Assembly (NCBI GenBank): GCA_050735975.1
Contig: JBOHVS010000376.1
Location: 2,986-66,985 of the forward strand
Source: Candidatus Binatia bacterium
Lineage (GTDB): Bacteria > Desulfobacterota > Binatia > UBA9968
Reading direction: 5' to 3'
DNA length: 64,000 bases
Part shown: positions 1 through 64,000 of the stretch, in pieces
How positions within the stretch are numbered: the stretch's first letter is position 1
Layout: each line of letters begins with the position of its first letter
Made by a program: the position numbers and the translations under genes
Notes under the pieces: model-generated
The model's database searches: none
What the model saw: the letters and a program-made list of their open reading frames with translations, nothing else
Told to the model about the DNA's origin: nothing

Positions 1-51
1 GACGATTGGGCGAAAGTCACGATCCAAGCAGCGTGCTGAGAAACTCTGATT

Positions 52-128
52 GCAGGCTGCTCAAAAAGATCTCAGAGGCGAGGCGATTGAGACGCAACGA
101 AGCATATGAGTCTTTTTCAGCAGCCTGC
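52..128. repeat. Palindromic intergenic repeat, family R1 (complete hairpin unit)
   Basis: Arms GCAGGCTGCTCAAAAAGATCTCA (52-74) and TGAGTCTTTTTCAGCAGCCTGC (107-128) are near-perfect reverse complements. Confidence 0.8.
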
Positions 129-130
129 TG

Positions 131-1417
131 CTAGCGAATCAACGTGGCGACGACTTCGACGTGGAATGTGTGCGGGAAAAGATCGATGGGTTGAACGATG
201 GCAAGCTTGTACCCTTGCTTCGCCAGCTCTGAAGCATCACGCGCAAGAGTAGTGGGATTGCAGGAGACGTAGAGAATTTTGGCGGCGCCGAACGACGCGA
301 GGCGCCGGCCGATTCCTTTGGCGCCGGTCCGAGGCGGGTCGAGAACGATCTTGGTAAATCTCTCGCGCCGGCCGAAGCGCTCCAAGGCCTTGGTAACGCT
401 CTCGGAAATCCAGTGGATATTATCGATTCCGTTCAATTGGGCGCTCCGTTTACCGCTCTCGATCGAAGGCCGGTGGCCTTCGACGGCGACGACTTTCTGC
501 ACGCGCTTGGCGATCGATAGGGTAAAGTTTCCTGCGCCGCAGTAAAGCTCCAACACCCGGTCGCCGGCGGCAAATTCTCCGGCGATTAGCAGCTCGCTCA
601 TTATTCTCCGATTTCCTTGTGGATTCACCTGAGTGAAAACATCGGCTTCGACCATCAGGCGAATTCGCTCTTCAGTGTCGACCGAAATCCGCGTCTCTCC
701 CCACGTCCGACGCCACTCGCGTCCGCATACGATCAACCCCCGGATGCGCGGCTCGCCGGTCAGCAGCCCGCCACATGTGTCCTCATCGTCGGCGACAAAT
801 TCTCCAGTCGCCTTCGCCACGATTATGGTTTCATCAGGCTGATCGCCGGTTACGATTTCTATCTGTTCAATGGAGGCGTGGATCGACTTGACCCATTTTC
901 GGAGCGCTTCTATGCAGCCATCGGCTTCCTTGCCCGCAATGAGGCAGTAGCCGATCTCTACAAGTCGATGCGACCCCGGGTGATAGAAACCAAGCCGCTT
1001 GCTTTTGTCCACGTGGAGCCGGACGCGACGGCGGTAATGGAATTCGTTCGCTGAAGATATAATTGGGCAAACCTGGAATTCATCGAGCTTACCGATCCGC
1101 CTGAGCGCATCCTCGATGCTCTTTTGCTTTGCTCGGAGTTGCGTTTTGTACTGCACCTGCTGCCAAGGACAGCCGCCGCACTCGCTTACATACGGGCAGG
1201 GAGGAGTTTGGCGGTCAGGAGCTGCTTCGGTAACCCGGATGACCTCCCCGATGGCGTAGTTCCCTTTCTTCCGGACGAGCCGCGCTGTAACTTTATCCCC
1301 GGGAACGGTGGCCGGGATCATGATCACTTGGCCATCATATCGCGCCACACCATACGGGCCGTAGCTCAGTGACTCGATCTCTAGCGTGATTTCGTTTTTC
1401 GGGTTAGTCTGATTCAT
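131..1417 (-). CDS. rlmD: 23S rRNA (uracil-C5)-methyltransferase, RumA/RlmD family (TRAM + Fe-S Cys cluster + class I SAM MTase)
   Basis: C-terminal 428 codons of ORF 131..1825, with ATG at 1415-1417. TRAM-like N-terminus (YGPYGVARYDGQVIMIPATVPGDKV), Cys cluster CPYVSECGGCPWQ, SAM motif LELYCGAGNFTL, YVSCNP near the C-terminus. The upstream 136 codons of the ORF are antisense to the DUF309 gene and were dropped. Confidence 0.85.
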   Translation of the reverse strand: MNQTNPKNEITLEIESLSYGPYGVARYDGQVIMIPATVPGDKVTARLVRKKGNYAIGEVIRVTEAAPDRQTPPCPYVSECGGCPWQQVQYKTQLRAKQKSIEDALRRIGKLDEFQVCPIISSANEFHYRRRVRLHVDKSKRLGFYHPGSHRLVEIGYCLIAGKEADGCIEALRKWVKSIHASIEQIEIVTGDQPDETIIVAKATGEFVADDEDTCGGLLTGEPRIRGLIVCGREWRRTWGETRISVDTEERIRLMVEADVFTQVNPQGNRRIMSELLIAGEFAAGDRVLELYCGAGNFTLSIAKRVQKVVAVEGHRPSIESGKRSAQLNGIDNIHWISESVTKALERFGRRERFTKIVLDPPRTGAKGIGRRLASFGAAKILYVSCNPTTLARDASELAKQGYKLAIVQPIDLFPHTFHVEVVATLIR

Positions 1418-1450
1418 TGGATTATTAATAGTACAGGGACGACACCGTTG

Positions 1451-1822
1451 ATGGAAGCCCGGAACGATCCACGCTTGCTTAAGGGTATCGACGAATTCAA
1501 TCAAGGATTGTTCTTCGAATGTCATGAGACCCTGGAGGAAATCTGGCTGGAAGAGCACGGCGATGATCGGAAGTTCTATCAAGGCATTATTCAGATCGCG
1601 GCCGGTTATTTCAAGTATCAGCAAGGAGTCCCCGCCGGCGCCATCAAACTCTGGCGGACCGGTTTGGAAAAGATCGAAAGCTACGGCCCGGTTCATCTGG
1701 GATTGAACGTGCAGCCCTTCATCGAAGCCGTAAGAGAAAACCTCAGCGAATTGGAAACCGTCAAAGCATCCGCGATTGATTATCCCTCGCTCAACATCCC
1801 GATTCTGCGACGCGTTTGCTAG
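1451..1822 (+). CDS. DUF309 domain protein
   Basis: Motif FNQGLFFECHETLEEIWLEE is typical of DUF309. ATG at 1451, one codon after the TTG listed in the ORF track. Confidence 0.7.
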   Translation: MEARNDPRLLKGIDEFNQGLFFECHETLEEIWLEEHGDDRKFYQGIIQIAAGYFKYQQGVPAGAIKLWRTGLEKIESYGPVHLGLNVQPFIEAVRENLSELETVKASAIDYPSLNIPILRRVC

Positions 1823-1833
1823 CACCGCGCTGC

Positions 1834-2508
1834 ATGATCCGCTGCATCGACGTTCGAAAAATCTACCGGCAAGGGGAGAACGAGATAACTGTATTGGACT
1901 GTCTCTCGCTCGACGTTCCTGAGGGTCAATTCGCCGTTGTAATGGGACCGAGCGGGTCCGGCAAAAGCACTCTGCTGCACCTGATAGGGGGGTTGGACCG
2001 ACCGACAGCCGGTGACGTGCTGGTGGGCGGTCGCGTTATTTCGCAGATGGCGGATGACGAAGTGACGCTGTTTCGGAGAACCAAAGTCGGCTTTGTTTTT
2101 CAATTCTTCAACTTGCTTCCCAGCTTGACGGCATGGGAGAACGTCTCCCTTCCTTTCGTTCTTGACGGGAAGTCGAAGGCGGAAGCCGACCGGAAGGCGG
2201 CAATCCTGCTGGAAAAGGTTGGACTATCGGCCCGAAGTCGCCACCTTCCCGAGGAGATGTCGGGAGGTGAGGTCCAGCGGGTAGCCATCGCCCGCGCGTT
2301 GGCGTTCGATCCGCCGGTGCTCCTTGCCGACGAACCCACCGGAAATCTGGATTCGAAGACCGGAGAATCGATTTTGCGTTTGCTGCGTCAAATCAATCAG
2401 GAAACTCATTGCACCGTCGTTATGGTGACCCACAGCAAAGAGGCTGCGGAGTACGGCGACCGAACGATTCACCTTCGCGACGGGCGGATTGAGAGAGAGA
2501 GCTCGTGA
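1834..2508 (+). CDS. ABC transporter ATP-binding protein (LolD/MacB/FtsE-like)
   Basis: Walker A GPSGSGKST, signature LSGGEVQRVAIARAL, Walker B LLADEPTGNLD. ATG at 1834 gives the typical MIRCIDVRKIY start. Confidence 0.9.
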   Translation: MIRCIDVRKIYRQGENEITVLDCLSLDVPEGQFAVVMGPSGSGKSTLLHLIGGLDRPTAGDVLVGGRVISQMADDEVTLFRRTKVGFVFQFFNLLPSLTAWENVSLPFVLDGKSKAEADRKAAILLEKVGLSARSRHLPEEMSGGEVQRVAIARALAFDPPVLLADEPTGNLDSKTGESILRLLRQINQETHCTVVMVTHSKEAAEYGDRTIHLRDGRIERESS

Positions 2509-5090
2509 CCTTGCGTTTGCTCCGCTCCGTTTCCTGGGGCCACCTGCGACGCCACCGTGTGAGGACCTTGCTTACCTTTTTAGGGATCGCGCTCGGCGTT
2601 GCGGTCATCGTCGCGATTGCGATGGTCAATCGGTCGCTCACGAGTTCTTTTCAATCGACCATCGATCAGATCGCCGGCAAGGCTGTGTTGCAGGTGTCAA
2701 ATGGTGAAAGCGGGATCCGGGAATCCTTGTTTCCGGTCATACGCGACACCGAAGGAGTAGAGGACGCCGCGGCGGCCGTCGAGGGCTTTTTGCCGGTTAG
2801 CGGAGCGGAACGGGAACGGCTTTACGTCTATGGCGTCGATCTGCTCACGGACTTCGCGATCCGGGAACATCAGTTCGTCGATTCCGAATTTGCCTTCGAT
2901 CAGGCGCTGGATTTCATCGCTCAGCCTGACTCGATCGCCCTGACGGAATCGTTTGCCCGTCGGTTTGGAATCAGTCGGGGCGCCAAGATTACGCTCACCA
3001 CGAGCAGCGGTAAACGCAACTACACCGTTCGGGCTCTTCTAAAAGAACAAGGCGCCGCTAAAGTCTTTGGCGGAAATTTTGCGCTGATGGATTTGCCGGT
3101 TGCGCAGCGGACCTTCGGCAAGGAGGGGAAGCTCGACATTGTCGATCTGACGGTGGAGGAAGGGGTAAAAATTGAGGCCGTCCAAGAGCGCTTGCGTCAG
3201 CGGCTGCAAGGGGCGGCCGACATTGAGCGACCCGGAAAGAGGGGAGAGCAGATAGAGCAATTGTTAACCTCCTTTCGCGTCGGGCTGTTCTTCGTGAGTT
3301 TGATCGCCCTTTTCGTTGGATTCTTCCTCATCTACAACACGGTATCCGTATCGGTCGTACAGAGAAAGCGTGAGATCGGCACGTTGCGCTGCCTGGGGAT
3401 GCGTCGCCGGGAGCTGCTCGGTTTGATCATTTCGGAGGCGTTGGCGCTAGCGATACTCGGCGCGTTTTTCGGAACCCTGTTGGGGTGGCTGTTGGCGCAG
3501 GCCGCGCTAGTCGCAGTAGGAGAGACCGTTGGCAATCTTTTCTCGCTGATGAGCCTTGCTCCAGCAAACCTGACCTTGCGAGAGTTCGGACTTGCCGTCG
3601 CAAGTGGAATAGTTGTGGCCGTTCTTGCGGCTCTGCATCCGGCAGTCGAAGCACTGCAGGTGAGCCCGCTCGAAAATGCCAGACAATCGGCCTGGAGGCC
3701 TGGACTTCAAATAAAGAGGTCTTGGCCGTCGATTTCCGGCTTGCTTTGTCTCTGCGTGGCGCCCATTCTTCTGTTTATATCGCCGTCGCTGCGCGAACCG
3801 GTCAAAGCATTCAGCCTGGGCGTCATCGGAATGCTGGTGTTTTTGCTCGGCGTCTCATTTCTCTGTCCGCTGATCATTAACTCCGGGGTTAGTTTGTTTT
3901 GGCGGTTTGTCGGGCGCTTCCCCGGCTTCTTTTGGGTCGAGACAACATTGGCCTCCGATAGTCTTCGGCGTAATCCAATCCGCGCGGGGATTACCGTGGC
4001 CACGATAGTGATCAGTCTCGCGGCGATCTTTACGATTGCCGCGTTCGTCAACAGCGTGCGAGGCTCACTACTGGCTTGGGTGGATCAAATGGTAACGGCG
4101 GATCTGATCGTCAGCTCCGGGGCAAGAACCGCCGGTCCCAGAAACGTGCCCCTGAAAGAGGATCTGGCGTCCGGTCTGAAGAGGATTCCGGGAGTTAAGA
4201 TTACCGATCTATACCGGTTGATTCGCTCGAATTATCAGGGCAAACCGATTTTGATCGAGTCGTTCTCGGCGCAGGAGTCAAGGAGCGTTCGAACTCTGCC
4301 GATGGCAAAAGGGGACGGCAACGAAGCCTTGCGCGCTATGGGCGAAGGCAAGGGAGTGATCATCAGCGAAAGCTTTGAGAGCAGGTTTGGCAAAGGGATC
4401 GATGATACGGTTGATCTCGCCACGCCGTCCGGAGTCGTTTCCTTTAGAGTCCTCGGGGTCTATGTCGATTATTCCTCTGATATCGGCAGCGTTCTTATCG
4501 ACCGGGCCCTCTATAAGAAGTACTGGCGAGATGATTTAGTGGATGCGTTCGATCTGTGGCTTGAGGCGGAAGCCGATCAACAAACCGTCATTCAGGAGAT
4601 CAAAGAGCGCTACGGTGAAAAATACCAGCTTTTCATCAGCACTCATCGGGAACTCCGGGACTCCGTCGTGAGAATCATGGAGCAGTCGTTCGTGGTCAAT
4701 TACGCCGTTGAGATCGTTGCTGTGGTTGTCGCGATCTTTAGCGTCATCAACACGCTGCTGGCCTCCGTTCTGGACCGTACTCGCGAGATCGGCGTTTTAC
4801 GCGCCATAGGCGCGACTCAGGCTCAGGTTCGAAGAGTTGTCGTTATGGAGGCGGGCTGGATGGGACTCCTGGGAGCGCTTCTAGGTTTGTTCGCCGGCAC
4901 GATTATGGCGTATCACCACGTCGTCTACAATACAAAAGTCCTGACCGGCTGGACTTTTCAGTTTTACTACCCCTATGGCGTGGCGATTTTGTCCTTCATC
5001 GCGGCGGTCATCCTTTGCTTGATCGCGGGCTACGGTCCGGCGCGGCGGGCGGCTTCGACGCCGATCGTCAGCGCCATTGGATACGAGTAA
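2505..5090 (+). CDS. ABC transporter permease, double FtsX-domain (MacB/YbbP-like)
   Basis: 861 aa. GTG start overlaps the ATPase stop (GTGA). Two repeats of the FtsX pattern (REIGTLRCLGM... and REIGVLRAIGA...), each followed by TM helices. Confidence 0.85.
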   Translation: MTLRLLRSVSWGHLRRHRVRTLLTFLGIALGVAVIVAIAMVNRSLTSSFQSTIDQIAGKAVLQVSNGESGIRESLFPVIRDTEGVEDAAAAVEGFLPVSGAERERLYVYGVDLLTDFAIREHQFVDSEFAFDQALDFIAQPDSIALTESFARRFGISRGAKITLTTSSGKRNYTVRALLKEQGAAKVFGGNFALMDLPVAQRTFGKEGKLDIVDLTVEEGVKIEAVQERLRQRLQGAADIERPGKRGEQIEQLLTSFRVGLFFVSLIALFVGFFLIYNTVSVSVVQRKREIGTLRCLGMRRRELLGLIISEALALAILGAFFGTLLGWLLAQAALVAVGETVGNLFSLMSLAPANLTLREFGLAVASGIVVAVLAALHPAVEALQVSPLENARQSAWRPGLQIKRSWPSISGLLCLCVAPILLFISPSLREPVKAFSLGVIGMLVFLLGVSFLCPLIINSGVSLFWRFVGRFPGFFWVETTLASDSLRRNPIRAGITVATIVISLAAIFTIAAFVNSVRGSLLAWVDQMVTADLIVSSGARTAGPRNVPLKEDLASGLKRIPGVKITDLYRLIRSNYQGKPILIESFSAQESRSVRTLPMAKGDGNEALRAMGEGKGVIISESFESRFGKGIDDTVDLATPSGVVSFRVLGVYVDYSSDIGSVLIDRALYKKYWRDDLVDAFDLWLEAEADQQTVIQEIKERYGEKYQLFISTHRELRDSVVRIMEQSFVVNYAVEIVAVVVAIFSVINTLLASVLDRTREIGVLRAIGATQAQVRRVVVMEAGWMGLLGALLGLFAGTIMAYHHVVYNTKVLTGWTFQFYYPYGVAILSFIAAVILCLIAGYGPARRAASTPIVSAIGYE

Positions 5091-5097
5091 GAAAACA

Positions 5098-5150
5098 GGT
5101 TTAGGTTCAGGCTAAGGTCAAGTCTTCAATGTCGAACTTCGAACCTCGAA
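5098..5150. repeat. Family R10 (TTAGGTTCAGG / AAGGTTAAGG type)
   Basis: GGTTTAGGTTCAGGCTAAGGTCAAG ... CGAACTTCGAACCTCGAACC. Similar short modules at 5832, 13732, 21201 and 53283. Confidence 0.6.
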
Positions 5151-5174
5151 CCCTTCTGCGGGAGATGTCGCAGG

Positions 5175-5765
5175 CTAGAGTGTCGGCAACTCGGTAAATA
5201 CAACAAACCGGGCGCGGCGGTTCTTGAGCCGGCAGTCCTCGGTTTGCTCGAAACACGCCGGTGCTTCCTTGCCGTAACTGATCGTCACCAACCGGTTCGC
5301 TTCAACGCCCTGGTTCACGAGGAACTCTTTCGCGATCTGGGCGCGTTTCGCGCCTAGTGCGAGGTTATATTCGGCGGAGCCGGTGTCATCGCAGTGACCC
5401 TCGATTTCGACGCGCGCATTGGGGTGCGCTTTCATCCATTCGCCGTTCTGTTTGAGAATCTGCTGAGCATCGTCCCTTAGGTCGGGGCTGTCGAAATCGT
5501 AGTAGATGTCCTGCAGCGCCGCGCCGGGAGGAGTCACCGCGGCGAGGCCCCTGGCGATCGCCTCCATACTCGAAACGGAACGTGCGGCCGCATTTTCTTG
5601 GGTACTTTGGAGTACCGGCTTCAACACAGCAGGGTTAGAGCTGCTGTTAGAGCACGCGCCGAGAAAAACTGAGAGAAGAATGGCCCCACCGGAGGCGCAA
5701 AGGCTCCGGGATGGGCCCGTGCGTTTTCGAGGCTCTGAGGCTCGCTGATGGAATTTCACGCGCAT
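5175..5765 (-). CDS. OmpA-family peptidoglycan-associated lipoprotein (Pal-like)
   Basis: Lipobox LSVFLGAC. OmpA_C motif IEGHCDDTGSAEYNLALGAKRAQ...L...G. ATG at 5763-5765 chosen over the upstream M. Confidence 0.85.
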   Translation of the reverse strand: MRVKFHQRASEPRKRTGPSRSLCASGGAILLSVFLGACSNSSSNPAVLKPVLQSTQENAAARSVSSMEAIARGLAAVTPPGAALQDIYYDFDSPDLRDDAQQILKQNGEWMKAHPNARVEIEGHCDDTGSAEYNLALGAKRAQIAKEFLVNQGVEANRLVTISYGKEAPACFEQTEDCRLKNRRARFVVFTELPTL

Positions 5766-5843
5766 CGATGTTGCGTATGGTCGCCGGTTATACACGGCTT
5801 GTCAAGTTTTGGCTGGCCTCGGTAGTGACTCAATTTAGGTTCA

Positions 5844-5891
5844 GGATGACAGCCCCATCAAGTGTCATTCTGAGGCGTTAGCCGAAGAATC
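5844..5891. repeat. Family R8 (TGTCATTCTGAG...GAAGAATC)
   Basis: GGATGACAGCCCCATCAAGTGTCATTCTGAGGCGTTAGCCGAAGAATC. Confidence 0.75.
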
Positions 5892-5977
5892 TGGGTTTTG
5901 CGAGAGTTGAACGGGCAGTGGCTCACGAAAATGAGTCACTACCCTGGCCTCGCAGGCTGCCGAAAAAGCCTTATAGG

Positions 5978-6009
5978 CTTCCTGTCTGCGTGCGATGCAC
6001 AGGCAGGCG
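5978..6009. repeat. Family R2 hairpin (CCTGTCTGCG...CACAGGCAGG)
   Basis: CTTCCTGTCTGCGTGCGATGCACAGGCAGGCG. Related copies at 21241-21274 and 48913-48943. Confidence 0.7.
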
Positions 6010-6307
6010 TTGCGCGCACGGCTGAACGCTCTATTGCCAATTGTCAATGTTTTCGGGCCCCTGATTCGGGCCGATGGGTCCCATCATTGGGTACAGCAAT
6101 GAAAGCAGGACTCGCCGCATTGGCCAAATCTGTACTTCGGGCAGCTTGAAGATCACGCGCCAAGGAGTCCGTTCTTGAGTAATTCGTGGCCAATCTTGCC
6201 GCCGTCGGCGTGGTATGAAAGTTGCCCTTAGAGATTGGCGCCGTGCTTACAGGTTGGCCGAAAAAGAGGGAAAGTAGCGTATGGAACAGGAACTCACTTA
6301 TTTGATT

Positions 6308-6775
6308 TTAGGAGCCGTCCCGACGCTGATCTCCGCGATCGTACTTTCGCGCATTCGATCTTTTCCGAAGCGTGTACATCCAGAGGACTCCGCAGGCTCC
6401 GCCGAGGAAATCAATTAAGACGTCAGCGACGAGCGCGCTACGGCTCGGAACGAAGGCCTGATGCAGCTCGTCGCCGGCGGCATAGAGCAAAACCAGGACA
6501 AGAGTCCAAATTGCCCAACCCCACTTCCAGCTTGCCCGCGCTCCACTGTCAAACGCCCGCAGCAGTAGAACGGATAGAATAAAATACTCGGCCCAGTGAC
6601 CGAATTTCCGAAACGCTGAATCAACGGCATCGATCTCTTCTGCCGCGAGGTTGGGAAACAGCCGGGAAACCAGCTCTCTCAATATCGGCGAGGTATTAGC
6701 CGACGAAAAAGTATCGGTGGAGAAATAAAAAATCACCCCGGCCCAGAGCAGAACCGGGGCCCACTTCATGATCAT
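6308..6775 (-). CDS. VanZ-like family membrane protein
   Basis: Four hydrophobic segments and GDELHQAFVPSRSALVADVLIDFLGG, matching the VanZ DExxQxFxPxRxxxxxD pattern. Confidence 0.7.
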   Translation of the reverse strand: MIMKWAPVLLWAGVIFYFSTDTFSSANTSPILRELVSRLFPNLAAEEIDAVDSAFRKFGHWAEYFILSVLLLRAFDSGARASWKWGWAIWTLVLVLLYAAGDELHQAFVPSRSALVADVLIDFLGGACGVLWMYTLRKRSNARKYDRGDQRRDGS

Positions 6776-6787
6776 ACTCAGCTCTGA

Positions 6788-8065
6788 TTATCCCGGTATT
6801 GGTTTCCTAAGCAGCGCGTAAAAACAAGCGGCGATCAGAAATAGCGCAATCAAGGCGGACATCATGGGACCATAGCTTCCGTAGCGGTCGTACACCGCGC
6901 CGGCAACCACTGGCCCGGCGGCGGCTCCCCAAAGGTAAAAGGCGCTCATCGTGCCGCGAATCGTTCCGAAGTATTTTCGCCCAAAGAAGTCGCCCAGCGT
7001 TGCCCACCCCACCGGAAAGATCGATTCGACAACCGTGAAAAGCACGGCAAACAACCACAAATTCCATTCTGATTCACCGTAAGCCAACAAGAAAAGCGAC
7101 GCTGTGCCGACGAGCATGCTTACGGCCATCAGCCTCGGCTTGTTCATGCGATCCGCCAGCCAGCCAAGCAACAAATGGCTGGGAAAACTGACCAACGCCA
7201 TGGTTGCCAGCAGGGCGGCTGCGCGTTGCTCGGAAACGCCTTTCCAAACCATCATCGGAATAAAATGCACGGTGATCGTGTTAAACGCCGCTACGCGCCC
7301 GATGGTTGCTAGAATCATCAACCAGAAGGCCGAAGTTTTCATCGCCTCCCTAACAGTGAAACTAATTTCCGGTTTCTGCGCGTGCGGTAAGGCGGATTGA
7401 GAAGAAGTCGAAGCACTCGCTGCCGAGAACTTCTCCGGAGATTCTCCGTCCGGAAGCAAGCCCATACTCTCAGGAGAGCGGCGCACCGGAAGCGCCAGTG
7501 GAATTCCTATGACGATCAGTCCGAGTCCCGCGATGAAGGCGCCGTAGCGCCAGCCCCATGTGTGAACGGCCAAAGCAAGCAATGGGGTAATAAGCGTTCC
7601 ACCTAAGCTTATCGCGGAGCTGATAAGAGTCATGGCCAGCCCGCGGCGGCGAATGAACCAGGAATTAGCCAAAACCATCGGCGAATGCATAAAGCCCGCT
7701 GAAAATGCGAGCGAGATGACGCCTAAGTAGACCGCGAGAAAGGCATAGTAGCTGTTGACGGTTGCGAGAAGCATGTAACCAATGCCCGACAACGTGATCG
7801 CGATCATAATCATAGGGCGAGGACCGAAGCGGTCAATGAGGTAACCGGCGAACGGGCCCTCGATGGCTCCCTCGGCTCGAGCTAGTGAGAACGCCAGGGA
7901 TGTGGCCGCCCGGCTCAACCCCAGTTCCTGAGTGATGGGCAGGAAAAAGACCGTGAATCCGTAAAGATGAAATCCTCCGCCAAGAAGCCGGATAGCGCAG
8001 CCTACGGCGACCATGCGCCAGCCGTAATAGACTCCGCTGAACTTGGGTTTGAGTAGATCGAGCAT
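6788..8065 (-). CDS. MFS transporter
   Basis: 425 aa with about 12 hydrophobic segments, an MFS-like loop GYLIDRFGPRP and a central hydrophilic loop. Confidence 0.85.
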   Translation of the reverse strand: MLDLLKPKFSGVYYGWRMVAVGCAIRLLGGGFHLYGFTVFFLPITQELGLSRAATSLAFSLARAEGAIEGPFAGYLIDRFGPRPMIMIAITLSGIGYMLLATVNSYYAFLAVYLGVISLAFSAGFMHSPMVLANSWFIRRRGLAMTLISSAISLGGTLITPLLALAVHTWGWRYGAFIAGLGLIVIGIPLALPVRRSPESMGLLPDGESPEKFSAASASTSSQSALPHAQKPEISFTVREAMKTSAFWLMILATIGRVAAFNTITVHFIPMMVWKGVSEQRAAALLATMALVSFPSHLLLGWLADRMNKPRLMAVSMLVGTASLFLLAYGESEWNLWLFAVLFTVVESIFPVGWATLGDFFGRKYFGTIRGTMSAFYLWGAAAGPVVAGAVYDRYGSYGPMMSALIALFLIAACFYALLRKPIPG

Positions 8066-8353
8066 TTTGCGCTAGTCAGGCACTAATCGGGCTTTGTGCT
8101 TCCTGAGGCATGCTGAATCCGGTCGCCTGAAGGTGGACAAAAGACTTCGTCACTCCCGCGGATCCGCCGGAGGACGGGTCAGCCGTAGGCTGAAGCGGAA
8201 GTCTAGGAATGAAAACGCCTCTGCATCCCGTTTTACGGGAATACCCAGAGAGAAAAGTCTTGATACGTGTTAATCACGCAAGCAGCCGGTAGTCAACAGA
8301 ACTGTCAAATGAATCTAAACCTAAAATCGCAAACAAGAAAGATTCTTCGCTCT

Positions 8354-8409
8354 GCCAGACTGTGTTAAAACTCTCCGTTCGCGCTCCAACCAGGCTCAGC
8401 ACGAACGGG
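8354..8409. repeat. Family R9 (CCGTTCGTGCTGAGC...CGAACGG)
   Basis: Matches the reverse complement of 56421-56476 at 51 of 56 positions (counted by hand). Confidence 0.85.
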
Positions 8410-8426
8410 CACCGGACCCGGGCTGC

Positions 8427-9581
8427 TTAACCTTTGCACGTCACCCATTCCCTTGCGTAGCTATTCAAACTTTCGCAGCCGTTCCCGGTTACGACAAGCG
8501 TCTCGCCGAATTGCAAGCCCATCTTTTCATCCTTCGTGATCAGGTTGGGCTGAATTACAATAACCATGTTTTCGCGGAAGATCATTTCTGTTGAATCGTG
8601 ACGCTTCGTGGTCTTGGTTTGAAAGATAGGGGGATACTGGTTCACGCCATGAACCAGGTCGTCGTAGATGCTGTAGCCCCGCTGGTGGATAATCTCGGCG
8701 GCCTCTTCGGCTTCGGAGGTCGACGTTCCATCCTTGATTCCCGCCGTCAGCGTTTCAAACGCTTCGACTGCCGCGTCGTGCATCTTGAGCCATTCAAGGG
8801 TCGGTCCTTCGCCGATGGAAAATGTGCGATGAATCTGCCCGCTGTATCCCGAGTACGCGCCGCTGATCTCGGTGATCAAGCAATCGCCTTTTTGAAGCTT
8901 GCGGCTGGAGTGAAACTGCGCGGGAACGGGGAAGTCCGGACTACGCATGGCCATGCTGCTCATGAAGTGAATTCCGGCATAGCCGCCCTGCTTGAGATAC
9001 ACAGGCTCGATCAGATATGGAATTTCGTCCTCACGCATGCCCTCTTTCAAGCCTTCGGCCAGAGCCTTGATCGATTGATCGGTCAGCCTCGACGCGAGGC
9101 GAATCCGCTCGATCTCCTCAGTGCTCCGCACCGTCCGCATCATCCGCATCTTACCGCCCAGATCAGTAAACGCGGCATTTGGGAATTTCTCGCGCAGCTT
9201 AACGTAGTGTTGATATGGGATGGCGCCGACCAGGCCGATGTTTCGAGATTCCAAGCCGCGTTCCCGGAGTAGCTCTAAAACGCTGTTGCTGGTGTTTGCG
9301 CCAGCCCAGCGAACATCCTTTACAACCGACATCACCCGAGCCATGGGAAAATGATTGAAGAGTTGCATGAGCACGACGGGGTCTTTGTCCTTTTGCATGA
9401 GCACATAAGCTTCCCGGCTGCTGGGCCAGTCGGTCAGCCAATAAACGTCCGAGGCGTAACGTCCCGTGCCATAAACCAAAAGGGCGTCCACTCCCTCTTG
9501 ATCCATCAAAGTTTTAGCCTTCCTGTGGCGCGAAGCCATTTCCTCATTCGAGAATGTCGGAAAATCAGATCGTTGCCTCAT
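8427..9581 (-). CDS. M24-fold (creatinase / Xaa-Pro peptidase-like) hydrolase
   Basis: Creatinase_N-like N-terminal half plus a pita-bread C-terminal half (KGDCLITEISGAYSGYSGQIHRTF ... VHGV ... MVIVIQPN ... QFGETLVVT). Several metal-ligand positions look substituted (see findings). Confidence 0.8.
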   Translation of the reverse strand: MRQRSDFPTFSNEEMASRHRKAKTLMDQEGVDALLVYGTGRYASDVYWLTDWPSSREAYVLMQKDKDPVVLMQLFNHFPMARVMSVVKDVRWAGANTSNSVLELLRERGLESRNIGLVGAIPYQHYVKLREKFPNAAFTDLGGKMRMMRTVRSTEEIERIRLASRLTDQSIKALAEGLKEGMREDEIPYLIEPVYLKQGGYAGIHFMSSMAMRSPDFPVPAQFHSSRKLQKGDCLITEISGAYSGYSGQIHRTFSIGEGPTLEWLKMHDAAVEAFETLTAGIKDGTSTSEAEEAAEIIHQRGYSIYDDLVHGVNQYPPIFQTKTTKRHDSTEMIFRENMVIVIQPNLITKDEKMGLQFGETLVVTGNGCESLNSYAREWVTCKG

Positions 9582-9782
9582 GATTGAGTCCCCCTAAGCA
9601 GTATTCGTGTCTGTGTTTCGATGAGCGAATTCCTTCTGTAGCATTGATTCGGTTTTATGAGCAATAGCACGATCCTGCGATCCTTAACTCACTCTACGCC
9701 AAAGGTCGTACTGGACATTGCTTCCTCGACATGCAAATGTTTTACGGAGCTTAAAATTTACCTGCATCGACGGAGAAAAAAC

Positions 9783-10640
9783 ATGAATAGATCGTTTTTT
9801 GCGCATCGCGCTCTGATAGCGCTCTGTCTGTCCGTGATTACAGCCTGTGGTTTTGCGCAGGCGCAGCCGGCCACGGAATACCAACCACAGGTTGGGCAGG
9901 AGGGGAAGGACGTGATCTGGGTGCCGACCCCGCAGGCCTTGGTGGACAAGATGCTCGACCTGGCGAAAGTCACGCCGCAAGATTACGTTATTGATCTCGG
10001 CTCGGGCGATGGGCGGACGGTTATTACCGCAGCCAAGCGCGGCGCTCGCGCGCTCGGCATCGAATACAATCCGGAGATGGTCGAGCTATCGAAGCGCAAT
10101 GCTGCCAAAGAAGGCGTCGGCGACAGAGGCAGTTTTGTCAAATCCGACCTCTTTGAGAGCGATTTCTCACAGGCCACAGTCATTACGATGTTTTTATTGC
10201 CTGAGATAAATCTGAAGCTTCGCCCGAAGATCCTCGATCTCAAGCCCGGCACTCGGATTGTTTCGAATTCCTTCACGATGGGAGAATGGAAGGCGGACGA
10301 AGAAGCCACCGTCAAAAACGGTTGCGCATCCTACTGCACGGCTCTTCTGTGGATTGTGCCGGCGAAAGTGGAGGGCGCCTGGAAGGTGCCGCAAGGAGAG
10401 CTAACGCTTAAGCAAAAGTTTCAGATGCTGTCTGGAACGCTCAAATCCGGCAATGTTGCCGCGCCGATCACCAATGGCAGGCTGAACGGCGATCAGATCA
10501 GTTTCACCGCAGGCGGCGCCCAATACACCGGCCGGGTGAGCGGTAACACGATCGAGGGAACCGTGAGATCGGCGGGCATCGATAAAAATTGGACAGCCTC
10601 CCGTACAGCGAAGGCCGCTGCGACACCTTCACAGTCTTGA
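9783..10640 (+). CDS. Class I SAM-dependent methyltransferase with N-terminal signal peptide
   Basis: ATG at 9783 preceded by GGAG. Signal-like MNRSFFAHRALIALCLSVITACGFAQA. Motif I VIDLGSGDGRTVITAA. C-terminal beta-rich extension. Confidence 0.75.
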   Translation: MNRSFFAHRALIALCLSVITACGFAQAQPATEYQPQVGQEGKDVIWVPTPQALVDKMLDLAKVTPQDYVIDLGSGDGRTVITAAKRGARALGIEYNPEMVELSKRNAAKEGVGDRGSFVKSDLFESDFSQATVITMFLLPEINLKLRPKILDLKPGTRIVSNSFTMGEWKADEEATVKNGCASYCTALLWIVPAKVEGAWKVPQGELTLKQKFQMLSGTLKSGNVAAPITNGRLNGDQISFTAGGAQYTGRVSGNTIEGTVRSAGIDKNWTASRTAKAAATPSQS

Positions 10641-10706
10641 GCGAGTGCTGCAGGAATCTACTATTTGCCGTTTACCCTTCGAGACACGCCCAGGGCGAAC
10701 GGCAAA

Positions 10707-10729
10707 CGAGTCTTTTTCAGCAGCCTGCT
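10707..10729. repeat. Family R1 half-site
   Basis: CGAGTCTTTTTCAGCAGCCTGCT contains the 20-mer GAGTCTTTTTCAGCAGCCTG, identical to the right arm at 108-127. It overlaps the stop of the amidohydrolase gene. Confidence 0.75.
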
Positions 10730-11732
10730 AAAGCTTCAACAACCGTCTAGCATTCCCCTCCAACATCAACTGCTTTTCCGACTCAGGGCAGTCCAGCGCT
10801 TCGATTTTTTCGACGGCCTTCCAATCACCGAGGTTATACGGGTAGTCGGTGCCGACCATGATGTGATCCGCTCCGGCGAGCCGGCGCAGATAGTCGATGG
10901 TATCGACGCGGTAGATCATGTTGTCATAGTAGATGTTCTTCAAATAGGCGCTGGGGGGTTTCTGGGCCTGGGGCGCGCGGGCGCCGGCACGCACCTGGAA
11001 TCCCTGATCGAAGCGGCCTAAATGGTAGGGGAAAAATCCACCGCCATGCAGAACGCAGAGTTTCAGATTAGGAAAGCGATCAAAGACGCCGCTGTAGGTC
11101 ATATAGCCCAGCGAGAGGGCGCTGTCCGCCGGATTGCCGCAAATCAGCTTCAATCCGTAAGGCCCCATGCGTTCGGCCCCAGCGACGTCTTCCGGATGCA
11201 TTACAATCAACGCATCGAGTTCCTCAGCTTTTTTCCAAAACGGATCGAAGTCATGGCTATTGTAGTACTGACCGTTGACGTTTGAACCGATGTAACCACC
11301 GGAAAGCTTTAACTCGCGTACGGCCTGCTCCAGGACTTTGGCGGCTCGCGGCGGATCTTGCAAGGGAACAGCGGCGATTCCCACGAACCGGTCAGGATGC
11401 TTCTTGATCAGCTCCTTGATCCCTTCGTTGTACAGCCGGCACCAGTTCTCGCCTTGCTCGCCGGTCAGTTGATATCCGAGGGTAGCTGTATGCGATTCCA
11501 GCGCGGCGACGGCGAGTTTAGACTCTTGCATCATTGCCAGGCGGGCCTCGACGGCGGCCAGGTTTGGATGCAAGACAAACTGCGGCGCTCCCGCGAACGA
11601 GAGCGCCTTCTCGCCGTCTTTGGTTTCTGAAAGCTCAACGCCCAGGCTTCGGCCGTGACGCTTGGCTTCTTCCAGAAGACTCGACGGGACATAGTGGTGA
11701 TGAATATCGATGGCGGAAATTGACATGGACAT
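10728..11732 (-). CDS. Amidohydrolase_2 family protein (ACMSD/LigW/LigJ-type, COG2159)
   Basis: N-terminal IDIHHHYVP, then HGGGFFPY and VGTDYPY motifs. SD GGAAGGA upstream. Confidence 0.85.
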   Translation of the reverse strand: MSMSISAIDIHHHYVPSSLLEEAKRHGRSLGVELSETKDGEKALSFAGAPQFVLHPNLAAVEARLAMMQESKLAVAALESHTATLGYQLTGEQGENWCRLYNEGIKELIKKHPDRFVGIAAVPLQDPPRAAKVLEQAVRELKLSGGYIGSNVNGQYYNSHDFDPFWKKAEELDALIVMHPEDVAGAERMGPYGLKLICGNPADSALSLGYMTYSGVFDRFPNLKLCVLHGGGFFPYHLGRFDQGFQVRAGARAPQAQKPPSAYLKNIYYDNMIYRVDTIDYLRRLAGADHIMVGTDYPYNLGDWKAVEKIEALDCPESEKQLMLEGNARRLLKL

Positions 11733-11799
11733 TTTGATCCTTCCAAATGATGCGGTAATGATTATCCCGCGGGAGCGACTTTGTCTGAACCAGAGAATA

Positions 11800-11862
11800 G
11801 ATTCTTCGCTCCGCTCAGAATGACATTTGCGAGCGATGTCATCCTGAACGAAGTGAACGATC
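11800..11862. repeat. Family R8, two units in inverted orientation
   Basis: GATTCTTCGCTCCGCTCAGAATGACA / TGTCATCCTGAACGAAGTGAACGATC. Confidence 0.75.
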
Positions 11863-11886
11863 TAAAGTATTTTAACTCACCAGGAT

Positions 11887-13560
11887 CTAGTTCGTCTTGC
11901 AGATTTGTTGCCGCCGGACTTTGCCGGGAAAAACGTCATTGCAATGGCCGTCCTCTACGACCGTCCGGCCATTGACGATCACGGCCTTCATTCCGGGCGG
12001 ATGTCGCTGCACTTCCTGCGCATCGATGATTTCAGGCAGCTTTTTGCTGACCAGGTCATCGATCTTGTCGGCGTCAAATACAGTAATATCGGCCGGCATT
12101 CCTTCTTTCAGGACGCCGCGGTTCAGCCGGAGTTTCTGCGCCGGGAATCCGGTCAATTTCCAGACCGCTTGTTCGAGGCCGAACAGATTCTTTTCACGCC
12201 GCCAATATCCTAGCACTTTCGTCGGTGCGCCGTGCCAGAAGAAGCGATCCAGATGCGCGCCGACGTCAGTGCCGATCAGGCTCGTGTCGGACTTGATCAT
12301 TTCCGCCAGAAGTTCCATGTGGGCGTTCGCCAGGCCGTAATAGACACCGCGAGAACGGAGGTTGTCTTCGAGCCAGGTATCGAAGAAGGCGTCGACCGGC
12401 GGCTTCTCGGTGATGCGCGCGATTTCTTGGGCGTTCTTGAGCTCGAGCCTTTTCAGCCCGGGGTTTTCAATGTGCTCGAAGACGACCCGGTCCCAACCGT
12501 GCCATTCGACGAATTCCGGTTTCCCCGCTGCCGCCATGCGCTCTTGCTCCAATTTTCTTCTAATATCTTTGTTCTCAAGCTGGGCCCGAAGGTCGCTTGA
12601 ACCCTTGATTGCCTCCCAGGTCGGCAGGCCGTTCAGGAAGAAGCAATCGTCGATCGTAAAGCGGCGAATGTGCTGGTACGGGATCACCACGCCATAGATG
12701 TCTTGGCCGCGCTTTTGGGCTTCCGCCATATAAGTCATCGCCTTTGGGCCGTCGGATTTTTCTCCCGGTCGGACGCGGAACTCATTGCCGATTTGCGTCG
12801 CGTGAATCCTTTCGAGCATCGCCGGTACGCCGGTTTCCGGCTTGAGTATCATGCTGAATCCGTTGAACTGAAAGCAGCCGTTGAAGTCGCTTGCCACGTT
12901 TGCCAACTCAACGATTTCGTCGTGTGAAGCGAAGGTGCTGGGGGTTCCGGCGTGGATAGCGGGGCCGCCGCGCGGGCTCGTGGAGAAGCCGATGGCGCCC
13001 AACTCCATTCCTTCACGCACCATTTTTTTCATCGCGTCGAGTTCTTCAGGGTTCGCTTCTCTGGCATAGGCAGCTTCGCCCATGACCGTCAGTCGCACAG
13101 GAGAATGAGGCATCAAAGGGGCGACGTTCACGGCGATTTTACCTTCAATATAGTTCAGGTATTCACCATAGGTATTCCATCTCCAATCCTTGTCATCGAC
13201 GTATTTGTCCAACACGCGCCGTAGATAATTAACCAGAACCTGGCGCGGCTCGGTTTTCTGCGGCACCGGCGCGCAAGAGGCTCCGCAGTCGCCGATCACG
13301 ATGGTTGTCACCCCGTAGTTCACGACAGGGTTGCCATGCGGGTACTGCACGACGAAAGCATCCATGTGGGTATGGGAGTCGATGAAGCCCGGCGCGACCA
13401 CGTGTCCTTTGGCGTCTATCTCTTTTTTCCCAGCGCCGACGTTCTTACCGATAGCTGTGATCTTTTCATCTTCGACGGCGACATCGGCTTCGAATCCGGC
13501 GCTTCCAGTGCCGTCCACCACCAGTCCGTTTCGGATCACCAAGTCATGAGCCATAATCAC
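11887..13560 (-). CDS. N-acyl-D-amino-acid deacylase (D-aminoacylase) family amidohydrolase
   Basis: DLVIRNGLVVDGTG ... VAPGFIDSHTHMD, plus a C-terminal GMPADITVFD motif. SD AAGGAGG upstream. Confidence 0.85.
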   Translation of the reverse strand: MIMAHDLVIRNGLVVDGTGSAGFEADVAVEDEKITAIGKNVGAGKKEIDAKGHVVAPGFIDSHTHMDAFVVQYPHGNPVVNYGVTTIVIGDCGASCAPVPQKTEPRQVLVNYLRRVLDKYVDDKDWRWNTYGEYLNYIEGKIAVNVAPLMPHSPVRLTVMGEAAYAREANPEELDAMKKMVREGMELGAIGFSTSPRGGPAIHAGTPSTFASHDEIVELANVASDFNGCFQFNGFSMILKPETGVPAMLERIHATQIGNEFRVRPGEKSDGPKAMTYMAEAQKRGQDIYGVVIPYQHIRRFTIDDCFFLNGLPTWEAIKGSSDLRAQLENKDIRRKLEQERMAAAGKPEFVEWHGWDRVVFEHIENPGLKRLELKNAQEIARITEKPPVDAFFDTWLEDNLRSRGVYYGLANAHMELLAEMIKSDTSLIGTDVGAHLDRFFWHGAPTKVLGYWRREKNLFGLEQAVWKLTGFPAQKLRLNRGVLKEGMPADITVFDADKIDDLVSKKLPEIIDAQEVQRHPPGMKAVIVNGRTVVEDGHCNDVFPGKVRRQQICKTN

Positions 13561-13678
13561 GGAACCTCCTTCTTGAGATAATTCGCTTATCCCACCTAAC
13601 TCGGGCGGCTGTCAACCGTACTCAAGCCGCTGAAAAAAGGCCCATCTGCTTCGTGTCGGTCACGAAGTTCTGATTCAT

Positions 13679-13787
13679 CGCGCCAAGACGCCAAGCCCGG
13701 CAATAGACCTTATCTTCGACCCACTCTCAACCAGCCTTAACCTCAACCTGCTTTATCCCTTAGCGTCCTTTGCCCCTTTGCGCGAGA
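13679..13787. repeat. Family R6 enclosing an R10 module
   Basis: CGCCAAGACGCCAAG ... CCTTAACCTCAACC ... GCGTCCTTTGCCCCTTTGCGCG. Confidence 0.75.
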
Positions 13788-13918
13788 TAAAGTTTGTCGG
13801 ATGCTTTTTCATCCGGCCAGGACGCAGAAGGACGGTTAGGCTTTTTAGACCAAGGACTTTGCAGTAGTTATCGACGCTGGAACCTTTTAATTCTTGCGAG
13901 ACTTCAACTCTCCTCCGA

Positions 13919-13957
13919 AAGCAAAAAGCCCGGCTGGATGGGGACCCAGTCCGGGCT
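13919..13957 (-). terminator. Rho-independent terminator candidate downstream of tctA
   Basis: On the minus strand: stem AGCCCGGACTGGG / CCAGCCGGGCT (one bulge), 7-nt loop, followed directly by TTTTTGCTTT. Confidence 0.55.
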
Positions 13958-14062
13958 ATGATAGTTAACCGAGGTTTTAGCCGTATCCGGCAAAACGCGT
14001 TGACTATGGATCATGAAAACGCATGCAGCTGTATCCCGTGTTCTGTGCGCCGGCCGCCAAAA

Positions 14063-15562
14063 CTACATCGCGTCTCCGGGCCGCTCGTATTGCGTCTTGC
14101 CCATGCGCTCTTTGATTGTCGGATAGGCGATAGTGAAGATGGTGATGGCGATGAGAATCACCACGCTTGGAAACATCAGCCACTTGGCGCCATAGGCCGC
14201 AGTGGAGATCCAAAGATAGTTCTCCGCGATTTTGCCGAGGGTCAGTCCAAGGATCAGGGGCGGCCGCGGCCAGCCGAAAGAAACCATGAAATAACCAATC
14301 ACGCCGAAAAGGAGCATCACCACCATATCTTCGATTGCGTTATTTGCGGTAAACGAACCGATAAATATTAGAAACAACAAAAACGGGATCAGCAGCGAGC
14401 CGCGAATAAAGGTGAGAGCCGCAAGATGATTCAGGATTAGGAAGCAGACCGCCGCGACGATGAGATTCGCGATGATGAGCACCCAGACCATCGAGAAAGT
14501 CACATCGAGGTGGGTCTTGAGCATTTCCGGTCCGGGATTCAAGCCGACAATGAGAAGGGCGCCAAGCAGTAGTGCCATAGACCCGCTGCCGGGAATACCG
14601 AACGCGACCGTAGGAATGAGGTCCCCGCCGCGGGTTGAGTTGTTGGCCGCGCCTGGACCAAGCACTCCCTCGATGACACCTTTGCCTGCCAGGGATTTGT
14701 CCTTGAGGCCTTGCACTGCATGAGCATACGAGATCCATTGGGCAACGCTAGCGCCTAATACCGGTAAGATTCCGAAGTAAACCCCGATAAGGCTACAGCG
14801 AACTACCAGCCAGAAATTGCGAAAGGCGTCCTTGACCCCCTCCATAACGCCGGTGAGTTTTTGATGCTTGTTGCTGGCGATGCTCGTGCCTCGAACAGCG
14901 AGATCGACGATTTCAGGAACGGCGAATAGGCCGACAACGACAGGCACGAGATCAAGTCGATCCCAAAGATAAAGAGTTCCGAACGTGTAACGTAAGGATC
15001 CGGTCTGCGGATCCACTCCGATGGCGGCAAGCATCAAACCAATGCCGCCGGCCAGCAGCCCTTTGATCAAGGAAGCTCCAGCCAGGGTGCCTATAAAAGT
15101 GATACCCATGATCGCGATAATAAACAGTTCCGGGGAGCCGAAGAGTAGAACCAGGGGACGCATGATCGGGATCGAAATGGCTAGGGACACAGCGCCGACG
15201 AGAGCGCCGATAACCGAACTCGTAATCGCGGCGCCCAGCGCCCGTCCTGCTTCGCCGTTTTTCGACATCGGATAGCCGTCGAGTATCATAGCCGCCGCAG
15301 AGCCCTCGCCGGGGATGCCGAACAGAATTGAGGTCAGGTCTCCAGTAGTGCCCGTTACGGCAAGCATGCCGAGCAAGAACGCAAAAGCTTCTATCGGGGT
15401 CTTAATCGTGTAAGAGAATGGCAGCATCAACGCCAGGGTGGCTAGCCCGCCTAGCCCCGGAAGGAGACCCACAAAGAAGCCAATCGCTATTCCTATCAGC
15501 AAGTAGCCGAAGGCCGGCCAGGCGACAACTTGCCAAAATCCTGAAACAAATGCCTCTAGCAT
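14063..15562 (-). CDS. tctA: Tripartite tricarboxylate transporter large permease TctA
   Basis: 499 aa polytopic protein with an N-terminus and Gly-rich TM pattern typical of the TctA family. Confidence 0.9.
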   Translation of the reverse strand: MLEAFVSGFWQVVAWPAFGYLLIGIAIGFFVGLLPGLGGLATLALMLPFSYTIKTPIEAFAFLLGMLAVTGTTGDLTSILFGIPGEGSAAAMILDGYPMSKNGEAGRALGAAITSSVIGALVGAVSLAISIPIMRPLVLLFGSPELFIIAIMGITFIGTLAGASLIKGLLAGGIGLMLAAIGVDPQTGSLRYTFGTLYLWDRLDLVPVVVGLFAVPEIVDLAVRGTSIASNKHQKLTGVMEGVKDAFRNFWLVVRCSLIGVYFGILPVLGASVAQWISYAHAVQGLKDKSLAGKGVIEGVLGPGAANNSTRGGDLIPTVAFGIPGSGSMALLLGALLIVGLNPGPEMLKTHLDVTFSMVWVLIIANLIVAAVCFLILNHLAALTFIRGSLLIPFLLFLIFIGSFTANNAIEDMVVMLLFGVIGYFMVSFGWPRPPLILGLTLGKIAENYLWISTAAYGAKWLMFPSVVILIAITIFTIAYPTIKERMGKTQYERPGDAM

Positions 15563-15750
15563 GTAGCTCTCCTAATGAAAGTCAGCCAACTCGGACGATG
15601 CTCCTTACCCTATCTTTCAGTCGTCGTCAACAAGTTTATTAGATTAGTTGGCGCGGAGTTATTTCTCCAAAGCCCATTTCATTTTTTCGATCACTTCCCA
15701 TGGAAAGTTGGCCTGAGCGTGGGAGAGCGCCCGTACAGCATCGGCATCGG

Positions 15751-16236
15751 TTAAGCTCCAAGCCAGGTAAAGACCACTCCTTCTGGAAACGGGAGATTGA
15801 GCAGCCTTACGAACAGCCCGTAGAATGCGAGCCAAGCGAAAACTGTCAGACCCAAGGAAATTCCCCAGCCTTCCCGCGACTGGATTTTAAGGTATGAGAA
15901 GACGAGCAAAGGGATTGTAATAGAGAATCCCAGCAGCCAAATGCCGATAAAAAAGCCAAAGATCCAAGAGAATATGTTAATCGCGCGGCGCCGGGCCGTA
16001 ACCGGGTCGACTCCCTTGGTGAACTGGAAGTCCATGGGCGTGGCGCCGGAAGGCTCTTTCCTTACGAACCCCTTCAAGTCAAGGACGACTTGGACAAAAG
16101 CCAAGATCACCATCGGAATTCCAATGGCCCAGGGATAGAGTCGCGCCTGCGGTCTCCATTCCATTGACATGTAGACCCACACGATGAAAAAAACCAACCA
16201 AACAAGGCTGAAAATGGCTCGCGGTCTCAGCTTCAA
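15751..16236 (-). CDS. tctB: Tripartite tricarboxylate transporter small permease TctB
   Basis: 161 aa with 4 TM segments, upstream of tctA on the same strand. TTG start with SD AGGAGGA 5 nt upstream. Confidence 0.7.
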   Translation of the reverse strand: MKLRPRAIFSLVWLVFFIVWVYMSMEWRPQARLYPWAIGIPMVILAFVQVVLDLKGFVRKEPSGATPMDFQFTKGVDPVTARRRAINIFSWIFGFFIGIWLLGFSITIPLLVFSYLKIQSREGWGISLGLTVFAWLAFYGLFVRLLNLPFPEGVVFTWLGA

Positions 16237-16248
16237 ATTAATATCCTC

Positions 16249-17274
16249 CTAATCGTTCCAGCCGTAGAGTTTCATCGCATTGGTGCGTATTATCTTGTCT
16301 TTTTGCGGGTCGGTGATGTCCTTTCTACCCGTCATCGTCGATACCATGTAAGGGAAACTGCCGTCCCAGTGCGGATAGTCCGAGGCGAACAAGATGACAT
16401 CGTCGCGGATTTTTTCCAATACGTAGGGCAGGGTAGCTTCTTCCGGCTCGGTTGCGTAAAACCAGTTGCCGGCGGTCATATACTCGCTCGGTTTCTTTTT
16501 CAAAAGCGGCGCCTCGGATTGCCGCTTTTCCCATTCCTCATCCATGCGGTCCATCCAGTAGGGAACCCAGCCGCAGCCGCATTCCAAAAAGGCGATTCTC
16601 AACTTGGGAAATTTTTCCGGCACGCCCCCGTACATCAACGCGGCACAATCGAGCAGTGTCTCAAAGGGCCTGCCGATCGTGTGGCGGAATAGAAAAGTAT
16701 CGAAACGGATCTCACCGGCCGGTCCTTGGCGCGAATTGTGAATCAGTAGCGGCGCATTGAGTTTCTGCAGCTCTTCATAAATAGGCCAGTATATCGGTTG
16801 GCCGATGTGTTCCTTCATACCAAACGTGCCGACGGTGATCCCTGAGAGGCCGAGCTTGGCGATGGCGCGATGGGTCTCCTTGCAGGCGGCATCGACATCC
16901 TGGAACGGCACCAGGCCGACGGCTTTTAGCCGCGGGCTTTCCGCGCAAATGCTCGCTACCCAGTCGTTGTACGCCCGGCAAAACGCCGCCGCATAATCTT
17001 TCTCGGGCAGCATCGTCACTCCAAAGCCGCCGGTCGGGAAGAGGACCGAAATGTCGATCCTCTCAGTATCCATATCGCGAAGACGAGTTGGCACGTCGGT
17101 GATATTCATGCCAAGCTTGCCGTACATGCTCGAATCCCAAACGTCGTTGGGGAGAAGCGAGCCTTGCCTCCGGCAATAGGGCTCTTCCATAAATTTGCGG
17201 ATGTCCGCGTCGCGATCCCTTACATGGCCGTCGGCGTCGATAACCTTCACGTTTTCTAAATTAGGACTTGACAT
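16249..17274 (-). CDS. Amidohydrolase_2 family protein (COG2159)
   Basis: VIDADGHV, ECGCGWVPYW and FASDYPHWDG motifs. ATG at 17272-17274 with SD GAAGGAGGA. The longer ORF start at 17328 was rejected. Confidence 0.85.
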   Translation of the reverse strand: MSSPNLENVKVIDADGHVRDRDADIRKFMEEPYCRRQGSLLPNDVWDSSMYGKLGMNITDVPTRLRDMDTERIDISVLFPTGGFGVTMLPEKDYAAAFCRAYNDWVASICAESPRLKAVGLVPFQDVDAACKETHRAIAKLGLSGITVGTFGMKEHIGQPIYWPIYEELQKLNAPLLIHNSRQGPAGEIRFDTFLFRHTIGRPFETLLDCAALMYGGVPEKFPKLRIAFLECGCGWVPYWMDRMDEEWEKRQSEAPLLKKKPSEYMTAGNWFYATEPEEATLPYVLEKIRDDVILFASDYPHWDGSFPYMVSTMTGRKDITDPQKDKIIRTNAMKLYGWND

Positions 17275-17324
17275 AGCTGTTCCTCCTTCAAGCAAGATAT
17301 TGGAGTGCTGGAGTGTTGGGCATC

Positions 17325-18374
17325 TCACGCTGCGAAACGCACCTGTGCCGGATTGAGCGCGCCGTGCTTGGCTTTGTTCGCTGTAATCTCCAACGATTCG
17401 GGAATCTTCTCCATCCCTTCGAGCTTATGGGTGATCATCGGATCTATGCTGATTCGTTTTTGCGCGATCAAACGGGCGGCAAGGACCATTTGTTTAGGGG
17501 TCGCCAATTCCGGCGGAAACATATAGGTGACCTTCTTGGCTCGCAGATAATTGAAATCGAGGGTCACCGGCTCGTGAAAGTGAGGGATGCTCAGGATCTT
17601 TCCACCTGGCGCCACGCAAGCGACGGCGTCGGTAACGGTGGACCCGCCGGAGAGTCCCATCTTCGGGCTGCCGCTGGCGGCTTCGATGACAAATGGCGCG
17701 CCTTTGCCGTCCGTGATCTCCATCACTCGCTCGACGACGTTCTCCTTCGATGCGTTGATGGTGATATCGGTTCCAAGTTTGCGGGCCATTTCCAGGATGT
17801 CGTCTCTGCGATCTACGCCGATTATGGTGTCGGCGCCTGCGGCTTTGGCCGCCTGCGCGCAGTTGAGCCCCATGACGCCTTGTCCCAAGACGAGTGCCAC
17901 GTCACCCAACGTGATCCCGAGCGCCTGCACGTTGAAAATGCAGCTGGTGAGCGGCTGGATCGCCGCGACTTCCCAATCACTGACGCTTTCCGGCATTTTT
18001 GCGAGCGCATCCAATGGCACCGCGGCGCATTCCGAAAAGCAGCCGGGAAAGTCTCTGCCAATCGTTCCAACATGCGTATGGGTGGCGCCGACCCGATCGC
18101 CCACACGCAAGCCGTACTCGTTCTTTTCGTCGACATCCACGATCTCGGCGCAGAACTCATGTCCGAACAGTTGATGCGGTCCTTTAGCCAAAGCTTTTTT
18201 GACTTTATCGTAGCTGTTGGAGCGCTCGCCATAGAAGAGTTGGACTTCAGTCACCGAGGGTTGGACGACTTTTGTTTTGACGACCGCCCAGCCGGGCTTG
18301 AGATCAGGGTAAGGAACATCCTCAAGCCGCATTTCGTTGAAGGCGTGGGTCACCCAACCTCGTATGGTCTTCAT
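17325..18374 (-). CDS. Zn-dependent alcohol dehydrogenase (MDR superfamily)
   Basis: GHEFCAEIVDV (catalytic Zn region) and Rossmann motif VLGQGVMGLNCAQAAKAAGA. Confidence 0.8.
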   Translation of the reverse strand: MKTIRGWVTHAFNEMRLEDVPYPDLKPGWAVVKTKVVQPSVTEVQLFYGERSNSYDKVKKALAKGPHQLFGHEFCAEIVDVDEKNEYGLRVGDRVGATHTHVGTIGRDFPGCFSECAAVPLDALAKMPESVSDWEVAAIQPLTSCIFNVQALGITLGDVALVLGQGVMGLNCAQAAKAAGADTIIGVDRRDDILEMARKLGTDITINASKENVVERVMEITDGKGAPFVIEAASGSPKMGLSGGSTVTDAVACVAPGGKILSIPHFHEPVTLDFNYLRAKKVTYMFPPELATPKQMVLAARLIAQKRISIDPMITHKLEGMEKIPESLEITANKAKHGALNPAQVRFAA

Positions 18375-18470
18375 TAAGCGCGCTCCTTTGCCGCATCGTG
18401 CTTACCATAGTGGCAAATTGCAGGTCAACAGGCCGTTGAAAACGGCTCATCTAGCCTGCCAAGGGGGCGG

Positions 18471-18566
18471 GGAGCAAGGAGCATGGAGCAAGGAGCATGG
18501 AGTTGGGCCGGAGGTCAGACGTCAGAGTTTAGTTCAAAGTCGCTGACTTCTGATCTCTGACATCTG
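18471..18566. repeat. Family R3 (GGAGCATGGAG ... GGCCGGAGGTCAGAC)
   Basis: Contains AGTTGGGCCGGAGGTCAGAC (18501-18520), identical to 48791-48810. Internal inverted arms GGAGGTCAGACGTCAGAG / CTGACTTCTGATCTCTGAC. Confidence 0.8.
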
Positions 18567-18671
18567 CGCCATGATTTCTTACACTTGGCATCGCTCGGCC
18601 AAGCCTTTTTTTGTCGGATTGAGGTGTGATAAGAGGAACTCATAATTAGATGACCGGACAACATTAAACTG

Positions 18672-19868
18672 ATGGATTTTTGTCTTTCACCCGAGGAAGA
18701 AAGCCTGCGTCGAAGAGTCGAACAGTTTGTTCGCGACGAGCTGATTCCTCGGGAGCCGGAGTTCGAAAACGCTCCGGATATCTTCGAAGGCAGTCGATGG
18801 AAGAGCCGCGCCAAATTGAGCCGCGATCCAGAAATCAAGCGCTACGTCGAGATCATGGAGGAATTGGAAAAGAAAGCGGAAGCCAAAGGATTATGGTCTC
18901 TCGACGTGCCAAAGGAATTTGGCGGGGAGCAAGTCAGTAATGTTGCGATGATCGCTATCACGGAAGAGCTGGAGAAGACTTCGATCCCTTTTGAGCTCGG
19001 CAATCACGTCTCGAATATTCTTTATAATTGTAAAGACCACCAGAAGGAGAAGTTCCTTTGGCCCTGCATCCGCGGCGAGAAGACATCCGCTTTCGGGCTT
19101 ACCGAGCCGGCATCCGGCGCGGATCCCTCCATGCTGCAGACTACCGCGACGCCGGACGGAGATTACTTCATCGTCAACGGCACGAAGATGTTTCCAACAT
19201 TCGCCGATGTCGCGGATTTCGTTCAGCTGTTCGCCCGCCTGCCGGGCACTCAGGGGCGCGAAGGAATCACCTGTTTTCTGATCGAGACAGGGACGCCGGG
19301 CTATCGTGTTGTGCGCAGCATTGCCACCATCGCCGGGACCGAGCCCTGTGAGCTCGTATTCGAGGATTGTAAGGTTCACAAGGATCAGGTCCTCGGCGAA
19401 ATCGGCAAAGGCTGGCAGTTGAACCAGGCTTGGCTCGGCGCCAGACGTTTTCAGGTGGGCATCCGCGCTCATGGACAGTCCCATCGAGTTTTGCGCTGTG
19501 TAGCGGGGTTGCTGCGCGGTGATCCCAACGATACCGGGCGATTCGCGCAGCCGCTCGGACGTTTTTTGGGAGAACTGGAGACGCTGCGAGCGCTTACGTA
19601 TTTCGGCGCTTGGAAGGCGGACCAGAAAATGGACGTTCGTTGCGAGGCCGCCGGCGTGAAACTGTTTGCGACGGAGCTGTTGCACAAAGTCGTTGATTTT
19701 GGCTTGGAAGTGGCCGGAGCTGCGGGGCTGCGAAAAGAGCATGTGCTGGCCCGAGCCTTCCGGCATGCAAGGGCCAGGCGCATTGTCGAGGGGCCGTCGG
19801 AAATCCAGCGCCATATCATCCAGCGCGCGCTGTTTCGGGAAGGAATCGCCATGATGGAGTTGCCGTAA
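18672..19868 (+). CDS. Acyl-CoA dehydrogenase (catalytically complete)
   Basis: FGLTEPASGADPS, NGTKMF, and the C-terminal RRIVEGPSEIQRHII with Glu at the MCAD catalytic position. Confidence 0.9.
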   Translation: MDFCLSPEEESLRRRVEQFVRDELIPREPEFENAPDIFEGSRWKSRAKLSRDPEIKRYVEIMEELEKKAEAKGLWSLDVPKEFGGEQVSNVAMIAITEELEKTSIPFELGNHVSNILYNCKDHQKEKFLWPCIRGEKTSAFGLTEPASGADPSMLQTTATPDGDYFIVNGTKMFPTFADVADFVQLFARLPGTQGREGITCFLIETGTPGYRVVRSIATIAGTEPCELVFEDCKVHKDQVLGEIGKGWQLNQAWLGARRFQVGIRAHGQSHRVLRCVAGLLRGDPNDTGRFAQPLGRFLGELETLRALTYFGAWKADQKMDVRCEAAGVKLFATELLHKVVDFGLEVAGAAGLRKEHVLARAFRHARARRIVEGPSEIQRHIIQRALFREGIAMMELP

Positions 19869-19945
19869 TGCAGGCCTTTTTGCTCGGCCTACAACACAGG
19901 TTTCTCGGCAGGCGGTCTACAGTGTAACTATCGCCTTGTTCAGGT

Positions 19946-21073
19946 ATGGATCTTAAATTAAGTGAAGAAGAAAAACTCGTCAGAGAAACTGCCGCGCAAT
20001 TCGTTTCACGCGAGCTGATCGCCCGTGAGGGCAGATATCTAAAGCAGGAGGAATCTTTTTTGCCGCCTGGCGACCCGCCGCGCCGTGAGCTCGATCCGGA
20101 AGTTCGAGCGACCCTCGCGAGGGTTGCGAAGGGCATCGGTCTTTGGGCGCTGGAGCTTCCGCCGGAGGCGGATAGCCCGGCGCCAAGCGCCATGGCGCGC
20201 GTCTTGATCTATCGCGAGTTCGGCCGAACCATCCTGCCTTTTGCGCCTCCGTATATTCCAGCCTTGATGGCGAACCATGCTCACGCGGAAGCACTTGCGG
20301 ATGGTGAGATGTCTCTCGCGCTTGCCTTCGATCAAATTCATAAGAGTGGGACCCCGGGCGGCGTCGAGACGCGGTTCCGTCCAACGACGGAAGGTTATGT
20401 CTTGAGCAACTCCGACGTTGAGGCGCTCGATCCGGCTGTGGATCTTTACCTGTTGCCGGCACGGGAACAGGGCACCAACCGCGTGTGTCTGTTCTTGCTG
20501 CGCCGCGACACCCGTGGGTTCTCCATTGGCGACGAGGTCGATCTTACAACGGATTCGACGGTTGCGAGACTGACGTTGCGCGACTGCAGGGTGCCGGCGG
20601 ACGCTCTCATAGGCTATGAGTACGAAACCGCCGCGATCGTCGCCAGCGAACAGTTGCGGATCGCCGCCCGTTGTTTGGGGATTGGGATGCGTTGTCTGGC
20701 AGATTCTATAGAGCATGCGCGCAACCGTATAACGTTCGGCCGGCCGCTGGCCGCCCGGCAGTCTATCCAGTGGATGCTGGCGGACTTGTCCATCGACTTG
20801 GGCACCTGCACGTGGCTGACCCTGGAGGCGGCCTGGCGCGCCGATCAAGAACGGCCTTATTTCATGGCAGCCGCTCTGGCGAAGAAGAGAGCCGCCAAAA
20901 TGGCCTTCGAGGCGGCAGACACGGCAATCCAAATACACGGCGGATACGGAGTTTGCAAAGAGTTCCCGTATGAAGGGTTCTATCGGGAAGCGCGCTTGCT
21001 GCGGCTGCTTTACGGACGCGAAGCGGAACTGGACCGAGCGATCGGGGAAAAGTTTCTAAAGGCTGAAAGTTGA
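19946..21073 (+). CDS. Acyl-CoA dehydrogenase-fold protein with degenerate FAD/substrate motifs
   Basis: The ACAD C-terminal helical domain is recognisable (ITFGRPLAARQSIQWMLADL, IQIHGGYG). The TEPxxGSD motif is replaced by AFDQIHKSGT, and the YEG Glu position reads LLYGREAE (Tyr). Confidence 0.8.
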   Translation: MDLKLSEEEKLVRETAAQFVSRELIAREGRYLKQEESFLPPGDPPRRELDPEVRATLARVAKGIGLWALELPPEADSPAPSAMARVLIYREFGRTILPFAPPYIPALMANHAHAEALADGEMSLALAFDQIHKSGTPGGVETRFRPTTEGYVLSNSDVEALDPAVDLYLLPAREQGTNRVCLFLLRRDTRGFSIGDEVDLTTDSTVARLTLRDCRVPADALIGYEYETAAIVASEQLRIAARCLGIGMRCLADSIEHARNRITFGRPLAARQSIQWMLADLSIDLGTCTWLTLEAAWRADQERPYFMAAALAKKRAAKMAFEAADTAIQIHGGYGVCKEFPYEGFYREARLLRLLYGREAELDRAIGEKFLKAES

Positions 21074-21133
21074 TGATTTCCATTCTCGAGTTTTCAGTCC
21101 AGTAGAACTCGAGAGTGTTGGAAAACCTGTTTA

Positions 21134-21297
21134 CAGGCCGGTCAAAAAGATCTCAGATGCGAGGCGCGCATTCCGAGCAGATTGGGAAGGCTGAGGCCGA
21201 GCTTAACCTTAACCTCAAGCAGCGAGTGGAACGAGCGCAACGCCTGCCTGTGCGGCGCACGCAGACAGGAAGCGGGTGAGTCTTTTTCAACGCCCTG
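21134..21297. repeat. Composite: R1 arms enclosing R10 and R2 modules
   Basis: Left arm CAGGCCGGTCAAAAAGATCTCAGATGCGAGGCG, internal GCTTAACCTTAACCTCAAGC and CGCCTGCCTGTGCGGCGCACGCAGACAGG, right arm TGAGTCTTTTTCAACGCCC. Confidence 0.75.
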
Positions 21298-21308
21298 GGA
21301 GGGAGACC

Positions 21309-22460
21309 ATGCGACGTAAGAACGTGTGCTTCATAAGCTACGGTTCGACAGAGTATTCGAGGAAATCCGAGGACTCGGTGTTGACCCACTATGCAAATGC
21401 CATACGCCAGGCGCTGCAGCGAATCGGTCTGCACAAAAAAGAGATCCAGGGGCTTTCGATTACGACGCAAGCGAGTCCCGATTTCTCGCCGCACGTGGCC
21501 GAGCAACTGGGACTGGAACTGGATTGGGTGTTGAACGGAGATTACGGCGGGGCCGGTGGCGTTATGAGCGTGCGCCGGGCGGCGGATGCGATCGAGGCGG
21601 GCCATATCGAGATGGCGGTGCTTGTCGGCGGCAACTCGTTCGATAAGAGCGTCCCGCACCAGCGGCCGCTGGAATATCAGCGCGCTAACTATGTGGATGT
21701 TTATGGTTACGGCGGGCCCAATAGCCTCATGGCGCTGATTCAACGCCTGCATATGGAGCAGTACGGGACGATCATCGAGCAGATAGGAAAAATTGCCTTG
21801 GCCCAGCGTTACAACGCGCTGAACAATCCGCAAGCGTTGTTTCGCGAACCGATGAGCATGGATGATTATTTGAATTCACGGATGATCTCCGATCCGATTC
21901 GTCTCTTCGATTGCGTGATGCCATGCTCGGGCGCCGAATGCATTATTCTCGCCTCCGAAGAAAAAGCAAAGAAGATCACCGATAAGTTGGTCTATCTGGT
22001 CACTGACGCGGAGAGGGTGCATTATCAGGTCGGCAACATGGCGCCGGATAAGACGACGTTTGGGACGAAAGTGGTCGGCGATCGTCTCTTCAGCGAGGTT
22101 AAACGGGAAGATATCGATCTATTCGAGATCTACGACGACTACCCGATCGCGGTCATGATTCAGATCGAGGATCTCGGCTATTGTAAAAAAGGCGATGGGG
22201 GAAAGTTTGTCGATTCCCACGACTTGACCTATAAGGGCGATTTCCCTGTGAACACCGGCGGAGGCGAGCTTTCGGTCGGACAGGCAGGTTTAGCCGGCGG
22301 TTTCCTTCATATTGTCGAAGCGCTGCGTCAGCTGAGGGGCGAGTCTGAGGGGCACCAGGTACAGAAAGCCGAGCGCGCGTTGGTAACCGGTATCGGTTGG
22401 CTAAACTACGGGCGTAATCTCGGCACCACGGCTGGCTTGGTCATCGAAAGGAGAAAATAA
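21309..22460 (+). CDS. Thiolase-fold protein, SCP2/Ltp-type, lacking canonical catalytic residues
   Basis: ATG at 21309 after GGGAGGGA. The upstream part of ORF 21276 lies in a repeat. SCP2-thiolase-like C-terminus ...ALRQLRGESEGHQV..., but the Cys/His positions are substituted (see findings). Confidence 0.8.
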   Translation: MRRKNVCFISYGSTEYSRKSEDSVLTHYANAIRQALQRIGLHKKEIQGLSITTQASPDFSPHVAEQLGLELDWVLNGDYGGAGGVMSVRRAADAIEAGHIEMAVLVGGNSFDKSVPHQRPLEYQRANYVDVYGYGGPNSLMALIQRLHMEQYGTIIEQIGKIALAQRYNALNNPQALFREPMSMDDYLNSRMISDPIRLFDCVMPCSGAECIILASEEKAKKITDKLVYLVTDAERVHYQVGNMAPDKTTFGTKVVGDRLFSEVKREDIDLFEIYDDYPIAVMIQIEDLGYCKKGDGGKFVDSHDLTYKGDFPVNTGGGELSVGQAGLAGGFLHIVEALRQLRGESEGHQVQKAERALVTGIGWLNYGRNLGTTAGLVIERRK

Positions 22461-22897
22461 TGGCGGAATCAAGTCAGCCAAAGAAGAGTTTGCCCAAGAT
22501 CAATCCTATCGATCAACCCTACTGGCAAGGCGCCGCGGCCAGCAGGCTCCTGCTGCAGAAATGTAAGGATTGCGGCAAGCTTCAGTTTTTTCCCAGGCCG
22601 GTCTGTCTAGATTGCTTCAGCGGCAATCTCGAGTGGGTGCAAGCGTCGGGCAAGGGCAAGATCCACAGCTTTACCTGGGTGCGCGTGCCGCGCAGTCCGG
22701 CGTTTAAGGGAGAGACCCCGATTTGCTACATCAACGTTATCCTCGATGAAGGAGTCATCATGGAAAGCCGCCTCCTTGGGAACGGGGCGGAAGGAGTCAA
22801 GCTCGGCGACCGGGTGAAAGTCGCTTTTCAGGAGACGCATGATCCCGCAATCAAGTTGCCGGTGTTTGAGCTGGAGGGGCAATCCGCGCGGGAATGA
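22460..22897 (+). CDS. DUF35 OB-fold / Zn-ribbon protein (thiolase partner)
   Basis: Start overlaps the upstream stop (TAATG). Zn ribbon CKDCGKLQFFPRPVCLDC followed by an OB-fold segment. Confidence 0.85.
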   Translation: MAESSQPKKSLPKINPIDQPYWQGAAASRLLLQKCKDCGKLQFFPRPVCLDCFSGNLEWVQASGKGKIHSFTWVRVPRSPAFKGETPICYINVILDEGVIMESRLLGNGAEGVKLGDRVKVAFQETHDPAIKLPVFELEGQSARE

Positions 22898-23733
22898 CGA
22901 TAAGCAGCGTATTCAACCGGCACGCTGGAAAGGTAACAATGGTATTCCAACATTTACTGTTTGAAGTTCGCGATCAGGTAGCGTTCGTGACATTTAACCG
23001 ACCGGAGTCGATGAACGCGTACAACCGGCAGATGACGCGGGAGCTGATCGACGTGTGCAGGCATTGTGAGGGGGAGAGCGGGATCCGCGCGGCGATTTTT
23101 ACGGGAGCAGGCGACAAAGCTTTTTCCGCGGGGATGGATTTAAAGGAGCGGGCCGAAGCTCCCTTTTCGTTCATCGAACGACGTTATCAGAAGCTTGCCG
23201 CGACCATCTATACCCAGGCGCGCGCCGTGGCGGCTATCACAAAGCCGACCATTGCGGCGATCCGCGGATACTGTCTGGGTGGAGGTCTCGAGTTCGCGCT
23301 CGCGTGCGACATGCGGATTGCGGCTGAAGACGCCAAACTCGGGCTCACGGAAGTTCGGCGCGGGCTTATACCAGGGGCAGGCGGCACGCAAAGGCTGGCG
23401 CGCCTGGTAGGCACGGCCAAAGCATTGGAGATTTGTCTAACCGGCGACGCCGTGAGCGGGAGCGAAGCGTACCGATTGGGTCTTGTAAATGCGGTAGTGA
23501 CCCCGGATGCGGTGCTCAAAACGGCGGAGGATCTCGCTAACAGAATTCTTAAGGGAGCGCCGATGTCGGTAGCGTTTATCAAGGAAGCCATCAACAAAGG
23601 CATCGAGCTGCCGCTGGAACAAGGGCTTCGACTCGAAGCGGATCTGTCCGCCCTCGTTGCCACAACGGAAGACAGCAAGGAAGGGCCGCGCGCGTTTGTT
23701 GAGAAGAGAGAGCCGGTGTGGAAGGGAAAGTAA
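22894..23733 (+). CDS. Enoyl-CoA hydratase/isomerase (crotonase)
   Basis: VTFNRPESMNA, TGAGDKAFSAGMDLKE, GYCLGGGLEFALACD, GLTEVRRGLIPGAGG. ATGA overlap with DUF35. An alternative start at 22939 is possible. Confidence 0.9.
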   Translation: MTISSVFNRHAGKVTMVFQHLLFEVRDQVAFVTFNRPESMNAYNRQMTRELIDVCRHCEGESGIRAAIFTGAGDKAFSAGMDLKERAEAPFSFIERRYQKLAATIYTQARAVAAITKPTIAAIRGYCLGGGLEFALACDMRIAAEDAKLGLTEVRRGLIPGAGGTQRLARLVGTAKALEICLTGDAVSGSEAYRLGLVNAVVTPDAVLKTAEDLANRILKGAPMSVAFIKEAINKGIELPLEQGLRLEADLSALVATTEDSKEGPRAFVEKREPVWKGK

Positions 23734-23737
23734 ACAA

Positions 23738-23854
23738 TTTTGGATTTTCGATTTTAGATTTTCGATTGTCGGGGAATCAATCAACTCCAAATTCCAAAGT
23801 TTGTTCCGGAGTGTCTTGGCTATAATCTAAAATCCAAAATCAAAAATCTAAAAT
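23738..23854. repeat. Family R5 palindrome (AATCTAAAATCCAAAAT)
   Basis: Arms TTTTGGATTTTCGATTTTAGATTTTCGATT and AATCTAAAATCCAAAATCAAAAATCTAAAAT. The 17-mer at 23824-23840 is identical to 35754-35770. Confidence 0.8.
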
Positions 23855-23865
23855 GGAGTGAGTGA

Positions 23866-24681
23866 ATGGAGAGTCAGAAAGTTCTTTACGGCGTTAAAGA
23901 CAAAATTGCATGGATCACGTTGAGTCGGCCGGAATCCTTGAATGCCGTCAATCAGGAGATGCAAAAAGATATTATCAAGTTTTGCCGAATAGCGAACGAG
24001 GATCGGGAGGTTCAAGTCGTCATTTTCAAAGGAGCCGGAGAGAGGGCGTTTTCCGTCGGAGGCGACATAAAGGACCGGGCAAAGGCGAACGCCGAGGCCG
24101 GCGCAGGGCGGGAATCGCCGCTGGCGAGTAGACAAGCAAGGTTTACTTCCGGTATCCGGACACCTCCGCAAGCCATAGCAGCTCTCAACAAGGTCTCGAT
24201 CGCGTTAGTTCACGGCTATGTGATCGGGACGGGATTGTTGATGAGCCTTGCCTGCGATATCCGTATCGCCGCGGACAATGCCAGATTGGGGCTTAGCGAG
24301 GTCCGTCTCGGATTCATCCCGGCGTCAGGAGGGACACAGCGGATGGCGCGCCTCGTGGGCATTCCGAAAGCCCTGGAGATTTGTCTTTCCGGTGAACTTT
24401 TTGACGCGCAAGAAGCTTATCGAATCGGTCTCGTCAATCAACTGGTCGCCTATGATCAGTTGATACCGGCGGGTGAAAAAATGGCGCAATCCTTTATCAA
24501 AGGCGCTCCACTGGCAATGCGTTATATCAGGGAAGCGATTTACAAGGGAAGCGACCTTTCGCTGGAGCAAGGACTTCGATTCGAATCCGATCTTGCCGGG
24601 ATGGTGTCGAACACCGAAGATGCCAAGGAAGGGCCGCGCGCATTCGTTGAGAAGCGGCCGCCGGTGTGGAAAGGCAAGTAA
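23866..24681 (+). CDS. Enoyl-CoA hydratase/isomerase (crotonase), tandem paralogue
   Basis: ITLSRPESLNA, GAGERAFSVGGDIK, GLSEVRLGFIPASGG. The C-terminus KEGPRAFVEKRPPVWKGK is nearly identical to the upstream paralogue. Confidence 0.9.
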   Translation: MESQKVLYGVKDKIAWITLSRPESLNAVNQEMQKDIIKFCRIANEDREVQVVIFKGAGERAFSVGGDIKDRAKANAEAGAGRESPLASRQARFTSGIRTPPQAIAALNKVSIALVHGYVIGTGLLMSLACDIRIAADNARLGLSEVRLGFIPASGGTQRMARLVGIPKALEICLSGELFDAQEAYRIGLVNQLVAYDQLIPAGEKMAQSFIKGAPLAMRYIREAIYKGSDLSLEQGLRFESDLAGMVSNTEDAKEGPRAFVEKRPPVWKGK

Positions 24682-24685
24682 GAAG

Positions 24686-24816
24686 ATAGAGACAGAGACA
24701 GAGAGGGGATTCTGAATACTGGCTCCTGAGTAAAGAGAGACAGGAGCCGACAGAAAGATATGGACGGAGATGAAGAGGGAAGAGCGCGACGTTCCGAAGT
24801 GTTCTGTCTCTGTCTG
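24686..24816. repeat. Family R7 (AGACAGAGACAGAGA)
   Basis: AGAGACAGAGACAGAG at the left end, reverse-complementary CTGTCTCTGTCT at the right end. Confidence 0.75.
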
Positions 24817-24825
24817 GAATGAGTT

Positions 24826-26382
24826 ATGAGTCATTCGTTATTGATGGGCGACGGCTTGCGCCGCAACGCCTATAAATTTCCTGTAAAAATGGCCGCGCGC
24901 GATCGTTACCGCCAAATTACCTACGGCGATTTGAACCGTAGAGTGAATCAGCTCGCAAACGGGCTGCTCTCGATGGGCGTTCGCAAGGGCGACTCGGTTA
25001 CTGTGCTGGCAGGAAATCGCATCGAGCATTTGGAAGTTCTTTTCGCGACTGCCAAGATCGGCGCATTGGCGATTCCGCTCGATATCAAATGGCGCGCGCT
25101 TGAGCTGGGTTCAGTGTTGTCGTTTTTCAAACCGCGCGTGCTGATTTTGCAGGACGAGTGCGTTGGTGAGTTCAAAAAGGCAAGGGCGTCGTATGACCTC
25201 AACTTCTTGAAAACCGTCGTCACATCAGACTTGAATTATGGCGGCTTGCTCGGAGGCCAGAGCGTAGCGGAGCCGCCGGTAAAGGTCAATGAAGATGATC
25301 CGTTTGCCGTGCTGCTCACCTCCGGTACTACGGGGTTTCCCAAGGGATGCCTCGCCAGCCACAGGACTTTCGTTTTTCACTGCATCAACAACGCCATCGA
25401 GAAAGGGCTTGGTGTTCACGACCGCGCAATCCTCGGGTCGCCTATCTACTTCAACGCGGGCCGTTCGTTCACCTTGGCGATCATCTACTATGGCGGCACG
25501 ATGTTTCTTCACGAGCGATTTGACCCAGAAGAGATTCTCAAAACTATCGAACGCGAGAAGATTACCTATATGGGCGCGGTGCCGACGATGTGCGAGCGCA
25601 TGCTGCAGGTCCCGAATGTAGAGCACTACGACACGAGCTCTCTGCGATGCCTTGCCATCACAGGGGGGAAAGTGCATGAGCCGATCCTGCAGGCGCTCAG
25701 GAAATACATCACTCCGAACATCTATCGGACCTACGCCTCCACCGATTCCGGGCAGATGGCGATTTCGAAGCCGGGAGATATCGAGACAAAACCACTGGCT
25801 GCGGGCCGTCCGGTTTGGTGCGTTGAATTGCGCGTCGTGGATGACAATAACAATCCAGTCGCGGTGAACGAAGTCGGCGAGATCGTCTGCCAGAGCCCGC
25901 TGGCGACTCAGGGCTATTATATGAACCCCGAGGCAACCAACGCGGCCTTCCGCGACGAGTGGTTCTACACGGGCGATCTCGGCTATTTCGATGAAGAAGG
26001 GTACTTGTTTGTCGTCGGGCGCAAGAAAGACATGGTCAAGAGCGGCGGCATCAGTGTTTATCCTTTAGAGATCGAAGGCGTTCTTTATAAGCATCCCGAG
26101 GTTGTCGAAGCGGCGGTGATCGGCGTGCCGGATCCGCAGTGGGGCGAAGCGGTCAAGGCCGTGGTCACCCTCAAGGAGGGATCGCGAACCACCGGCGAGG
26201 ATCTCATAGGTTTTTCCAAGGAATGGTTGGCGCCCTACAAGGTTCCCAAATCAGTGGACATCGTTTGCTCATTGCCGCACACAGAGACCGGAAAAGTAGC
26301 GAAGGAAAAACTCAAGGAAGCAATTCTCAACCAAACAAGCTTAAGACCGGACCGAGATAACTTGAACTCTAATCGAAGGTGA
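24826..26382 (+). CDS. AMP-forming acyl-CoA synthetase/ligase
   Basis: AMP-binding motifs LLTSGTTGFPKG, YGGTM, FYTGDLGYFDEEGYLFVVGRKKDMVKSGG. Confidence 0.9.
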   Translation: MSHSLLMGDGLRRNAYKFPVKMAARDRYRQITYGDLNRRVNQLANGLLSMGVRKGDSVTVLAGNRIEHLEVLFATAKIGALAIPLDIKWRALELGSVLSFFKPRVLILQDECVGEFKKARASYDLNFLKTVVTSDLNYGGLLGGQSVAEPPVKVNEDDPFAVLLTSGTTGFPKGCLASHRTFVFHCINNAIEKGLGVHDRAILGSPIYFNAGRSFTLAIIYYGGTMFLHERFDPEEILKTIEREKITYMGAVPTMCERMLQVPNVEHYDTSSLRCLAITGGKVHEPILQALRKYITPNIYRTYASTDSGQMAISKPGDIETKPLAAGRPVWCVELRVVDDNNNPVAVNEVGEIVCQSPLATQGYYMNPEATNAAFRDEWFYTGDLGYFDEEGYLFVVGRKKDMVKSGGISVYPLEIEGVLYKHPEVVEAAVIGVPDPQWGEAVKAVVTLKEGSRTTGEDLIGFSKEWLAPYKVPKSVDIVCSLPHTETGKVAKEKLKEAILNQTSLRPDRDNLNSNRR

Positions 26383-26404
26383 GAAAGGTCGCGAACAACA
26401 ACGT

Positions 26405-27271
26405 ATGGATTTGGAGCCGAGAGAACACTATTTCATTCATGATGGCTTAAAGCTTCATTATTGGGAGTGGGGAGATCCTAAAGCGGAAACTTTTGTTTTC
26501 GTCCATGGTATCCGGGATCAGGGCCGGAGCTGGGAGCCGTTTATCGCTTCGATGATGGCGTTAGGTTGTCCCATCAAACATGCAGTCGCGCTTGATTTGC
26601 GCGGGCATGGCGACAGCGAGTGGCCTAACACGAGTCGCGGCTATCAACATGAAGACTTTCTTACTGACTTGTCAGGTCTGCTGCGCCACCTGGACAAAGA
26701 AACTTTGACTCTGGTCGGCCATTCTCTTGGCGGGAGCATGGCGCTGCTCTACGCCGGAACTTTCCCGGAAAAAATCAAGCGCATGGTGTTGCTTGAATCA
26801 CTCGGCCCGTTTGCGCGCTCCGATGACGAGGTGCCGGAAATTATGGCCGAAAGGTTGGATGGAAGGAACTATATCGAGATACCTTATCCGTATGCGTCGT
26901 TAAAAGACGCCGCCAAGGCGCTGCAAAAAAGATTTCCCCTCATCCCCGATCGCGCGGCGGCGCACATGGCTCTGTACGGGACGAGAAAAAATGGACAAAA
27001 CTATCGCTGGAGGCATGATCCGATCCTTCGCTATCGCACAACGACCATGCTCTCGGAGGGTCAGATCGAAGCTTTCATTCGACGGGTTAAATGTCCGATT
27101 CTATTTGTTTACGGCACCGAAAGCGATTTCATGCAATCGGTGCGCGGCCCGCGCGCGAAGCATTTCAATAACGCCCGGATAGTTCCGATTGAAGGCGCGG
27201 GTCATCACATTCCGCACGAGAAGCCGGACGAGGTGGCGAAGGTTATTGCGCCGTTTCTGTTTCCTGATTAA
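26405..27271 (+). CDS. Alpha/beta hydrolase
   Basis: HGIRDQGRSW oxyanion region, nucleophile elbow GHSLGG, C-terminal GAGHHIPHEKP. Confidence 0.85.
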   Translation: MDLEPREHYFIHDGLKLHYWEWGDPKAETFVFVHGIRDQGRSWEPFIASMMALGCPIKHAVALDLRGHGDSEWPNTSRGYQHEDFLTDLSGLLRHLDKETLTLVGHSLGGSMALLYAGTFPEKIKRMVLLESLGPFARSDDEVPEIMAERLDGRNYIEIPYPYASLKDAAKALQKRFPLIPDRAAAHMALYGTRKNGQNYRWRHDPILRYRTTTMLSEGQIEAFIRRVKCPILFVYGTESDFMQSVRGPRAKHFNNARIVPIEGAGHHIPHEKPDEVAKVIAPFLFPD

Positions 27272-27422
27272 ACAAAAACCCATCCAGGCGGCCCTGAGCA
27301 GAGTCGAAGGGTTGCGAGCTTTTCTTAAAGATCTCCGGTCTTGGTCCAAAACGCTTTCTTTGTTATGGTGCGACCTATCCATTTTACGATCAGTGCCGCG
27401 ACTTGACGTTTGGAGGTGAACC

Positions 27423-28238
27423 ATGGTCGAGATGAAAACCGTTTTAGAAAAAATCGATGAGGACTCCGGAGTCGCGTGGTTGACGTTAAACCGACCCGAA
27501 AGGAAGAACGCCATGAGCCGGAATCTGATTGCGGAGACGATCAGCATTCTCAAGGAACTGCGCGACAACGATAGAATTCGCTGCATCGTAACGACCGGAG
27601 CGGGAAATTCCTACTCTTCCGGGCTGGATCTCTATGACCTGAGGGAAAGTTGGAAGCGCAAGAGGAGATGGGACGAAGGGGGTTCGACTTATGAGATCGT
27701 CAAGTTGCTGCGCGCGTGCCCGCAAGTCACGGTTGCGGCCGTCAACGGTTGGTGTCTGGGCGGTGGCATGGCTCTGTTAAATGGGCACGACCTTGCGGTG
27801 GCCGCCGAATCGGCGATGTTCGGCATGCCGGAGATCATTCGGGGCAGCTATGGCGCTGTTGCAACGTCTACACTTTTCCACACAGGCATACCCTTCAAGA
27901 AAGCTTTCTACATCCAGTTAACAGGGAGAAATCTCACAGCAACTGAGGCGGAAAGAATCGGACTCGTTTCCCAGGTAGTGGCTGATAATCAACTGCTGCC
28001 GTACGTCGAGGCGCTGGCGAAAGAAATCGGCTCTCGAAACGGCGCGACTTTGGAGAGCGCAAAAATCGCGGCCTATATGGAAAAGGATATGGATTTTGAC
28101 ACCGCGCTTCGCACCGACGATCTCGTTTCGCACCGAATGAGGTATTACACCAATCCGTTAAGTGACGTGGAAGGCTACCTCCATTCTCAGAAGGGCGGCG
28201 GGAGCACGCGATATGTGAAACCGGAGGATAGAAAGTAA
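27423..28238 (+). CDS. Enoyl-CoA hydratase/isomerase family protein
   Basis: LTLNRPERKNAM, NGWCLGGGMALL, FGMPEIIRGSYG. SD GGAGGTGA upstream. Confidence 0.85.
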   Translation: MVEMKTVLEKIDEDSGVAWLTLNRPERKNAMSRNLIAETISILKELRDNDRIRCIVTTGAGNSYSSGLDLYDLRESWKRKRRWDEGGSTYEIVKLLRACPQVTVAAVNGWCLGGGMALLNGHDLAVAAESAMFGMPEIIRGSYGAVATSTLFHTGIPFKKAFYIQLTGRNLTATEAERIGLVSQVVADNQLLPYVEALAKEIGSRNGATLESAKIAAYMEKDMDFDTALRTDDLVSHRMRYYTNPLSDVEGYLHSQKGGGSTRYVKPEDRK

Positions 28239-28293
28239 CAGCGAGGAGCGGTTTGTCAAAGATTTTACTGGCTGCTCGAACATAGGACTTGAA

Positions 28294-30690
28294 ATGGACA
28301 AAGCGCCTCAATTTCTTAGCAGTTATAGAGCGCTGGACTTAACCGGCCTCGCTGGGCAGCTTTGCGGCCGTGTGCTGGCTGATCTTGGAATGGAAGTTAT
28401 AAAGGTCGAGGGGCCCGGCGGCGATCCAGTTAGAAGATTGGAACCTGTCGCGGAGTTAGGCGGGACTTCCTTAAGCCTTCCATTCGCTCATTTGAACGCC
28501 AACAAAACGAGCATGGTGCTCGATCTCCAAAATGCCCAAGGGCGAGAGACGTTCTTGCGTCTGGCCGAAAATGCTGACGTGGTTCTTGAGAGCTTTTCGC
28601 CGGGATTCATGGATTCGCTGGGCTTCGGGTACAAGCAGCTCGCGGAGGTTAATCCGCGGCTGGTAATGGCCTCGATCACCGGCTTTGGTCAAACCGGTCC
28701 AGGCAAGAACTACCCTTGCGCTGATATCGTCGCGGCGGCGATGGGTGGGCTGATGTATATTTCAGGGGATCCATCATTGCCTCCGTGCAAGGCGCCGGAA
28801 ACACAAGCTTACTACTTCGGCAGCCTCTTCGCCGCGATAGGGGTATTGGCCGCTCTGTACCATCGCGAGCAGTGCGGTCGCGGGGACTACGTCGACGTGT
28901 CCATGCAGGAGGCCCTGGCAACTCACGAGCATCTCATACGCCTCTACGCAAACGAAGGTCAAATCGTCAGACGGCAAGGGAGCCAGCACGGGCAGGTGGC
29001 CCCGGCGAGAATTTTTCCCTGTAAGGATGGGTATGTCTATCTATATGTTACGCGCCAGCATTGGAAGCTTTTTCTTGAGCTTTGGACTGGTCATCCGGTA
29101 GAGATGGACGGCGCGGAATGGGCGAACAATTTATACCGGCGGGCGCGCGTCGAGCAGATCAATCAACTGGTCTCGGAATTTACGAAGCAATACACGAAGG
29201 CAGAACTGACGGAGCTGTGCCAGGCGCGCGGTCTTCCGTGCACTCCCGTTAACAGGCCGGGTGATTTTATCCGCGACGAACAGGTTCGGACGCGCGGCTT
29301 TGTCTCGGAGATTCAATATCCTTTCGGCAAAGTCGAGCAGGTGGCGGCGCCGTTTCTAATAAACGGCAGCCGGCCGGAAGTGAGGCCGGCGCCCGCTCTC
29401 GGCGATTGCCAGCACGCGGCGCAGAATCGAGATCGCAATTCAGCGGAGCAAATGACAGCCAACGCTGCGAATGGTGGCGCGGGTGCGAGCCCTCCGTTGA
29501 AGGGAATGAGAATCGTCAGCTTCGATCATGTTCTAGCGGGTCCTTACGGCACGACGATTCTGGCCGAGCTAGGCGCCGACGTGATCAAGGTCGAATCCCG
29601 TAAGGGCGGATTGGACCCGTTCAGATTTTTCGGCACGGGCGAGGATCCGAATCTCTCTCCTCGGTTTCTCGAATTCAATCGCAACAAGCGATCGATTACA
29701 GTGAATCTCAAGACTGCCGATGGGCCAAAGATCATTCTAGACTTGGTGCGCCATTCGGACGCCGTGCTCGATAATTACAGCGTGGACGTTATGTCTAAAT
29801 TTGGGCTGGGCTACGACGATCTTTGCCGCGCCAGACCGGATATCATCAATTTGAGAATGCCCGGACTCGGCTGCACGGGTCCGAAGCGATACTACTCTAC
29901 TGTCGGCGTGAACATCACCGCATTCACTGGTCTGACCTATCTCTGGAATCATCCGGGCAAAACCAATCCACCGATCGGGTCGCAAACGGTCTTTCCCGAC
30001 TACGTCTCGGGGGTGCTGGCAGCGATCTTGGTCGTGGCGGGCGTTTTATACCGCAAACGGGCGCAAAAGGGCGCTTTCATCGACATGTCTCAAGGCGAGG
30101 TGACGGCCTATATGATCGGCGCGAGCCTGATGGAGGCAAAGGCTTTGGGCCGCGAGCCCGAGCCCATGGGCAACCATTCCGCGTTTGCGGCGCCGCATCA
30201 CTGCTACCCTTGTAAGGGAGAGGAACGTTGGTGCGTCATCGCTGTCGAGAATGAGGAACAGTGGCGCTCGCTGGCTGAAACTCTCGGCCAAGACGTCGAG
30301 CGCGATCAACGATTCAAAACCGTGGAGCAGCGGCTTCGGCATCGGGACGAGCTGGACGCTCTGATCGCGCAATGGACCCGAGAGAGGGACTGCTATGAAG
30401 TCATGCGCGCTCTGCAGAGAGTCGGCGTTCCCTGCGGTGTCGTGCAGAACGGCGCCGATTTGACCGCCGATCCTCATCTTAGAGAACGAGGTTTCATCAT
30501 CGGAGTCGAAAATGCGAGGCTGGGACGAGTGGTGTTGCCGAGTTTTCCGCTACGATTCGCCAACGCGAAATTAGATCCGAGATGGGAATTCCCGGAGCTC
30601 GGGCGTGACAATGAAGCGGTGCTGCGCGACGTCCTCGGCTACACCGGTGAAAAGATCGAGGGGCTTGCCACCAGGAATGTGTTGGCATAG
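28294..30690 (+). CDS. Family III (CaiB/BaiF) CoA-transferase, tandem A-B two-module fusion
   Basis: 798 aa. Module A is about residues 1-375 and module B about 400-798, joined by a low-complexity linker (...NRDRNSAEQMTANAANGGAGASPP...). Each module has the N-terminal Rossmann-like (L/V)xDLxxxxAG / GxxVIKVE signature. Confidence 0.9.
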   Translation: MDKAPQFLSSYRALDLTGLAGQLCGRVLADLGMEVIKVEGPGGDPVRRLEPVAELGGTSLSLPFAHLNANKTSMVLDLQNAQGRETFLRLAENADVVLESFSPGFMDSLGFGYKQLAEVNPRLVMASITGFGQTGPGKNYPCADIVAAAMGGLMYISGDPSLPPCKAPETQAYYFGSLFAAIGVLAALYHREQCGRGDYVDVSMQEALATHEHLIRLYANEGQIVRRQGSQHGQVAPARIFPCKDGYVYLYVTRQHWKLFLELWTGHPVEMDGAEWANNLYRRARVEQINQLVSEFTKQYTKAELTELCQARGLPCTPVNRPGDFIRDEQVRTRGFVSEIQYPFGKVEQVAAPFLINGSRPEVRPAPALGDCQHAAQNRDRNSAEQMTANAANGGAGASPPLKGMRIVSFDHVLAGPYGTTILAELGADVIKVESRKGGLDPFRFFGTGEDPNLSPRFLEFNRNKRSITVNLKTADGPKIILDLVRHSDAVLDNYSVDVMSKFGLGYDDLCRARPDIINLRMPGLGCTGPKRYYSTVGVNITAFTGLTYLWNHPGKTNPPIGSQTVFPDYVSGVLAAILVVAGVLYRKRAQKGAFIDMSQGEVTAYMIGASLMEAKALGREPEPMGNHSAFAAPHHCYPCKGEERWCVIAVENEEQWRSLAETLGQDVERDQRFKTVEQRLRHRDELDALIAQWTRERDCYEVMRALQRVGVPCGVVQNGADLTADPHLRERGFIIGVENARLGRVVLPSFPLRFANAKLDPRWEFPELGRDNEAVLRDVLGYTGEKIEGLATRNVLA

Positions 30691-30734
30691 AAGCGAATGA
30701 GCCAAGCAAACGTAAATCCGCAAGGAGGTGTCGG

Positions 30735-31775
30735 ATGAAAATGTTCATTTTAGCGGTCTTTTGTCTATGGGCCGCCAGTTCATCGGCTGCGGCGCAGGGG
30801 AAACCATCAAAGGTAGCCGAGCTCGGCGCCTACTCGGGAGCGGATCGCCAAAAAATTCTTGAGGCAGGAGCCAAGAAGGAAGGCAAGGTGGTTTGGTATA
30901 CGACCCTGATCGCTTACAAGGAAATCGTAAAGCTTTTTGAGGGGAAGTATCCGGGAATAAAGGTTGAGGCCTACCGATCTAACTCTACCGATCTCCTTAA
31001 AAGGTTCCTGGCGGAAGCGCAGGCGGGACGCCATTTAGTGGACGTTATAGAAACCACTCCTCCTTCCCTAATGGCCGGACGGGACGCCAAACTTCTTGCG
31101 CCGTATTTCTCGCCCCATTTGAAATTATATCCGGATGACTCCAAAGAAGAAGCCGGTAAGGGAACGGTTTTTTGGACAACGGACCGTGAATCCTTGATCG
31201 GTCTGGGCTACAACAAAAACCACATCAAGACGGCGGATGTTCCGAAAAATTTTGCCGATCTCTTGAAGCCCGAATACAAAGGAAAGTTCGCCGTCAGCGG
31301 GGACGCCACGGGAGCCCGAATGATCGGCGCTATGTTGCGCGCCAAAGGCGAAGAATTCGTTAAACGGCTAAAGGATCTGGATGTCAAAATGCACATGGTA
31401 TCAGGAGGGGCGCTTCAAGAGTTGCTCGCCGCGGGCGAAATGGCGATGTCGTTTTCCATTTTTCGTAATCACGTACAGGTCACTCAGGGCAAAGGTGGGC
31501 CGACCGAGTGGGTTCCCCTTGACCTGGTGGTGGCGAATGCGGGAGGCGCGGCTCTGCCGGCTCATACCAACAATCCCCATGCGTCGCTCCTGTTTATCGA
31601 TTTTCTCATCAGTCCGGAAGGACAAGATCTGCTGGCGGAAAAATTCAAGTACGCGAGTTCTATGAAACAATACCCATTCAAGCGCTGGTATCCGGAAAAG
31701 GGCCTGACGACGGACCAATATGAAAAGAACTTCAACAAATGGCAGAAGCTGCTGCGGCAAATTGCACGACGATGA
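30735..31775 (+). CDS. ABC transporter periplasmic substrate-binding protein (family 1, Fe3+/thiamine/polyamine-like)
   Basis: Signal peptide MKMFILAVFCLWAASSSAAAQ. SBP_bac_1-like pattern (VVWYTT..., AGRHLVDVIE). Confidence 0.85.
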   Translation: MKMFILAVFCLWAASSSAAAQGKPSKVAELGAYSGADRQKILEAGAKKEGKVVWYTTLIAYKEIVKLFEGKYPGIKVEAYRSNSTDLLKRFLAEAQAGRHLVDVIETTPPSLMAGRDAKLLAPYFSPHLKLYPDDSKEEAGKGTVFWTTDRESLIGLGYNKNHIKTADVPKNFADLLKPEYKGKFAVSGDATGARMIGAMLRAKGEEFVKRLKDLDVKMHMVSGGALQELLAAGEMAMSFSIFRNHVQVTQGKGGPTEWVPLDLVVANAGGAALPAHTNNPHASLLFIDFLISPEGQDLLAEKFKYASSMKQYPFKRWYPEKGLTTDQYEKNFNKWQKLLRQIARR

Positions 31776-31804
31776 TACAGCCGTCCATCGGTTAAACGTG
31801 AATC

Positions 31805-33541
31805 ATGAGCCGGGCGCTGGAGATCAGTCCGCGAGTTTGGGCCCGGAGTTCGGGGCGAGCGTCTAACCCCAACTTCTGGCTGTTTATCGTAACAGCGGCT
31901 GTTCTCGTTTATCTTGTCGTTCCACCGTTTTTCTTTATCCTCTCGGCAAGCTTTACAGCCGAGACCGGCACCAACGTCGGCGAGCTGACCTTAAAACATT
32001 ACGCCAGCATTGTAGGTTCGGTGGATGATTTCGGTGTCCTGCTCTGGAATTCGTTTGTTTTTTCCGTTGGCAGCGCGCTTGGAGCGTTGTTCTTTGGCAC
32101 TCTTCTGGCGTGGCTGGCGGAGCGCACCAATGCTCCCTTTCAAAGTGTCGCCTACGTTTCCGCGTTCGTCTCCTTCGGAATCCCGGGGATTGTTAAAGTC
32201 ATAGGTTGGATACTTTTGTTGGGGCCGGAAGCGGGTCTGATCAACGTTATCGCCGAAGACCTCACTGGCATCTCGCCGGTATTTAATCTTTTTTCCATGC
32301 CGGGAATGATCATGGTGGAGGCCTTCGTCTGGACGCCGGTGGTTTTCTTGCTTATGGCAACTCCGTTCCGATCCATGGATCCGACTCTGGAGGAAGCGGC
32401 GCTGACGGCGGGAAGCAATAACTGGCAGGTCTTCCGCAGGGTGACTCTTCCCCTGGCCCTGCCGAGTGTGCTCGCGGTATTGATCTTAACCTTCGTCCGT
32501 TCGCTGGAGGCCTTCGAGATTCCAGCTCTAATAGGGCTGCCGGCAGGCGTCGAAGTTCTGACTACGAAGATTTATCTCCAGATTCGAACCGGCTTTCTGC
32601 CGAGATACGGCGAAGCGAGCGCCTATTCCGTCCTATTGATCGCGCTCGTCGGCGTGGTTTTGCTTTTCTATCATCGCGTAACTTCGCAGGGCTATAAGTT
32701 TTCAACCGTTACCGGAAAAGGCTTCCGACCCCGGCGAATCGATCTGCGTTTTTGGCGCTGGCTGGGTGGAGCGATTCTGCTGATCCTTCCTCTACTGCAG
32801 ATTCTTCCACTGGTGGCTTTGACGTGGTCGTCCTTTCTGCCATACGTCCAGCCGCCGTCCCAAAAGGCCCTGGCGGCTCTCTCATTGGACAACTACTCGT
32901 CGGCTTTCAGCGACGGCGCAATCATCTGGGCGGTGTTGAACAGTCTTTTTGTCAGCGTGACATCCGCGACTGCGGTGGTGGCGGTAACCTTCGTCGCCGC
33001 TTGGGTCGTGGTGCGGACGAATATCTCAAAGCGCTGGACGCTAGACCATTTGGCGACCGTCCCTTTAGTGTTTCCGGGACTCGTTATGGGTGTGGCTATT
33101 TTGAAGATGTATCTAACTTTGCCGGTGCCCATATACGGAACTCTATGGATTATCTTCTTCGCATTTTTGGTTCGATATCTTCCTTACGGCATTCGCTTTA
33201 GTTATGCGGGACTGCTGAGCATTCATCGAGAACTCGAGGAGAGTTCCGCAACGTGCGGCGGCAACTGGAGGCAAACGGTCAGAAAAATTCTCTTTCCGCT
33301 GATGCTGCCCACTCTGTTCGCCGGCTGGATCTACGTCTTTCTCATCACCATTCGAGAGCTGTCGGTGGCACTGCTGCTGTACAGTCCGGGCTCCCAAGTC
33401 GTAGCGGTTGTCATTTGGGAGCTTTGGGATAATGGAAGAATTGGCGAAGTGGCGGCGTTTAGCTTGGTCTTCACTCTCGGTACGGTGTTGCTCGCAGCTT
33501 TCTTCAAGCGACTCGCTCACCAACACAGCCTCAACGTCTAG
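31805..33541 (+). CDS. ABC transporter permease, duplicated BPD-type (FbpB/ThiP-like)
   Basis: 578 aa with about 12 TM segments and two EAA-like loops (MDPTLEEAALTAGSNNWQVFRRVTLP and HRELEESSATCGGNWRQTVRKILFP). Confidence 0.85.
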   Translation: MSRALEISPRVWARSSGRASNPNFWLFIVTAAVLVYLVVPPFFFILSASFTAETGTNVGELTLKHYASIVGSVDDFGVLLWNSFVFSVGSALGALFFGTLLAWLAERTNAPFQSVAYVSAFVSFGIPGIVKVIGWILLLGPEAGLINVIAEDLTGISPVFNLFSMPGMIMVEAFVWTPVVFLLMATPFRSMDPTLEEAALTAGSNNWQVFRRVTLPLALPSVLAVLILTFVRSLEAFEIPALIGLPAGVEVLTTKIYLQIRTGFLPRYGEASAYSVLLIALVGVVLLFYHRVTSQGYKFSTVTGKGFRPRRIDLRFWRWLGGAILLILPLLQILPLVALTWSSFLPYVQPPSQKALAALSLDNYSSAFSDGAIIWAVLNSLFVSVTSATAVVAVTFVAAWVVVRTNISKRWTLDHLATVPLVFPGLVMGVAILKMYLTLPVPIYGTLWIIFFAFLVRYLPYGIRFSYAGLLSIHRELEESSATCGGNWRQTVRKILFPLMLPTLFAGWIYVFLITIRELSVALLLYSPGSQVVAVVIWELWDNGRIGEVAAFSLVFTLGTVLLAAFFKRLAHQHSLNV

Positions 33542-33550
33542 CCCGAATTA

Positions 33551-33602
33551 TGTCCGGACATTTTTCAATCTGCAATTTACAGTTTGCATTTTGCAATGCA
33601 TG
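33551..33602. repeat. Family R4 (TGCAAA/TTGCA-rich)
   Basis: The reverse complement of 33551-33600 matches 47611-47660 at 46 of 50 positions (counted by hand). Confidence 0.85.
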
Positions 33603-33730
33603 AATAATACGACTTAGCGCCCACCGTTTTGCGTAGTCTTTCTTCTTCAGTCGATTGACAGGATACACCCCTTGGAGTAGACGTGGCTCAGCGAAGTCAT
33701 TGCGCCGAAAAACAACGCAAGGAGGTATCG

Positions 33731-34726
33731 ATGATGACGAAGATCGCCTCGGCTGTTCTCGCCGTTCTATTCTCCGGCTTTTTGAGCAACGGAGTTGCGG
33801 CCACCCTTGATCAAGCCAAAAAAGAAAGGACCGTAGTCCTTTACGGCGCAGGCAATGTTGAGCACTGGCAGAAGCTTAACACGGCCTTTCAAAAGAAGTA
33901 CCCGTTTCTCAAAGTCGAGATGTTTCGCGGCAATTGGGAGAAAGTGCGAAATCGCGTTATGACCGAGGGACGCGCGGGCAGTCATTTCGTTGATGTCCTG
34001 CAGATCGACGGCATCAACGGCTGGGTGCTCAAGGAGGAGGGTTATCTTCAGGCCCACAAGTCCGCCGAAACGGAAGCTTTCCCGGAAGCATTTCGTGATC
34101 CGTCGGGCATGCTTCCCTGTTGCCTTGACACGCTTACCAATGTCATCGGTTTCAACACTAGCCTTGTAAAAAAGAACGACGCGCCCAAGAGCTATCAAGA
34201 TCTCCTCAATCCCCGATGGAAAAACAAGCTTGGGATGGATGCCGACGAGGGCGAGTGGTTCGCGGGGCTGGTTACGGTATGGGGAAAAGAAAAAACCGTT
34301 GACTACTTCCGGACCTTGATGAAACAAAATCCGTCGTTGCGCCGGGGGCACACGCTGCTTGCGAATCTTACCGGCGCCGGTGAGTTTCCCGTCGCCGTGA
34401 ATTTGTTCGGTTACCGTGTTATGGAAATGAAGGCTCAAAGCGCAACCATTGACTTGATTAAAGCGGATCCACTCATGGTTCGGCCGGCGCATATGGCGCT
34501 GGCACGGCGAGCCCCCCATCCGAATGCCGGGCGACTTTATATTGATTTCGCTCTTTCCGTTGAAGGACAACAGATCATGGCGTCCTTAGGTCGGACCGTT
34601 GTCCGTCCGGGAGTGAAGCCCAAGTATCCTGAATTGACGGAAGGATTGAAGCTTTATCCTATCAAGCCCGAGATGGCCAAGAATTACGAGGAGCTTTCGA
34701 AACTGTATTACTCGATTGTGAAGTAG
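33731..34726 (+). CDS. ABC transporter periplasmic substrate-binding protein, paralogue of 30735..31775
   Basis: ATG at 33731 after GGAGG. Signal peptide MMTKIASAVLAVLFSGFLSNGVAA. AGSHFVDVLQ parallels AGRHLVDVIE in the first SBP. Confidence 0.85.
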   Translation: MMTKIASAVLAVLFSGFLSNGVAATLDQAKKERTVVLYGAGNVEHWQKLNTAFQKKYPFLKVEMFRGNWEKVRNRVMTEGRAGSHFVDVLQIDGINGWVLKEEGYLQAHKSAETEAFPEAFRDPSGMLPCCLDTLTNVIGFNTSLVKKNDAPKSYQDLLNPRWKNKLGMDADEGEWFAGLVTVWGKEKTVDYFRTLMKQNPSLRRGHTLLANLTGAGEFPVAVNLFGYRVMEMKAQSATIDLIKADPLMVRPAHMALARRAPHPNAGRLYIDFALSVEGQQIMASLGRTVVRPGVKPKYPELTEGLKLYPIKPEMAKNYEELSKLYYSIVK

Positions 34727-34757
34727 ACAGCGACGATATGAAGAGGAGGAAACGACG

Positions 34758-35579
34758 ATGGCTGAGTATCAAACTCTTTTAGTCAACAAGAATGACGGCG
34801 TGACGACGGTCACATTGAATCGCCCGGAGAAGCGGAACGCTATGAGCCCGCAGCTCCATCGAGAGATGTATGATCTGCTCAACGATCTCCGTTACGACAA
34901 GGACACGAGAGTCATCGTGATCACGGGGGCGGGAGAAAGCTTCTGCGCCGGACAGGATTTGAAGCAATATTTTCTCGAAATGGATTCTCAACCGGAACGA
35001 GTGCGGGACGAGGTGAGGGAAAAATCCCGCCAGTGGCGAAATGAGATCCTACGCAAAATGCCGCAGCCGGTGATTGCGAAGATCAACGGTTGGGTGTTTG
35101 GCGGCGGGTTCACCGTGGTAACCGGTTGCGACATCGCCATCGCGGCGGACGACGTGCAGTTCGGACTTTCGGAAGTCAATTTCGGCCATTTCCCCGGGGG
35201 TGAAGTGACCATCGTATTGACGGAGCATCTGCAGCCCAAGCACGGGCTCTACTACGCGCTCACGGGGAAAACCATGACCGCGAAAGAAGCCGAGCGCATC
35301 GGTTTGATCACCAAGGCTGTGCCGCGCGCCGATTTAGATAAAGAGGTCATGGAGATTGCGAATAACCTAAAAGAAAAGGCGCCGTCGGCGCTAAACGCCG
35401 TCAAAGAAGCGTGGTACTACACTTTCTACTCCAACCCGGAAGTCGCCTATGAAATATCCGGGTTGATTTCCGACAAGGCCAAACAAGCGATCGGCGGCCG
35501 GCCCGGATTACAACAATTCGCTCGCAAAGAATACCGGCCAGGACTCGGTTCGTATAAATTTGACGAAAAGAAGGAATAG
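34758..35579 (+). CDS. Crotonase, hydroxycinnamoyl-CoA hydratase/lyase (HCHL)-like subfamily
   Basis: VTLNRPEKRNAMSPQLHREM, GAGESFCAGQDLKQYF, NGWVFGGGF, GLSEVNFGHFPGG, C-terminal ...QQFARKEYRPGLGSYKF, which resembles the HCHL tail. Confidence 0.85.
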   Translation: MAEYQTLLVNKNDGVTTVTLNRPEKRNAMSPQLHREMYDLLNDLRYDKDTRVIVITGAGESFCAGQDLKQYFLEMDSQPERVRDEVREKSRQWRNEILRKMPQPVIAKINGWVFGGGFTVVTGCDIAIAADDVQFGLSEVNFGHFPGGEVTIVLTEHLQPKHGLYYALTGKTMTAKEAERIGLITKAVPRADLDKEVMEIANNLKEKAPSALNAVKEAWYYTFYSNPEVAYEISGLISDKAKQAIGGRPGLQQFARKEYRPGLGSYKFDEKKE

Positions 35580-35657
35580 ATCACGGGATTTTATTTCTTG
35601 CACTCCAGAAGTGTGAAAACATTTCATGTTGCCAACCGTAGTGACAAAAAACCTTTA

Positions 35658-35778
35658 TCGCGCCAAGACGCCAAGAACGCAAAGAAAATTCTTTTTTTCT
35701 TCGAACTTGGCGGCCTTTGCGCCTTTGCGCGGGACACTGAATCGGAAATCGCAAATCTAAAATCCAAAATTAAAAGTG
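35658..35778. repeat. Composite R6 + R5
   Basis: CGCCAAGACGCCAAG (35661-35675, identical to 13681-13695) ... TTGGCGGCCTTTGCGCCTTTGCGCG, then AATCTAAAATCCAAAAT. Confidence 0.8.
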
Positions 35779-35786
35779 GGGAAGTA

Positions 35787-36941
35787 ATGGATTTCCGATT
35801 GCCCGAAGAGCTGCAGATGCTGAAAGACACGGTCAGGAAGTTCGTCGACAACGAGCTGATTCCGATCGAGATGCACAGCCAGGAAGATAATGAGCTCAAG
35901 CCCGAGATCCGTGAGAGATTGGAAAAGAAGACTAAAGAGATGGGGTTGTGGATGTTCGATGTGCCGGAAGAGTATGGCGGCGCGGGGCTCGGCAGTCTGG
36001 CGCAAGTCTTGGTATGGGAAGAGATGTGCCGCACCATCGCCCTCCCGTCGCGCGGGCAGGGAATATTCGGACCGGAAGTGCGGCCGATTCTCTATGCGCT
36101 GAACGACGAACAAAAACAGCGCTTCTTCTATCCGATCCTTAGAGGCGAGAAGCATTTGTGTTTCATGCAGACCGAGCCCGATGCCGGCTCTGACCCGGGG
36201 TCGATGAAGACGCGCGCCGTGCGCCAAGGAGATCAGTACGTCGTCAACGGCACCAAGCGCTTCATTACCGGAGCGGACAAAGCGGATTTTGGCCAGCTTA
36301 TGGCCGTGACCGACCCGAGTAAAGGCTCGCATGGGGGCATCTCTTGCTTCATGGTCGATATGAAATCGCCGGGGCTCAAGATCACTGCCAGATATAAGAC
36401 CATGATGGGCGAAGAGCCGTGCGAGATCGTTTTTGACGATCTCAAAGTGCCGGCCCAGAATCTCGTGGGCGGAGAAGGCGAGGGCTTCAAGCTGGCGCAA
36501 AAGTGGCTCGGTATCGGTCGCCTGAAACATGGCGCGCGCGCTTTGGGCGTCTCGGAGCGCTGCATCGAAATGGGCTCGCGCTACGCGAAGCAGCGCGTCA
36601 CGTTCGGCAAGCCGCTTTCCGAACGGCAGGGGATCACTTTTAAACTTGCCGATTCTTACGTTGAACTGCACGCGGCGCGTCTGATGGTCTACCAGGCTGC
36701 GTGGAAGAACGACCAAAGAGAAGACATCCGCACCGAAGCCTACATGGCCAAGATGTTCGCCGACGAAATGTCCTTCCGCGTCGTCGATCGCGTGCTGCAG
36801 ATTCACGGCGGCATCGGTCTGACGCTGGATCTGCCGCTAGCAAAGTGGTTTGTCGATCAGCGCAGCCGGATGATTACCGAAGGCGCGTCCGAAGTTATGC
36901 GCATGGTCATCGCCCGGGAAGTTTTAAAGAAATACAGTTAA
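35787..36941 (+). CDS. Acyl-CoA dehydrogenase
   Basis: ATG at 35787 gives MDFRLPEELQMLKDTVRKFVD, parallel to the 42133 paralogue. The upstream 63 codons of ORF 35598 are repeat sequence. QTEPDAGSDPGS, ITEGASEVMR. Confidence 0.9.
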   Translation: MDFRLPEELQMLKDTVRKFVDNELIPIEMHSQEDNELKPEIRERLEKKTKEMGLWMFDVPEEYGGAGLGSLAQVLVWEEMCRTIALPSRGQGIFGPEVRPILYALNDEQKQRFFYPILRGEKHLCFMQTEPDAGSDPGSMKTRAVRQGDQYVVNGTKRFITGADKADFGQLMAVTDPSKGSHGGISCFMVDMKSPGLKITARYKTMMGEEPCEIVFDDLKVPAQNLVGGEGEGFKLAQKWLGIGRLKHGARALGVSERCIEMGSRYAKQRVTFGKPLSERQGITFKLADSYVELHAARLMVYQAAWKNDQREDIRTEAYMAKMFADEMSFRVVDRVLQIHGGIGLTLDLPLAKWFVDQRSRMITEGASEVMRMVIAREVLKKYS

Positions 36942-36958
36942 CCGCGTTTCAAAACGAA

Positions 36959-37129
36959 TTCACCGCGGAGACGCTGAGGGCACGGAGAGGGAAAAGGATT
37001 TTCACCACAGAGGACACGAAGAGCGCGAAGGAAGAAAGCATCGTTTTCAAAATCGATCATTATCAGTCTTCGTGGCCTTCGTGACCTTCGTGGTGAGGAT
37101 TTCTCTGCGAACTCTGAGCCTGTGGTGAA
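36959..37129. repeat. Nested double palindrome (family R11, single copy in the window)
   Basis: Outer arms TTCACCGCGGAGACGCTGAGGGCACGGAGAG / CTCTGCGAACTCTGAGCCTGTGGTGAA. Inner arms TTCACCACAGAGGACACGAAG / CTTCGTGACCTTCGTGGTGA. Confidence 0.75.
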
Positions 37130-37155
37130 ATAACACTTGCTCCTCTGGTCGGGCT

Positions 37156-37551
37156 CTAGTTTCCCTGCGCGAAGGACAGCTCCCAACGGTTCCCGTCCGG
37201 ATCGAAGAGATTGATGGAGTAATTGATTCCGTCCCTGTGGGGCCGGACTTTTTCAATATTGGCGCCCATTTCTTTTAGCGCCACTAGAGCCTTCTCTTGC
37301 TCCTGCCATGGAATATTGAGCGTGTGATGCGGGTCGACGGCTCGCGGGCCCTTTGAGGCGTCGAAAAGATGGACTTCGAAATTGCCGAGCCGGACGTCCA
37401 CTTCCTTGACCTGGCCGGTCTTGATCTGTTGTTCATCAGGGGTAACTCGACGCACCACTTCTCCGCCCAGCACTTTCGTGTAAAATTCTTCCGCTTTACC
37501 GAGATCCTTGGCGCTCATGGCGAACGTTCTTAGTCCTTTAATGTCAAACAT
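37156..37551 (-). CDS. VOC/glyoxalase-bleomycin resistance family protein
   Basis: 131 aa with a paired beta-alpha-beta-beta-beta pattern: GLRTFAMSAKDLGKAEEFYTKVLGG ... HHTLNIPW ... FDPDGNRWEL. Confidence 0.8.
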   Translation of the reverse strand: MFDIKGLRTFAMSAKDLGKAEEFYTKVLGGEVVRRVTPDEQQIKTGQVKEVDVRLGNFEVHLFDASKGPRAVDPHHTLNIPWQEQEKALVALKEMGANIEKVRPHRDGINYSINLFDPDGNRWELSFAQGN

Positions 37552-37630
37552 GAGAAACCTCCCGAATAGGATTTTGCCCTCAGGTTATTTCCGCGCTGAC
37601 TAGGTTGTCAAGTAGCCTGAATGGAGGATA

Positions 37631-37834
37631 GTGGTTCAATTTGGCCCAAGATCCCTCACGGAGCTTGTCCTGAGACTCTTCGCTGCGCTCGGGTCCGACT
37701 ATACGCATCGCGACCCATCGATGGGGCTCGAGTTTCGAAAGTTGCTGCAAGAACGAGCCGGTCGCGGCGAGATTCCCCAATCCGCCGTGCAGAAGATTCT
37801 GTACGATAACCCTAGCGCTTTCTATGGGCTGTGA
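37631..37834 (+). pseudogene. 5'-truncated amidohydrolase_2 remnant (C-terminal ~65 aa only)
   Basis: LGSDYTHRDPS matches the family GSDYPHxD motif (compare FASDYPHWDG in 16249..17274). The terminal KILYDNPSAFYGL is the typical family C-terminus. No N-terminal barrel is encoded upstream. Confidence 0.5.
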
Positions 37835-37857
37835 CGACGACCGCGACAGAAGTCAAA

Positions 37858-37937
37858 GGTCGGAGGTCAGAAATCAGAGGTCAGACGGCAGAGATCGGAG
37901 ACCCTTCCTCGATACTCTTTGCACTTTGCTCTTTGCC
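37858..37937. repeat. Family R3 copy
   Basis: GGTCGGAGGTCAGAAATCAGAGGTCAGAC ... GCACTTTGCTCTTTGCC. Abuts the AKR stop codon. Confidence 0.7.
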
Positions 37938-37939
37938 AG

Positions 37940-38920
37940 TTAGATATTGACTCGATCCATATCTCTGGCGCGCGGGCCGGCGGCAACTCCAGGTGGAAAG
38001 ACCGCGTTTAACCGGTTCAGGTCGTCTTTGCTGAGCTTGATGTCGACGGCCTTGAGGTTTTCCTCCAAATGCCGGCGGCTCTTGTTGCTGGGAATCGGGA
38101 TGATGTCTTCGCCCTGGGCCAGCAACCACGCAAGCGCGATCTGCGCCGATGTCGCTGATTTCTCTTTGGCGAATTCTTCGAAGCGGGTGAGCAGGTTTAG
38201 ATTGTGCTCGATGTTGCCCGATTGAAAGCGCGGGTGATTGTTACGGCTGTCGTTTTCGGAAATGTCATTACGGCTATGCACGGCACCCGCGAAGAAGCCT
38301 CGTCCGAGAGGAGAGTAGGCCATGAAACCCATGCCGAATTCCCGGCACGCCTGAATGTTGCCGGCTTCGGGATCGCGGGACCACAATGAATACTCCATTT
38401 GCAATGAGGCGATGGGATGCACTTTTCGCGCCCGGCGGATGGAATCGGCGCTCGCTTCCGAAAGACCGACATAACGGGCCTTGCCTTGCTCTACGAGCCG
38501 CGCCATGGCGCCGACCGATTCCTCGACGGGGACTTTAGGATCGACGCGCGACATGCAGAATATGTCGAGACAGTCGATGCCGAGACGCTGCAGGCTTTGC
38601 TCGCAGTTCTGAGTTAAGTAATCGGGTGAGCTGCCGCTGCGATTTCCACTCTCATCGGGCGCGCGGGGGCTACCCGACTTGGAATGAATCACGATCCTTT
38701 CGCGCCTGCCTTTGAGCGTTCGGGCGATCAATTCGTGATTATGGCCGTTGCCGTAACTGGCCGACGTATCGAGAAAGTTGATGCCGAGATCGAAGGCGCG
38801 GTGCAAGGTGGCTATGGATTCGTTGTCATCGGCACTCCCATAGACACCGGACATGCTCATGCAGCCGAGGCCCAACCGCGAGACCTCGAACCCGGTAGTT
38901 CCGAACTTGCGATATTCCAT
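37940..38920 (-). CDS. Aldo/keto reductase
   Basis: ATG at 38918-38920 gives MEYRKFGTTGFEVSRLGLGCMSMSG. Also FDLGINFLDTSASYGNGHNE and YVGLSE. Confidence 0.9.
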   Translation of the reverse strand: MEYRKFGTTGFEVSRLGLGCMSMSGVYGSADDNESIATLHRAFDLGINFLDTSASYGNGHNHELIARTLKGRRERIVIHSKSGSPRAPDESGNRSGSSPDYLTQNCEQSLQRLGIDCLDIFCMSRVDPKVPVEESVGAMARLVEQGKARYVGLSEASADSIRRARKVHPIASLQMEYSLWSRDPEAGNIQACREFGMGFMAYSPLGRGFFAGAVHSRNDISENDSRNNHPRFQSGNIEHNLNLLTRFEEFAKEKSATSAQIALAWLLAQGEDIIPIPSNKSRRHLEENLKAVDIKLSKDDLNRLNAVFPPGVAAGPRARDMDRVNI

Positions 38921-39039
38921 ATAACTTCCCTGTCGCTGATGGCTAAGGAGGAACGGGCCGAGGTCAGAAGTCAAGGGTTGAAAAGCTTTGCTTCTCTATC
39001 CATGACTCCACCTCCTTAGCAATTATCACCGCATTTCGA

Positions 39040-40665
39040 CTACCCAGTCTCCCATTTGACTGAGATCGAGCTGTGGACCCGCTTTACTCCAGGCACATTG
39101 CGTGCAGCCTCTTCGGCGGCGGCTTTTTGCTTTCCCGATAGGACCGCGCCGGTAAGGTAGGCTGTATCATTAACAAACGCCACGACCACGCCCTCGACCG
39201 CCCGCTGGTGAATAGCTCTGTCTATCTGATTTTCTATCGCTTTTTGCCACGAAGCCGCCGAAGGGGGCGGATTAGCGTCCGGAAATTTCTTTTCCGGCGG
39301 CGACACATCGGACGGTCCGCCGGGTGCCATGTTACTGCTGCCAAGCGGGTTTCCGTTTGTCCCTGGAGGGGTGGGGATGGGTTTCAACGTCGTGGGGTCT
39401 CTGTCGCGCGGCGCTTGCTCGCTCTCAGGTTTTTGTGCGGTAGCGAAATCCTGGTACGGCGGAAGCTCAGGCGCCGGCTGCTTCTTTTCAAGCACACGGT
39501 CAAAAAAACTTTGCGATAGGGGATGATTGGATCCGTAAAATTCCCACAGACCAATCATACCCATCCCGATGACCAGCAACCCTGCCACTTTTGTAGTCCT
39601 GCGTCCTGCCTTTCGCGCGAACGGCGCTGGGATCGGTTCGCTGAATTCGCTGAAAATGCTGGCTGTTTCCGGGGGCGGCAATCTCCATTGATCCTCCAAC
39701 GGGGGATCCTCTGACGGGGGATCATCCAACGGTTTTCGAGCCGTCAACGTGCGTACGCGTCTAGAAATCGTGTCACCGTTCGGATCAAGCCAGGACAACG
39801 CAACGGAATCATCTTCTGGATCATGCAAAACTTTTTTAGAAATCCAATTTCGGTATAGGTCCGCGTTGAGCCGCTCTGCGTGAATAGGCTGCCGCATCTC
39901 GTTCTGCAGAGCGCATGCGTTGATCGCGCGAGGGTTGGCGCTTTCTTCAACGAAAACACGGTCGTTGACGGCCCTAAGATCATACCCGTCAGGGAAAACG
40001 ACGAGCCCTCTTACCTTGATGTCAGATGTCTGTCTGTGATCGTCAAAGAAGGCGGTAAGCTTATCTTCAACGATTCTCATCGCTTGCTTCGCTCGCCTGA
40101 CCGGGTTGTCAATCGGGAAGTCTCTTCCATCGGATAGGGTCAAGAGCCAAGGTCCTTCAGGAATTAATGATTTATGAACACTCGCCTGCTCAATGCCACA
40201 AGGATCGACGATTGCCGCGACCGTAATCCCGTGAGGAGCGACCGCCAGGAGATCGGCGTCGAGATCCATTCCAAACCATGGTGTCTCGCTCGGGTCCAAT
40301 CGTGAGAAGGCTTCCGCCAGGTTTTCATTGATCTTCTTCTTAAAGCCGGAAGCGTCGTAAGGCTTACGACGAGATTCCGTTTGTTGATCAACTTGATCAA
40401 GAGGTGGCGTGATTTCGGATTCTGGCTCAGGGGATGATGTCGCCTGCAGTTCTTCTGCGCTGCTGTCAGTAATCTCGGTTGGACGTTGCTGGTTCAGATC
40501 CGCCCCGCACTTTCCGCAAAATCCGTCAACTTGCTCGCCTAAATTGCCGCACGATGGACACTGCTGGCCGGAGGCTTGGTCTGGAGGCGCAAAGCGCAAA
40601 CCATGATTTGGGCAATAGTTATAAGAATCAGGATATACTAAACGACAAAGCCGACAGTATTTCAC
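39040..40665 (-). CDS. Membrane-anchored multidomain protein: double Zn-ribbon + degenerate NERD-like domain + TM + Pro-rich linker + BON domain
   Basis: GTG start. CRLC..CPNHG and CPSCG..CGKCG ribbons. DADLLAVAPHGITVAAIVDPCG ... DNPVRRAKQAMRIVEDKL resembles a NERD layout. TM segment VAGLLVIGMGMIGLWEFYG. C-terminal VVVAFVNDTAYLTGAVLSGKQKAAAEEAARNVPGVKRV is BON-like. Confidence 0.65.
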   Translation of the reverse strand: MKYCRLCRLVYPDSYNYCPNHGLRFAPPDQASGQQCPSCGNLGEQVDGFCGKCGADLNQQRPTEITDSSAEELQATSSPEPESEITPPLDQVDQQTESRRKPYDASGFKKKINENLAEAFSRLDPSETPWFGMDLDADLLAVAPHGITVAAIVDPCGIEQASVHKSLIPEGPWLLTLSDGRDFPIDNPVRRAKQAMRIVEDKLTAFFDDHRQTSDIKVRGLVVFPDGYDLRAVNDRVFVEESANPRAINACALQNEMRQPIHAERLNADLYRNWISKKVLHDPEDDSVALSWLDPNGDTISRRVRTLTARKPLDDPPSEDPPLEDQWRLPPPETASIFSEFSEPIPAPFARKAGRRTTKVAGLLVIGMGMIGLWEFYGSNHPLSQSFFDRVLEKKQPAPELPPYQDFATAQKPESEQAPRDRDPTTLKPIPTPPGTNGNPLGSSNMAPGGPSDVSPPEKKFPDANPPPSAASWQKAIENQIDRAIHQRAVEGVVVAFVNDTAYLTGAVLSGKQKAAAEEAARNVPGVKRVHSSISVKWETG

Positions 40666-41148
40666 GGTCTCATCTAAACATACTGAAAATAGTGCCGCAA
40701 CATTGCACGCGCACTTAACGAACTTACCTAACCGCCCTTGATTCCGAAGGGGATGTCATAATCCTTTTCAATCTTCTTTTCAAGAAATTTCTGAGAAACG
40801 CAGCTATCGTGTATTGGATCCGGTAAGAAAGTTCTTTAAGAAACCCAAAGGACTTATTTAGGTCTTCCCCTGAACTGCAAGCGCGCTTTGCTCTTTCGTG
40901 GTTGCAGGGCGGTATGTTTGGATATCTACGGGAAGGCAAAGAGATCGTTCGATTTCGTCTTCCAGGCGTCCAAGAAGGCGAGGATACTCCTTTCTAAAAT
41001 GGACCAAGTTTGTACGGGACTCCGAGCAATGAGAAATCTGACAGGGGTTTCGTCAAAGGGCTTTACGGGCGATAGCAAAAGTTGATAAAGAGATTGAGTT
41101 CGGTCCCGACCAAAAGAAAATTCACGATAGAAAGAAGGAGGGTGCCAA

Positions 41149-41973
41149 ATGGCAGTGACGAAAGAATACAAGACGGTCAAAGTTGACAAAGAAGACGGGA
41201 TCACGTGGGTCATTTTGAACCGGCCGGAGAAGAGAAACGCGATGAACCCGCAGCTTCACTACGACATGCTCGAAGCGCTGACGGAGCTGGAGGTCGACAA
41301 GGAAACGCAAGTGGTGGTAATTACGGGCGCCGGGCCGAGCTGGTGCGCAGGGCAGGATCTGCGCGAGTACTTTCGCGGCACCGACGATAACGCGATCGAA
41401 AGACGTAAGGCGAGCTGGGCCTCTCAGGAGTGGCGCTGGCGCAGGCTGTTCACCTTCCCAAAACCCACCATCGCCATGGTCAACGGGTTTTGCTTCGGCG
41501 GGGCTTTCACGCCGCTCATCGCCTGTGATTTTGCCATCGCCGCCGAGGACGCGATCTTTGGTTTGAGCGAAATCAACTGGGGTATCTTTCCGGGCGGATT
41601 GGTGAGCCGGGTTTTGGCGGATGCTATGAGTTATCGTGACGCCATGTACTACATCATGACGGGAGATCCGTTCGACGGCAAGAAGGCCGCGGAGTTGAAG
41701 CTCGTGAATTACGCTGTACCGAAGGAAAAGCTGCGTGAAGAAACAGTCAAGCTGGCGAAGAAGCTGATGGAGAAGAATCCGCAGGTGCTTAGAGCGGCGA
41801 AGGAAGTTTACAAGTACTGCCGCAATATGGATTACAACCAGGCCGAGGATTACATGTCGGCGAAGGGAACCGCTTTGCGGCTGAGCGATCCGGAAAAGGG
41901 ACGCGAGACCGGTATGAAGCAGTTCCTTGACGAAAAGACCTACCGGCCGGGATTGGGCACCTACAAGCGATAA
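41149..41973 (+). CDS. Hydroxycinnamoyl-CoA (feruloyl-CoA) hydratase/lyase-like crotonase (HCHL subfamily)
   Basis: Colinear with Pseudomonas HCHL as I recall it: KTVKV..EDGI.WVILNRPEKRNAM, KPTIAMVNG.CFGG, FGLSEINWGI.PG, NP.VLRAAK, and the diagnostic tail GMKQFLDEKTYRPGLGTYKR. SD AAGGAGGG upstream. Confidence 0.9.
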   Translation: MAVTKEYKTVKVDKEDGITWVILNRPEKRNAMNPQLHYDMLEALTELEVDKETQVVVITGAGPSWCAGQDLREYFRGTDDNAIERRKASWASQEWRWRRLFTFPKPTIAMVNGFCFGGAFTPLIACDFAIAAEDAIFGLSEINWGIFPGGLVSRVLADAMSYRDAMYYIMTGDPFDGKKAAELKLVNYAVPKEKLREETVKLAKKLMEKNPQVLRAAKEVYKYCRNMDYNQAEDYMSAKGTALRLSDPEKGRETGMKQFLDEKTYRPGLGTYKR

Positions 41974-41974
41974 G

Positions 41975-42117
41975 CAGACAGAGACAGAGATGAAGAGACA
42001 GAGAGGGATGAAGAGATAGAGACAGAGAAAAACAGACAGAGATAGTGAAAGAGATAGAGCCCTTGAAGGCCATTAGGTTCTTGGGCGGGATCTCTGTCTC
42101 AAATCTCTGTCTCTGTG
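41975..42117. repeat. Family R7 copy
   Basis: CAGACAGAGACAGAGATGAAGAGACAGAGAG ... TCTCTGTCTCAAATCTCTGTCTCTGTG. Confidence 0.75.
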
Positions 42118-42132
42118 TAATGGTTGATCAAC

Positions 42133-43299
42133 ATGGATTTCAACTTACCCGAAGAGCTTCAGGTACTGAAGGAAACGGTTCGAAAGTTCGTCGATCGAGA
42201 GCTGATCCCTCTGGAGCGGGAGTGCCGCCCGGAGGGCGAGGAGATGCCGGAAAAGTTCATTAAGCCGCTGCAGGAAAAAGCGAAAGCCATCGGATTGTGG
42301 TTGCTTGATGTGCCGCAGGAATATGGCGGGGCCGGTCTCGATCTGCTCAGCCGGTGCGTGATCATGGAAGAGGTGGCGCGGACGGTCGCGATTCCTTTTC
42401 GCTACGCGCCGATCTTTGGCCCTGAAGTGAGGCCGGTGCTGTTTCATTGCAACGAGGAGCAGAAAGAGCGGTTCCTTTTCCCGGTCATGCGGGGAGAGAA
42501 GCGTATGTGCTTCGCGCAGACCGAGCCGGATGCAGGCAGCGACCCCGCGGGGATGAAAACTCGCGCCGTTAGAGACGGCGATCATTATGTTGTCAATGGC
42601 ACAAAGCGCTTTATCACCGGTGCAAAAAACGCTGATTACGCGCAAGTGATCGCGGTCACCGATCCCGAGAAACGGGCGCGCGGCGGCGTTACTTGCTTCA
42701 TTGTCGACATGAAGGCTCCGGGAGTTACGCTTGAGCGGCTTTGGCCGACCATGATGGGCGATACGCCGGGTCAAATTCTATTCGAGAACGTACGAGTGCC
42801 TGCGGCCAACATTATCGGCGGCGAAGGCCAGGGCTTCTCCATCGCCCAGAAATGGATTCAAGAGGGACGCATACGCGGGCACGGCGCGCGGCCGGCCGGC
42901 ATCGCGCAGCGGGCGCTCGATATGATGATCGAGTACTCCAAGGTGCGGACGACGTTTGGCCGTCCGCTTTCGGATCGCCAGGCGATTCAGTTCATGATCG
43001 CCGACTCGGCGATGGAACTGCACGCCTGCCGATTGATGGTTTACGAATGCGCCTGGCGTCATGACCGGGAGGAAGACGTTCGCCAGCTTTCCTATATGAC
43101 CAAGATCATGTGCGCCGAAATGGCGAGCCGAGTCGTGGATCGCTCGATCCAAGTTCACGGCGGTGTCGGGCTCACTCGCGACCTGCCTCTCGAATGGTGG
43201 TACCGCCAGGTGCGGAGCATCCGCATCACCGAAGGGACGCCGGAAGTCCTACGTTGGCGACTAGCAGAACATCTCATCAAAAGTCATAAACCATTATGA
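42133..43299 (+). CDS. Acyl-CoA dehydrogenase, paralogue of 35787..36941
   Basis: MDFNLPEELQVLKETVRKFVD, QTEPDAGSDPAG, NGTKRFITGA, ITEGTPEVLR. Confidence 0.9.
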   Translation: MDFNLPEELQVLKETVRKFVDRELIPLERECRPEGEEMPEKFIKPLQEKAKAIGLWLLDVPQEYGGAGLDLLSRCVIMEEVARTVAIPFRYAPIFGPEVRPVLFHCNEEQKERFLFPVMRGEKRMCFAQTEPDAGSDPAGMKTRAVRDGDHYVVNGTKRFITGAKNADYAQVIAVTDPEKRARGGVTCFIVDMKAPGVTLERLWPTMMGDTPGQILFENVRVPAANIIGGEGQGFSIAQKWIQEGRIRGHGARPAGIAQRALDMMIEYSKVRTTFGRPLSDRQAIQFMIADSAMELHACRLMVYECAWRHDREEDVRQLSYMTKIMCAEMASRVVDRSIQVHGGVGLTRDLPLEWWYRQVRSIRITEGTPEVLRWRLAEHLIKSHKPL

Positions 43300-44549
43300 C
43301 GGCGATCGCGGATGCAAGTTCCCTAGCCCGCGTTGCGGGAGAGGGTCAGGGTGAGGGTGCAACCGCTCTCCTGCCCGGCTTCCGTGTCCTGGATTTGAGT
43401 TCTTCGATGGGGGCATTTTGCGGCAAGCTGCTGCGCGACCTGGGAATGGACGTTATCAAGGTCGAACAGCCGGGAGGCGACGCCGCCCGCTCCGAGCCGC
43501 CCTTTGCCAAAGGCCATACTCACCGCGAAGGAAGCCTTCGTTTCGCGTACCTCAACGCGGGCAAGCGCAGCATCACGCTCGACATCACGAAGGAGACCGG
43601 CCGGAAGCTCTTGTTCGACTTGGTGGCGCGCTCTGATATTGTGCTGGAAACCTTCGAACCGGGCTATCTGGCCGCGCACCATATCGGCTACGAGTCCATG
43701 ATAGCACGCCAGGAAAAAATAATTTTGGTTTCCCTCACCGGTTTCGGCCAGGACGGACCCTACGCTCATTTTAAGACACCGGATATCGTTGGCACGGCTA
43801 TGGGCGGTTTGCTCTATATCAGCGGCGATCCAAAGCTCACGCCATGCAATCCACCGGAGACGCAATCGTATTATTACGCGAGTCTTTTCGCGGCTTACGG
43901 CGTGATGCTCGCGCTCTGGCAGCGGCAGACGCGCGGCATCGGCGCGTTCATCGATGCGTCGATTCAAGCGAGCATGGCGCTGCACGAGCACGTCGCTTTC
44001 AACTATTCGGCGGAGGGGCGGGTGATGAAGCGCGCCGGCAGCCAGCACCAGCACAATGCGCCGGCCAATCTTTTTAAGTGCAAGAACGGTTACATCGCGC
44101 TCTTCGTCACGCAAAATCACTGGCCGCTTCTGCTGAAGGTTTGGGAAGATCATGCGCCGGAGCTCGACGATCCAAAGTGGATCAACAGCAACTTGCGGCG
44201 CGCTAACGCCGACTATATCAACGCGCAAGTGACTTCTTTCACTTCCCGGTTTCTCAAAGAAGACCTCGCCGAACTGATGCAAAAGCACGGCATACCGGGT
44301 CTGCCGGTCAACTCGCCGTCAGACTTTATGAAGGACCCGCACATACGGGCGCGGGGGTTTTTTAGCAAAGTCACACACCCGGTGCTTGGTCCCTATGATC
44401 AGCCGGGCAGCCCATTCATGGTGGACGGCAAACGCTCGGCGCCTTTGCCACCGCCGCTTTTGGGGCAGCACAACGAGGAAGTGTTTTGCGGCGAACTCGG
44501 TCTCACCCGGCGAGACCTGGAAGTGTTGGTCGCGGACGGCGTGATCTGA
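43296..44549 (+). CDS. Family III CoA-transferase, A-type subunit
   Basis: ATGA overlap with the ACAD. Colinear with module A of the 798-aa fusion (for example GGLLYISGDPKLTPCNPPETQSYYYASLFAAYGVMLAL versus GGLMYISGDPSLPPCKAPETQAYYFGSLFAAIGVLAAL). Confidence 0.9.
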   Translation: MTAIADASSLARVAGEGQGEGATALLPGFRVLDLSSSMGAFCGKLLRDLGMDVIKVEQPGGDAARSEPPFAKGHTHREGSLRFAYLNAGKRSITLDITKETGRKLLFDLVARSDIVLETFEPGYLAAHHIGYESMIARQEKIILVSLTGFGQDGPYAHFKTPDIVGTAMGGLLYISGDPKLTPCNPPETQSYYYASLFAAYGVMLALWQRQTRGIGAFIDASIQASMALHEHVAFNYSAEGRVMKRAGSQHQHNAPANLFKCKNGYIALFVTQNHWPLLLKVWEDHAPELDDPKWINSNLRRANADYINAQVTSFTSRFLKEDLAELMQKHGIPGLPVNSPSDFMKDPHIRARGFFSKVTHPVLGPYDQPGSPFMVDGKRSAPLPPPLLGQHNEEVFCGELGLTRRDLEVLVADGVI

Positions 44550-44550
44550 A

Positions 44551-44641
44551 TGCGAATGTCAAATTGCAAAGTGCAAAACGGAGATTGTGAAATTTCGGAC
44601 AAAGATTTGCGTTTTGCAATTTGCATTCTGCAATTTGCATT
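44551..44641. repeat. Family R4 palindromic copy
   Basis: AAATTGCAAAGTGCAAAACG ... CGTTTTGCAATTTGCATTCTGCAATTTGCA. Lies between the two CoA-transferase genes and contains the spurious ATG 44587. Confidence 0.8.
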
Positions 44642-44655
44642 GGACCGGGGAATCC

Positions 44656-45870
44656 GTGCATAGCGCGAATCGTATACTCGAGGGCGTTCGCATCCTGACT
44701 TTCACGACCGGGTACGCCGGTCCTTACGCCGGCAGGTTGTTGTCCGGGTACGGCGCCGAAGTCATTAAAATAGAGTCGCGCAAAGGCGGACTCGATACTT
44801 TCCGCCATTACGGACAGCACAAAGATATCGACGCGGCGCCCAGGTTCATCGAATGCAATCTCGGGGTTCGCTCCTTTTCCGTGAACCTTAAACACCCTAT
44901 CGGGGTTCGGCTCATCAGGGAGTTGGCCGGCAAATCGGATGCGATCTTGCAGAATTTTCGGCCCAGGGTGTTGGATAAACTGGGTTTGGGCGACGACGAA
45001 CTCAGAAAGGTCAACCCCAAACTGGTAATTTTGAAATTGCCGGGCTTCGGTTCCGAAGGACCCAAAAGCGGCTATGGGACCTGGGGATTCAATCTCACGG
45101 CCTTTTCCGGCATGACCTACCTCTGGAATCATCCTGAGCAGGATCGACCCATCGGCAGTCAAGGAGTTTATCCCGACCATCTGGGCTTCATTATGGGGCC
45201 GACCATCATGGTCGCCGCGCTGCTGCGCAGCCGGCTCACAGGGAAGGGAGTCTCCGTCGATCTGGCGCAGATTGAAGGCACCGCCTACACGCTGGGGTCG
45301 ACGTACTTGGATGCGGCCGTGAACAGCCGTGATCCACAGCCGAAAGGCAACCGCGACCCGGTTGCCGCGCCCCACGGCTGCTACCCCTGCGAGGGGGAGG
45401 ATCGTTGGTGCGTCATCTCAGTTCGGACTGAAGAAGAATGGCGTAGCTTTTGTCAAGTCATCGGCCAGACGGAATTGGCGAGCGATGCTCGTTTCGCGGA
45501 CCTTCAGTCCCGGATAAAGCATCTCCGTGAGCTTGACGTTATTGTTCAGCGATGGACGGAAGCGAGAAGCGCGGAAGAGGTGATGGCCAAGCTCCAATCC
45601 ATGGGCGTCCCCGCCGGTGTTGTGCAAACCGGCGCGGATCTCCTCAAGGACCCGCAGTTGCGACACAGGAACTACTTTGCCGCATTTTCGGACTCCCTTA
45701 TCGGTCCTTTCGAAATTCCTCGCGGCGGATTTTTGTTCAAAGGGATGACTGAAGAACCGCTGCGGCTGCCTAACAGGTTCGGCTCCGACAACGAGCAAAT
45801 TCTGGGAGATATTCTAGGTTACGACAAAGCATCCATTGCCAAGTGGCAAACCGAGGAAATTTTGACTTAG
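44656..45870 (+). CDS. Family III CoA-transferase, B-type subunit
   Basis: Colinear with module B of the fusion (IESRKGGLD, NLTAFSGMTYLWNHP, IGSQGVYPDH). GTG at 44656 is preferred because ATG 44587 lies inside a palindromic repeat. The start is uncertain. Confidence 0.85.
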   Translation: MHSANRILEGVRILTFTTGYAGPYAGRLLSGYGAEVIKIESRKGGLDTFRHYGQHKDIDAAPRFIECNLGVRSFSVNLKHPIGVRLIRELAGKSDAILQNFRPRVLDKLGLGDDELRKVNPKLVILKLPGFGSEGPKSGYGTWGFNLTAFSGMTYLWNHPEQDRPIGSQGVYPDHLGFIMGPTIMVAALLRSRLTGKGVSVDLAQIEGTAYTLGSTYLDAAVNSRDPQPKGNRDPVAAPHGCYPCEGEDRWCVISVRTEEEWRSFCQVIGQTELASDARFADLQSRIKHLRELDVIVQRWTEARSAEEVMAKLQSMGVPAGVVQTGADLLKDPQLRHRNYFAAFSDSLIGPFEIPRGGFLFKGMTEEPLRLPNRFGSDNEQILGDILGYDKASIAKWQTEEILT

Positions 45871-45966
45871 ATACGTAGATGAAGTTGAGATTGTTTTGGT
45901 GATTTTTACCCTCGCCCTTTGGGAGAGACAGGGTGAGGGGAGCAGGCCGTTAGTGGATCCGGCTGA

Positions 45967-46503
45967 GTGATTAACCCACCTGAAAGCATCGAAACGCGAA
46001 GGTTGCGGCTGCGGAAACCGGTGCTAGAGGACGCCGAAGTCATTTTTCGGCAGTATGCCCAGGATCATGAGGTGACGAAGTATCTCACCTGGTATCCAAA
46101 TCGATCGGTAGAGCAGACTCGAGAATTTGTTCGTTTGTGCATCGCCGCTTGGGAGGCGGAGAAATCTTTCCAGTGGGCGATCGTTCAAAAGAAACGGCAT
46201 CAGCTTATCGGGATGATTGGCTTCAGAGTCGACGGGCACAAATGGGAATTGGGTTACGTGTTAACTCGGGCGTATTGGGGTAGAGGATACATGACCGAGG
46301 CCGTCAAAGCTCTCGTAGACTGGGCGTTAAAGCAGTCGGAGGTTTATCGTATCTGGGCGGTTTGCGACGTGGAGAACCCCGCTTCGGCTCGCGTGATGGA
46401 TAAGGCAGGTATGACGAGAGAAGGTATTCTGCGTCGCTGGTCCATGCACCCGAACATTAGTGACGAACCGAGAGACTCTTACTGCTATTCCATAACGAAG
46501 TAG
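45967..46503 (+). CDS. GNAT family N-acetyltransferase (RimJ/RimL-like)
   Basis: TRRLRLRKPVLEDAEVIF, IGMIGF, RAYWGRGYMTEAVKALVDWA, NPASARVMDKAGMTREG. Confidence 0.85.
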   Translation: MINPPESIETRRLRLRKPVLEDAEVIFRQYAQDHEVTKYLTWYPNRSVEQTREFVRLCIAAWEAEKSFQWAIVQKKRHQLIGMIGFRVDGHKWELGYVLTRAYWGRGYMTEAVKALVDWALKQSEVYRIWAVCDVENPASARVMDKAGMTREGILRRWSMHPNISDEPRDSYCYSITK

Positions 46504-46555
46504 CCGTGATCTGCGGCGGGGCGCGCTGAGCGATGCTGCTTCAGGGGAATCTCGA

Positions 46556-47560
46556 CTAGACTTTCGTCTTCTCCCCTATGCGCGAAAAAACCTTTTTGGC
46601 GTTGCCTTCGGTGATCTTCCGCTTGTCCTCGTCGCTGAGCCAGTCGATAGACTGGAATAGTGGTACGATGTCTTCGAAGTTCCGCCCGGTCTTAGGATCG
46701 ATCGCGTTGACCGCGCCGAACATCTCCGTGGCGAACAAGACATTGTCGACGCCGAGCCGTCTGATCAACAGTTCCATCGATTGTTTATCGTAGATCGCCA
46801 TATCCCAGTAAACTCTCCGGGCCGCCTCTTCAAACGGCTCGTAGCCCTCCTTGACGTGCATGCCGCGGTGGCGGTTCCACTGGTAGGGGATTGCTCCGCC
46901 GCCGTGCGGGATGATGATCTTTAACTTGGGAAAATCTTTAAAAACTCGGGACTTCAGCAGTTCCACAGCGCCAGAATGATGCTGCGCGATGTAATAGGAG
47001 TTGGTCAAATGCATTGCCGGATGAAGCGAGGCGCTGGCATGGATCGTGCCTGGCACGTCCAACTCCACCATCTTATCCCACAGTGGATACCACCATTCGC
47101 TTCCCAGCGAGGGGCTCAGTGGCTCGCGACCGCCGGCTACGTCGGGATTTACGTTACAGCCGACGAATCCGAGTTCTCTTACGCAGCGCTCAAGCTCGTC
47201 GACCCACTCCTTGGGGTTGACGCCTGGCGATTGCGGCAATTGACAGACCGGCGAAATCTTGTCCGGCCAGAGCCTGGCAACGCGCGCGATCAAATCGTTG
47301 CACGCTTCGCTCCAGTAACGACTAACAAGCGGGGAGCCGAAATGATGCCCCATCGCCGAGGCTTGCGGCGAAAAGAGCAATCTATCGATTCCCGATTCTT
47401 TCATGCGCTTGAACTGTCCCTGCATGGACTGTGCAAGCTGCTCGTCGCTGATCTGCAGTTTTGCCCGGACGGGCTTGGCAAGATCGGTGATCTGCCGGCC
47501 CCGGTACGCCGGCAGTTCCAAAGGGGCGGTCGTGTAGTGGGTATGAGCATCAATAATCAT
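46556..47560 (-). CDS. Amidohydrolase_2 family protein (COG2159)
   Basis: MIIDAHTHY, IIPHGGGAIPYQ, C-terminal EDKRKITEGNAKKVF. Confidence 0.85.
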   Translation of the reverse strand: MIIDAHTHYTTAPLELPAYRGRQITDLAKPVRAKLQISDEQLAQSMQGQFKRMKESGIDRLLFSPQASAMGHHFGSPLVSRYWSEACNDLIARVARLWPDKISPVCQLPQSPGVNPKEWVDELERCVRELGFVGCNVNPDVAGGREPLSPSLGSEWWYPLWDKMVELDVPGTIHASASLHPAMHLTNSYYIAQHHSGAVELLKSRVFKDFPKLKIIIPHGGGAIPYQWNRHRGMHVKEGYEPFEEAARRVYWDMAIYDKQSMELLIRRLGVDNVLFATEMFGAVNAIDPKTGRNFEDIVPLFQSIDWLSDEDKRKITEGNAKKVFSRIGEKTKV

Positions 47561-47610
47561 CCTAGATCCTCCTGTCTCTGTTGGCGCGCACTGCTAGACT
47601 GCATTATTCA

Positions 47611-47739
47611 TGGATTGCAAAATGCAAAGTGTAAATTGCAAATTGAAAAATATCCGGACAGGGAACTGTCCCTCGTTTTCGACCTGTTAAGGTGTTATTC
47701 ATTTTGACTTTTGCACTTTACAATTTGAAATTTGCAATG
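47611..47739. repeat. Family R4 palindromic copy
   Basis: TGGATTGCAAAATGCAAAGTGTAAATTGCAAATTGAAAAATATCCGGACA ... TTTTGCACTTTACAATTTGAAATTTGCAAT. Confidence 0.85.
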
Positions 47740-47879
47740 AAAGAGAACACGACAGTTCGTTGATAGTGTTCCCCGGCCCCGTGAATAATCCGGGTTAGCC
47801 CGTTCGATTGTCACCCCATACTCTTGTCTGCTATAGGTGACCTGATTTTAAATCCCAAGCCCGAACGGAGCGCCTCGTC

Positions 47880-48743
47880 ATGCCAGACATACCGCGCCTC
47901 AATGGCGTAATCAAAGCTTTGGAGCAAGGCAAAATCGCTTTCGCCGCATTTACTCCCGTCGACATTGAGAGCGCCACGGCTATGGCAAGCTCTCCGCTTG
48001 ACGGCGTCGCTTTCGAAATGGAGCATGGTCCGTTGGATTTTCCCGGATTAAGAAACGCTCTCCAGTATATGCTTGACAGACGTCAAATTGTCGAGGCCGG
48101 AACCCTTGCCCCCAAAGTAACTCCAATGGTGCGGATTCCCCCAAACGGGGTCGAGATGAACCAATGGATTGCCAAGCAGGTGCTGGACATCGGCGTGTTC
48201 GGCATTATTTTCCCCCATATCAGCACCGTGGAGGAAGCTTGGAACGCCGTCTGTGCGTGCCGCTATCCTCGCCTCAAAGAGGCTCCGCTCTACGACCCGC
48301 CTGGTATTCGCGGCGATGCGCCGACCCGCGCGGCGCGCTACTGGGGACTTACCCAGCAAGAGTATTACAGGCGGGCCGACGTCTGGCCGCTCGCACCCCA
48401 CGGGGAAATCCTTGCCGTCATTCAATGCGAGGACACGCGCGCGATCGGCAACCTGCCGAAGATTCTTAAAGAGGTGCCCGCAATCGGCGTGGTTATCATC
48501 GGCGAAGGCGACCTGAGTCAAGAGCTTGGCCATCCGAGGGACTACGACCACCCGGTGGTTGCCGATGCCATCAATTCTATTCTGAAAATATGCAAAGAGC
48601 ACAACGTACCATGCGGTCATCCTCATCCGGACGGCAAGAACATCGAGCGTCTGATTGCGAGCGGCTACCGGTTTCTGATGCCTCCGGCGCCCCGTTCTTT
48701 CGCGCTTCTTGAACAGGGTCGTAGGTTGTCGGGGAGGAGCTAA
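47880..48743 (+). CDS. HpcH/HpaI family aldolase
   Basis: DGVAFEMEHGP, MVRIPPNG, ILAVIQCED, VVIIGEGDLSQELG, matching the HpcH_HpaI layout. Confidence 0.85.
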   Translation: MPDIPRLNGVIKALEQGKIAFAAFTPVDIESATAMASSPLDGVAFEMEHGPLDFPGLRNALQYMLDRRQIVEAGTLAPKVTPMVRIPPNGVEMNQWIAKQVLDIGVFGIIFPHISTVEEAWNAVCACRYPRLKEAPLYDPPGIRGDAPTRAARYWGLTQQEYYRRADVWPLAPHGEILAVIQCEDTRAIGNLPKILKEVPAIGVVIIGEGDLSQELGHPRDYDHPVVADAINSILKICKEHNVPCGHPHPDGKNIERLIASGYRFLMPPAPRSFALLEQGRRLSGRS

Positions 48744-48760
48744 CTCTAGCAGGGTACGAA

Positions 48761-48890
48761 CGAGCAAAGAGCAAAGGAGCATGGGGCAGGGAGTTGGGCC
48801 GGAGGTCAGACATCGGAGATCAGAGATCAGCGGGGAACAAAGAGCATGGAAAAGGAGCCTGTTCAGCTCTAATTTCTGATTTCTGTTCTC
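48761..48890. repeat. Family R3 copy
   Basis: GAGCAAAGAGCAAAGGAGCATGGGGCAGGGAGTTGGGCCGGAGGTCAGACATCGGAGATCAGAGATCAG ... TTTCTGATTTCTG. Confidence 0.8.
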
Positions 48891-48912
48891 ATCGCCCTTA
48901 GCGATAGATTCG

Positions 48913-48975
48913 CGCCTGCCTGTGCCGGCACGGCAGACAGGCGTCTCGTCTCTGAGATCTTTTTGAGCAACTTGC
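48913..48975. repeat. Composite R2 + R1 (inverted orientation)
   Basis: GCCTGCCTGTGCCGGCACGGCAGACAGGC, then CTCTGAGATCTTTTTGAGCAACTTGC. The reverse complement shares the 20-mer TGCTCAAAAAGATCTCAGAG with 58-77. Confidence 0.8.
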
Positions 48976-48978
48976 TAA

Positions 48979-50931
48979 TTAAGAGTTGCCGCTCTTGGTG
49001 GCCGCAAGATGCACGGCAGGCGTAGCACCCTTGTTCCATTCATGTAGGAAGGCGAAGCTGCCAAGCGCCAAGCCGAGTCCATCAACAATCAGCCAGGGTC
49101 CTTCCCAAGTGGGGAGCATCAGGAGAAGGCCCGCCGCGCAAAAAAGCCCACGTTTCGTCCACCCCATCTCGCGAAAGAGATAACCGGCGCAGCCAATGGC
49201 GAGTAGGAACGTCCCAAGCGCGCAAGCGCTAATGGCAAGCAGAATTTCTCCGAGACCGCCCTTGAGGATCAGGGCAGGGTGGAGCGCAAAGACAAACGGG
49301 ACGACGTAAGCAGCGATGCCGAGTCTCATTCCCGTCCACCCGGTCTTCCAAAAGTCGGATTGGGCTATGGCGGCCGCCGTATAAGTGGCGAGACAGTCCG
49401 GCGGCGTGATCAGGGAAAGCATCCCAAAATAGAACAGGAACAGATGGGCGGCGAGTGGGTCCACCCCGAGCTGTGCCAGCGCGGGTCCGACGAGGACGGC
49501 GAGGGTGATATACACGACGGCGGTGGGCATTGACATGCCGAGGAGGATGCAAACGATCGCGGTGAGAGTAAGGAGGAGAAAAACATTGCCTCCTGAGAGA
49601 GTCGTCAAGATCAGAGAGAGTTTAAATGTGAGACCGGAAAGCTGCAGGGCGCCAATCACGAGTCCGGCCAAAGCGGTAATCGCGATAATGTTCAAAAGCG
49701 TCCGCCCCGCCTCTTGAATACAGGTAAAAATCCCTTTGAGCGTCGGTCGAGTCTCTTTCTGAAAGGCGCCGACAACGAAGGTAAGGACCACGGTTGCCAT
49801 TCCCGCTTTTCCCGCCTGCCAGTTTTGAAACATGAGCGTGTAAACCAGGAAGACGAGCGGGAGCAGAAACACCCATCCAAACCGCATCACGCGGCGCAGC
49901 TTTGGAATCTGTGCCTCGGGCAGCCCGCCGAGGCCATGCTTGGCTGCTTCCAAATCGACCTGAGTGAAAAGGGCAAGATAGTAGAGCCCGGCCGGAACGG
50001 CCGCGGCGAGAGCCACCTGGCCGTACGGAATGTTCAGAAACTCGGCGATCAGAAAAGCGGCCGCTCCCATGACCGGCGGCGTGATCTGACCCCCATTCGA
50101 GGCGACGGCCTCGATCGCCGCGGCCACATGTGAAGGATAGCCGGCGCGCTTCATCATCGGGATCGTGATGGCGCCGTCGATAGCCACGTTGGCCACCGCG
50201 CTCCCTGAGACCGTTCCAAAAAGACTGGAGGAGACCACGGAGACTTTGGCCGGCCCGCCTCGATACCGTCCCATGGCGACCAGGGCCACGTCCGTTATGA
50301 ACTTGTCGCCGCCCACGGCATAGAGAGCCTGGCCAAAAAAGATGAACGCCACGATGACGCTGGCCGCGACGCTCAGGGGAATGCCGAGGATGCCGCTGGA
50401 GTCGAGATACAAATAGCTGGCGATGCGCTCCCACGAAGATCCCTTCGCATACAGCAGACCTGGAAAGATATAGGCGAACTTCGCGTACAGAATGCACGCG
50501 AGCGCAACCCAGACAAGCGCCCACCCTGCAATTCGGCGGGTGGCTTCCAGGATGAGAAACACAGCGAGCCCGCCCAGGAGCCATCGCTCGGGGACGAGGA
50601 GGCCGAGTTGGTATGCGATCGACGGATACATGACCACGATGTACCCGCCGGTGAGGAGACTGCCGGCGGCGAAGAGCCAGTCGTGCCACGGCACCCGATT
50701 GTCGGGCTCACCTGTCCGGCACTTGACGCGGAAAAACAGGCTCGCCATTCCTAGAGCGAAGAAGAGCCCCAGGAATTGTTCTTTGAAGAAGATGAGGTTA
50801 AAAAAAATGTGAACTTCGCCGGCCCAAGCGGCGCTGACGATCGTGAGCGAGCAGAGGAAAAACCGCTCGAGCACCCTCAACGGGCCGGTCAGCGAGCGGA
50901 ACTTCGTCGCTCCTGTAAAGTCGTCGCTCAT
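48979..50931 (-). CDS. TRAP transporter fused permease (TAXI-type, DctQ-DctM-like fusion)
   Basis: 650 aa polytopic membrane protein immediately downstream of a TAXI solute receptor gene on the same strand. Confidence 0.85.
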   Translation of the reverse strand: MSDDFTGATKFRSLTGPLRVLERFFLCSLTIVSAAWAGEVHIFFNLIFFKEQFLGLFFALGMASLFFRVKCRTGEPDNRVPWHDWLFAAGSLLTGGYIVVMYPSIAYQLGLLVPERWLLGGLAVFLILEATRRIAGWALVWVALACILYAKFAYIFPGLLYAKGSSWERIASYLYLDSSGILGIPLSVAASVIVAFIFFGQALYAVGGDKFITDVALVAMGRYRGGPAKVSVVSSSLFGTVSGSAVANVAIDGAITIPMMKRAGYPSHVAAAIEAVASNGGQITPPVMGAAAFLIAEFLNIPYGQVALAAAVPAGLYYLALFTQVDLEAAKHGLGGLPEAQIPKLRRVMRFGWVFLLPLVFLVYTLMFQNWQAGKAGMATVVLTFVVGAFQKETRPTLKGIFTCIQEAGRTLLNIIAITALAGLVIGALQLSGLTFKLSLILTTLSGGNVFLLLTLTAIVCILLGMSMPTAVVYITLAVLVGPALAQLGVDPLAAHLFLFYFGMLSLITPPDCLATYTAAAIAQSDFWKTGWTGMRLGIAAYVVPFVFALHPALILKGGLGEILLAISACALGTFLLAIGCAGYLFREMGWTKRGLFCAAGLLLMLPTWEGPWLIVDGLGLALGSFAFLHEWNKGATPAVHLAATKSGNS

Positions 50932-51000
50932 GGCCTGAACATCCGATCGCTGTTAGAAACGACTGCAACTTTGCGCGGAATCAGAAAGAGCAGGCCTCCG

Positions 51001-52038
51001 TCACTTTTGACCCAAGAGCTTTTCCTGGGCCCGATCCATCTCCGACTTCCAGGCTCCTTTCTCTTTGTAGAACTTAACGGCAGCCGGATGATAAGGAATC
51101 GTGATGTCGGCCGAGACTGCGCGCTTGCCCGTCCACTCGCGAAAGACCGGGTGTAGCGGCGGCAGTTGGCCCAGGTTGTCCCAGAGCGCCCTGAGGACTG
51201 CGGTGACCACTTGGTCGGACGCGGCCTTGTGCGTGGCGAAATAGATATCGTAGGTTTCAAAGCACGTTTCCTCGACGACGCCAGTCGAAGCTCCCGCTTT
51301 TATTTTGGTGGGGTAGTAACCGGGCACGGCGGACCGGAGACGTTTCTCGCCCTCCGGGGAGCAGTCGATTGAAACATAGCGGACGCCGACGGCCGCATCC
51401 GCCTCTTTCATTTTGGCCGAACCCAGCGCGTGGGTGCTGACATCCGCCCGCCCCTGGATGAGCGCGTCCATTCCATCGTTGACCGCCGGCACCGGCACAA
51501 CCGTCACGTCGTTCCACGTCATCCCCGCGCTGGACAGGATGCCGAACATGTTGTACCAGACCGCGAGGTGCGCGGGATATTCACCCGTGACGCGCTTTCC
51601 CTTGACGTCTCGCATCGACTTGATGCCGGAGTCCTTTCTGACGACCGCGGCAGCCCTCAACGGAGCGCCGCGCATGACAAGCCGAGTGTTGGGCGAGTGC
51701 TGGAACGGATTGCGGCCACCGACCTGGAGCTTCGGCCCCGCATAAGCCATCCCCATATCGACGCCGTTTACTATGCCGAAGTCAAGCTCGCCGTTATTGA
51801 CGAGGGGGAGGAAAGTGCTGGTCCCCGAGTAAGGTTGAACCGTCGCCTGAACGGGCGAGTTTCCACTGACTACCTTGGCGAGCCCGCTGGCAAGCGCATA
51901 GAAGAGCGTGCCGGGGGTGTTCGTCCCGATGGTAACCGAGCGCGGCAGATTTTGGGCCTCGGCGGGAGCGAGGTAAAGAAGGGCGAAGACTAAATAAGTA
52001 ACAAACAAAATCGTCTGTCCACTCTGGCCTGTGTGCAT
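51001..52038 (-). CDS. TAXI-family TRAP transporter solute receptor
   Basis: Signal peptide ...LLYLAPAEAQ. VTIGTNTPGTLFYALASGLAKVV and YKEKGAWK are typical of the TAXI (TIGR02122-like) family. Confidence 0.85.
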   Translation of the reverse strand: MHTGQSGQTILFVTYLVFALLYLAPAEAQNLPRSVTIGTNTPGTLFYALASGLAKVVSGNSPVQATVQPYSGTSTFLPLVNNGELDFGIVNGVDMGMAYAGPKLQVGGRNPFQHSPNTRLVMRGAPLRAAAVVRKDSGIKSMRDVKGKRVTGEYPAHLAVWYNMFGILSSAGMTWNDVTVVPVPAVNDGMDALIQGRADVSTHALGSAKMKEADAAVGVRYVSIDCSPEGEKRLRSAVPGYYPTKIKAGASTGVVEETCFETYDIYFATHKAASDQVVTAVLRALWDNLGQLPPLHPVFREWTGKRAVSADITIPYHPAAVKFYKEKGAWKSEMDRAQEKLLGQK

Positions 52039-52100
52039 ATGAATTCCCTCCTAATGAAGCAAGAATGTCACTTGAACCGCTTGGCGATGATGATCCCTCT

Positions 52101-53255
52101 TCACCTTCCCCAAAGCTGCTTGGTGGCGATGCGCGCGCCTTCGGCCATGGCTTCGAATTTCGCCCAGGCGATCTGCGGATCGCCTACCCGAGGCCCCAAG
52201 CCGCAATCTGTGCCGGCCATGACATTTTCGCGGCCCACGATTTTGGCATAGCGGACGAGGCGGTCGGCTATTGCCTGGGGGTGCTCTACGATATCAGTGG
52301 CATGGCCGACAACGCCTGGTACGAGCACCTTGTCTTCTGGGAATTTGACCTCTTCCCACACGCGCCATTCATGCTCATGACGCGGGTTGGCGGCTTCGAT
52401 CGAGTAGGTATTGGCGCGCACCTTCAAGATCAGATCCACAATATCACGCAAGGGAATGTCGTACTTATGCGGCCCGTGGTAGCTCCCCCAGCAGGTATGA
52501 AAGCGTATTTTATCCGGCGCGATGTCTCGGAGACCGTGGTTGAGCGCATCCACCCGCAGCGCGGCGTATTTTCGATACTCCGGAACCGTCATGTGCGACA
52601 TGAACTGCCAGCCGTCCGGCAGATCGGGATCATCGATCTGGAGCAGGAAGCCGGCGTCCACGATAGCTTTGTATTCTTCGTGCATGGCGTCGGCAATCGC
52701 GAACAGGTAGGTTTCGTCGCTTGGGTAATAGTCGTTCTTCATCCAGTGCTCGATGGTGCCGGGGGCGATGGCGGGGAGAAACGCTTCTTCAAATCGCCGT
52801 CCTTGAAGCCCGCTTTTGAAGTCGTCGATCTCTTGCTGCAACGCTTTCTGGCCGGCGTACTTCAGCGGAGCGTTGCAAAAAACTCTCCTGACGTTTTTGC
52901 CTCGGATGGCGCCGAATCTCTTGCGAAAGTAGTCGCCGAATTCCACCATGTCGCGCGCGAATATCATCGACGCCCTTTCTTCGGGCCCGGCTTCCCGTTC
53001 GATGAAGCCGCTGAGACGCTCGCGGGCATAGCGTGAAAAGTTGGATTTGCCGACCTCGCCGTCGTTGATGATATCGAGCCCGCAATCAAGCTGCTTTTTT
53101 ACAACTTCCGCCACCAGGCTACGCACTCGCCGCGCGAGCGCTTGCTGATCGACCGATTGGCCCGCAATCTGAGCGGCGTGCATCTGTTTAAGATCCTCCG
53201 GTTGCGGCAAAGCTCCGGCATGGGTGGTTAGGGTCCTGTCGGCACTGTATTTCAT
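52101..53255 (-). CDS. Cobalamin-independent methionine synthase (MetE C-terminal)-like Zn enzyme
   Basis: TIM-barrel MetE_C-like pattern with Zn-ligand motifs IRFHTCWG (HxC) and AGTDCGLG (C). Confidence 0.8.
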   Translation of the reverse strand: MKYSADRTLTTHAGALPQPEDLKQMHAAQIAGQSVDQQALARRVRSLVAEVVKKQLDCGLDIINDGEVGKSNFSRYARERLSGFIEREAGPEERASMIFARDMVEFGDYFRKRFGAIRGKNVRRVFCNAPLKYAGQKALQQEIDDFKSGLQGRRFEEAFLPAIAPGTIEHWMKNDYYPSDETYLFAIADAMHEEYKAIVDAGFLLQIDDPDLPDGWQFMSHMTVPEYRKYAALRVDALNHGLRDIAPDKIRFHTCWGSYHGPHKYDIPLRDIVDLILKVRANTYSIEAANPRHEHEWRVWEEVKFPEDKVLVPGVVGHATDIVEHPQAIADRLVRYAKIVGRENVMAGTDCGLGPRVGDPQIAWAKFEAMAEGARIATKQLWGR

Positions 53256-53422
53256 TGATCCTCCGGTTTGTCACAGTTTCGCGTTGAACCCTAAACCCGA
53301 GACCCTAAACTATAAACTGTCTTTTTCGCAGGGATTCGCTCACGTTTTGGGCGAGAGCAAAATCGAAAGCATGTTCACCGCTAAAGCTCAACGGGCGCGT
53401 AATCGTTTGTTGATAATCCACC

Positions 53423-54091
53423 TCAAGCATACGCGTCGTAAATCCCATCGAATTTGGCCAGCTTGAAGCGAACCATGTTGCGGGCGGCCGCTCGAACCAA
53501 CTCGTGATCACGAGGAGTGTTTGCATTGCGCGCGATGGTCTCGGCGGCTAAGGCAGTGTGCTCTTTATCGACTTTGCCGTGCACGATGAAAAACGTTCTG
53601 GCTCTATTATCAAGGCCATAGTGCTTTTCCAAGGAAGTGTCGAACTCCTCGGAATAGCGACAGACCATCGTTTCATTAACCAAGGCCCCGGCGCGGCTCT
53701 CCGCCTGCGTCCCGAGAAACATCCCCCGGATGATGGCTGCCGTGTGGGCGACGCACTCGTAGATCATGATCTCGTTTTCGAAGTTTTCATCCTTCAAACC
53801 CATGGCCGCTCCGAATCGCTTCATCAGATCGGGATGGGACTGCTCTTCCACAAACAACTCTGAGAACTGCTGGTAAACCGTTTGGTTGCTGGCATTCTTC
53901 ACCATGCAGAACGCCAACCCTTTGTTGATTGCGTGATTGCAGAGATAGTGCTGTATCGCGAAGCCTCGCAGCCGCTTTTCCGAAAGCTTGCCTTCCCGGA
54001 GCTCGGTGAAAAACCGGTTGCTTATCAGCTGCTCCACTCCCGGCTGGATAATCTCGCGCAGCAGCGAGCCGACAAAATTCTGGGGTTCCAT
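53423..54091 (-). CDS. Heme-oxygenase-like fold protein (TenA/PqqC / iron-containing redox enzyme family)
   Basis: All-helical, 222 aa. FFTELREGKLSEKRLRGFAIQHY opening is typical of the TenA/PqqC fold. Also carries EEQSH and DKEH pairs. Confidence 0.6.
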   Translation of the reverse strand: MEPQNFVGSLLREIIQPGVEQLISNRFFTELREGKLSEKRLRGFAIQHYLCNHAINKGLAFCMVKNASNQTVYQQFSELFVEEQSHPDLMKRFGAAMGLKDENFENEIMIYECVAHTAAIIRGMFLGTQAESRAGALVNETMVCRYSEEFDTSLEKHYGLDNRARTFFIVHGKVDKEHTALAAETIARNANTPRDHELVRAAARNMVRFKLAKFDGIYDAYA

Positions 54092-54711
54092 ACGCGCTTT
54101 TCCCTACAATCAAGGTGATAGACAGAGGAACAGTCTCAAAGCAAAGACCAACTGTCAAGTGACCTGACGCGTCTTGCTGCCGTCCAAACTGGACTGCCGG
54201 CACAGGTTGGCAGCCGTGGAGGCGGCAATTATCGGAACCGCCGGCATGGGCCTCGGAAAATGCTCTCAAAAATTCAAAGTTAAACTTTATATTTAGTTAT
54301 TGATTGCGCTGTTAAATGTTAAACTTCTGATCATCGCCAGCTGCCTACTGGGGCCGAAAAATCTTTTCGCCACCACCTTGACGCGAGCATCTGCCGGCCT
54401 TACCCTAGAATATAGGTAGCTAGGTCCGGCAAAGACGCAGCTGGGTATCGAACGTCTACATCACCTGTCTCATGGCCACCCTGTTATTTTGTCCGACAGC
54501 CAAGCTTGCTTGCCGATACTTTGGGAATCCGGAGATCGAGGAGGCCATGAACGAAAAACTGTTCTAAATCGTCTAACTAGACGACGGGGGACACTTACTA
54601 TGACGCGCGCATGGACCGGCCTTCGGGATCGGCCGGAGCGGGTGTGAATTCACATCATTGCCCGGAAGGCTGCATTTAACGAGGGGCTGTATAGACTTAA
54701 GGAGAAATAGA

Positions 54712-56241
54712 ATGCCACCAGATTTTGAACGTGAAGAAAGTGTAACTCCTGCTGACCAGATTGAGGATGAAGCCGTCGAAGGAAACGAGAAAGAGCTCGA
54801 ATTCGACGCGGAAACAGCTACAGAGGAAGATCTGGAAGGGGAGAGTGACGTTCGAGGCGAATCTACAGGAGGGAGCGATCCTATTACGATGTATCTGCGC
54901 GAGGTTGGCTCCGTTGCGCTCCTCAGTCGAGAGCGCGAGGGGGAACTGGCGCAAAAGATGGCGGCGGGTAAGAACGATATTTTCGAGGCGCTGTTCTCGA
55001 CTCCATGGGCTCTGCGGCACGTGTTTGACGCAGGCAGGGCCGTGCTTGAGGGCGAGCTAGCGCTTACTGATCTCGTCGAAATTGCAGAAGAAGACGAGAA
55101 GTCAGGCGATGACACGCTCGACACCAACCATCTTCGCAAGGTCTTTGCTAAGCTACGTCGTCTGAATCGGGCAAGGGAAGAGGTGGACCGCGGCTTAAGA
55201 CGGGTTAATCTTTCAGCGCCGAGGAGCGCGGCTCTCGGCCAGAAGCGCTCCAAGCTGAACCAGGAGATCTGCGGTACCATCCGGACTCTTAATCTCTCCG
55301 CATCGCGACAACAAGAGATGATCGCGGTCGTGAAGCGTCATGCCGACCGTGTGGTGGCTTTGCTCCAGCAGTTGGAGACTTTAGCTAAAGGCAGGCAAAA
55401 GATCGCCGTTCGCGCTGAAATCGAGGAGATAGAGAAATCAGTCGGGCTCTTGGCCGCGGACATCAAGGCGCTCAGAGAGCGGGTACGAGAAGCTGACGCT
55501 CGTGTAAGCATCGCGCGAAAAGAATTCACCGAAGCCAACCTGCGGCTGGTAGTTAGCGTTGCAAAGCGTTATTTGAATCGGGGGTTGGGTTTTTTGGACC
55601 TCATCCAGGAGGGCAATCTGGGGTTGATGCGGGCCGTCGAAAAGTTCGACTATCAACTCGGCTACCGCTTCTCCACGTATGCGACGTGGTGGATCCGGCA
55701 ATCTATCCAGCGCGGAATCATCGATACCGGCCGGACGATTCGTATTCCGGTCCATCGGGTCGAGCTTAGAAACAAGATCCGTCAGAAAGCTCGTGAGTTG
55801 GAGCGAAGACTCGGCCGCGAACCCAGTTCCGAAGAGCTGGCTAAAGATATGAATATGTCTGTTTCCGATCTCCTCAAGGTCGTTCAACTTCACGGCGAGC
55901 CGGTGTCACTCGAGACCCCCGTGTGGGAAGACGACGCGTCGCTCGGAGATTTTGTGGCGGACCGCCGCGGCCGCCAACCGCACGAAGACGCAGTGGAGGG
56001 GGACCTGCGCAGCGTGGTGCGAAAATCGCTAGCAGTTCTGACACCCCGGCAGGAGAAGGTCATCCGAATGAGGTTTGGCATCGATGAAACAAGGGACTAT
56101 ACGCTCGAGGAGCTGGGGGATATGTTCTCCGTTACCCGGGAACGCGTCCGTCAGATCGAACAGAAATCGTTACAGATTCTGCGTAACCCGAATCGTAGAA
56201 GACCCTTAAATCCGGGAACGACGGACGCCACGGCTGCATAA
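54712..56241 (+). CDS. rpoD: RNA polymerase sigma-70 factor, RpoD-like
   Basis: ATG at 54712 after AAGGAGAAA. Region 1.2 [11 protein letters not shown], region 2 [11 protein letters not shown]...[35 protein letters not shown], region 4.2 [23 protein letters not shown]. Confidence 0.9.
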
Positions 56242-56263
56242 CCGGACCTGCGGCGCCGCGGAG

Positions 56264-56866
56264 TAAGTTAAGGCTCAGGTTAAGGTTGAATTGTCGATCT
56301 TAGCCTTAGCCTCGACAGATTGATTTTCCGAACTTCGAACGGTTATATATTTAAAGATCCCTCACTTCGTCAGACTGTGTGGAAAACTAGCCGACTAAGT
56401 ATTGGAAATGACAATCGGTACCCGTTCGTGCTGAGCCTGGTCGAAGCGCGAACGGAGAGTTTTCACACAGGCTGCCGTTCGGGATGACGCCGCTGTCATT
56501 TCGAGCTCAGCGAGAAATCCTTGTCCCGAGTCCACCGAGGGATCTGTTTTGTCTTGCGCGTCACACCTCAGCCTTCGCCTGTTCTCTTCTGCCTTAACCT
56601 TAACCTCAGAAGCTGGGAAAAAATTAGCCGTTGCCCTTCGACGAGCTCAGAGCCTGCACTGAGTTTACCGAAGTGACGAACGGCTAAGTACTCAAATTCC
56701 CATTGTGCTATACCGCTCGTGGTGAGCATGTCGAACCATGAGCGGATTCTTTCACAGCCTCTCAGCCTGATCTACCGGTAACCTGTTCTCCTGGCGCGTT
56801 CTCTGATAGGTTTAGACTTAGAAACGTCGAACGTCCTTAACGTTAAAGCGGAACCTTAGCCTTTCT
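56264..56866. repeat. Composite array of R10, R9 and R8 modules filling the rpoD-pepN spacer
   Basis: In order: R10 (56264-56316), R9 (56421-56476), R8 (56481-56520), R10 (56568-56610), R9 variant (56712-56760), R10-like (56809-56866). No ORF over 60 codons in the spacer. Confidence 0.75.
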
Positions 56867-56929
56867 CCCGTTACGCTGCCGTCTGCCTTGAGCCGAATTG
56901 AAATGGCTATTCAGGATTGGAGCCCGCCG

Positions 56930-59476
56930 ATGCCGGAAGAGAAACCCTACAGATTGCCTCTAAGTCTCACGCCCGAGCGTTATGAGATTCGATTGACGCC
57001 GGATTTGTCCGCCGCGACCTTCGTGGGCGAGGAGACCGTGTTCTTTGAAGTTCATGAGCCGATCCAACGGATCATTCTCAATGCCGCGGAGCTGGAGTTT
57101 CAAGCGGTTTCTATCGAAGGCGCCGGTGGCAAAGCGCTTGCGGCAAGCACGACTTTTGACAACGAGAATGAACGAGCGATCCTGAACTTTCCTGAAATAC
57201 TTGAGCCGGGACCATGGCAGTTGCGGCTCGTGTTTTCCGGGATCTTGAACAATAAGCTTCACGGCTTCTATCTTAGCACCTATAAAGATGCTAACGGCCG
57301 GCAGAAAGCGCTCGCTTCGACTCAGTTCGAATCCACCGATGCGCGCCGAGCATTCCCATGCTGGGACGAACCGGCCTTCAAGGCGGTTTTCCAGGTTACT
57401 CTAGTGGTGGAGGAGGGTTTAACAGCAATCTCCAACACGCAGGTCCTGCGCGAGACTTCTCTGCGCGCGATCGGAAAGAAAGAGGTCGTTTTCGCCGATT
57501 CAATAAGGATGTCGACCTATCTCGTTGCCTTCATCGTCGGCGAGTTTGAGGCAACCGAGCCGGTCCTTGTAGGCAGCGCGCCACTGCGCGTCTGGGCGGT
57601 CCCGGGAAAACGCCGGCTCGCAAAGTTTGCTCAGGAGGTGGGAGCTTTTTCTCTCTCTTATTTCAGCAGCTACTATGGCATCCCTTATCCGGGCGACAAA
57701 TTGGATTTGGTCGCAATCCCCGATTTTGCCTCCGGCGCGATGGAAAACTTTGGCGCCATCACGTTTCGCGAGACGGCTCTTCTCGTTGACGAAGAGAAGG
57801 CAACCCGTAGCGAACTCGAACGCGTAGCGGATGTGGTGTCGCACGAGAACGCCCACATGTGGTTCGGCGACCTGGTTACGATGCGTTGGTGGAACGGGCT
57901 GTGGTTGAACGAGGCCTTCGCCACCTTTATGGAAATGCTCGCTGTCGACGCGTGGAAGCCGGGGTGGCGGCGCTGGGACAGCTTTACGGTTTCTCGCGCT
58001 GCCGCGATGCAGGTCGATGGTCTCAAGAGTACGCGCCCGATCGAGTTCCCGGTGGAAAAACCTGAGGAGGCCGCGGGCATGTTCGACGTCTTAACTTACG
58101 AGAAGGGCGCGTCGGTGTTGCGCATGCTGGAGCAGTATCTCGGAGCCGACGCCTTCCGCGACGGCATCCGCTTGTATTTGCGGAGGCACGAATACGCGAA
58201 CGCGGAGACCACGGATCTGTGGGACGCTCTGGAAGAGGCCACGCATCAGCCGGTGCGCGCCTTGATGGACACGTGGATCTTCCAGCCTGGACATCCGCTG
58301 ATCAGTGTCGAACGAGAAGGTCGCGCCCTGATTTTATCGCAACGCATATTTCGTTACCTCGGCGACGGGGATCCTCAAGGCGCCAAGTGGCACGTGCCGA
58401 TTTTTCTGCGCATGAACACGGAACGAGGCGTCACCGATAGGTGCGTTCTTTTGACGGATCGAGAACTGCGCATGGAAGTTTCCGATGACGTAGACAGGGT
58501 AGTGGTTAATGCCGGCGGGCACGGGTTTTACCGCGTTCGTTACAGTTCGGATCTCATGGCCGCTGTCAAAGAAGGGGTACAAAAGAATCTTCAGCCGGTC
58601 GAGCGCTTCAACCTAGTCAATGATAGTTGGGCGACGGCACTTGCCGGGTTGAGCTCGTTGACCGACTATCTGGGCTTGATCGATCTAATGCGCGACGAGA
58701 TCGACGTAAACGTTTGGACTTCCGTGATCGCCTCTTGCCATCACCTGAACCGAATTTTCGATGAGAACCAGTCTAGCGCCTTCCGTGAACGGATCCGCGG
58801 TGATCTGCTCCCGGCTGTTGAGCGCCTCGGCTGGTCGCCGGCTGAAGGCGAATCGGAGTTGCAGAGCCAGCTCCGCGGCGACTTAATTGGGGCTCTTGGC
58901 ACGCTGGCAGACGACAAGGCGTGCCAGGCGCGGGCGCGGGAGTTCTACTCGCAATTCGAGAAAGACGCGAATGCAGTCGATCGAAACTTGGTTCCGGCTT
59001 TAGTTTCGATTGTCGCCTACACCGGGTCCGGCGAGGACTATGAGAAATTTTATCCCAGATTTAAGAACGCCCAAACTCCACAGGAGGAAACGCGCTATCT
59101 TTTCGCCCTGGCGGCTTTTCGGCAACTACCCTTGATCCAGCGAACCTTGGACTTGACTGTTAATGGCGAGGTGCGCACGCAAAACGCGCCGTATCTCATG
59201 CGGAGCCTTCTTTTAAACAAGGACGCGAGGGCGCAAGCCTGGTCATTCATGAAAAACCACTGGGAAGAGATGACAAGGCAATACCCCGACAACTCCATTC
59301 CACGCATGTGCGAAGGCATCATCGGGCTGGTCACTCCTGAGCTTGAATCCGACGTCAGAGACTTCTTTGCCCGTCACCCCGTGAAGCAGGGAGCCAAGCA
59401 ACTCGAGCAGCACATGGAACGGCTACGCATCGCGCTTGCTTGCAAAGAGCGCTGGAAGGATTTGCTGCGAGAGTAG
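56930..59476 (+). CDS. pepN: M1 family aminopeptidase N
   Basis: GAMENFG exopeptidase motif and HENAHMWFGDLVTMRWWNGLWLNEAF (HExxH-x18-E). ERAP1-like C-terminal domain. Start uncertain: ATG 56930 has GGAG upstream, with alternatives at 56903 and 56888. Confidence 0.9.
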   Translation: MPEEKPYRLPLSLTPERYEIRLTPDLSAATFVGEETVFFEVHEPIQRIILNAAELEFQAVSIEGAGGKALAASTTFDNENERAILNFPEILEPGPWQLRLVFSGILNNKLHGFYLSTYKDANGRQKALASTQFESTDARRAFPCWDEPAFKAVFQVTLVVEEGLTAISNTQVLRETSLRAIGKKEVVFADSIRMSTYLVAFIVGEFEATEPVLVGSAPLRVWAVPGKRRLAKFAQEVGAFSLSYFSSYYGIPYPGDKLDLVAIPDFASGAMENFGAITFRETALLVDEEKATRSELERVADVVSHENAHMWFGDLVTMRWWNGLWLNEAFATFMEMLAVDAWKPGWRRWDSFTVSRAAAMQVDGLKSTRPIEFPVEKPEEAAGMFDVLTYEKGASVLRMLEQYLGADAFRDGIRLYLRRHEYANAETTDLWDALEEATHQPVRALMDTWIFQPGHPLISVEREGRALILSQRIFRYLGDGDPQGAKWHVPIFLRMNTERGVTDRCVLLTDRELRMEVSDDVDRVVVNAGGHGFYRVRYSSDLMAAVKEGVQKNLQPVERFNLVNDSWATALAGLSSLTDYLGLIDLMRDEIDVNVWTSVIASCHHLNRIFDENQSSAFRERIRGDLLPAVERLGWSPAEGESELQSQLRGDLIGALGTLADDKACQARAREFYSQFEKDANAVDRNLVPALVSIVAYTGSGEDYEKFYPRFKNAQTPQEETRYLFALAAFRQLPLIQRTLDLTVNGEVRTQNAPYLMRSLLLNKDARAQAWSFMKNHWEEMTRQYPDNSIPRMCEGIIGLVTPELESDVRDFFARHPVKQGAKQLEQHMERLRIALACKERWKDLLRE

Positions 59477-59515
59477 GAAGTCCAGGGTACACGCGAGATC
59501 GAGCGCGTTAAGTAT

Positions 59516-60175
59516 ATGAGTAAAGCGAAGTTGGTATCTTGGTTTTTCCTTGCGCTGTCGCTTTCGGCCTGTACCGCCTATCGAGTGGCGGGGCAGGTCC
59601 AGTCGGGGAGACAGGCTCTTATGATCAGTAACTCCGAAGCCGCTCTGGCTTATTTCCAAGAAGCTGTCAAAACCGACCCCGATTACATATATCAATTCTC
59701 GTTATACCGGCAGGGAGTTTGGACCTACCTCGGCCGCGCTCAATACAATTTAGGTAAGTTGCAGGAGGCCCGCCGATCTTTTGAGCGAGCGCTTTCAATT
59801 TATTCCGACGATTACTTGGCCAGGGTCTATTTAGGTTTGACCCTGGCGCGCATGGGCGATCAATCGCAAGCTCGCAAACAAATCGAGGCCGGACTCAAGG
59901 GTCTTTATGACTGGCTGGAGTATATCAACGCCGCCCGGCCATTCGAGGCGTACTGGGACCCCAGGCGTGAGATTCGCTCCGCAATCGACCAAAGTCTCGC
60001 GATGATTTCAAGCAGGGACATCGATTGGCCGGCGCTGATCGCCAACGGCGAGTGGATCGGCCAGAGGATGGAGCAAGAGATCGATTACGTCAGGAGAGAG
60101 GAACAGCGAGAGTTGTTTGAACGCGATCGGTTTGGCAGGCCTGAATTCGGACTTGGCATAGGCATCGGGTTTTGA
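59516..60175 (+). CDS. TPR-repeat lipoprotein
   Basis: Lipobox LALSLSAC. TPR-like helices (ALAYFQEAVKTDPDY, LQEARRSFERALSIYSDDYLARVYLGLTL). Confidence 0.7.
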   Translation: MSKAKLVSWFFLALSLSACTAYRVAGQVQSGRQALMISNSEAALAYFQEAVKTDPDYIYQFSLYRQGVWTYLGRAQYNLGKLQEARRSFERALSIYSDDYLARVYLGLTLARMGDQSQARKQIEAGLKGLYDWLEYINAARPFEAYWDPRREIRSAIDQSLAMISSRDIDWPALIANGEWIGQRMEQEIDYVRREEQRELFERDRFGRPEFGLGIGIGF

Positions 60176-61065
60176 CTGAAGTGTCGAGCAAGAAGGGTCA
60201 GGTCTTTATTTTTGCTGTTGGGACTCGTTTTCATCAGCCGGCTAATCGTAGAATAGTGCAAGTCCAAGAAATCAGCGACTTCCACCTGACTATACCCATA
60301 CCTGGTTACGGCCTCTGAGATCGCTTTATCTCTTGACGGCTTTCGACTTTTAGCGGTCTTGAAGAGCTGTTCAAGCGATGGCCGTCCTATGTAGCGCTGC
60401 CCTCTGGGTATCTCCTGGATCTCCATCTTCTCCGCAAGGTGAGGTAGCAATCCCTCGACAAAACCCTCAACTCCTAATAGGCTCTGTCCTTTTAAGTCAT
60501 TCCAAAGCGAAGGTCCCTCTGTTCCATCGCCCACAAATTCTCGGTACTTCTCCCGCGCCTGGGTCCTTCGTTGACCGAACTGGCTTAATATCTCCTCTGT
60601 CGTAAGACATCCATGGACGGGAACCATGCCCGCAGTCGCCCGGTAACTGCTCCACTTCCATTGCCGGGGCTGTTTGACCGATCGGGCTCTGACCGGGTTA
60701 AGCACCACGTAACGACAGACCTCAAGAAAATGCGTGTCTTTTTGTACAAGGATTCCCTTAAACCGCCCCTGAAACACGTGCCCCACCCTGCGGTGCCGCC
60801 GGTTGAAGGCTTGGGTGTAGACTCCGTTGAGCTGGCGCATCCCTTTGGACAAATTCCCATCGGGCGTCTCAATCACCAGATGATAATGATTATTCATCAG
60901 GCAATAGGCATGACAGATCCAGTGGAACCGCTCATTGACATGGGTGAGGGTGCCCAAGAATAGCTTTCGATCAGCGGCATCCTTGAAGATCGCCCTTTGC
61001 TCATTTCCCCGTGACGTTACATGATACAGGGCGCCATCAAAATCGATTCTCAACGGTCGGGCCAT
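60085..61065 (-). CDS. HUH/Y1 transposase-like protein (IS200/IS605 or RAYT-like) with C-terminal DnaA_C-like HTH
   Basis: ATG at 61063-61065. YHVTSRGNEQRAIF, HUH motif NNHYHLVI, catalytic-Tyr region EVCRYVVLNPVRA. C-terminal YGYSQVEVADFLDLHYSTISRLMK. The last ~37 codons run past the left inverted repeat into the neighbouring gene and may be read-through. Confidence 0.8.
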   Translation of the reverse strand: MARPLRIDFDGALYHVTSRGNEQRAIFKDAADRKLFLGTLTHVNERFHWICHAYCLMNNHYHLVIETPDGNLSKGMRQLNGVYTQAFNRRHRRVGHVFQGRFKGILVQKDTHFLEVCRYVVLNPVRARSVKQPRQWKWSSYRATAGMVPVHGCLTTEEILSQFGQRRTQAREKYREFVGDGTEGPSLWNDLKGQSLLGVEGFVEGLLPHLAEKMEIQEIPRGQRYIGRPSLEQLFKTAKSRKPSRDKAISEAVTRYGYSQVEVADFLDLHYSTISRLMKTSPNSKNKDLTLLARHFSQNPMPMPSPNSGLPNRSRSNNSRCSSLLT

Positions 61066-61110
61066 GGGGCTCTTATAACCAATCAAACAGCAATAGTAAA
61101 GACCTGACCC
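60195..61110 (-). mobile_element. Putative 916-bp element bounded by a 25-bp imperfect inverted repeat around the Y1 transposase gene
   Basis: 60195-60219 GGGTCAGGTCTTTATTTTTGCTGTT versus the reverse complement of 61086-61110 (AACAGCAATAGTAAAGACCTGACCC): 23/25 matching, with a 14-bp perfect core. Confidence 0.5.
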
Positions 61111-61334
61111 CCTATTTTCCGGTTTCTGGCGTTCCAAGTATAGGTCGTAGTTCCGCTGGAGTCGGTGATGGTCAAAAGATTTCCATTATTGTCGTAGGTC
61201 AACGTCTTATCGCCAAACGTCGTTTGGTGGTTGGCCGCATTATAAGCAGTCGAGCTTATCTCTTGGGGGAGACCTGTACGGGCAAATGTCCCGCCGACTT
61301 TGGTTCTGCTGCCGTTTATCGTATTGTCTGCGAT
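61083..61334 (-). pseudogene. YD-repeat (RHS-family) gene fragment
   Basis: Start-less open frame of about 83 codons directly after the cls stop: ...TTFGDKTLTYDNNGNLLTITDSSGTTTYTWNARNR... fits the YD-repeat consensus. Similarity ends at about 61119, next to the right inverted repeat. Confidence 0.5.
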
Positions 61335-62591
61335 TCACAACTGCTCTTTTAGTGGAATCGTGAAGATTTCCAAGAATTTTTCCTTCCATGGACGCGCTTT
61401 CCACGCTTCGTGAGTCAGTCGCTTCGAGTGCTTCAGATCTTCTTGAAAAGCTTTCTCGAGCTCGCCGGCGATGCCTCGGTCGTAGACGATAAGGTTTATT
61501 TCTTCGTTCAGGGCGAACGAGCGGTTATCGAGATTCGTGCTTCCCACCGTGGCCCAGATTCCGTCAACGACCATTGTTTTGGCGTGCATCAGGGCGGGCT
61601 GATACTCGTAGATCTCGATGCCGCCCAGCAACAAGGGTCCAAAGCTGTTGCGGCTGGCCCAGTAAACCAGCTTGTGATCGATCTTGCCTGGAAGCAGAGC
61701 CACTACCTTGACGCCTCGTTTCACCGCGTTCAGCAATGCCTCTTGCATGCGCTCATCGGGCAAGAAATAGGGGTTAGAAAAATGGATCGTCTTGCGCGCA
61801 GAGCTAATGGACAGCAGGAACAGCATGTAAGATTCGAAGCTGCCCCCGAAAGGCGAGCTCTTGACGATCTGGGTGTAGGCTTTCCCCTGCGGCTCCAGCG
61901 TGGGGAAAAAGGCGTCGCCGCCGAGCGCTTTTCCGGTCGTTTCCCGCCAACTCTCGACGAAGGCGGCCTGGAGTTGCTGGACGATCGGTCCTTCGATTCT
62001 GGCGTCGGTGTCGCGCCAGTGATCCTCTTGCCGGCCGTCGCCGATCCAGGCTTCGCTCACGCCGTGGCCGCCGGTAAAGCCGATTTTTCCGTCGATCACA
62101 AGGATGCGGCGGTGATTTCGGTAGTTATAGCGCAAGAGCTCCCAAGGCGTGATGAATTGAAACAATTTGATGCGCCGAAACCACTCCAGTTGGCATCCTG
62201 ATTTTTTCCAAAGTTCGGGGATATCTTCGGGGATTTTGCTGCCGCCGTGCGAGTCGATCAACAAGTGCACTTGCACGCCTGCCCGGCAACGCTCGGCAAA
62301 AGCCTCGGCAATCTCGTAGGCAATGGCGCCGTCCTGATAGAGATACTGCGCATAGGTAATGCTCCGGCGCGCGCTCCGAATGGCTTTGAGCATCGCCGGA
62401 AAAGTTTCATCCCCGTTAAGCAGGATTTGTACCTGGTTGCCTCCTACGATCGGAGCGTTCGTATGCGCTGCGATCGTGGGAAAAAACGACGGTTCGCCGA
62501 GAACAACGTCGGGGATTTCAGTGATCGGGGTCACACCCGCACAGCCGAGGGGCAGGAAGATAAATATAAACACCCACCTGGTCAAGATCAT
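61335..62591 (-). CDS. cls: Cardiolipin synthase / phospholipase D family (two HKD motifs)
   Basis: NHRRILVIDGKIGFTGGHGVSE and MHAKTMVVDGIWATVGSTNLDNRS. Single N-terminal hydrophobic segment. Confidence 0.9.
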   Translation of the reverse strand: MILTRWVFIFIFLPLGCAGVTPITEIPDVVLGEPSFFPTIAAHTNAPIVGGNQVQILLNGDETFPAMLKAIRSARRSITYAQYLYQDGAIAYEIAEAFAERCRAGVQVHLLIDSHGGSKIPEDIPELWKKSGCQLEWFRRIKLFQFITPWELLRYNYRNHRRILVIDGKIGFTGGHGVSEAWIGDGRQEDHWRDTDARIEGPIVQQLQAAFVESWRETTGKALGGDAFFPTLEPQGKAYTQIVKSSPFGGSFESYMLFLLSISSARKTIHFSNPYFLPDERMQEALLNAVKRGVKVVALLPGKIDHKLVYWASRNSFGPLLLGGIEIYEYQPALMHAKTMVVDGIWATVGSTNLDNRSFALNEEINLIVYDRGIAGELEKAFQEDLKHSKRLTHEAWKARPWKEKFLEIFTIPLKEQL

Positions 62592-62644
62592 CGAAGTTAA
62601 ATATCAATTCTGCCGATTTCCAACAAGCTCTTTGAAGAGCAGTG

Positions 62645-62780
62645 GGCTGGGAGCATGGAGGGAAGGGTAGATATCAGAGGTCACAAGTCAGAGGTCAGAA
62701 AAAATCAGTCGAAGCTCGAAACTCGAATTTCGCAATTGGATCCGACCGCCTCCGGCTCCTCGCTCCATGCTCCCAGCTCG
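62645..62780. repeat. Family R3 copy with long-range arms
   Basis: GCTGGGAGCATGGAGG (62647-62662) pairs with CCTCGCTCCATGCTCCCAGC (62758-62777). Internal CAGAGGTCACAAGTCAGAGGTCAGA. Confidence 0.75.
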
Positions 62781-63007
62781 ATGCTCGTTCCCGCCCGGCC
62801 TGTTTACGCCTGTCATGCGATCGTGTTAGGTTCGGGGTCATCGACATGCGCACTGCGGGGAGATCGTGTGTCCCTCAAGTTAAGTTATTTGATAAGACTT
62901 ACCCCGTGGAAGTAAACGCCCCGATTGAGCTTCGGATAAGTAACTCCCGTTCACCTTTCGACCGATGCTCAGGATGAACGGCATACATACTGGAGCGATT
63001 GGCAGTT

Positions 63008-63040
63008 TCCGTTCGTGCTGAGCTTAGTCGAAGCATGAAA
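63008..63040. repeat. Family R9 partial copy
   Basis: CCGTTCGTGCTGAGCTTAGTCGAAGCATGAAAC, with a related palindrome CCGTTCACC...GATGAACGG just upstream. Confidence 0.7.
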
Positions 63041-63129
63041 CCCATTTAACGGTCATTAATTGCAATAAAGCGTCGCGCTGGCTTGGCTTCGCTAATTCTC
63101 AAATCTTGAAAAAAATAGGAGGTGACTTT

Positions 63130-64000
63130 ATGAACTTCAATCGCCGGGGTTTTCTCAAAGTGAGCATCGGTGCGGGCGCCTCGCTATTGCTTCCGCCCGC
63201 CGACATGCCGGCGCAGGGAACTCCGTTGCTGCAAAAGAAGATCCCATCGAGCGGCGAGAGCATCCCAATCATAGGCATCGGCACGGCCCGGCGATACGAG
63301 GCGATCAAAACAGAGGCGGAGAAGGTACCGCTGAAAGAAACGATTCGCCAATTCAAAGAGTTGGGCGGCAAAGCAATCGACAGCTCTCCCACCTACGGCA
63401 CCGCGGAAGCGGTGGTGGGCGAGCTTGTGGAGGATCTAAAGGTTCGCGAGTCGCTGTTTCTGGCCACCAAGGTGAGCCTGCGCAATGCCGGGCGGGAAGC
63501 AGGGCTTCAGCAAATCGAGCAGTCGTTCAAGAGGCTGCGCACCAACAAGATCGACCTTATTGCCGTTCACAATCTGCGCGACACCCAGACGCAGCTTCGC
63601 ACCCTCCGCGAGTTGAAGCAGGCCGGTCGCATCCGGTACGTCGGCATCACGACGTCATTCGATAAGCAATACGGTGAGTTCGAACAAACGATGAAAGACG
63701 AGGCTCTGGACTTCATCCAGGTGGACTATGCCTTAGACAATCGGGATGCGGGGGAAAGGATCATACCGCTCGCGGTGGATCGCGGGATGGCGGCGATGAT
63801 CAACCTGCCCTTCGGGCGCGGGCGGCTGTTCAGCGCCGTACAAGGCAAAAAGCTGCCGGAGTGGGCCGGCGAGTTTGACTGTGGGTCGTGGGCTCAGTTC
63901 TTTCTCAAGTACATCGTGTCTCATCCTGCCGTTACGTGCGCCGTGCCTGGTATGGCCAAGGCCGAATACGTTGTGGACAATCTCGGCGCCGCGCGGGGGC
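63130..64000 (+). CDS. Aldo/keto reductase with twin-arginine signal (3' end outside the window)
   Basis: My own translation; the ORF is not in the track because it has no stop inside the window. SD AGGAGGTGA, then MNFNRRGFLKVSIGAGASLLLPP..., IDSSPTYGTAE, RYVGITTS. Open to position 64000. Confidence 0.85.
   Translation, partial: MNFNRRGFLKVSIGAGASLLLPPADMPAQGTPLLQKKIPSSGESIPIIGIGTARRYEAIKTEAEKVPLKETIRQFKELGGKAIDSSPTYGTAEAVVGELVEDLKVRESLFLATKVSLRNAGREAGLQQIEQSFKRLRTNKIDLIAVHNLRDTQTQLRTLRELKQAGRIRYVGITTSFDKQYGEFEQTMKDEALDFIQVDYALDNRDAGERIIPLAVDRGMAAMINLPFGRGRLFSAVQGKKLPEWAGEFDCGSWAQFFLKYIVSHPAVTCAVPGMAKAEYVVDNLGAARG

Follow-up and report, generated by a model that had tools for sequence, protein, structure and literature searches.

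Two conserved operons of uncultured Binatia-like bacteria predicted to shorten CoA-activated carboxylic acids by retro-aldol cleavage

The 64 kb stretch of DNA analyzed here (the window) derives from an uncultured soil bacterium, most likely of the class Binatia. Scans of all large ORFs with Pfam and NCBIfam models reveal two plus-strand operons. Operon 1 (18672-36941) encodes two acyl-CoA dehydrogenase (ACAD) subunits, a predicted aldolase, a DUF35 protein, two crotonases, a ligase, a hydrolase, a further crotonase and a fused BbsEF-like CoA-transferase; its span also takes in importer parts, the HCHL-like ECH4h and a third ACAD. Operon 2 (41149-45870) encodes an HCHL-family protein, an ACAD and two CoA-transferase subunits. 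The original prediction described the region as one supercluster of ~27 kb. It is instead two conserved operons of uncultured Binatia-like bacteria, each separately kept: unrelated minus-strand genes (VOC, AKR, BON) lie between them, and in other genomes operon 2 is usually found away from operon 1. Operon 1 keeps its gene order in at least 30 species-level MAGs and operon 2 in 28 of the 31 metagenome loci that span 9 kb or more, so the clustering is not due to chance. Synteny extends across Binatia-labelled MAGs, and one related locus (L087) has a compact form of the operon. The scans also confirmed the predicted complement of four ACADs, one AMP-forming ligase, one alpha/beta hydrolase and a thiolase-fold/DUF35 pair.

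The ACAD-fold ORFs lie at 18672-19868, 19946-21073, 35598-36941 and 42124-43299. The first encodes the catalytic alpha subunit, with all three ACAD domains in Pfam and a catalytic Glu within IVEGPSE that is kept in 31 of 31 orthologous segments. The second encodes a predicted non-catalytic beta subunit, in which Pfam scores only the C-terminal ACAD domains above threshold and Gly replaces the catalytic Glu (LLYGREAE; 35 of 35 orthologous segments). Its gene invariably adjoins that of the alpha subunit in related loci. ACAD3 probably starts at the ATG at 35787 (35787-36941), giving 384 aa; the orthologue in L001 is also 384 aa, with 88% identity. ACAD3 and ACAD4 (42124-43299) are 56% identical, and both contain all ACAD domains and the catalytic Glu, in ITEGASE and ITEGTPE, respectively. 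The ACAD4 gene follows the HCHL gene, at 77-92% identity, in each of the 31 loci that span 9 kb or more, except L101 and L126.

Family III CoA-transferases are encoded by three ORFs, matching the three units predicted; these comprise four domains, since 28294-30690 is a two-domain fusion (CoA_transf_3 twice, 641 bits) and the other two ORFs are separate subunits. The fusion resembles the benzylsuccinate CoA-transferase BbsE/F, a likeness overlooked originally: the best match of its N half is chain A of 9fn0 (3e-59), and its C half matches chain B (5e-55). The catalytic Asp is present only in the N half (ADIVAAAMGG) and is replaced by Gly in the C half. In operon 2, subunit A (43296-44549; CoA_transf_3, 292 bits) shares 45% identity with the N half of the fusion and has the Asp in PDIVGTAMGG, whereas subunit B (44587-45870; 296 bits) is ~44% identical to the C half of fused orthologues and has Gly in place of Asp (WGFNLTAFSG).

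Six crotonase-fold proteins had been counted. There are exactly five (22894-23733, 23866-24681, 27423-28238, 34758-35579 and 41149-41973), and tblastn with each of them detected no sixth anywhere in the window. ECH1 (22894-23733; ECH_1, 234 bits) is a canonical enoyl-CoA hydratase with both catalytic Glu present and conserved (GGGLEFAL, LTEVRRG); orthologues elsewhere have 264 aa, suggesting a start near 22939. Its paralogue ECH2 (23866-24681; ECH_1, 200 bits; 50% identity) retains the second Glu and has Leu at the first Glu position in 18 of 18 orthologues. ECH3 (27423-28238; ECH_1, 141 bits) also has a single Glu, with Ala at the first position and the second Glu retained in six of six orthologues, and is distantly HCHL-like (164 bits against NCBIfam PRK09120, under the cut-off of 276). 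The remaining two proteins do exceed that cut-off, as expected of the two HCHL-like hydratase/lyases predicted: ECH4h (34758-35579) marginally, with 283.7 bits, and the HCHL-family protein that opens operon 2 (41149-41973) with 414 bits. They share 45% identity, and match solved HCHL with 223 bits and Pseudomonas HCHL 2j5i with 335 bits, respectively. Both retain the equivalents of Tyr75 and Glu143 and have Thr for Ser123. The Tyr239 region is not conserved in ECH4h, and the operon 2 protein has Ser at this position, which in 82 orthologous segments is occupied by S, G, A or E, never by Tyr. The loss of this phenol-binding residue weakens the case for a strict HCHL function, and both proteins are best regarded as predicted hydratase/lyases. 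The identities of the HCHL-like proteins (45%), ACADs (56%) and CoA-transferases (44-45%) indicate that the duplicated cassettes are true paralogues, as proposed.

A paired design, not recognized originally, recurs in these operons. In three types of enzyme, one subunit or half has the catalytic residue and its partner has lost it, and the crotonases form a fourth pair, one with both Glu and the other with a single Glu. The states of ACAD beta without Glu, the CoA-transferase B half without Asp and ECH2 without one Glu are each kept in orthologues.

Operon 1 also encodes an AMP-forming acyl-CoA ligase (24826-26382; AMP-binding, 252 bits) with orthologues in 16 related loci; its top NCBIfam model is PRK06187 (410 bits, under the cut-off of 476). 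The adjacent alpha/beta-fold serine hydrolase (26405-27271; Abhydrolase_1, Abhydrolase_6) has the nucleophile elbow GHSLGG and is a possible thioesterase or C-C hydrolase. Its best solved matches are 7al5 (9e-22) and 3qit (3e-21), the latter presumably a polyketide thioesterase domain. The importer genes (30735-34726; SBP_bac_8, SBP_bac_6, BPD_transp_1 twice) encode a binding protein (30735-31775), a fused double permease (31805-33541) and a second binding protein (33683-34726) that are weakly PhnS2/PhnU2-like. Parts of the predicted dedicated importer are present; the scans of large ORFs detected no ABC ATPase adjoining them. They are also found in L003 and L008 and are absent from L001, where the CoA-transferase abuts the next crotonase. 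On the plus strand 3' of operon 2 is a GNAT acetyltransferase (45967-46503; Acetyltransf_3, 130 bits), orthologues of which (63-69% identity) follow the CoA-transferase genes in 10 loci.

One candidate for C-C cleavage in operon 1 is the SCP2-thiolase-fold protein, listed as ORF 21276-22460 and probably starting at 21309 (21309-22460). It is the best-conserved gene product of the cluster (81-92% identity). Its best solved relatives are 4u4e (2e-51), CtSal 9myr (9e-49) and TcLtp2 6ok1 (2e-35), and among characterised relatives it is most like the steroid aldolases CtSal and TcLtp2. The original likening to Ltp2, without a catalytic Cys, is borne out: the nucleophile position is Gly (DYGGAGG). 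The motif Y275-D-D277-Y278 corresponds to YDHF in Ltp2 and YDCY in Sal, in contrast to H-D-C-F in SCP2 thiolases, with retention of the catalytic Tyr in the Y-D-x-x motif; Gln325 is the equivalent of Sal Gln352. The Gly, the Y-D-D-Y motif and Gln325 are invariant in 41-42 orthologues. Judged by these residues, the active site is of the aldolase type, not the thiolase type, and the protein is a predicted Sal/Ltp2-type retro-aldolase. The roles assigned to these residues follow PMC12329534. The two proved acid residues, Cys304 of Sal and Tyr344 of Ltp2, are both absent here. Sequences with Y-D-D-Y form a clade that accounts for 28 of 117 representatives (50% identity) and takes in all nearest relatives; in the family at large, the third residue of the motif varies widely (D, C, A, S, G, H, N, P). 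Given this variability and the absence of both proved acids, a role for Asp277 as the acid is speculative. The predicted partner is a free-standing DUF35 protein (22460-22897; Pfam zf-ChsH2, OB_ChsH2_C) with a zinc ribbon, an OB fold and a C-x2-C-x10-C-x2-C motif, the four Cys of which are retained in 39 of 39 sequences. The start of its gene overlaps the stop of the thiolase-fold gene by one base, and wherever a related locus is long enough to tell, the two nearly always adjoin.

The absence of a 3-hydroxyacyl-CoA dehydrogenase and a Cys-containing thiolase, first proposed for the cluster, holds more widely. No HAD, SDR or Cys-thiolase is encoded in the whole window, end fragments and small ORFs included, and none appears among the Pfam-annotated genes of seven related loci (L001, L003, L004, L087-L090). 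Such enzymes could be encoded elsewhere in the genome. Together with the aldolase-type residues, the gene content supports desaturation, hydration and retro-aldol cleavage over ordinary beta-oxidation, and we consider it slightly more probable than the contrary that each operon shortens a CoA-activated carboxylic acid with no 3-ketoacyl intermediate formed. Several observations count against this scheme: ECH3, the alpha/beta hydrolase and the GNAT protein are outside its steps, as is ECH2 unless it assists ECH1; an NMO-family flavoprotein, also unused, is frequent in related loci; and L003 and L008 have an HCHL-like crotonase instead of ECH1/ECH2 orthologues.

Consistent with the prediction that the cluster matches no named pathway, nothing of high identity to the bbs, igr/cholate or cou/fer clusters was detected; the models for BbsA and BbsB yield 32 and 107 bits, below their cut-offs of 250 and 750. 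The description "igr-like" fits in part only, since a MaoC hydratase is lacking, DUF35 is free-standing and the acid residues of Ltp2 and Sal are both missing. The cluster appears to vary known steroid and lignin side-chain chemistry.

The genes present, the residues of their active sites, their paralogy and their conservation are observed; the reactions and their order are predicted from these. In operon 1, the acid would be imported and then activated by the AMP-ligase or the BbsEF-like CoA-transferase. The heteromeric ACAD would desaturate it, with alpha supplying the catalytic Glu that beta lacks, and two-Glu ECH1, possibly together with one-Glu ECH2, would hydrate the double bond. The Cys-less aldolase, held by DUF35, would then split the 3-hydroxyacyl-CoA into an aldehyde or ketone and a short acyl-CoA, with Tyr275 as base and Asp277 as the proposed acid. 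A second round on another carboxyl side chain may use the CoA-transferase, ACAD3 and the HCHL-like hydratase/lyase. The paralogous four-gene unit of operon 2 would likewise carry out CoA transfer, desaturation, and hydration with lyase cleavage. The paired design and the enzyme families lead us to favour a bulky acid, alicyclic/terpenoid or aryl-alkyl, possibly a dicarboxylate, as substrate.

A divergent minus-strand operon beside operon 1 may contribute uptake by TctAB, an O2-dependent hydroxylase candidate and a Zn dehydrogenase. TctA (14063-15562; Pfam TctA, 398 bits) is the large membrane subunit of a tripartite tricarboxylate-type transporter, with orthologues of 81-91% identity beside the cluster in L001, L009, L025, L033 and L034. 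The small membrane subunit, TctB (15751-16236; Pfam TctB), is encoded beside the ACAD pair in the majority of related loci (55-74% identity). The next gene (16249-17274; Pfam Amidohydro_2), with its start set at Met19 of an ORF ending at 17328, encodes a candidate amidohydrolase-related dinuclear oxygenase (ARO), a putative C-H hydroxylase. Its five best solved-structure matches, 6m1w (which we take to be AibH), SfbO, DitZ, 8sm7 and PtmU3, are AROs or from the same ARO deposition series, and its C-terminal motif aligns with theirs. The motifs D-G-H (33-35) and D-Y-P-H-W-D (317-322) are described as the ARO signature and reported to be lacking in characterised hydrolases and decarboxylases with the same fold (PMC13154177); the six motif residues do not vary in 11 orthologues. 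The gene for a Zn-dependent medium-chain dehydrogenase/reductase (MDR; 17325-18374; ADH_zinc_N, ADH_N) runs at its end into the start of the long ARO ORF, the two sharing 4 bases. The ARO-type protein and the MDR had been overlooked, the Rossmann ORF of the latter sitting just beyond the region first described, and a dehydrogenase next door also counts against the scheme. The top NCBIfam match of the MDR is tdh-like, at 122 bits far under the cut-off, and its orthologues (83-92% identity) occur only in L004, L009, L010 and L011.

Profile scans of all substantial ORFs of the window place the catabolic genes in two plus-strand operons. Operon 1 (18672-36941) opens with the ACAD genes ACADalpha (18672-19868) and ACADbeta (19946-21073; C-terminal domains only), followed by the gene for a thiolase-fold protein (21276-22460; homologues start at 21309, giving 383 residues) and a free-standing DUF35 gene (22460-22897; 145 residues, zf-ChsH2 and OB_ChsH2_C domains). 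Next come the crotonases ECH1 (22894-23733) and ECH2 (23866-24681), an AMP-ligase (24826-26382), an alpha/beta hydrolase (26405-27271), the crotonase ECH3 (27423-28238) and a fused CoA-transferase of 798 residues with two family III domains (28294-30690). Beyond a solute-binding protein (30735-31775), a fused double permease (31805-33541) and a second solute-binding protein (33683-34726), beside which no ABC ATPase is encoded, the operon closes with the crotonase ECH4h (34758-35579) and ACAD3 (35598-36941, probable ATG at about 35787). Operon 2 comprises an HCHL crotonase (41149-41973; the 41149 protein), ACAD4 (42124-43299) and the CoA-transferases CoATa (43296-44549) and CoATb (44587-45870), with a GNAT gene (45967-46503, plus strand) downstream. 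On the minus strand, genes for a 131-residue VOC protein (37156-37551), an aldo-keto reductase (AKR; 37940-38974) and a BON-domain protein (39040-40665) lie between the operons, and TctA (14063-15562), TctB (15751-16236), an Amidohydro_2 protein (ORF 16249-17328, the protein taken as 16249-17274) and a Zn-dependent MDR dehydrogenase (17325-18374) precede operon 1. The VOC protein was considered as a methylmalonyl-CoA epimerase, matched no NCBIfam model and is treated as unrelated. In operon 1, a search for promoters and terminators yielded no more than expected from shuffled sequence and is uninformative on operon boundaries.

This inventory agrees with the original prediction in all but two counts. 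Six crotonases had been claimed, whereas there are five, and tblastn of each against the window found no further copy. The three family III CoA-transferase units exist as three ORFs, but these carry four domains. The predicted absence of any 3-hydroxyacyl-CoA dehydrogenase, SDR or Cys-containing thiolase holds across the 64 kb, including small ORFs in the gaps and the right-end fragment; no hidden HAD or SDR ORF was found in the gaps or at the window ends. HAD, SDR and a second thiolase are also absent from the Pfam gene lists of seven related loci from other genomes or metagenomes (L001, L003, L004 and L087-L090). A dehydrogenase and a thiolase could still be supplied from elsewhere in the genome. 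Profile scans detected no MaoC domain in the window.

The thiolase-fold protein has as its closest solved match 4u4e, an unannotated "thiolase" (2e-51). It also matches 7yvy (7e-37), an acetyl-CoA acetyltransferase that we take to be archaeal, and in phmmer searches 9myr ("Nonspecific lipid-transfer protein"; 9e-49, residues 24-365, 170 bits) and 6ok1 ("Lipid-transfer protein"; 2e-35, residues 10-370, 126 bits), presumably the CtShyDUF35-CtSal complex and TcLtp2, respectively. The available sections of PMC12329534 mention 9MYR and describe loss of the thiolase nucleophile in both TcLtp2 and CtSal, the latter having Gly. As described there, Tyr294 of Y-D-H-F is the base and Tyr344 the acid in TcLtp2, and CtSal has catalytic Tyr302 and Cys304 of Y-D-C-Y, with Gln347 and Gln352 close by (PMC12329534). 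The nucleophile position of the thiolase-fold protein is likewise Gly (DYGGAGG), as in 41/41 orthologues and in 107 of 117 wider relatives, and Tyr275, invariant in 42 orthologues, aligns with TcLtp2 Tyr294 and CtSal Tyr302. The protein therefore bears the hallmarks that exclude thiolysis and retains the catalytic base. Neither of the proved general acids, Cys304 of Sal and Tyr344 of Ltp2, is kept in the alignment. The Y-D-x-x site is occupied by Y275-D-D277-Y278, with Asp277 as third residue; the Tyr344 position is Gly, and the Gln347 and Gln352 positions are Glu and Gln325, respectively.

A motif census covered 117 full-length representatives (50% identity) drawn from 1.8 billion scanned proteins. 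Y-D-D-Y was found in 28, Y-D-C-F in 26, Y-D-A-F in 17, Y-D-S-F in 10, Y-D-C-Y in 8 and Y-D-H-F in 3. Since 28/117 carry Y-D-D-Y and all of the nearest relatives (33-53% identity) have it, the motif marks a distinct and populated clade. Four clades only (Sal, Ltp2, SLP and SCP2 thiolases) are named in the available sections of the Sal paper. The DUF35 gene starts at the last base of the thiolase-fold stop codon and encodes a canonical Cys4 ribbon (Cys-x2-Cys-x10-Cys-x2-Cys). An AlphaFold2 model of the thiolase-fold protein, built from 21 near-identical sequences, was of no use (mean pLDDT 38.6).

Active-site states were read from the window sequences and checked in orthologues. ACADalpha has the catalytic Glu (IVEGPSE; 31/31 orthologues) and ACADbeta has Gly at this position (35/35). 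Both crotonase Glu residues are present in ECH1 and conserved in its orthologues; in ECH2 the first is replaced by Leu and the second retained (18/18), and in ECH3 the first is replaced by Ala (6/6). ECH4h and the 41149 protein share the HCHL arrangement (GGGFT, LSE[VI]N). The top solved matches of the fused CoA-transferase are, with similarity at family level only, chain A (N half, 3e-59) and chain B (C half, 5e-55) of 9fn0, a benzylsuccinate CoA-transferase. The Asp of [AP]-D-I-V-x-x-A-M-G-G, which we take to be the catalytic Asp169 of formyl-CoA transferase, is present in the fused N half and in CoATa and is Gly in the C half and in CoATb. Thus, the ACAD and both CoA-transferase copies pair a residue-keeping with a residue-lacking member. 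The ECH1/ECH2 pair is similar, ECH2 having just one of the two Glu. As adjacent paralogues with the catalytic Glu in one only, ACADalpha and ACADbeta conform in sequence to the heteromeric (alpha2beta2-type) pattern, and DUF35 is the predicted non-catalytic partner of the thiolase-fold aldolase. In steroid catabolism, such heteromeric ACADs and hydratases go with bulky substrates.

Among the crotonases, the 41149 protein passes the NCBIfam HCHL equivalog model PRK09120 (414 bits, cut-off 276), ECH4h passes marginally (283.7 bits) and ECH3 (27423-28238) fails (164 bits). Against Pseudomonas fluorescens HCHL, the 41149 protein reaches 335 bits. Residues aligned with HCHL Tyr75 and Glu143 are the same in both passing proteins; among 82 orthologous segments of the 41149 protein, Glu143 is present in all and Tyr75 in 80, and the Ser123 equivalent is always Thr. 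The 41149 protein has Ser at the position of Tyr239, which we take from the 2VSS work to be the second Tyr, pairing with Tyr75 on the phenolic oxygen; the 82 segments have Ser (38), Gly (32), Ala (10) or Glu (2) and never Tyr. Neither an aldehyde dehydrogenase nor a feruloyl-CoA synthetase is encoded in the window or the conserved flanks. A literature search on a pathway with HCHL, ACAD and CoA-transferase returned nothing relevant.

More than 100 metagenome proteins share 85-92% identity with the thiolase-fold protein. When one genome was scanned per species, orthologues at 81-89% identity turned up in 32 MAGs, and the next relatives were at most 40% identical; nearly all of the 32 MAGs are labelled Candidatus Binatia or "delta proteobacterium", which may be older labels of the same lineage. 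Judged by this similarity (81-92% protein identity to MAGs), the window probably derives from Binatia, phylum Binatota; an exact-sequence look-up of the fused CoA-transferase matched no contig, and megablast of 18 kb against plasmids gave no hit. Comparison of the window proteins with related loci by tblastn revealed a conserved core, in which ACADalpha, ACADbeta, the thiolase-fold gene and DUF35 run divergently from TctB (with or without an Amidohydro_2 gene). Next come a variable solute-binding insert and then ECH1, ECH2 and the ligase, and the hydrolase, ECH3 and fused transferase are seen where contigs are long enough. The thiolase-fold protein is the most conserved member (81-92% identity to the window protein), compared to ACADalpha (71-88%), ACADbeta (53-81%), DUF35 (67-82%) and ECH1 (62-83%).

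The related loci also differ in content. L087 and L088 have a compact form, with all genes in window order plus one NMO-family (PF03060) flavoprotein gene before the transferase. This gene (16978-18096 in L087) lies between ECH3 and the fused CoA-transferase in L089 and L090 as well; the window has no NMO gene, and its gap between ECH3 and the transferase is 55 bases. In L001 no ABC genes intervene, and ECH4h (90% identical) and ACAD3 (88%) come immediately after the transferase. The plus-strand block at 30735-34726, in which two solute-binding proteins flank the double permease, is an insertion into the operon, because it is present in L003/L008 and absent from L001. Between ECH4h and the probable ACAD3 ATG the window has a non-coding insert of about 200 bases (35580-35786) that contains a short inverted repeat, whereas only 13 bases separate the two genes in L001; the listed ACAD3 start (35598, TTG) is probably spurious. 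L003/L008 (GCA_016210115.1, JACQUW010000363.1) lacks ECH1 and ECH2 orthologues in the cluster and has, upstream of ACADalpha, an HCHL-like crotonase that shares 54% identity with the 41149 protein. Given this exchange, the hydratase partner of the aldolase may vary between lineages.

The two operons had been proposed to form a single supercluster of 27 kb. They are instead separate operons that lie 4 kb apart in this genome, as the AKR, VOC and BON genes between them are not conserved neighbours. The two operons are related by paralogy. A metagenome scan with the 41149 protein gave 80 loci (82-93% identity), and the order HCHL, ACAD4, CoATa, CoATb is kept in 28 of the 31 loci of at least 9 kb, often with GNAT next (10 loci). 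In these loci no operon 1 gene lies within 8 kb of operon 2, apart from the ECH4h-like genes of L166 and L170, and the flanks of operon 2 carry NMT1-type binding proteins. Paralogues share 45% identity for ECH4h and HCHL, 56% for ACAD3 and ACAD4, 45% for CoATa and the N half of the fused transferase, and about 44% for CoATb and the C half of fused orthologues. Two related loci (L160 14983-16673; L110 15164-16669) have an SDR gene and a caffeoyl-CoA-O-methyltransferase-family (PF01596) gene downstream of the HCHL operon, a weak hint of phenylpropanoid CoA esters. In the window, the stretch at 46556-52038 encodes a decarboxylase/hydrolase-type Amidohydro_2 protein, an HpcH/HpaI-family aldolase, a fused DctM-type TRAP membrane protein and an NMT1_3 (TAXI-type) binding protein. 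Possibly a small catabolic unit in its own right, this stretch is not conserved beside operon 2 in other loci.

The Amidohydro_2 gene at 16249-17274 is divergent from operon 1 and lies outside the region delimited in the original prediction. Its product has D33-G-H35 near the N terminus and D317-Y-P-H-W-D322 near the C terminus; these motifs are missing from the other two Amidohydro_2 proteins of the window (10728-11732 and 46556-47560), which carry H-x-H. Its five top solved matches (phmmer, 85-113 bits) are 6m1w, which we take to be AibH, SfbO, DitZ, 8sm7 and PtmU3. The available sections of PMC13154177 give D-x-H plus D-x-P-H-x-D/E as the ARO signature, which characterised hydrolases and decarboxylases with this fold lack, and describe known AROs as hydroxylating C-H bonds of 2-aminoisobutyrate, a sulfonate and diterpenoid acids. 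They do not name 8sm7, which was deposited in the same ARO structure series. The motifs of the window protein align with those of AibH2, SfbO and DitZ, and 11 orthologues keep them without change. A Rieske ferredoxin gene nearby led to the discovery of many AROs; no Rieske or ferredoxin domain was detected among the window ORFs scanned. An ARO-type orthologue occurs in about 11 related loci (about a third) and the MDR in about 4 of 34, and both genes are thus accessory. The MDR gene, which encodes a Rossmann-fold protein, shares 4 bases with the start of the oxygenase-type gene's long ORF and sits just outside the region that had been called free of dehydrogenases. Beyond TctA, an Amidohydro_2 (H-x-H type) and Amidohydro_3 pair on the minus strand (10728-13560) recurs in the same order, plus a TPP enzyme, in L087 (1996-4690), and may also belong to the conserved neighbourhood.

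Several characterised systems share features with the locus. Like Shy-Sal of Comamonas (9MYR) and ChsE1-ChsE2/ChsH1-ChsH2/Ltp2 (igr; 6OK1), it has, as predicted from its genes, a logic of dehydrogenation, hydration and retro-aldol cleavage, together with a zinc-ribbon DUF35 partner and an ACAD pair of one catalytic and one non-catalytic subunit. The thiolase-fold protein shares with Sal and Ltp2 the fold, the Gly in place of the nucleophilic Cys and the catalytic Tyr in Y-D-x-x. However, the similarity is remote and the motif is Y-D-D-Y rather than Y-D-C-Y or Y-D-H-F. DUF35 is a separate protein here and the tail of a MaoC-type hydratase in Shy/ChsH2, and the hydratases of the locus are crotonases rather than of the MaoC type. 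The ACAD pair is not specifically ChsE-related (4x28 only 1e-11), and, unlike the steroid aldolase systems, the locus has no steroid-ring genes and its host belongs to an uncultured Binatia-like lineage. HCHL of Pseudomonas fluorescens (2J5I/2VSS) and the 41149 protein have in common the crotonase fold, the single Glu143, Tyr75 and the equivalog match, and the hydration and retro-aldol cleavage performed by HCHL are proposed for the 41149 protein. They differ in the replacement of Tyr239 by Ser (S, G, A or E in orthologues) and of Ser123 by Thr, and in gene partners, which are an ACAD and a two-subunit family III CoA-transferase here and feruloyl-CoA synthetase and vanillin dehydrogenase for HCHL.

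The bbs system (BbsEF, BbsG, BbsH, BbsCD, BbsAB) shares a family III CoA-transferase pair, an ACAD, a crotonase, and DUF35 with an SCP2-type thiolase-fold protein. In contrast to bbs, the locus has no BbsCD-type dehydrogenase (no SDR in the window), its thiolase-fold protein lacks the catalytic Cys, the BbsB and BbsA models score 106.8 bits (cut-off 750) and 32.3 bits (cut-off 250), and the transferase subunits are fused in one copy. AROs (AibH2, SfbO, DitZ, PtmU3) are the best solved relatives of the 16249-17274 protein and share both signature motifs, but the similarity is remote (85-113 bits) and the window has no Rieske ferredoxin gene. Direct membership in bbs, igr or cai is ruled out by model scores and missing components. 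In line with the original prediction that no named pathway is matched, the locus lacks defining features of igr/Shy-Sal, HCHL and bbs: it has no MaoC hydratase, no equivalents of Cys304/Tyr344 or Tyr239 and no BbsCD, and equivalogs score far below cut-off. By its predicted functions, the locus combines the logic of igr/Shy-Sal and HCHL, itself known, with the family set of bbs. These enzymes go unmentioned in the main text of the paper on Binatota genomes.

Taken together, gene content, residue states and conservation tilt the balance moderately toward cleavage of CoA-activated acids by a retro-aldol route in both operons. Each operon would activate an acid, introduce a 2,3 double bond, hydrate it and cleave C2-C3 to a carbonyl compound and a short acyl-CoA. 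Such a route is needed if the hydrated carbon is not oxidisable to a ketone or if a keto intermediate is avoided, and is known for steroid C17 side chains and hydroxycinnamates. Operon 1 would combine a round by the Sal/Ltp2-like aldolase with a second round by an HCHL-like enzyme fed by the BbsEF-like transferase, and operon 2 would repeat the HCHL-like/BbsEF-like scheme. A bulky alicyclic or terpenoid acid fits as substrate, in agreement with the paired-subunit design, the ARO relatives and the NMO gene of related loci; an aryl-alkyl or substituted-succinate acid also fits, in agreement with the HCHL/BbsEF relatives and the tricarboxylate-type transporters. A more specific version is possible but distinctly speculative. 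The Y-D-D-Y proteins would be a third class of CoA-thioester retro-aldolases, using Tyr/Asp instead of Tyr/Cys or Tyr/Tyr, with crotonase-type hydratases and a free DUF35. They would anchor a lineage-wide Binatia pathway, with four enzyme families paired as full and residue-lacking members, that strips side chains from a bulky, abundant soil acid without a keto intermediate, perhaps primed by the dinuclear oxygenase. Candidate acids include terpenoid, hopanoid or resin acids or lignin-derived dicarboxylates.

Other readings account for parts of the evidence. The substrates originally guessed, lignin phenylpropanoids, are somewhat unlikely and most credible for operon 2, where the transferase would CoA-activate a dihydro-hydroxycinnamate, the ACAD desaturate it and HCHL release a hydroxybenzaldehyde and acetyl-CoA. 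The equivalog match of the 41149 protein, its 335 bits against Pseudomonas HCHL and the conservation of Tyr75 and Glu143 argue for this, as do the methyltransferase-family and SDR genes of two related loci and the nearby decarboxylase-type Amidohydro_2 and HpcH aldolase genes; an ACAD presumably adjoins HCHL in the Acinetobacter hca cluster too. However, Tyr at the Tyr239 position is found in 0/82 segments, aldehyde dehydrogenase and feruloyl-CoA synthetase genes are missing, the CoA-transferases resemble the dicarboxylate enzyme BbsEF, and nothing connects the aldolase of operon 1 with aromatic substrates. That resemblance raises the alternative of a non-oxidative version of bbs for substituted succinates or dicarboxylates, in which a succinyl-CoA-dependent transferase and an ACAD would give ylidene-succinyl-CoA, cleaved by the HCHL-like enzyme or the aldolase to an aldehyde and succinyl-CoA. 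No ATP would be needed, because the released succinyl-CoA recharges the transferase. Both halves of the fused transferase match benzylsuccinate CoA-transferase subunits best, and bbs operon families include a transferase pair, an ACAD, a crotonase and an SCP2-type thiolase with DUF35. Genes for tricarboxylate-type transporters are conserved nearby, and operon 2 has no ligase. This alternative is nonetheless improbable, as the BbsA and BbsB models are far below their cut-offs, the window has no fumarate-adding enzyme, the similarity to bbs is at family level only, and operon 1 includes an ATP-dependent ligase.

Ordinary or modified beta-oxidation would call for a dehydrogenase and thiolase encoded elsewhere, or for the MDR as dehydrogenase, with thiolase-fold/DUF35 as a scaffold or binding module. 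It is common for catabolic clusters to rely on housekeeping enzymes, ECH1 has the two Glu of a standard hydratase, and the MDR lies 300 bp upstream on the other strand. DUF35 proteins act as scaffolds in other complexes, according to the available sections of PMC12329534. This explanation is unlikely given that the dehydrogenase and thiolase are missing in all seven related loci with Pfam gene lists, the MDR is in only about 4/34, the thiolase-fold gene is the most conserved of the cluster with its catalytic Tyr invariant, and three further crotonases are lyase-like with a single Glu. Those single-Glu crotonases might instead open alicyclic rings hydrolytically in the manner of BadI, Oah or EchA20, after the MDR or another dehydrogenase had made a 3-oxo intermediate, in a pathway for ring rather than side-chain degradation. 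The families of steroid C/D-ring breakdown (heteromeric ACAD, FadD3-like ligase, NMO-family flavoprotein, crotonases) overlap those of the cluster. The ligase is FadD3-like at 303 bits, below cut-off, related loci have the NMO-family flavoprotein, diterpenoids are the substrates of DitZ and PtmU3 among the ARO relatives, and a Zn-dependent MDR is the hydroxyacyl-CoA dehydrogenase of the Thauera benzoyl-CoA pathway. Still, ring opening is quite unlikely: no BadI, MenB, Oah or EchA20 model comes near its cut-off, the MDR and NMO genes each occur in some loci only, with no NMO in the window, and the conserved core with its aldolase-type protein is left unexplained.

Binatia are, to our knowledge, widespread uncultured soil and sediment bacteria whose carbon sources are inferred solely from genomes. 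Uncharacterised catabolic clusters are common in MAGs. As judged from sequence comparison, this locus is among the best conserved catabolic gene sets of Binatia, its aldolase-like protein being 81-92% identical over more than 30 species-level genomes. The locus is conserved in an uncultured lineage and has an uncharacterised clade of predicted aldolases at its core. The conservation, new motif and repeated pairing make the locus a good experimental target. If the retro-aldol reading is true, thiolase-fold aldolases reach beyond steroid degraders, a family of interest for steroid biocatalysis gains a new catalytic motif, and there is a testable handle on the recalcitrant branched or cyclic acids that Binatia remove from soil. 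On the same condition, the repeated pairing of residue-keeping and residue-lacking subunits in several enzyme families of one operon would be a useful marker that could help to find pathways for bulky CoA esters in metagenomes.

Two genes toward the right end of the window are of separate note. In a minus-strand ORF of 350 residues (60085-61137), the IS200-like Y1 transposase domain covers only residues 37-144, and the ORF exceeds the typical length of an IS200 transposase. A plus-strand gene that runs off the window end (63130-63999) encodes an aldo-keto reductase with a twin-arginine signal sequence, and an exported AKR is unusual.

Follow-up and report, generated by a model that had tools for sequence, protein, structure and literature searches.

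The thiolase-like gene at position 21309 of the window (the whole 64,000-nucleotide stretch that we analysed) encodes, as judged from alignments and a predicted fold, an aldolase-type thiolase-fold protein that is neither a thiolase nor Ltp2. The host is an uncultured soil/cave bacterium of the Binatia. The protein belongs to a large uncharacterised branch of the superfamily, in which Asp stands where the aldolase Sal has Cys and Ltp2 has His. On balance, we favour the reading that this protein and its DUF35 partner (THL-DUF35) form a heteromeric Tyr/Asp retro-aldolase, which would cleave a 3-hydroxyacyl-CoA in a β-oxidation-like pathway, probably one for a non-steroid acid.

The thiolase-like open reading frame spans 21276-22460 on the forward strand. 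We took ATG 21309 as the most plausible start because it follows a Shine-Dalgarno-like sequence and gives the length common to all close homologues. The features of the gene pair, all on the forward strand, are as follows.

21297..21305, +: Shine-Dalgarno-like GGGAGGGAG, read from the sequence, 3 nt before the thiolase-like ATG
21309..22460, +: thiolase-fold, Cys-less "YDD-type" protein, 383 aa (Pfam, PDB sequence matches, AF2, Foldseek, clade analysis)
21549-21551, +: codon for Gly81
21879-21881, +: codon for Arg191
22131-22142, +: codons for Tyr275-Asp276-Asp277-Tyr278
22266-22268, +: codon for Glu320
22281-22283, +: codon for Gln325
22460..22897, +: DUF35 partner, 145 aa, Cys4 zinc ribbon and OB fold (Pfam zf-ChsH2, OB_ChsH2_C)

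The initial annotation of this DNA had described a TAATG overlap with a DUF35 zinc-ribbon gene, and both are real: the TAA lies at 22458-22460 and the ATG at 22460-22462, with GGAG 7 nt upstream, and the partner carries its Pfam domains and a CxxC-x10-CxxC site (C35/C38/C49/C52). The DUF35 stop in turn overlaps the start of the following gene (ATGA). The arrangement is not due to chance: 30 related genomes span the junction, and in almost all of them the offset between the thiolase-like and DUF35 genes differs by no more than a few nucleotides. A DUF35 gene abuts or overlaps downstream in the window, in 29 Binatia-type loci, on an Ochrobactrum plasmid, in Ruegeria pomeroyi, in pDB1 and in metagenomic representatives; in distant clade members the two genes overlap by 4 nt or are separated by 1 nt. 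The contigs of the distant metagenomic members, 1.5-4.5 kb long, show the DUF35 pairing and one Zn-dependent alcohol dehydrogenase (Zn-ADH) only. The DUF35 protein of the window is free-standing rather than the tail of a MaoC hydratase, and its best PDB match is 9myr_B, the DUF35 domain of CtShy (E 3.2e-21), followed by 6ok1_B, ChsH2(DUF35).

The larger protein is an SCP2-type thiolase-fold protein. Thiolase_C_1 was its sole Pfam match (E 2.7e-34), and NCBIfam models for acetyl-CoA acetyltransferase, lipid-transfer protein and thiolase domains all scored under their cut-offs. The AlphaFold2 model was confident (pLDDT 91.4, pTM 0.93), and when it was searched with Foldseek, the top 50 matches were all thiolase-fold proteins (TM 0.79-0.88). 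Together with the alignment of Arg191 to the CoA-binding Arg216 of CtSal, these results place the protein in the thiolase superfamily, with its five-layer α-β-α-β-α fold and CoA site. The best Foldseek match was 9myr_A, the aldolase CtSal (E 1.2e-36, TM 0.88), and aldolases were the nearest PDB neighbours; by sequence, 4U4E came first, then 9MYR_A, with 6OK1_A (Ltp2) also matched.

We then examined the catalytic positions. The initial annotation had quoted four strings, DYGGAGGVMSVRRAADAIEAG, FEIYDDYP, SVGQAGLAGG and QLRGESEGHQV, all of which are present in the protein, and had read from them that every thiolase catalytic residue is substituted. HMMER alignments to solved structures bear this out. 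DYGGAGG aligns with EAACASG of the true thiolase 7YVY, which puts Gly81 at the nucleophilic Cys, and Gly81 aligns with the nucleophilic Cys of 6ESQ as well; EIYDDY aligns with EVHDAF, so that Tyr275 replaces the His of HDCF; and GQA aligns with GHP, with Gln325 in place of its His. The Cys of the SCP2 HDCF motif corresponds to Asp277, a position held by Ala in 7YVY and by Cys304 in the YDCY motif of CtSal. A MAFFT alignment of 114 sequences gave the same assignments. The protein therefore lacks the nucleophilic Cys of the CxS loop, the His and acid/base Cys of HDCF, and the His of the GHP loop; with the entire Cys/His catalytic set gone it cannot be a thiolase, in agreement with the initial annotation. 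A thiolase or acyltransferase using a different, relocated Cys nucleophile is barely credible. Five Cys residues are present (C7, C202, C206, C211 and C292) and Cys202, in an LFDC motif, is widely conserved in the family, but none of the five aligns with any thiolase catalytic position, the His residues that would activate a Cys are gone, and the LxDC Cys is also found in Ltp2, which is an aldolase.

To our knowledge, the characterised thiolase-fold aldolases number two, Ltp2 (2019) and Sal (2025), and their catalytic pairs differ, being Tyr/Tyr in Ltp2 and Tyr/Cys in Sal. Both are steroid side-chain retro-aldolases, and they are the nearest characterised relatives of the window protein. CtSal-CtShy(DUF35), the bile-acid C5 side-chain aldolase of Comamonas testosteroni (PDB 9MYR; Rolfe et al. 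2025, PMC12329534), is the closest solved structure by fold overall and the closest by sequence among characterised enzymes. Like the window protein, CtSal has Gly at the thiolase nucleophile position and a DUF35 partner, which it requires. Of the CtSal residues that have been probed by experiment (PMC12329534), Gly89, Arg216, Tyr302, Asp303, Tyr305 and Gln352 are kept as Gly81, Arg191, Tyr275, Asp276, Tyr278 and Gln325. In contrast, the essential catalytic acid Cys304 is replaced by Asp277, which could also act as a general acid; Gln347, which with Gln352 stabilises the Cys in Sal, by Glu320; the proposed oxyanion-hole residue Gln161 by Pro137, next to an invariant Asn138; and Tyr165 by Met141. 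In CtSal, the Ala, Ser and His variants of Cys304 were all inactive (the variant set did not include Asp), and the authors concluded that the thiol is specifically required (PMC12329534).

The initial annotation had interpreted the loss of the Cys/His set plus a DUF35 partner as the signature of Ltp2-ChsH2(DUF35), the steroid C3 side-chain aldolase of Thermomonospora curvata and M. tuberculosis (PDB 6OK1). The two systems do share a thiolase fold without the nucleophilic Cys, a DUF35 partner, and an operon with a pair of acyl-CoA dehydrogenases (ACADs) and a hydratase. The catalytic base Tyr294 of Ltp2 (in the YDHF motif of ILYDHF) corresponds to Tyr275. However, the Ltp2 catalytic acid Tyr344, in the GEAYIHG loop, aligns with Gly327 of GQAGLAGG, a longer, Sal-type loop; Ltp2 His296 aligns with Asp277; in the Ltp2 system DUF35 belongs to the MaoC hydratase ChsH2, whereas here it is separate and the hydratases are crotonases; and the window protein falls in another clade, in a neighbourhood free of annotated steroid-ring genes. 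The Ltp2 attribution is thus not upheld. The accompanying suggestion that the tyrosines of YDDY are significant holds for one of them: Tyr275 corresponds to the base Tyr of both Ltp2 and Sal (Tyr302), while Tyr278 corresponds to CtSal Tyr305, whose replacement by Phe lowered kcat only 7.6-fold (PMC12329534). Of greater chemical interest is Asp277, which by alignment occupies the site of the essential Cys304 of Sal.

In order to place the protein among its relatives, a neighbour-joining (distance-method) tree of 123 sequences was built with 40 bootstrap replicates. The 32 proteins with a YDD[YF]...GQ signature formed a pure clade in 39 of 40 replicates. This YDD clade is sister to, and not nested within, the clade containing CtSal. 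YDD[YF] is common to all 32 members, as is Gln at the GHP-His position, and the nucleophile position is Gly, rarely Ser; the window protein, whose signature is G/YDDY/EQ, groups among them and lies outside both the Ltp2 and Sal clades. In this tree and in an earlier neighbour-joining tree, Ltp2 of T. curvata fell outside the clade of the window protein; in the 123-sequence tree IpfD did so as well. We found no clade member that has been biochemically characterised or assayed in vitro.

Conservation within the branch is pronounced. Orthologues in 32 Binatia-type genomes are 81-89% identical, compared with 53-83% for neighbouring genes, making this the best-conserved gene of the cluster, and soil metagenomes contain close homologues in abundance (3251 matches at E <= 1e-20). 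None of 121 close homologues departs from YDDYP, Gly80/Gly81, Arg191 or Gln325, and the Asp equivalent to Asp277 occurs in all of them and in all 32 clade members. Tyr275 and Asp276 are invariant or nearly so across the wider family. Position 320 is more variable: 105 of the 121 have Glu and 16 have Gln, and E, Q, M, L or I occurs across the wider clade. At the sequence level, these data demonstrate strong purifying selection. The sequence is present in DNA runs (cave metagenome), and no identifiable RNA run contains it.

This pattern bears on whether the protein might be a catalytically dead thiolase relic that, with DUF35, scaffolds the neighbouring ACAD or hydratase enzymes, as archaeal DUF35 does for thiolase and HMG-CoA synthase. 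Such a role would account for the loss of all canonical catalytic residues, DUF35 scaffolding is documented in the archaeal and PhlABC complexes, and the DUF35 stop overlaps the start of the hydratase gene ECH1 in the window. We nevertheless consider it highly unlikely: a relic would not be expected to keep the polar residues Tyr275, Asp276, Asp277 and Gln325 and the CoA-binding Arg191 in every close homologue, to share a signature that defines a 32-sequence clade, or to be more conserved than any neighbouring enzyme. Nor is the coupling to ECH1 kept, since genes for solute-binding proteins intervene in other genomes.

The pair lies in a conserved operon, whose order in Binatia-type genomes is ACAD, ACAD, thiolase-like gene and DUF35, followed by crotonases and a CoA ligase. 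The genes around it in the window are listed below.

18672..19868, +: acyl-CoA dehydrogenase, first of a tandem pair, with complete N, M and C domains and a VEGPSE catalytic Glu motif (Pfam)
19946..21073, +: second ACAD-family gene, divergent in its N-terminal half; only the C-terminal Pfam domains are significant
22894..23733, +: crotonase-type enoyl-CoA hydratase ECH1, with both catalytic Glu motifs (GGGLE, LTEV; Pfam ECH_1, E 1.8e-69)
23866..24681, +: second crotonase-family protein, first catalytic Glu missing (GTGLL; Pfam ECH_1, synteny)
24826..26382, +: AMP-forming acyl-CoA ligase, the predicted activator of the free acid (Pfam AMP-binding, AMP-binding_C)
26405-27271, +: α/β hydrolase, in the less conserved cluster tail (Pfam/NCBIfam)
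27423-28238, +: third crotonase; best NCBIfam model, below its curated cut-off, p-hydroxycinnamoyl-CoA hydratase/lyase
28294-30690, +: fused double family-III CoA-transferase, in the less conserved cluster tail (Pfam/NCBIfam)

The first ACAD has a weak NCBIfam match to pimC_large and is syntenic at 71-81% identity in most related loci that extend far enough upstream. The second, with weak matches to pimD_small and IpdE2, is syntenic at 53-72% identity; its best PDB matches are homotetrameric ACADs, with weak matches to the β-type subunits Tcur3481 and 4X28_D, and it may serve as partner subunit in a heteromeric ACAD. For the pair as a whole, homotetrameric ACADs again matched best in the PDB and ChsE-type α/β subunits weakly, and both proteins seem to keep the catalytic Glu. 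ECH1 is found downstream of THL-DUF35 in most related genomes, usually past one to four inserted genes for solute-binding proteins. These insertions were uninformative as a pathway clue: of 10 scanned, nine encode solute-binding proteins (eight NMT1-type, one ABC_sub_bind) and one is an ORF without a Pfam match. The ligase is syntenic in most related genomes (NCBIfam matches all under cut-off), and the tail at 26405..30690 is present in only some related loci. By Pfam, NCBIfam and synteny, the conserved operon contains no 3-hydroxyacyl-CoA dehydrogenase and no true thiolase; it also contains no carboxylase, and its core no aldehyde dehydrogenase. A Zn-ADH lies at 17325-18374 of the window, another follows the pair designated P0122, and in R. 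pomeroyi DUF35 is fused to a short-chain dehydrogenase/reductase (SDR); recurring alcohol dehydrogenases and reductases beside clade members are expected if the product is a carbonyl compound.

Along the lines of the initial annotation, the protein could be a functional orthologue of Ltp2 or Sal, in an operon that degrades a sterol, bile-acid or hopanoid side chain. The best structural neighbours are the two steroid aldolases. The operon logic resembles that of the mycobacterial igr operon (ACAD pair, hydratase, aldolase plus DUF35), and there are weak, below-cut-off NCBIfam matches of the ligase to the steroid-24-oyl-CoA synthetase CasG and to FadD3, of ECH1 to EchA19, and of the α/β hydrolase to HsaD. 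However, among the annotated ORFs of the 64-kb window (about 50 of 71 ORFs of at least 150 aa, by Pfam or NCBIfam), which is rich in acyl-CoA metabolism, amidohydrolases and transporters, KstD, KshAB, HsaABCD and other steroid-ring genes are absent, so that a steroid pathway is not supported. The catalytic acids of both steroid enzymes (Ltp2 Tyr344 and Sal Cys304) are missing, the protein falls outside both of their clades, the hydratases are crotonases instead of MaoC-DUF35 fusions, and the characterised contexts in its own clade involve aryl-acetate-type side chains. We regard a steroid function as quite improbable.

Under the Tyr/Asp retro-aldolase reading, THL and DUF35 would form a heteromer, probably an α-β-β-α tetramer by analogy with Ltp2-ChsH2DUF35 and Sal-ShyDUF35, in which the Cys4 DUF35 subunit would stabilise the enzyme and shape the substrate cleft. 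The ligase or a CoA-transferase would activate an acid, the tandem ACADs would desaturate it, and ECH1, the predicted supplier of the 3-hydroxyacyl-CoA, would hydrate it. Arg191 would bind the CoA pyrophosphate, Tyr275 would act as the general base that deprotonates the β-hydroxyl, and a contact to that hydroxyl would come from the backbone NH of Gly81, where thiolases have their nucleophile. We infer that Asp277, in place of Sal Cys304, may protonate the acyl-CoA enolate, with Gln325 at the old GHP-His position lining the site. The retro-aldol reaction, with neither a covalent acyl-enzyme nor a CoA co-substrate, would yield an aldehyde or ketone plus acetyl- or propionyl-CoA, and this cut would replace the usual dehydrogenase and thiolase steps.

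A thiolase fold that has kept its CoA site and lost its nucleophile could also serve another thioester-enolate reaction, such as decarboxylation of a malonyl- or β-carboxy-acyl-CoA (cf. TbSLP and KS-Q domains), isomerisation or hydrolysis, and the Asp/Tyr pair could equally protonate a decarboxylation enolate. The structural neighbour TbSLP has malonyl-CoA decarboxylase activity, but only a very slow one; CtSal has none, and the authors of the CtSal study argue that TbSLP is itself an aldolase (PMC12329534). An enolate reaction of this kind seems unlikely, as the operon's ACAD and hydratase would make a 3-hydroxyacyl-CoA, there is no carboxylase, and the step assigned to IadG in Variovorax removes a C2 side chain from a β-hydroxy acid.

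The IadG comparison rests on a syntenic gene in R. pomeroyi rather than on the Variovorax IadG sequence itself. SPO_RS20480, on the megaplasmid of R. pomeroyi DSS-3, belongs to the YDD clade (VYDDYPV and GGQLSAGQAG; 36.6% identical to the window protein). Within an auxin-degradation cluster of the iadCDEFGHIJ type, so called because 8/8 genes are in matching order, it is the thiolase-family gene that occupies the IadG position, and a DUF35-containing gene follows it. We also looked there for MarR in order to confirm the published iad locus; the unannotated gap holds only IS remnants. In Variovorax, deletion of iadG leads to accumulation of dioxindole-3-acetic acid, whose CoA ester is a tertiary β-hydroxyacyl-CoA that cannot be oxidised to a 3-oxoacyl-CoA; iadG is thus genetically required for removal of the C2 side chain from a CoA-activated β-hydroxy acid (PMC12633357). 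In annotations and in the literature, IadG is treated as a ketothiolase (PMC12633357, PMC12852158). For a retro-aldol cleavage within the clade, the evidence is genetic and metabolomic and comes from IadG in Variovorax only (PMC12633357). By analogy, YDD-clade members sit where the chemistry calls for a retro-aldol step, as in the R. pomeroyi iad-type cluster. The contexts differ in that the iad (indole-3-acetic acid) substrate comes from a Rieske dioxygenase and an SDR, with DUF35 fused to the SDR in R. pomeroyi, whereas in the window an ACAD and a hydratase would supply it and DUF35 is free-standing.

A large, well-supported sister clade of Sal with an invariant Asp predicts a third catalytic solution. 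We speculate, as a doubtful extension, that the YDD clade is a third, mechanistically distinct class of thiolase-fold retro-aldolases with a Tyr/Asp dyad, general "side-chain clippers" that include IadG and the Binatia operon. If so, the clade's substrates would be acyl-CoAs with a β-carbon that is branched or in a ring. Auxin degradation would supply one example, IadG, whose present ketothiolase annotation would then be wrong; the Binatia enzyme would be another, with alicyclic, naphthenic or isoprenoid acids of soils and caves as its substrates. The operon might then hold the gene for an orphan activity of the (1-hydroxycycloalkyl)acetyl-CoA lyase type (EC 4.1.3.35). Genes of the clade that carry the annotation "acetyl-CoA acetyltransferase" or "thiolase family protein" are suggested not to be thiolases. 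This would affect how pathways are reconstructed in Binatia and in auxin catabolism, and could offer new C-C bond-forming and bond-cleaving biocatalysts.

Other known systems combine these elements differently. In the ibuprofen pathway of Sphingomonas Ibu-2 and Rhizorhabdus wittichii pIBU218, the Cys-less thiolase-like gene ipfD is followed by the DUF35 gene ipfE; the pair adjoins a CoA ligase and takes an acyl-CoA side chain off a ring carbon. We rejected IpfD as the closest functional relative, since it is Ltp2-type (YDAF...GFY, Tyr/Tyr), lies outside the YDD clade and is 30% identical. The best PDB sequence match, 4U4E (E 2.3e-51), is a "putative thiolase" of Sphaerobacter thermophilus from structural genomics with no function assigned; it too is Cys-less, with the Tyr present (YDSF), but it retains a GHP-type His (THPG), has Ser at the Asp277 position and falls in a separate clade. 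The DUF35-associated true thiolases, namely the benzoylsuccinyl-CoA thiolase BbsAB (7PXP) and the archaeal acetoacetyl-CoA thiolase/HMGCS/DUF35 complex (6ESQ, 7YVY), share the fold and the DUF35 pairing with the window protein. In contrast to it, they keep the nucleophilic Cys and the His residues. Relative to CtSal itself, whose DUF35 is a C3H1 domain fused to the MaoC hydratase Shy in a steroid context, the window system pairs a related fold with a free-standing Cys4 DUF35 and crotonase hydratases in a non-steroid setting.

The thiolase-like gene and its DUF35 partner lie on the same strand:

21309–22460, + strand: thiolase-like gene, 383 aa, ATG 3 nt after GGGAGGGAG
22460–22897, + strand: DUF35 gene, 145 aa, GGAG 7 nt upstream of ATG

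The two overlap in a TAATG, in which one base is common to the TAA of the first and the ATG of the second, and by sequence reading the stop of the DUF35 gene runs into the start codon of the gene that follows (ATGA). The sole Pfam match of the thiolase-like protein was the thiolase C-terminal-like domain, and its NCBIfam matches, from the 'acetyl-CoA acetyltransferase / lipid-transfer protein / thiolase domain' series, all fell far under curated cut-offs. The DUF35 protein contains both expected Pfam domains, zf-ChsH2 and OB_ChsH2_C, and a canonical CxxC-x10-CxxC site (C35, C38, C49, C52).

We aligned the thiolase-like protein by HMMER against all PDB sequences. Its DYGGAGG lies opposite EAACASG in the thiolase 7YVY from Pyrococcus, and opposite the corresponding stretch of 6ESQ, so that Gly81 takes the place of the nucleophile Cys. 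EIYDDY aligned with EVHDAF and EVHDCF, which puts Tyr275 in place of the His and Asp277 in place of the SCP2-type acid/base Cys; since GQA pairs with GHP, the GHP His is Gln325. Aligning the protein by MAFFT to 113 full-length representatives reproduced these columns. The three substituted strings thus lie where the initial annotation had placed them, with Gly81 and Gln325, not Cys and His, in the nucleophile and GHP columns. That the protein is a thiolase with a relocated Cys is extremely unlikely, as every catalytic column is without Cys and the activating His residues are lost.

Among PDB sequences, the thiolase-like protein matched best 4U4E (2e-51), a Sphaerobacter 'thiolase' without assigned function, followed by 9MYR_A (9e-49), 7YVY and 6OK1_A, which is Ltp2 (2e-35). 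Its AlphaFold2 model, built from a 60-sequence alignment, was confident (pLDDT 91.4, pTM 0.93), and Foldseek ranked 9myr_A first (E 1.2e-36, TM 0.88), then 4U4E and 6OK1. The DUF35 protein matched best 9MYR_B (3e-21), then ChsH2(DUF35), 6OK1_B. The structure 9MYR shows Sal-Shy(DUF35) from Comamonas testosteroni, an aldolase that acts on bile-acid side chains (Rolfe et al. 2025, PMC12329534). The catalytic residues of its CtSal subunit are Tyr302 and Cys304, both in a YDCY motif; Gln347 and Gln352 are proposed to stabilize the thiolate, Gly89 sits where thiolases have their nucleophile, and Arg216 binds CoA (PMC12329534). The Cys304 variants C304A, C304S and C304H were all inactive, Asp not being among them, and the steroid aldolase Ltp2 uses Tyr294 (YDHF) plus a different acid, Tyr344 (PMC12329534). 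The CtSal numbering was carried over to the window protein via the HMMER alignment.

Residues of CtSal and their counterparts in the window protein
CtSal Gly89: Gly81
CtSal Gln161: Pro137
CtSal Tyr165: Met141
CtSal Arg216: Arg191
CtSal Tyr302: Tyr275
CtSal Asp303: Asp276
CtSal Cys304: Asp277
CtSal Tyr305: Tyr278
CtSal Gln347: Glu320
CtSal Gln352: Gln325

By this mapping, therefore, the shared aldolase base and CoA anchor are kept in the window protein. Gly327 aligned with Tyr344 of Ltp2. The initial annotation had proposed an Ltp2-type aldolase and not a thiolase; our results bear out an aldolase-type, non-thiolase protein, but not its assignment to Ltp2, from which it differs at Tyr344 and in clade.

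A complete HMMER search through 1.84 billion cluster representatives gave 7144 relatives, and 384 of these reached E <= 1e-30. Among the 113 full-length top matches, nearly all lack the nucleophile Cys and read Y-D-x-[FY], where x is D, C, H, S, A, N, P or other. In neighbour-joining trees, which are distance-based and include partial reference sequences from HMMER output, 32 proteins that combine YDD[YF] with a Gln in the GHP position formed one pure clade (39/40 bootstrap replicates). Sister to this YDD clade was the clade containing CtSal, mostly YDC[YF] with Q/Q; the Ltp2-type sequences (short-loop Tyr) fell outside both, and the 4U4E-type sequences (YD[SA]F, His retained) were placed apart from them. 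Because it falls in the YDD clade, the window protein is neither Ltp2 nor Sal and belongs instead to an uncharacterised third branch. The literature searched yielded no assayed YDD-clade member. The 4U4E clade (with members such as P0172, P0214 and P0223) is itself sizeable, Cys-less, with YD[SA]F and a GHP-type His, and has a structural-genomics crystal structure without assigned function.

The closest proteins (85–92% identity) came from soil, groundwater and other metagenomes, and those with an NCBI name carried the label Candidatus Binatia, 'Deltaproteobacteria' or, now and then, that of another phylum. A sequencing-run search found the exact sequence in one cave metagenome run and no transcript data for the gene pair. 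Orthologues at 81–89% identity occur in 32 species-representative genomes, mostly labelled Binatia or 'delta proteobacterium'; the next matches are at <= 40%. The order ACAD-ACAD-thiolase-like-DUF35 is kept in related genomes, with start-to-start offsets equal within a few nt, followed downstream by an enoyl-CoA hydratase, a second crotonase and an AMP-forming CoA ligase. Often 1–4 solute-binding-protein genes are inserted before the hydratase, mostly NMT1/THI5-type periplasmic proteins and one ABC_sub_bind (related loci L002-L032, e.g. L014 11618-13788, L016 11980-14199, L004 11681-13754); in the window, by contrast, the DUF35 gene and the hydratase gene ECH1 overlap directly (ATGA). The thiolase-like gene is under selection and is the best conserved of the cluster in related genomes; 121/121 close homologues have the identical YDDYP, Gly80/81, Arg191 and Gln325. 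With its polar active-site residues invariant and its conservation the highest in the cluster, the protein is very unlikely to be a dead scaffold.

ECH1 retains both crotonase catalytic glutamates, and the conserved operon core contains neither a 3-hydroxyacyl-CoA dehydrogenase nor a true thiolase. The residue pattern, the clade, the synteny and the selection are direct results, and the reaction, the complex, the substrate and the role of Asp277 are inferred. In the best-supported reading, which we consider moderately likely, a ligase or CoA-transferase would activate the substrate, the ACAD pair and then the ECH1 hydratase would act on it, and a thiolase-like/DUF35 complex would end the four-step route by retro-aldol cleavage. 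The base for the beta-hydroxyl would be Tyr275, and Asp277 would serve as acid and protonate the enolate, giving a carbonyl compound plus acetyl- or propionyl-CoA. Other enolate chemistry, such as decarboxylation, is unlikely, since the operon has no carboxylase and would make a 3-hydroxyacyl-CoA. That the protein is a true aldolase of steroid or hopanoid side chains is quite unlikely: no steroid-ring degradation genes were recognised among the annotated ORFs of the 64-kb window, and both residues and clade differ. Alcohol dehydrogenases or reductases recur beside YDD members (a Zn-ADH at 17325-18374 in the window, a Zn-ADH after the pair of the metagenomic relative P0122, and a DUF35-fused SDR in Ruegeria pomeroyi), which fits the carbonyl product of retro-aldol cleavage.

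Paralogous modules of acyl-CoA catabolism crowd the surrounding region. Two crotonases of the cluster lack the first hydratase catalytic Glu (ECH2, 23866-24681 +, GTGLL; ECH3, 27423-28238 +, GGGMA; versus GGGxE), and the best NCBIfam model of ECH3, below cut-off, is p-hydroxycinnamoyl-CoA hydratase/lyase. In the second ACAD (19946-21073 +) the N-terminal half diverges strongly and gives no significant Pfam N/middle domain, and GREAE, which pairs with GTSE, seems to preserve the catalytic Glu position. PDB searches did not establish that the two ACADs form a heteromer, and the second may be an active enzyme or a partner subunit. At the cluster end, 28294-30690 (+) encodes a 798-aa tandem fusion of two complete family-III (CaiB/BaiF) CoA-transferase domains. 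Further crotonase and ACAD modules lie at 34758-36941 (+) and 41149-45870 (+), the latter with two single-domain family-III CoA-transferases (43296-44549, 44587-45870). Also present are four genes for amidohydrolases, three of them Amidohydro_2-type, together with components of TctA/TctB, TRAP and ABC transporters. GC skew is 0.08-0.12 over 20001-32000, where all genes are +, versus ~0.02-0.04 elsewhere, probably a coding-strand effect.

By tblastn of plasmids, YDD-type genes also occur in cultured bacteria at 36–42% identity. On the R. pomeroyi DSS-3 megaplasmid the order is reductase, Rieske alpha, Rieske beta, AMP ligase, thiolase-like (reading VYDDYPV), DUF35-SDR fusion, cyclase and SDR; no MarR gene was found beside it. 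This matches Variovorax iadC-D-E-F-G-H-I-J in gene content and order, the likeness to IadG being positional. The fusion, in the IadH position (L082 10125-11363 +, annotated 'SDR family oxidoreductase'), joins an N-terminal DUF35 (CxxC...CxxC zinc ribbon) to a C-terminal SDR, and thus physically tethers a reductase to the putative aldolase. In Variovorax, deletion of iadF, iadG, iadH or iadI leads to build-up of C10H9NO4, identified as dioxindole-3-acetic acid; the proposal is that IadF forms its CoA ester and that IadG, named 'an acetyl-CoA acetyltransferase', takes off the side chain (PMC12633357). As a tertiary 3-hydroxyacyl-CoA, dioxindole-3-acetyl-CoA is closed to oxidation to a 3-oxoacyl-CoA and thiolysis; removal of acetyl-CoA would chemically be a retro-aldol, which is our interpretation and not a claim of those authors. 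On the 2,4-D plasmid pDB1 a YDD member adjoins a CoA ligase, a DUF35 gene and a Rieske subunit, and on an Ochrobactrum plasmid a CoA-transferase. Ibuprofen IpfD, expected beforehand to be the nearest analogue, proved to be Ltp2-type (YDAF...GFY). Usually called a thiolase, IpfD (pIBU218 14640-15827 -) has Gly at the nucleophile position and Ltp2-type Tyr/Tyr, suggesting that it too may be a retro-aldolase. A second pIBU218 pair (1939-3503 -), Ltp2-like (YDHF) plus DUF35, adjoins a crotonase, a CaiB CoA-transferase and an alpha/beta hydrolase.

The thiolase-like protein is thus a member of the Sal-sister YDD clade, with Asp replacing the catalytic Cys, in a conserved non-steroid, beta-oxidation-like Binatia operon. 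The clade offers a clean, testable enzymological prediction and corrects a widespread annotation; it is not a new kind of system. Compared with the known aldolases, the window protein lacks the general acids of both Ltp2 and Sal: the Sal general-acid position holds a carboxylate, Asp277, in place of Cys304 of CtSal, and the proposed oxyanion-hole Gln161 of CtSal is not conserved.

Follow-up and report, generated by a model that had tools for sequence, protein, structure and literature searches.

An uncharacterised two-domain family III CoA-transferase with BbsEF-like modules from a Candidatus Binatia bacterium

The locus and the parts of the fused gene

The stretch of DNA that was analysed (the window) comprises 64,000 nucleotides of contig JBOHVS010000376.1 from a Candidatus Binatia bacterium. 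It codes for a tandem family III CoA-transferase with two modules (A and B) on a single chain, and for a paralogous set in which the corresponding proteins are encoded by separate genes. All features are listed in Table 1.

Table 1. Features of the fused CoA-transferase gene and of its neighbourhood (positions within the window).
Feature	Positions	Strand	Basis or remark
AMP-forming acyl-CoA ligase, three genes upstream of the fusion	24826-26382		in cluster
Crotonase-fold gene, directly upstream of the fusion	27423..28238	+	best family is hydroxycinnamoyl-CoA hydratase/lyase, below the curated cut-off
Tandem family III CoA-transferase, complete ORF, 798 aa plus stop	28294..30690	+	ORF listing, Pfam, PDB matches
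Module A (residues 1-372), BbsE-like, Asp-less CoA_transf_3	28294..29409	+	9fn0_A match, alignments, A-type clade
Codons of Tyr173-Tyr174	28810..28815	+	Tyr173 in the column of the CaiB/Frc catalytic Asp169
Inter-module linker (residues 373-400), Ala/Asn/Gly-rich, predicted disordered	29410..29493	+	conservation, length variation, pLDDT
Module B (residues 401-798), BbsF-like, Asp-bearing CoA_transf_3, C-terminus complete	29494..30687	+	9fn0_B match, Foldseek
Codon of Asp569, predicted covalent nucleophile	29998..30000	+	column of CaiB/Frc Asp169 and 9fn0_B Asp178
ABC-transporter genes for a solute-binding protein, a fused permease and another solute-binding protein, inserted ahead of the downstream partners of the fusion	30735..34726	+	not at all orthologous loci
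p-Hydroxycinnamoyl-CoA hydratase/lyase (HCHL) homologue	34758..35579	+	NCBIfam NF006588, PDB matches
Acyl-CoA dehydrogenase, conserved downstream partner	35598..36941	+	85-94% identical in 6 orthologous loci
Paralogous unfused module, whole	41149..45870	+	HCHL, acyl-CoA dehydrogenase, A-type, B-type
HCHL of the unfused module	41149-41973	+
Acyl-CoA dehydrogenase of the unfused module	42124-43299	+
A-type CoA-transferase of the unfused module, with 'ETQSYYY'	43296-44549	+
B-type CoA-transferase of the unfused module, with 'VYPDH'	44587-45870	+

The reading frame of the fused gene is unbroken. It starts with ATG, and an AGGA is found 8 nt 5' of this codon. The protein scores 640.6 bits against Pfam PF02515 (CoA_transf_3; gathering cut-off 23.3 bits), by which it belongs to family III (Frc/CaiB/BaiF). 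The match falls into two stretches of nearly full length, the first of which aligns residues 11-370 with profile positions 4-363 of 366, so that two tandem type III domains are present within one polypeptide. The modules are 26-27% identical to each other in MAFFT alignments. The first-pass annotation had described the ORF as two diverged family III modules joined by a linker, and this description is borne out. A search of the NCBIfam profiles with the protein matched no specific model.

The linker (QHAAQNRDRNSAEQMTANAANGGAGASP) is the least conserved segment (frequency of the major residue 0.40, versus 0.74-0.91 in the domains). Its length differs by tens of residues across the aligned homologues, and its pLDDT in the AlphaFold2 model is below 50 over residues 375-396. 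A poorly conserved inter-domain linker is a trait of the two-domain class of family III enzymes. Module A lacks the C-terminal 'GYSxxEIxxL' helix of its unfused A-type relatives. It retains all 14 positions that are invariant in a seven-sequence alignment and is well conserved among orthologues. It is thus no decaying domain and could have retained a role in ligand binding.

Among the neighbours, the crotonase-fold gene shows the most consistent link to the fusion: it is upstream of the latter in the orthologous loci L004, L005, L006, L007 and L009 and nearby in L012. The pair of HCHL homologue and acyl-CoA dehydrogenase is found downstream of the fusion in 6 of the 11 orthologous loci. The HCHL homologue scores 283.7 bits against NF006588 (cut-off 276), matches PDB entries 6l3o and 2vss with E-values of about 1e-65, and has copies with 86-94% identity 3' of the fusion in 6 orthologous loci. 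The presence of the ABC-transporter genes varies across these loci, and the acyl-CoA ligase is kept in L009 only. In the window, an HCHL homologue and an acyl-CoA dehydrogenase are encoded beside both the fused and the split CoA-transferase. The unfused A-type and B-type proteins are 45% and 43% identical to modules A and B, respectively. Among the window ORFs that were scanned, no sulfur-carrier genes were seen.

Active-site residues and comparison with known enzymes

The motif PETQAYYFGSLF of module A sets Tyr173 at codon 28810-28812, and 'VFPDYVSGVL' of module B sets Asp569. Two MAFFT alignments were computed from the modules, CaiB, Frc and YfdE from E. coli, and both chains of BbsEF (benzylsuccinate CoA-transferase; PDB 9fn0). 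In both of them, a single column holds Tyr173, the Tyr of 9fn0_A, and the Asp of CaiB ('YTAD'), Frc ('ALGD'), YfdE ('SLAD'), 9fn0_B ('NYTD') and module B ('VFPD'). The same column results from HMMER pairwise alignments to 9fn0_A and 9fn0_B. Module B thus has an equivalent of the catalytic Asp169 of Frc and CaiB (Asp569), while module A has Tyr173 in this position. Asp569 is also aligned with D178 of BbsEF (9fn0_B), and the title of PDB entry 9fol reads 'D178-CoA adduct'. An alignment by eye had already attributed Tyr to module A and Asp to module B, implying a single canonical nucleophile per A-B unit. The computed alignments confirm the attribution and, as judged from the sequence, there is one canonical nucleophile per chain.

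Retention of the catalytic Asp in the C-terminal domain is used in the literature to define the two-domain class, and Asp569 conforms to it. In an alignment of 145 sequences (the query and 144 fused cluster representatives), the C-terminal Asp is kept in all but one. The corresponding position of the N-terminal module is variable (Y 48, S 14, E 12, Q 11, H 10, D 9, F 8, W 7), and Leu and Gly also occur there across the fused families. It is Asp or Glu in about 15% of these families, so a single active site is not universal in the fused class. In close homologues, Tyr173 is replaced by Phe in 2 of 15 aligned sequences, which suggests that its hydroxyl group is dispensable, and Tyr174 is invariant.

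BbsEF, which the first-pass annotation had named, proved to be an apt comparison. The best PDB match of module A is 9fn0 chain A (E-value 3.4e-59) and that of module B is 9fn0 chain B (E-value 4.7e-55, residues 401-797). The asymmetry is the same, in that the A-type chain has Tyr and the B-type chain has Asp178, the residue of the CoA adduct. The fused protein thus combines an Asp-less E-type with an Asp-bearing F-type module, with A preceding B. Genes for an acyl-CoA dehydrogenase and for a crotonase-fold enzyme are found nearby, just as those for BbsG and BbsH are in the bbs operon (PMC10818641). There are also differences. BbsE and BbsF are separate polypeptides, the identity is about 31-34%, and the C-terminal helix that is missing from module A is kept in BbsE. 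The crotonase-fold partners at the fusion locus are homologues of hydratase/lyases and not of the BbsH type. Adjoining the fused gene, no glycyl-radical enzyme/benzylsuccinate synthase, no BbsCD-type SDR and no BbsAB-type thiolase is encoded. The locus thus shows neither a bbs/bss operon context nor a sign of benzylsuccinate specificity.

Orthology to BbsEF was considered and rejected, given the level of identity and the gene context. In the literature searched, no relevant account of the structure of BbsEF or of a 'fused family III CoA-transferase' was found.

By comparison with the published descriptions of DddD and PtmU4, the protein is an uncharacterised member of the two-domain class that these enzymes represent. 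The essential Asp of DddD (Asp602) is located in its C-terminal domain. Tandem type III CoA-transferase domains were noted in DddD in 2007 (PMC6006322, PMC7174347). DddD (DMSP CoA-transferase/lyase from Marinomonas and Endozoicomonas) differs from the fused protein by an additional lyase activity towards DMSP and by its location in a DMSP catabolic operon. Dong et al. placed it as an outgroup to the remaining two-domain enzymes (PMC6006322). PtmU4, described in 2018, also has two type III domains and requires a conserved Asp in the C-terminal domain, mutation of which cuts activity 125-400-fold (PMC6006322). With PtmU4, however, the acyl group goes to a sulfur donor, and the partners of the enzyme are an acyl-CoA synthetase and sulfur-carrier proteins (PMC6006322). 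Its catalytic Asp is residue 430 (569 in the fused protein), which implies a shorter N-terminal domain, and the taxa and gene context are unlike those of the locus described here. The rarity of such fusions that the first-pass annotation had implied does not hold, as DddD and PtmU4 are known and 2401 two-domain sequences were mapped in the PtmU4 paper (PMC6006322).

Homodimeric family III enzymes (Frc/YfdW, CaiB, YfdE, SUGCT, Mct) share the fold, and the same Asp-based mechanism is expected for module B. They have two identical sites per dimer, in contrast to the one Asp-bearing site predicted here, for which a single chain would provide both halves.

Proposed catalytic unit and alternative readings

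The fused chain was subjected to structure prediction, a check that the first-pass annotation had proposed. The AlphaFold2 single-chain model has a pTM of 0.91, the linker and two short loops (214-232 and 447-450) being predicted with low confidence. Foldseek gives a TM score of 0.91 to 9fn0_B and of 0.73-0.88 to homodimeric family III enzymes. These scores support the fold as well as a fixed packing between the two modules. The covalent interlocked pseudo-heterodimer is a prediction that the AlphaFold2 model supports. Neither sequence nor fold searches of the PDB found a match that is itself a two-module chain, and we know of no solved structure of a two-domain member. If its modules are mutually threaded, a structure of the chain would be the first to show how two such rings fold from a single polypeptide.

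[quoted passage not shown] The chain is predicted to pack as an intramolecular pseudo-heterodimer, and homology suggests that, of the two symmetry-related pockets, only one is competent. The large (Rossmann) domain of module B, which carries Asp569, would form this pocket together with the small domain of module A. Such an assignment fits the description of family III active sites as being formed by a large domain and the small domain of the partner (PMC9196870). It also fits the conservation among orthologues, which is higher in the large domain of B (0.91) than in that of A (0.84), and higher in the small domain of A (0.81) than in that of B (0.74). Across families, the small domain of A is the most variable one (0.35), and it probably sets substrate specificity. 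Asp569 would attack the donor acyl-CoA, yielding an aspartyl-acyl mixed anhydride and then an aspartyl-CoA thioester, from which the acceptor carboxylate would receive CoA, following the mechanism of Frc, CaiB and BbsF. With Tyr173 in the place of the nucleophile, module A would serve as a non-catalytic structural partner. The fusion most likely arose by loss of the stop codon and of a short spacer between adjacent genes for A-type and B-type BbsEF-like subunits. In this genome, which also has a paralogous A/B pair, the fusion may hold the two modules at a 1:1 ratio and ensure that A pairs with B.

Module A of one chain may instead interlock with module B of another, so that a domain-swapped homodimer or an oligomer of higher order would result. 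This would leave the catalytic logic unchanged and alter the quaternary structure. The composition of BbsEF is alpha2beta2. The enzyme has been called a heterotetramer (PMC10818641). The long disordered linker could reach either partner, and such pairing is outside the reach of a single-chain AlphaFold2 run. We nevertheless regard it as unlikely: the pTM of the monomer indicates that a confident intrachain arrangement exists, and the markedly shorter linkers of some aligned homologues favour local pairing.

Slightly less credit is given to the view that the protein is not a plain CoA-transferase and couples CoA chemistry to a second reaction, either a DddD-like lyase step or PtmU4-like formation of a thiocarboxylic acid. 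Both characterised two-domain type III enzymes have non-canonical chemistry (PMC6006322). Module A retains family-invariant residues, and the thioacid cassette combines a two-domain enzyme with an acyl-CoA synthetase, for which the ligase three genes upstream might be a counterpart. This ligase is, however, confined to one of the orthologous loci, the conserved partners being crotonase-fold enzymes and the acyl-CoA dehydrogenase, and the lack of sulfur-carrier genes among the scanned ORFs also argues against thioacid formation. In addition, the nearest solved relative, BbsEF, is a genuine transferase, and the N-terminal domain implied for PtmU4 is much shorter than module A. The thioacid group is reported only from Actinobacteria, Beta- and Gammaproteobacteria (PMC6006322).

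With similarly low probability, the pocket of module A may be a second functional site of another kind, acting as a DddD-like lyase or holding or channelling CoA or an acyl group. The retained family-invariant residues, Tyr174 and the strong conservation among orthologues would be consistent with a living pocket. Two chemistries would then reside in one chain, which would share a pathway with the adjacent hydratase/lyases.

It is very improbable that both modules are catalytic, in which case module A would use Tyr173/Tyr174, or a carboxylate at another place in its pocket, as the nucleophile. Module A is well conserved and, among orthologues, Tyr174 is invariant and Tyr173 nearly so. A Tyr nucleophile was rejected, because Phe replaces Tyr173 in some homologues, because Ser, Gln, His, Trp, Leu and Gly occur at this position across the fused families, and because BbsEF chain A likewise has Tyr, the reported CoA adduct being on D178 of chain B. 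We know of no Tyr-based mechanism in family III.

That an assembly or frameshift artefact joined two neighbouring genes into the ORF can practically be dismissed: adjacent split A/B pairs do occur, both in the window and in Dehalococcoidia, but full-length fused homologues with 63-78% identity come from more than 120 independent assemblies (more than 120 proteins), the fused architecture is found in 144 of the best 150 cluster representatives (50%-identity clusters), the frame is continuous and the linker stays in frame despite its length variation, and the C-terminal helix of split A-type proteins is specifically lost from module A.

The A-type and B-type modules form two monophyletic clades, each with split and fused members, including chains A and B of 9fn0. 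Module A is placed inside the A-type clade. In the Dehalococcoidia relatives, A and B are separate neighbouring ORFs that keep the A-to-B order. A tblastn search of a plasmid collection with the fused query matched mostly single-module genes, each hit twice and carrying generic 'CoA transferase' names. A few full-length matches in a single piece were also obtained (Paraburkholderia caribensis, H25; Rhodococcus opacus B4, H29). M. tuberculosis Rv1866 may be a two-domain member as well; the papers found on it say only 'hypothetical protein'.

Possible physiological role and significance

From the gene context, we tentatively propose a role in the ATP-free activation of a 3-substituted propionate, e.g., a dihydro-hydroxycinnamate, as one possibility that is far from assured. 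The product would be desaturated by the neighbouring acyl-CoA dehydrogenase and cleaved by the HCHL-type hydratase/lyase into an aldehyde and acetyl-CoA. The acetyl-CoA so released could be the next CoA donor, closing the CoA loop. The AMP-forming acyl-CoA ligase in the cluster weakens the need for activation by a transferase.

An abundant unnamed group of 'CoA transferases' of about 800 residues, from Binatia and related uncultured bacteria of soil and groundwater, can be assigned to a defined class. This suggests a testable annotation rule: the nucleophile is assigned to the C-terminal Asp, the N-terminal module counts as a non-catalytic partner, and specificity is likely to reside in the small domain of that module. 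The structure of a class member would show how one chain builds an interlocked dimer. HCHL homologues and acyl-CoA dehydrogenases recur as partners, which points to a route by which phenylpropanoid-like acids would enter side-chain shortening without ATP. If confirmed, this route would bear on the turnover of lignin-derived carbon.

The fused CoA-transferase and its predicted catalytic residue

The fused CoA-transferase is encoded by a single ORF with AGGA 8 nt upstream of the ATG and the same base composition as its flanks. PF02515 (CoA_transf_3, Pfam) matches the protein with 640.6 bits in two stretches, the first of which (residues 11-370) covers nearly the whole profile. NCBIfam assigns only generic family III models, each again in two stretches and all far below the equivalog cut-offs. 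This agrees with the first-pass annotation, which had described one ORF with two family III modules (A and B); the motif that it quoted for each was also found. The linker between the modules is the least conserved region of the fused protein, and its length differs by tens of residues across the aligned homologues.

Features of the window that relate to the fused CoA-transferase (HCHL: p-hydroxycinnamoyl-CoA hydratase/lyase; L-numbers: loci compared with the fusion locus)
Feature	Position	Strand	Remark
Two-module CoA-transferase	28294..30690	+	one ORF, ATG start, 798 codons
Tyr173-Tyr174 codons	28810-28815	+	motif in module A
Asp569 codon	29998-30000	+	motif in module B
Crotonase-fold gene, upstream of fusion	27423..28238	+	L004, L005, L006, L007, L009; nearby in L012
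ABC-transporter genes, between fusion and HCHL/dehydrogenase	30735-34726	+	presence varies among orthologous loci
HCHL homologue, downstream of fusion	34758..35579	+	with dehydrogenase in 6 of 11 orthologous loci, 85-94% identity
Acyl-CoA dehydrogenase, downstream of fusion	35598..36941	+	with HCHL in 6 of 11 orthologous loci, 85-94% identity
A-type CoA-transferase, split	43296..44549	+	'ETQSYYY' (Tyr at Asp position); 45% identical to module A
B-type CoA-transferase, split	44587..45870	+	'VYPDH' (Asp); 43% identical to module B
TctA	14063-15562		
TRAP DctM, fused	48979-50931		

Both modules were aligned with CaiB, Frc (YfdW) and YfdE from E. coli MG1655 and with the two chains of benzylsuccinate CoA-transferase BbsEF (PDB 9fn0), which were rebuilt from HMMER alignments. 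In two MAFFT alignments, 'VFPD569' of module B shares one column with CaiB 'YTAD', Frc 'ALGD', YfdE 'SLAD' and 9fn0 chain B 'NYTD'. The residue of module A in this column is Tyr173, and that of 9fn0 chain A is likewise Tyr ('NQAY'). The earlier assignment (Tyr in A, Asp in B), made by eye against the CaiB motif, was thus right. The Asp of chain B is residue 178 when counted along the chain sequence, and PDB entry 9fol is entitled 'BbsEF, D178-CoA adduct'. Asp569 thus corresponds by homology to a nucleophile that has been trapped experimentally. Tyr173 is replaced by Phe in 2 of 15 close homologues and Tyr174 is invariant, which argues against Tyr173 as nucleophile.

The query was also aligned with the 144 fused proteins found among the best 150 of 59,943 database matches. 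The Asp of module B is kept in 144 of these 145 sequences, the exception being P0263, which apparently has another domain order. The corresponding column of module A is variable (Y 48, S 14, E 12, Q 11, H 10, D 9, F 8, W 7 and others).

Asp or Glu occurs at the module A position in about 15% of the fused families (9 D and 12 E of 145), including the representatives P0176, P0226, P0255, P0192, P0217 and P0247. Judged from sequence, some two-domain enzymes may keep two carboxylate sites. In P0263 (883 aa), module A of the query aligns to residues 476-857, and Trp stands in the column that normally has the C-terminal Asp. This points to a protein whose domains are reversed or rearranged in some other way.

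Predicted structure and putative mode of action

The first-pass annotation had called for a structure prediction of the fused chain, which it viewed as a covalent pseudo-heterodimer. AlphaFold2 with a 120-sequence alignment resulted in a mean pLDDT of 84.8 and a pTM of 0.91, low confidence being limited to residues 214-232, 375-396 (linker) and 447-450. Such a pTM for a two-module chain indicates a confidently fixed A-B packing, and the two modules would presumably be threaded through each other. Among the Foldseek matches of the model, the BbsEF chains rank first (TM 0.91 to 9fn0_B), ahead of human SUGCT, Frc, YfdE, Rv3272 and Mct. The structural interpretation of the first-pass annotation is supported. 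In the PDB, searches by sequence or fold matched only single-module chains of 350-460 residues and no two-module chain; a solved structure of a two-domain member appears not to exist so far.

Family III enzymes are interlocked dimers in which both subunits contribute to each pocket: one provides its Rossmann (large) domain with the Asp, its partner the small domain (PMC9196870; PMC9813914). The sole Asp-bearing pocket of the fused chain would combine B-large with A-small. Among orthologues, B-large is best conserved (0.91) and A-small (0.81) exceeds B-small (0.74), which fits this pocket. When diverse fused families are compared, A-small varies more than any other domain (conservation 0.35 vs 0.52 for B-small), as would be expected of an element that determines specificity. 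Asp569 would act via the standard Asp-anhydride and Asp-CoA thioester, and would be the single canonical nucleophile per A-B unit, as originally predicted, with Tyr173 in the module A column. Module A would be the non-catalytic partner. Since it retains all 14 invariant positions of a seven-sequence alignment, it may have a ligand-binding role. In a genome that has a paralogous A/B pair as well, fusion would keep the modules at 1:1 stoichiometry and ensure that the right ones pair.

Distribution, origin and known relatives of the fused form

A word-indexed search returned more than 120 full-length fused homologues (761-833 aa, 63-78% identity) from independent metagenome assemblies, the named ones being Binatia, 'Deltaproteobacteria' and Acidoferrales. 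This rules out an assembly or frameshift artefact joining two genes, which the first-pass annotation had considered. In an exhaustive HMMER search of 50%-identity representatives, which gave the 59,943 matches, 144 of the best 150 are proteins of at least 700 aa with 32-61% identity to the query, nearly all aligned across both modules. The survey of fusion frequency that had been proposed thus shows that fusions are not rare. At one orthologous locus (L009, 8848-12404), the fused gene is broken into ORFs of 380 aa and 638 aa, likely because of a frameshift or misassembly in this MAG or because the gene has become a pseudogene.

The window also codes for an adjoining A-type (Asp-less) and B-type (Asp-bearing) gene, separated by 37 nt. 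Together with an HCHL equivalog and an acyl-CoA dehydrogenase, they form a second, unfused functional module (41149-45870), which provides a naturally split control with which to compare the fusion. Related loci in scanned GTDB species genomes fell into two groups: fused orthologues with 61-71% identity (Binatia, Deltaproteobacteria and Thermodesulfobacteriota MAGs), and relatives with 33-39% identity from Dehalococcoidia and SAR202, in most of which the two modules are encoded side by side by individual ORFs, A again ahead of B. With CaiB as root, neighbour joining of 43 A-type and 43 B-type modules, taken from fused proteins, split genes and both 9fn0 chains, yields one monophyletic clade for each type. 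Split and fused members are intermixed in each, so the A/B divergence is older than the fusions. Orthologues aside, the fused modules are closest to the split pair of the window in both clades. Module A lacks the C-terminal 'GYSxxEIxxL' helix that is kept in split A-type proteins and BbsE. Most simply, adjoining A and B genes would have become fused when the intervening stop codon and spacer were lost.

The tandem type III arrangement was recorded for DddD in 2007, then the only two-domain member characterized (Dong et al., PMC6006322). Its two CaiB domains span residues 1-416 and 439-821 (PMC7174347). PtmU4, also a two-domain enzyme, has its conserved Asp in the C-terminal domain, and mutation of this residue lowered activity 125-400-fold; 2401 two-domain sequences were mapped in the same study (PMC6006322). 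CoA-transferases with DddD as best match have been recorded in SAR202 genomes (PMC5395668). The two-domain architecture and the C-terminal location of the catalytic Asp are thus already established, and novelty is limited. The fusion protein has the tested features of this class, DddD and PtmU4 being compared by description rather than sequence, and is an uncharacterized member from an uncultured lineage. Orthology to BbsEF was rejected (31-34% identity, another gene context, single chain). In the literature searched, we found neither a one-to-one match of the two halves with BbsE- and BbsF-type subunits nor the co-occurrence of split and fused forms in each clade; the 9fn0 paper, outside that literature, may report them.

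Gene neighbourhood and possible substrate

The HCHL homologue downstream of the fusion passes the NCBIfam HCHL equivalog cut-off (283.7 vs 276), matches HCHL structures with E about 1e-65 and has kept both the 'KxYF' and the 'GLSE' motif. Ahead of the split pair lie an HCHL with a still stronger match (414 bits) and another acyl-CoA dehydrogenase, so both CoA-transferase units are associated with these genes. The neighbourhood, and only the neighbourhood, tentatively hints at a route in which a 3-substituted propionate would be activated by CoA transfer, desaturated, and then hydrated and cleaved into an aldehyde and acetyl-CoA, the latter of which could serve again as CoA donor. The cluster additionally contains a gene for an AMP-forming ligase.

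The dehydrogenase ORF downstream of the fusion is called from a TTG. ACAD profiles and structures align only from about residue 64 onwards, which leaves approximately 60 N-terminal residues without a match; translation probably begins further downstream. The ABC-transporter genes code for two solute-binding proteins, with a fused double permease (578 aa) encoded between them; no ATPase gene adjoins.

The wider window contains several Amidohydro_2 genes, an HpcH/HpaI aldolase, and TctA and TRAP transporters, which suggests a region for organic-acid or aromatic catabolism. Three Amidohydro_2 genes and the aldolase gene are at 10728-11732, 16249-17328, 46556-47560 and 47880-48743. The Amidohydro_2 family includes LigW/ACMSD-type decarboxylases as well as hydratases. 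Positions 18672-22460 code for an acyl-CoA dehydrogenase (398 aa), then a paralogue of 375 aa with matches to C-terminal ACAD domains only, and then a thiolase-like lipid-transfer protein (Thiolase_C_1). The layout resembles that of systems in which bulky or branched side chains are handled by heteromeric alpha/beta ACADs together with Ltp-type enzymes.
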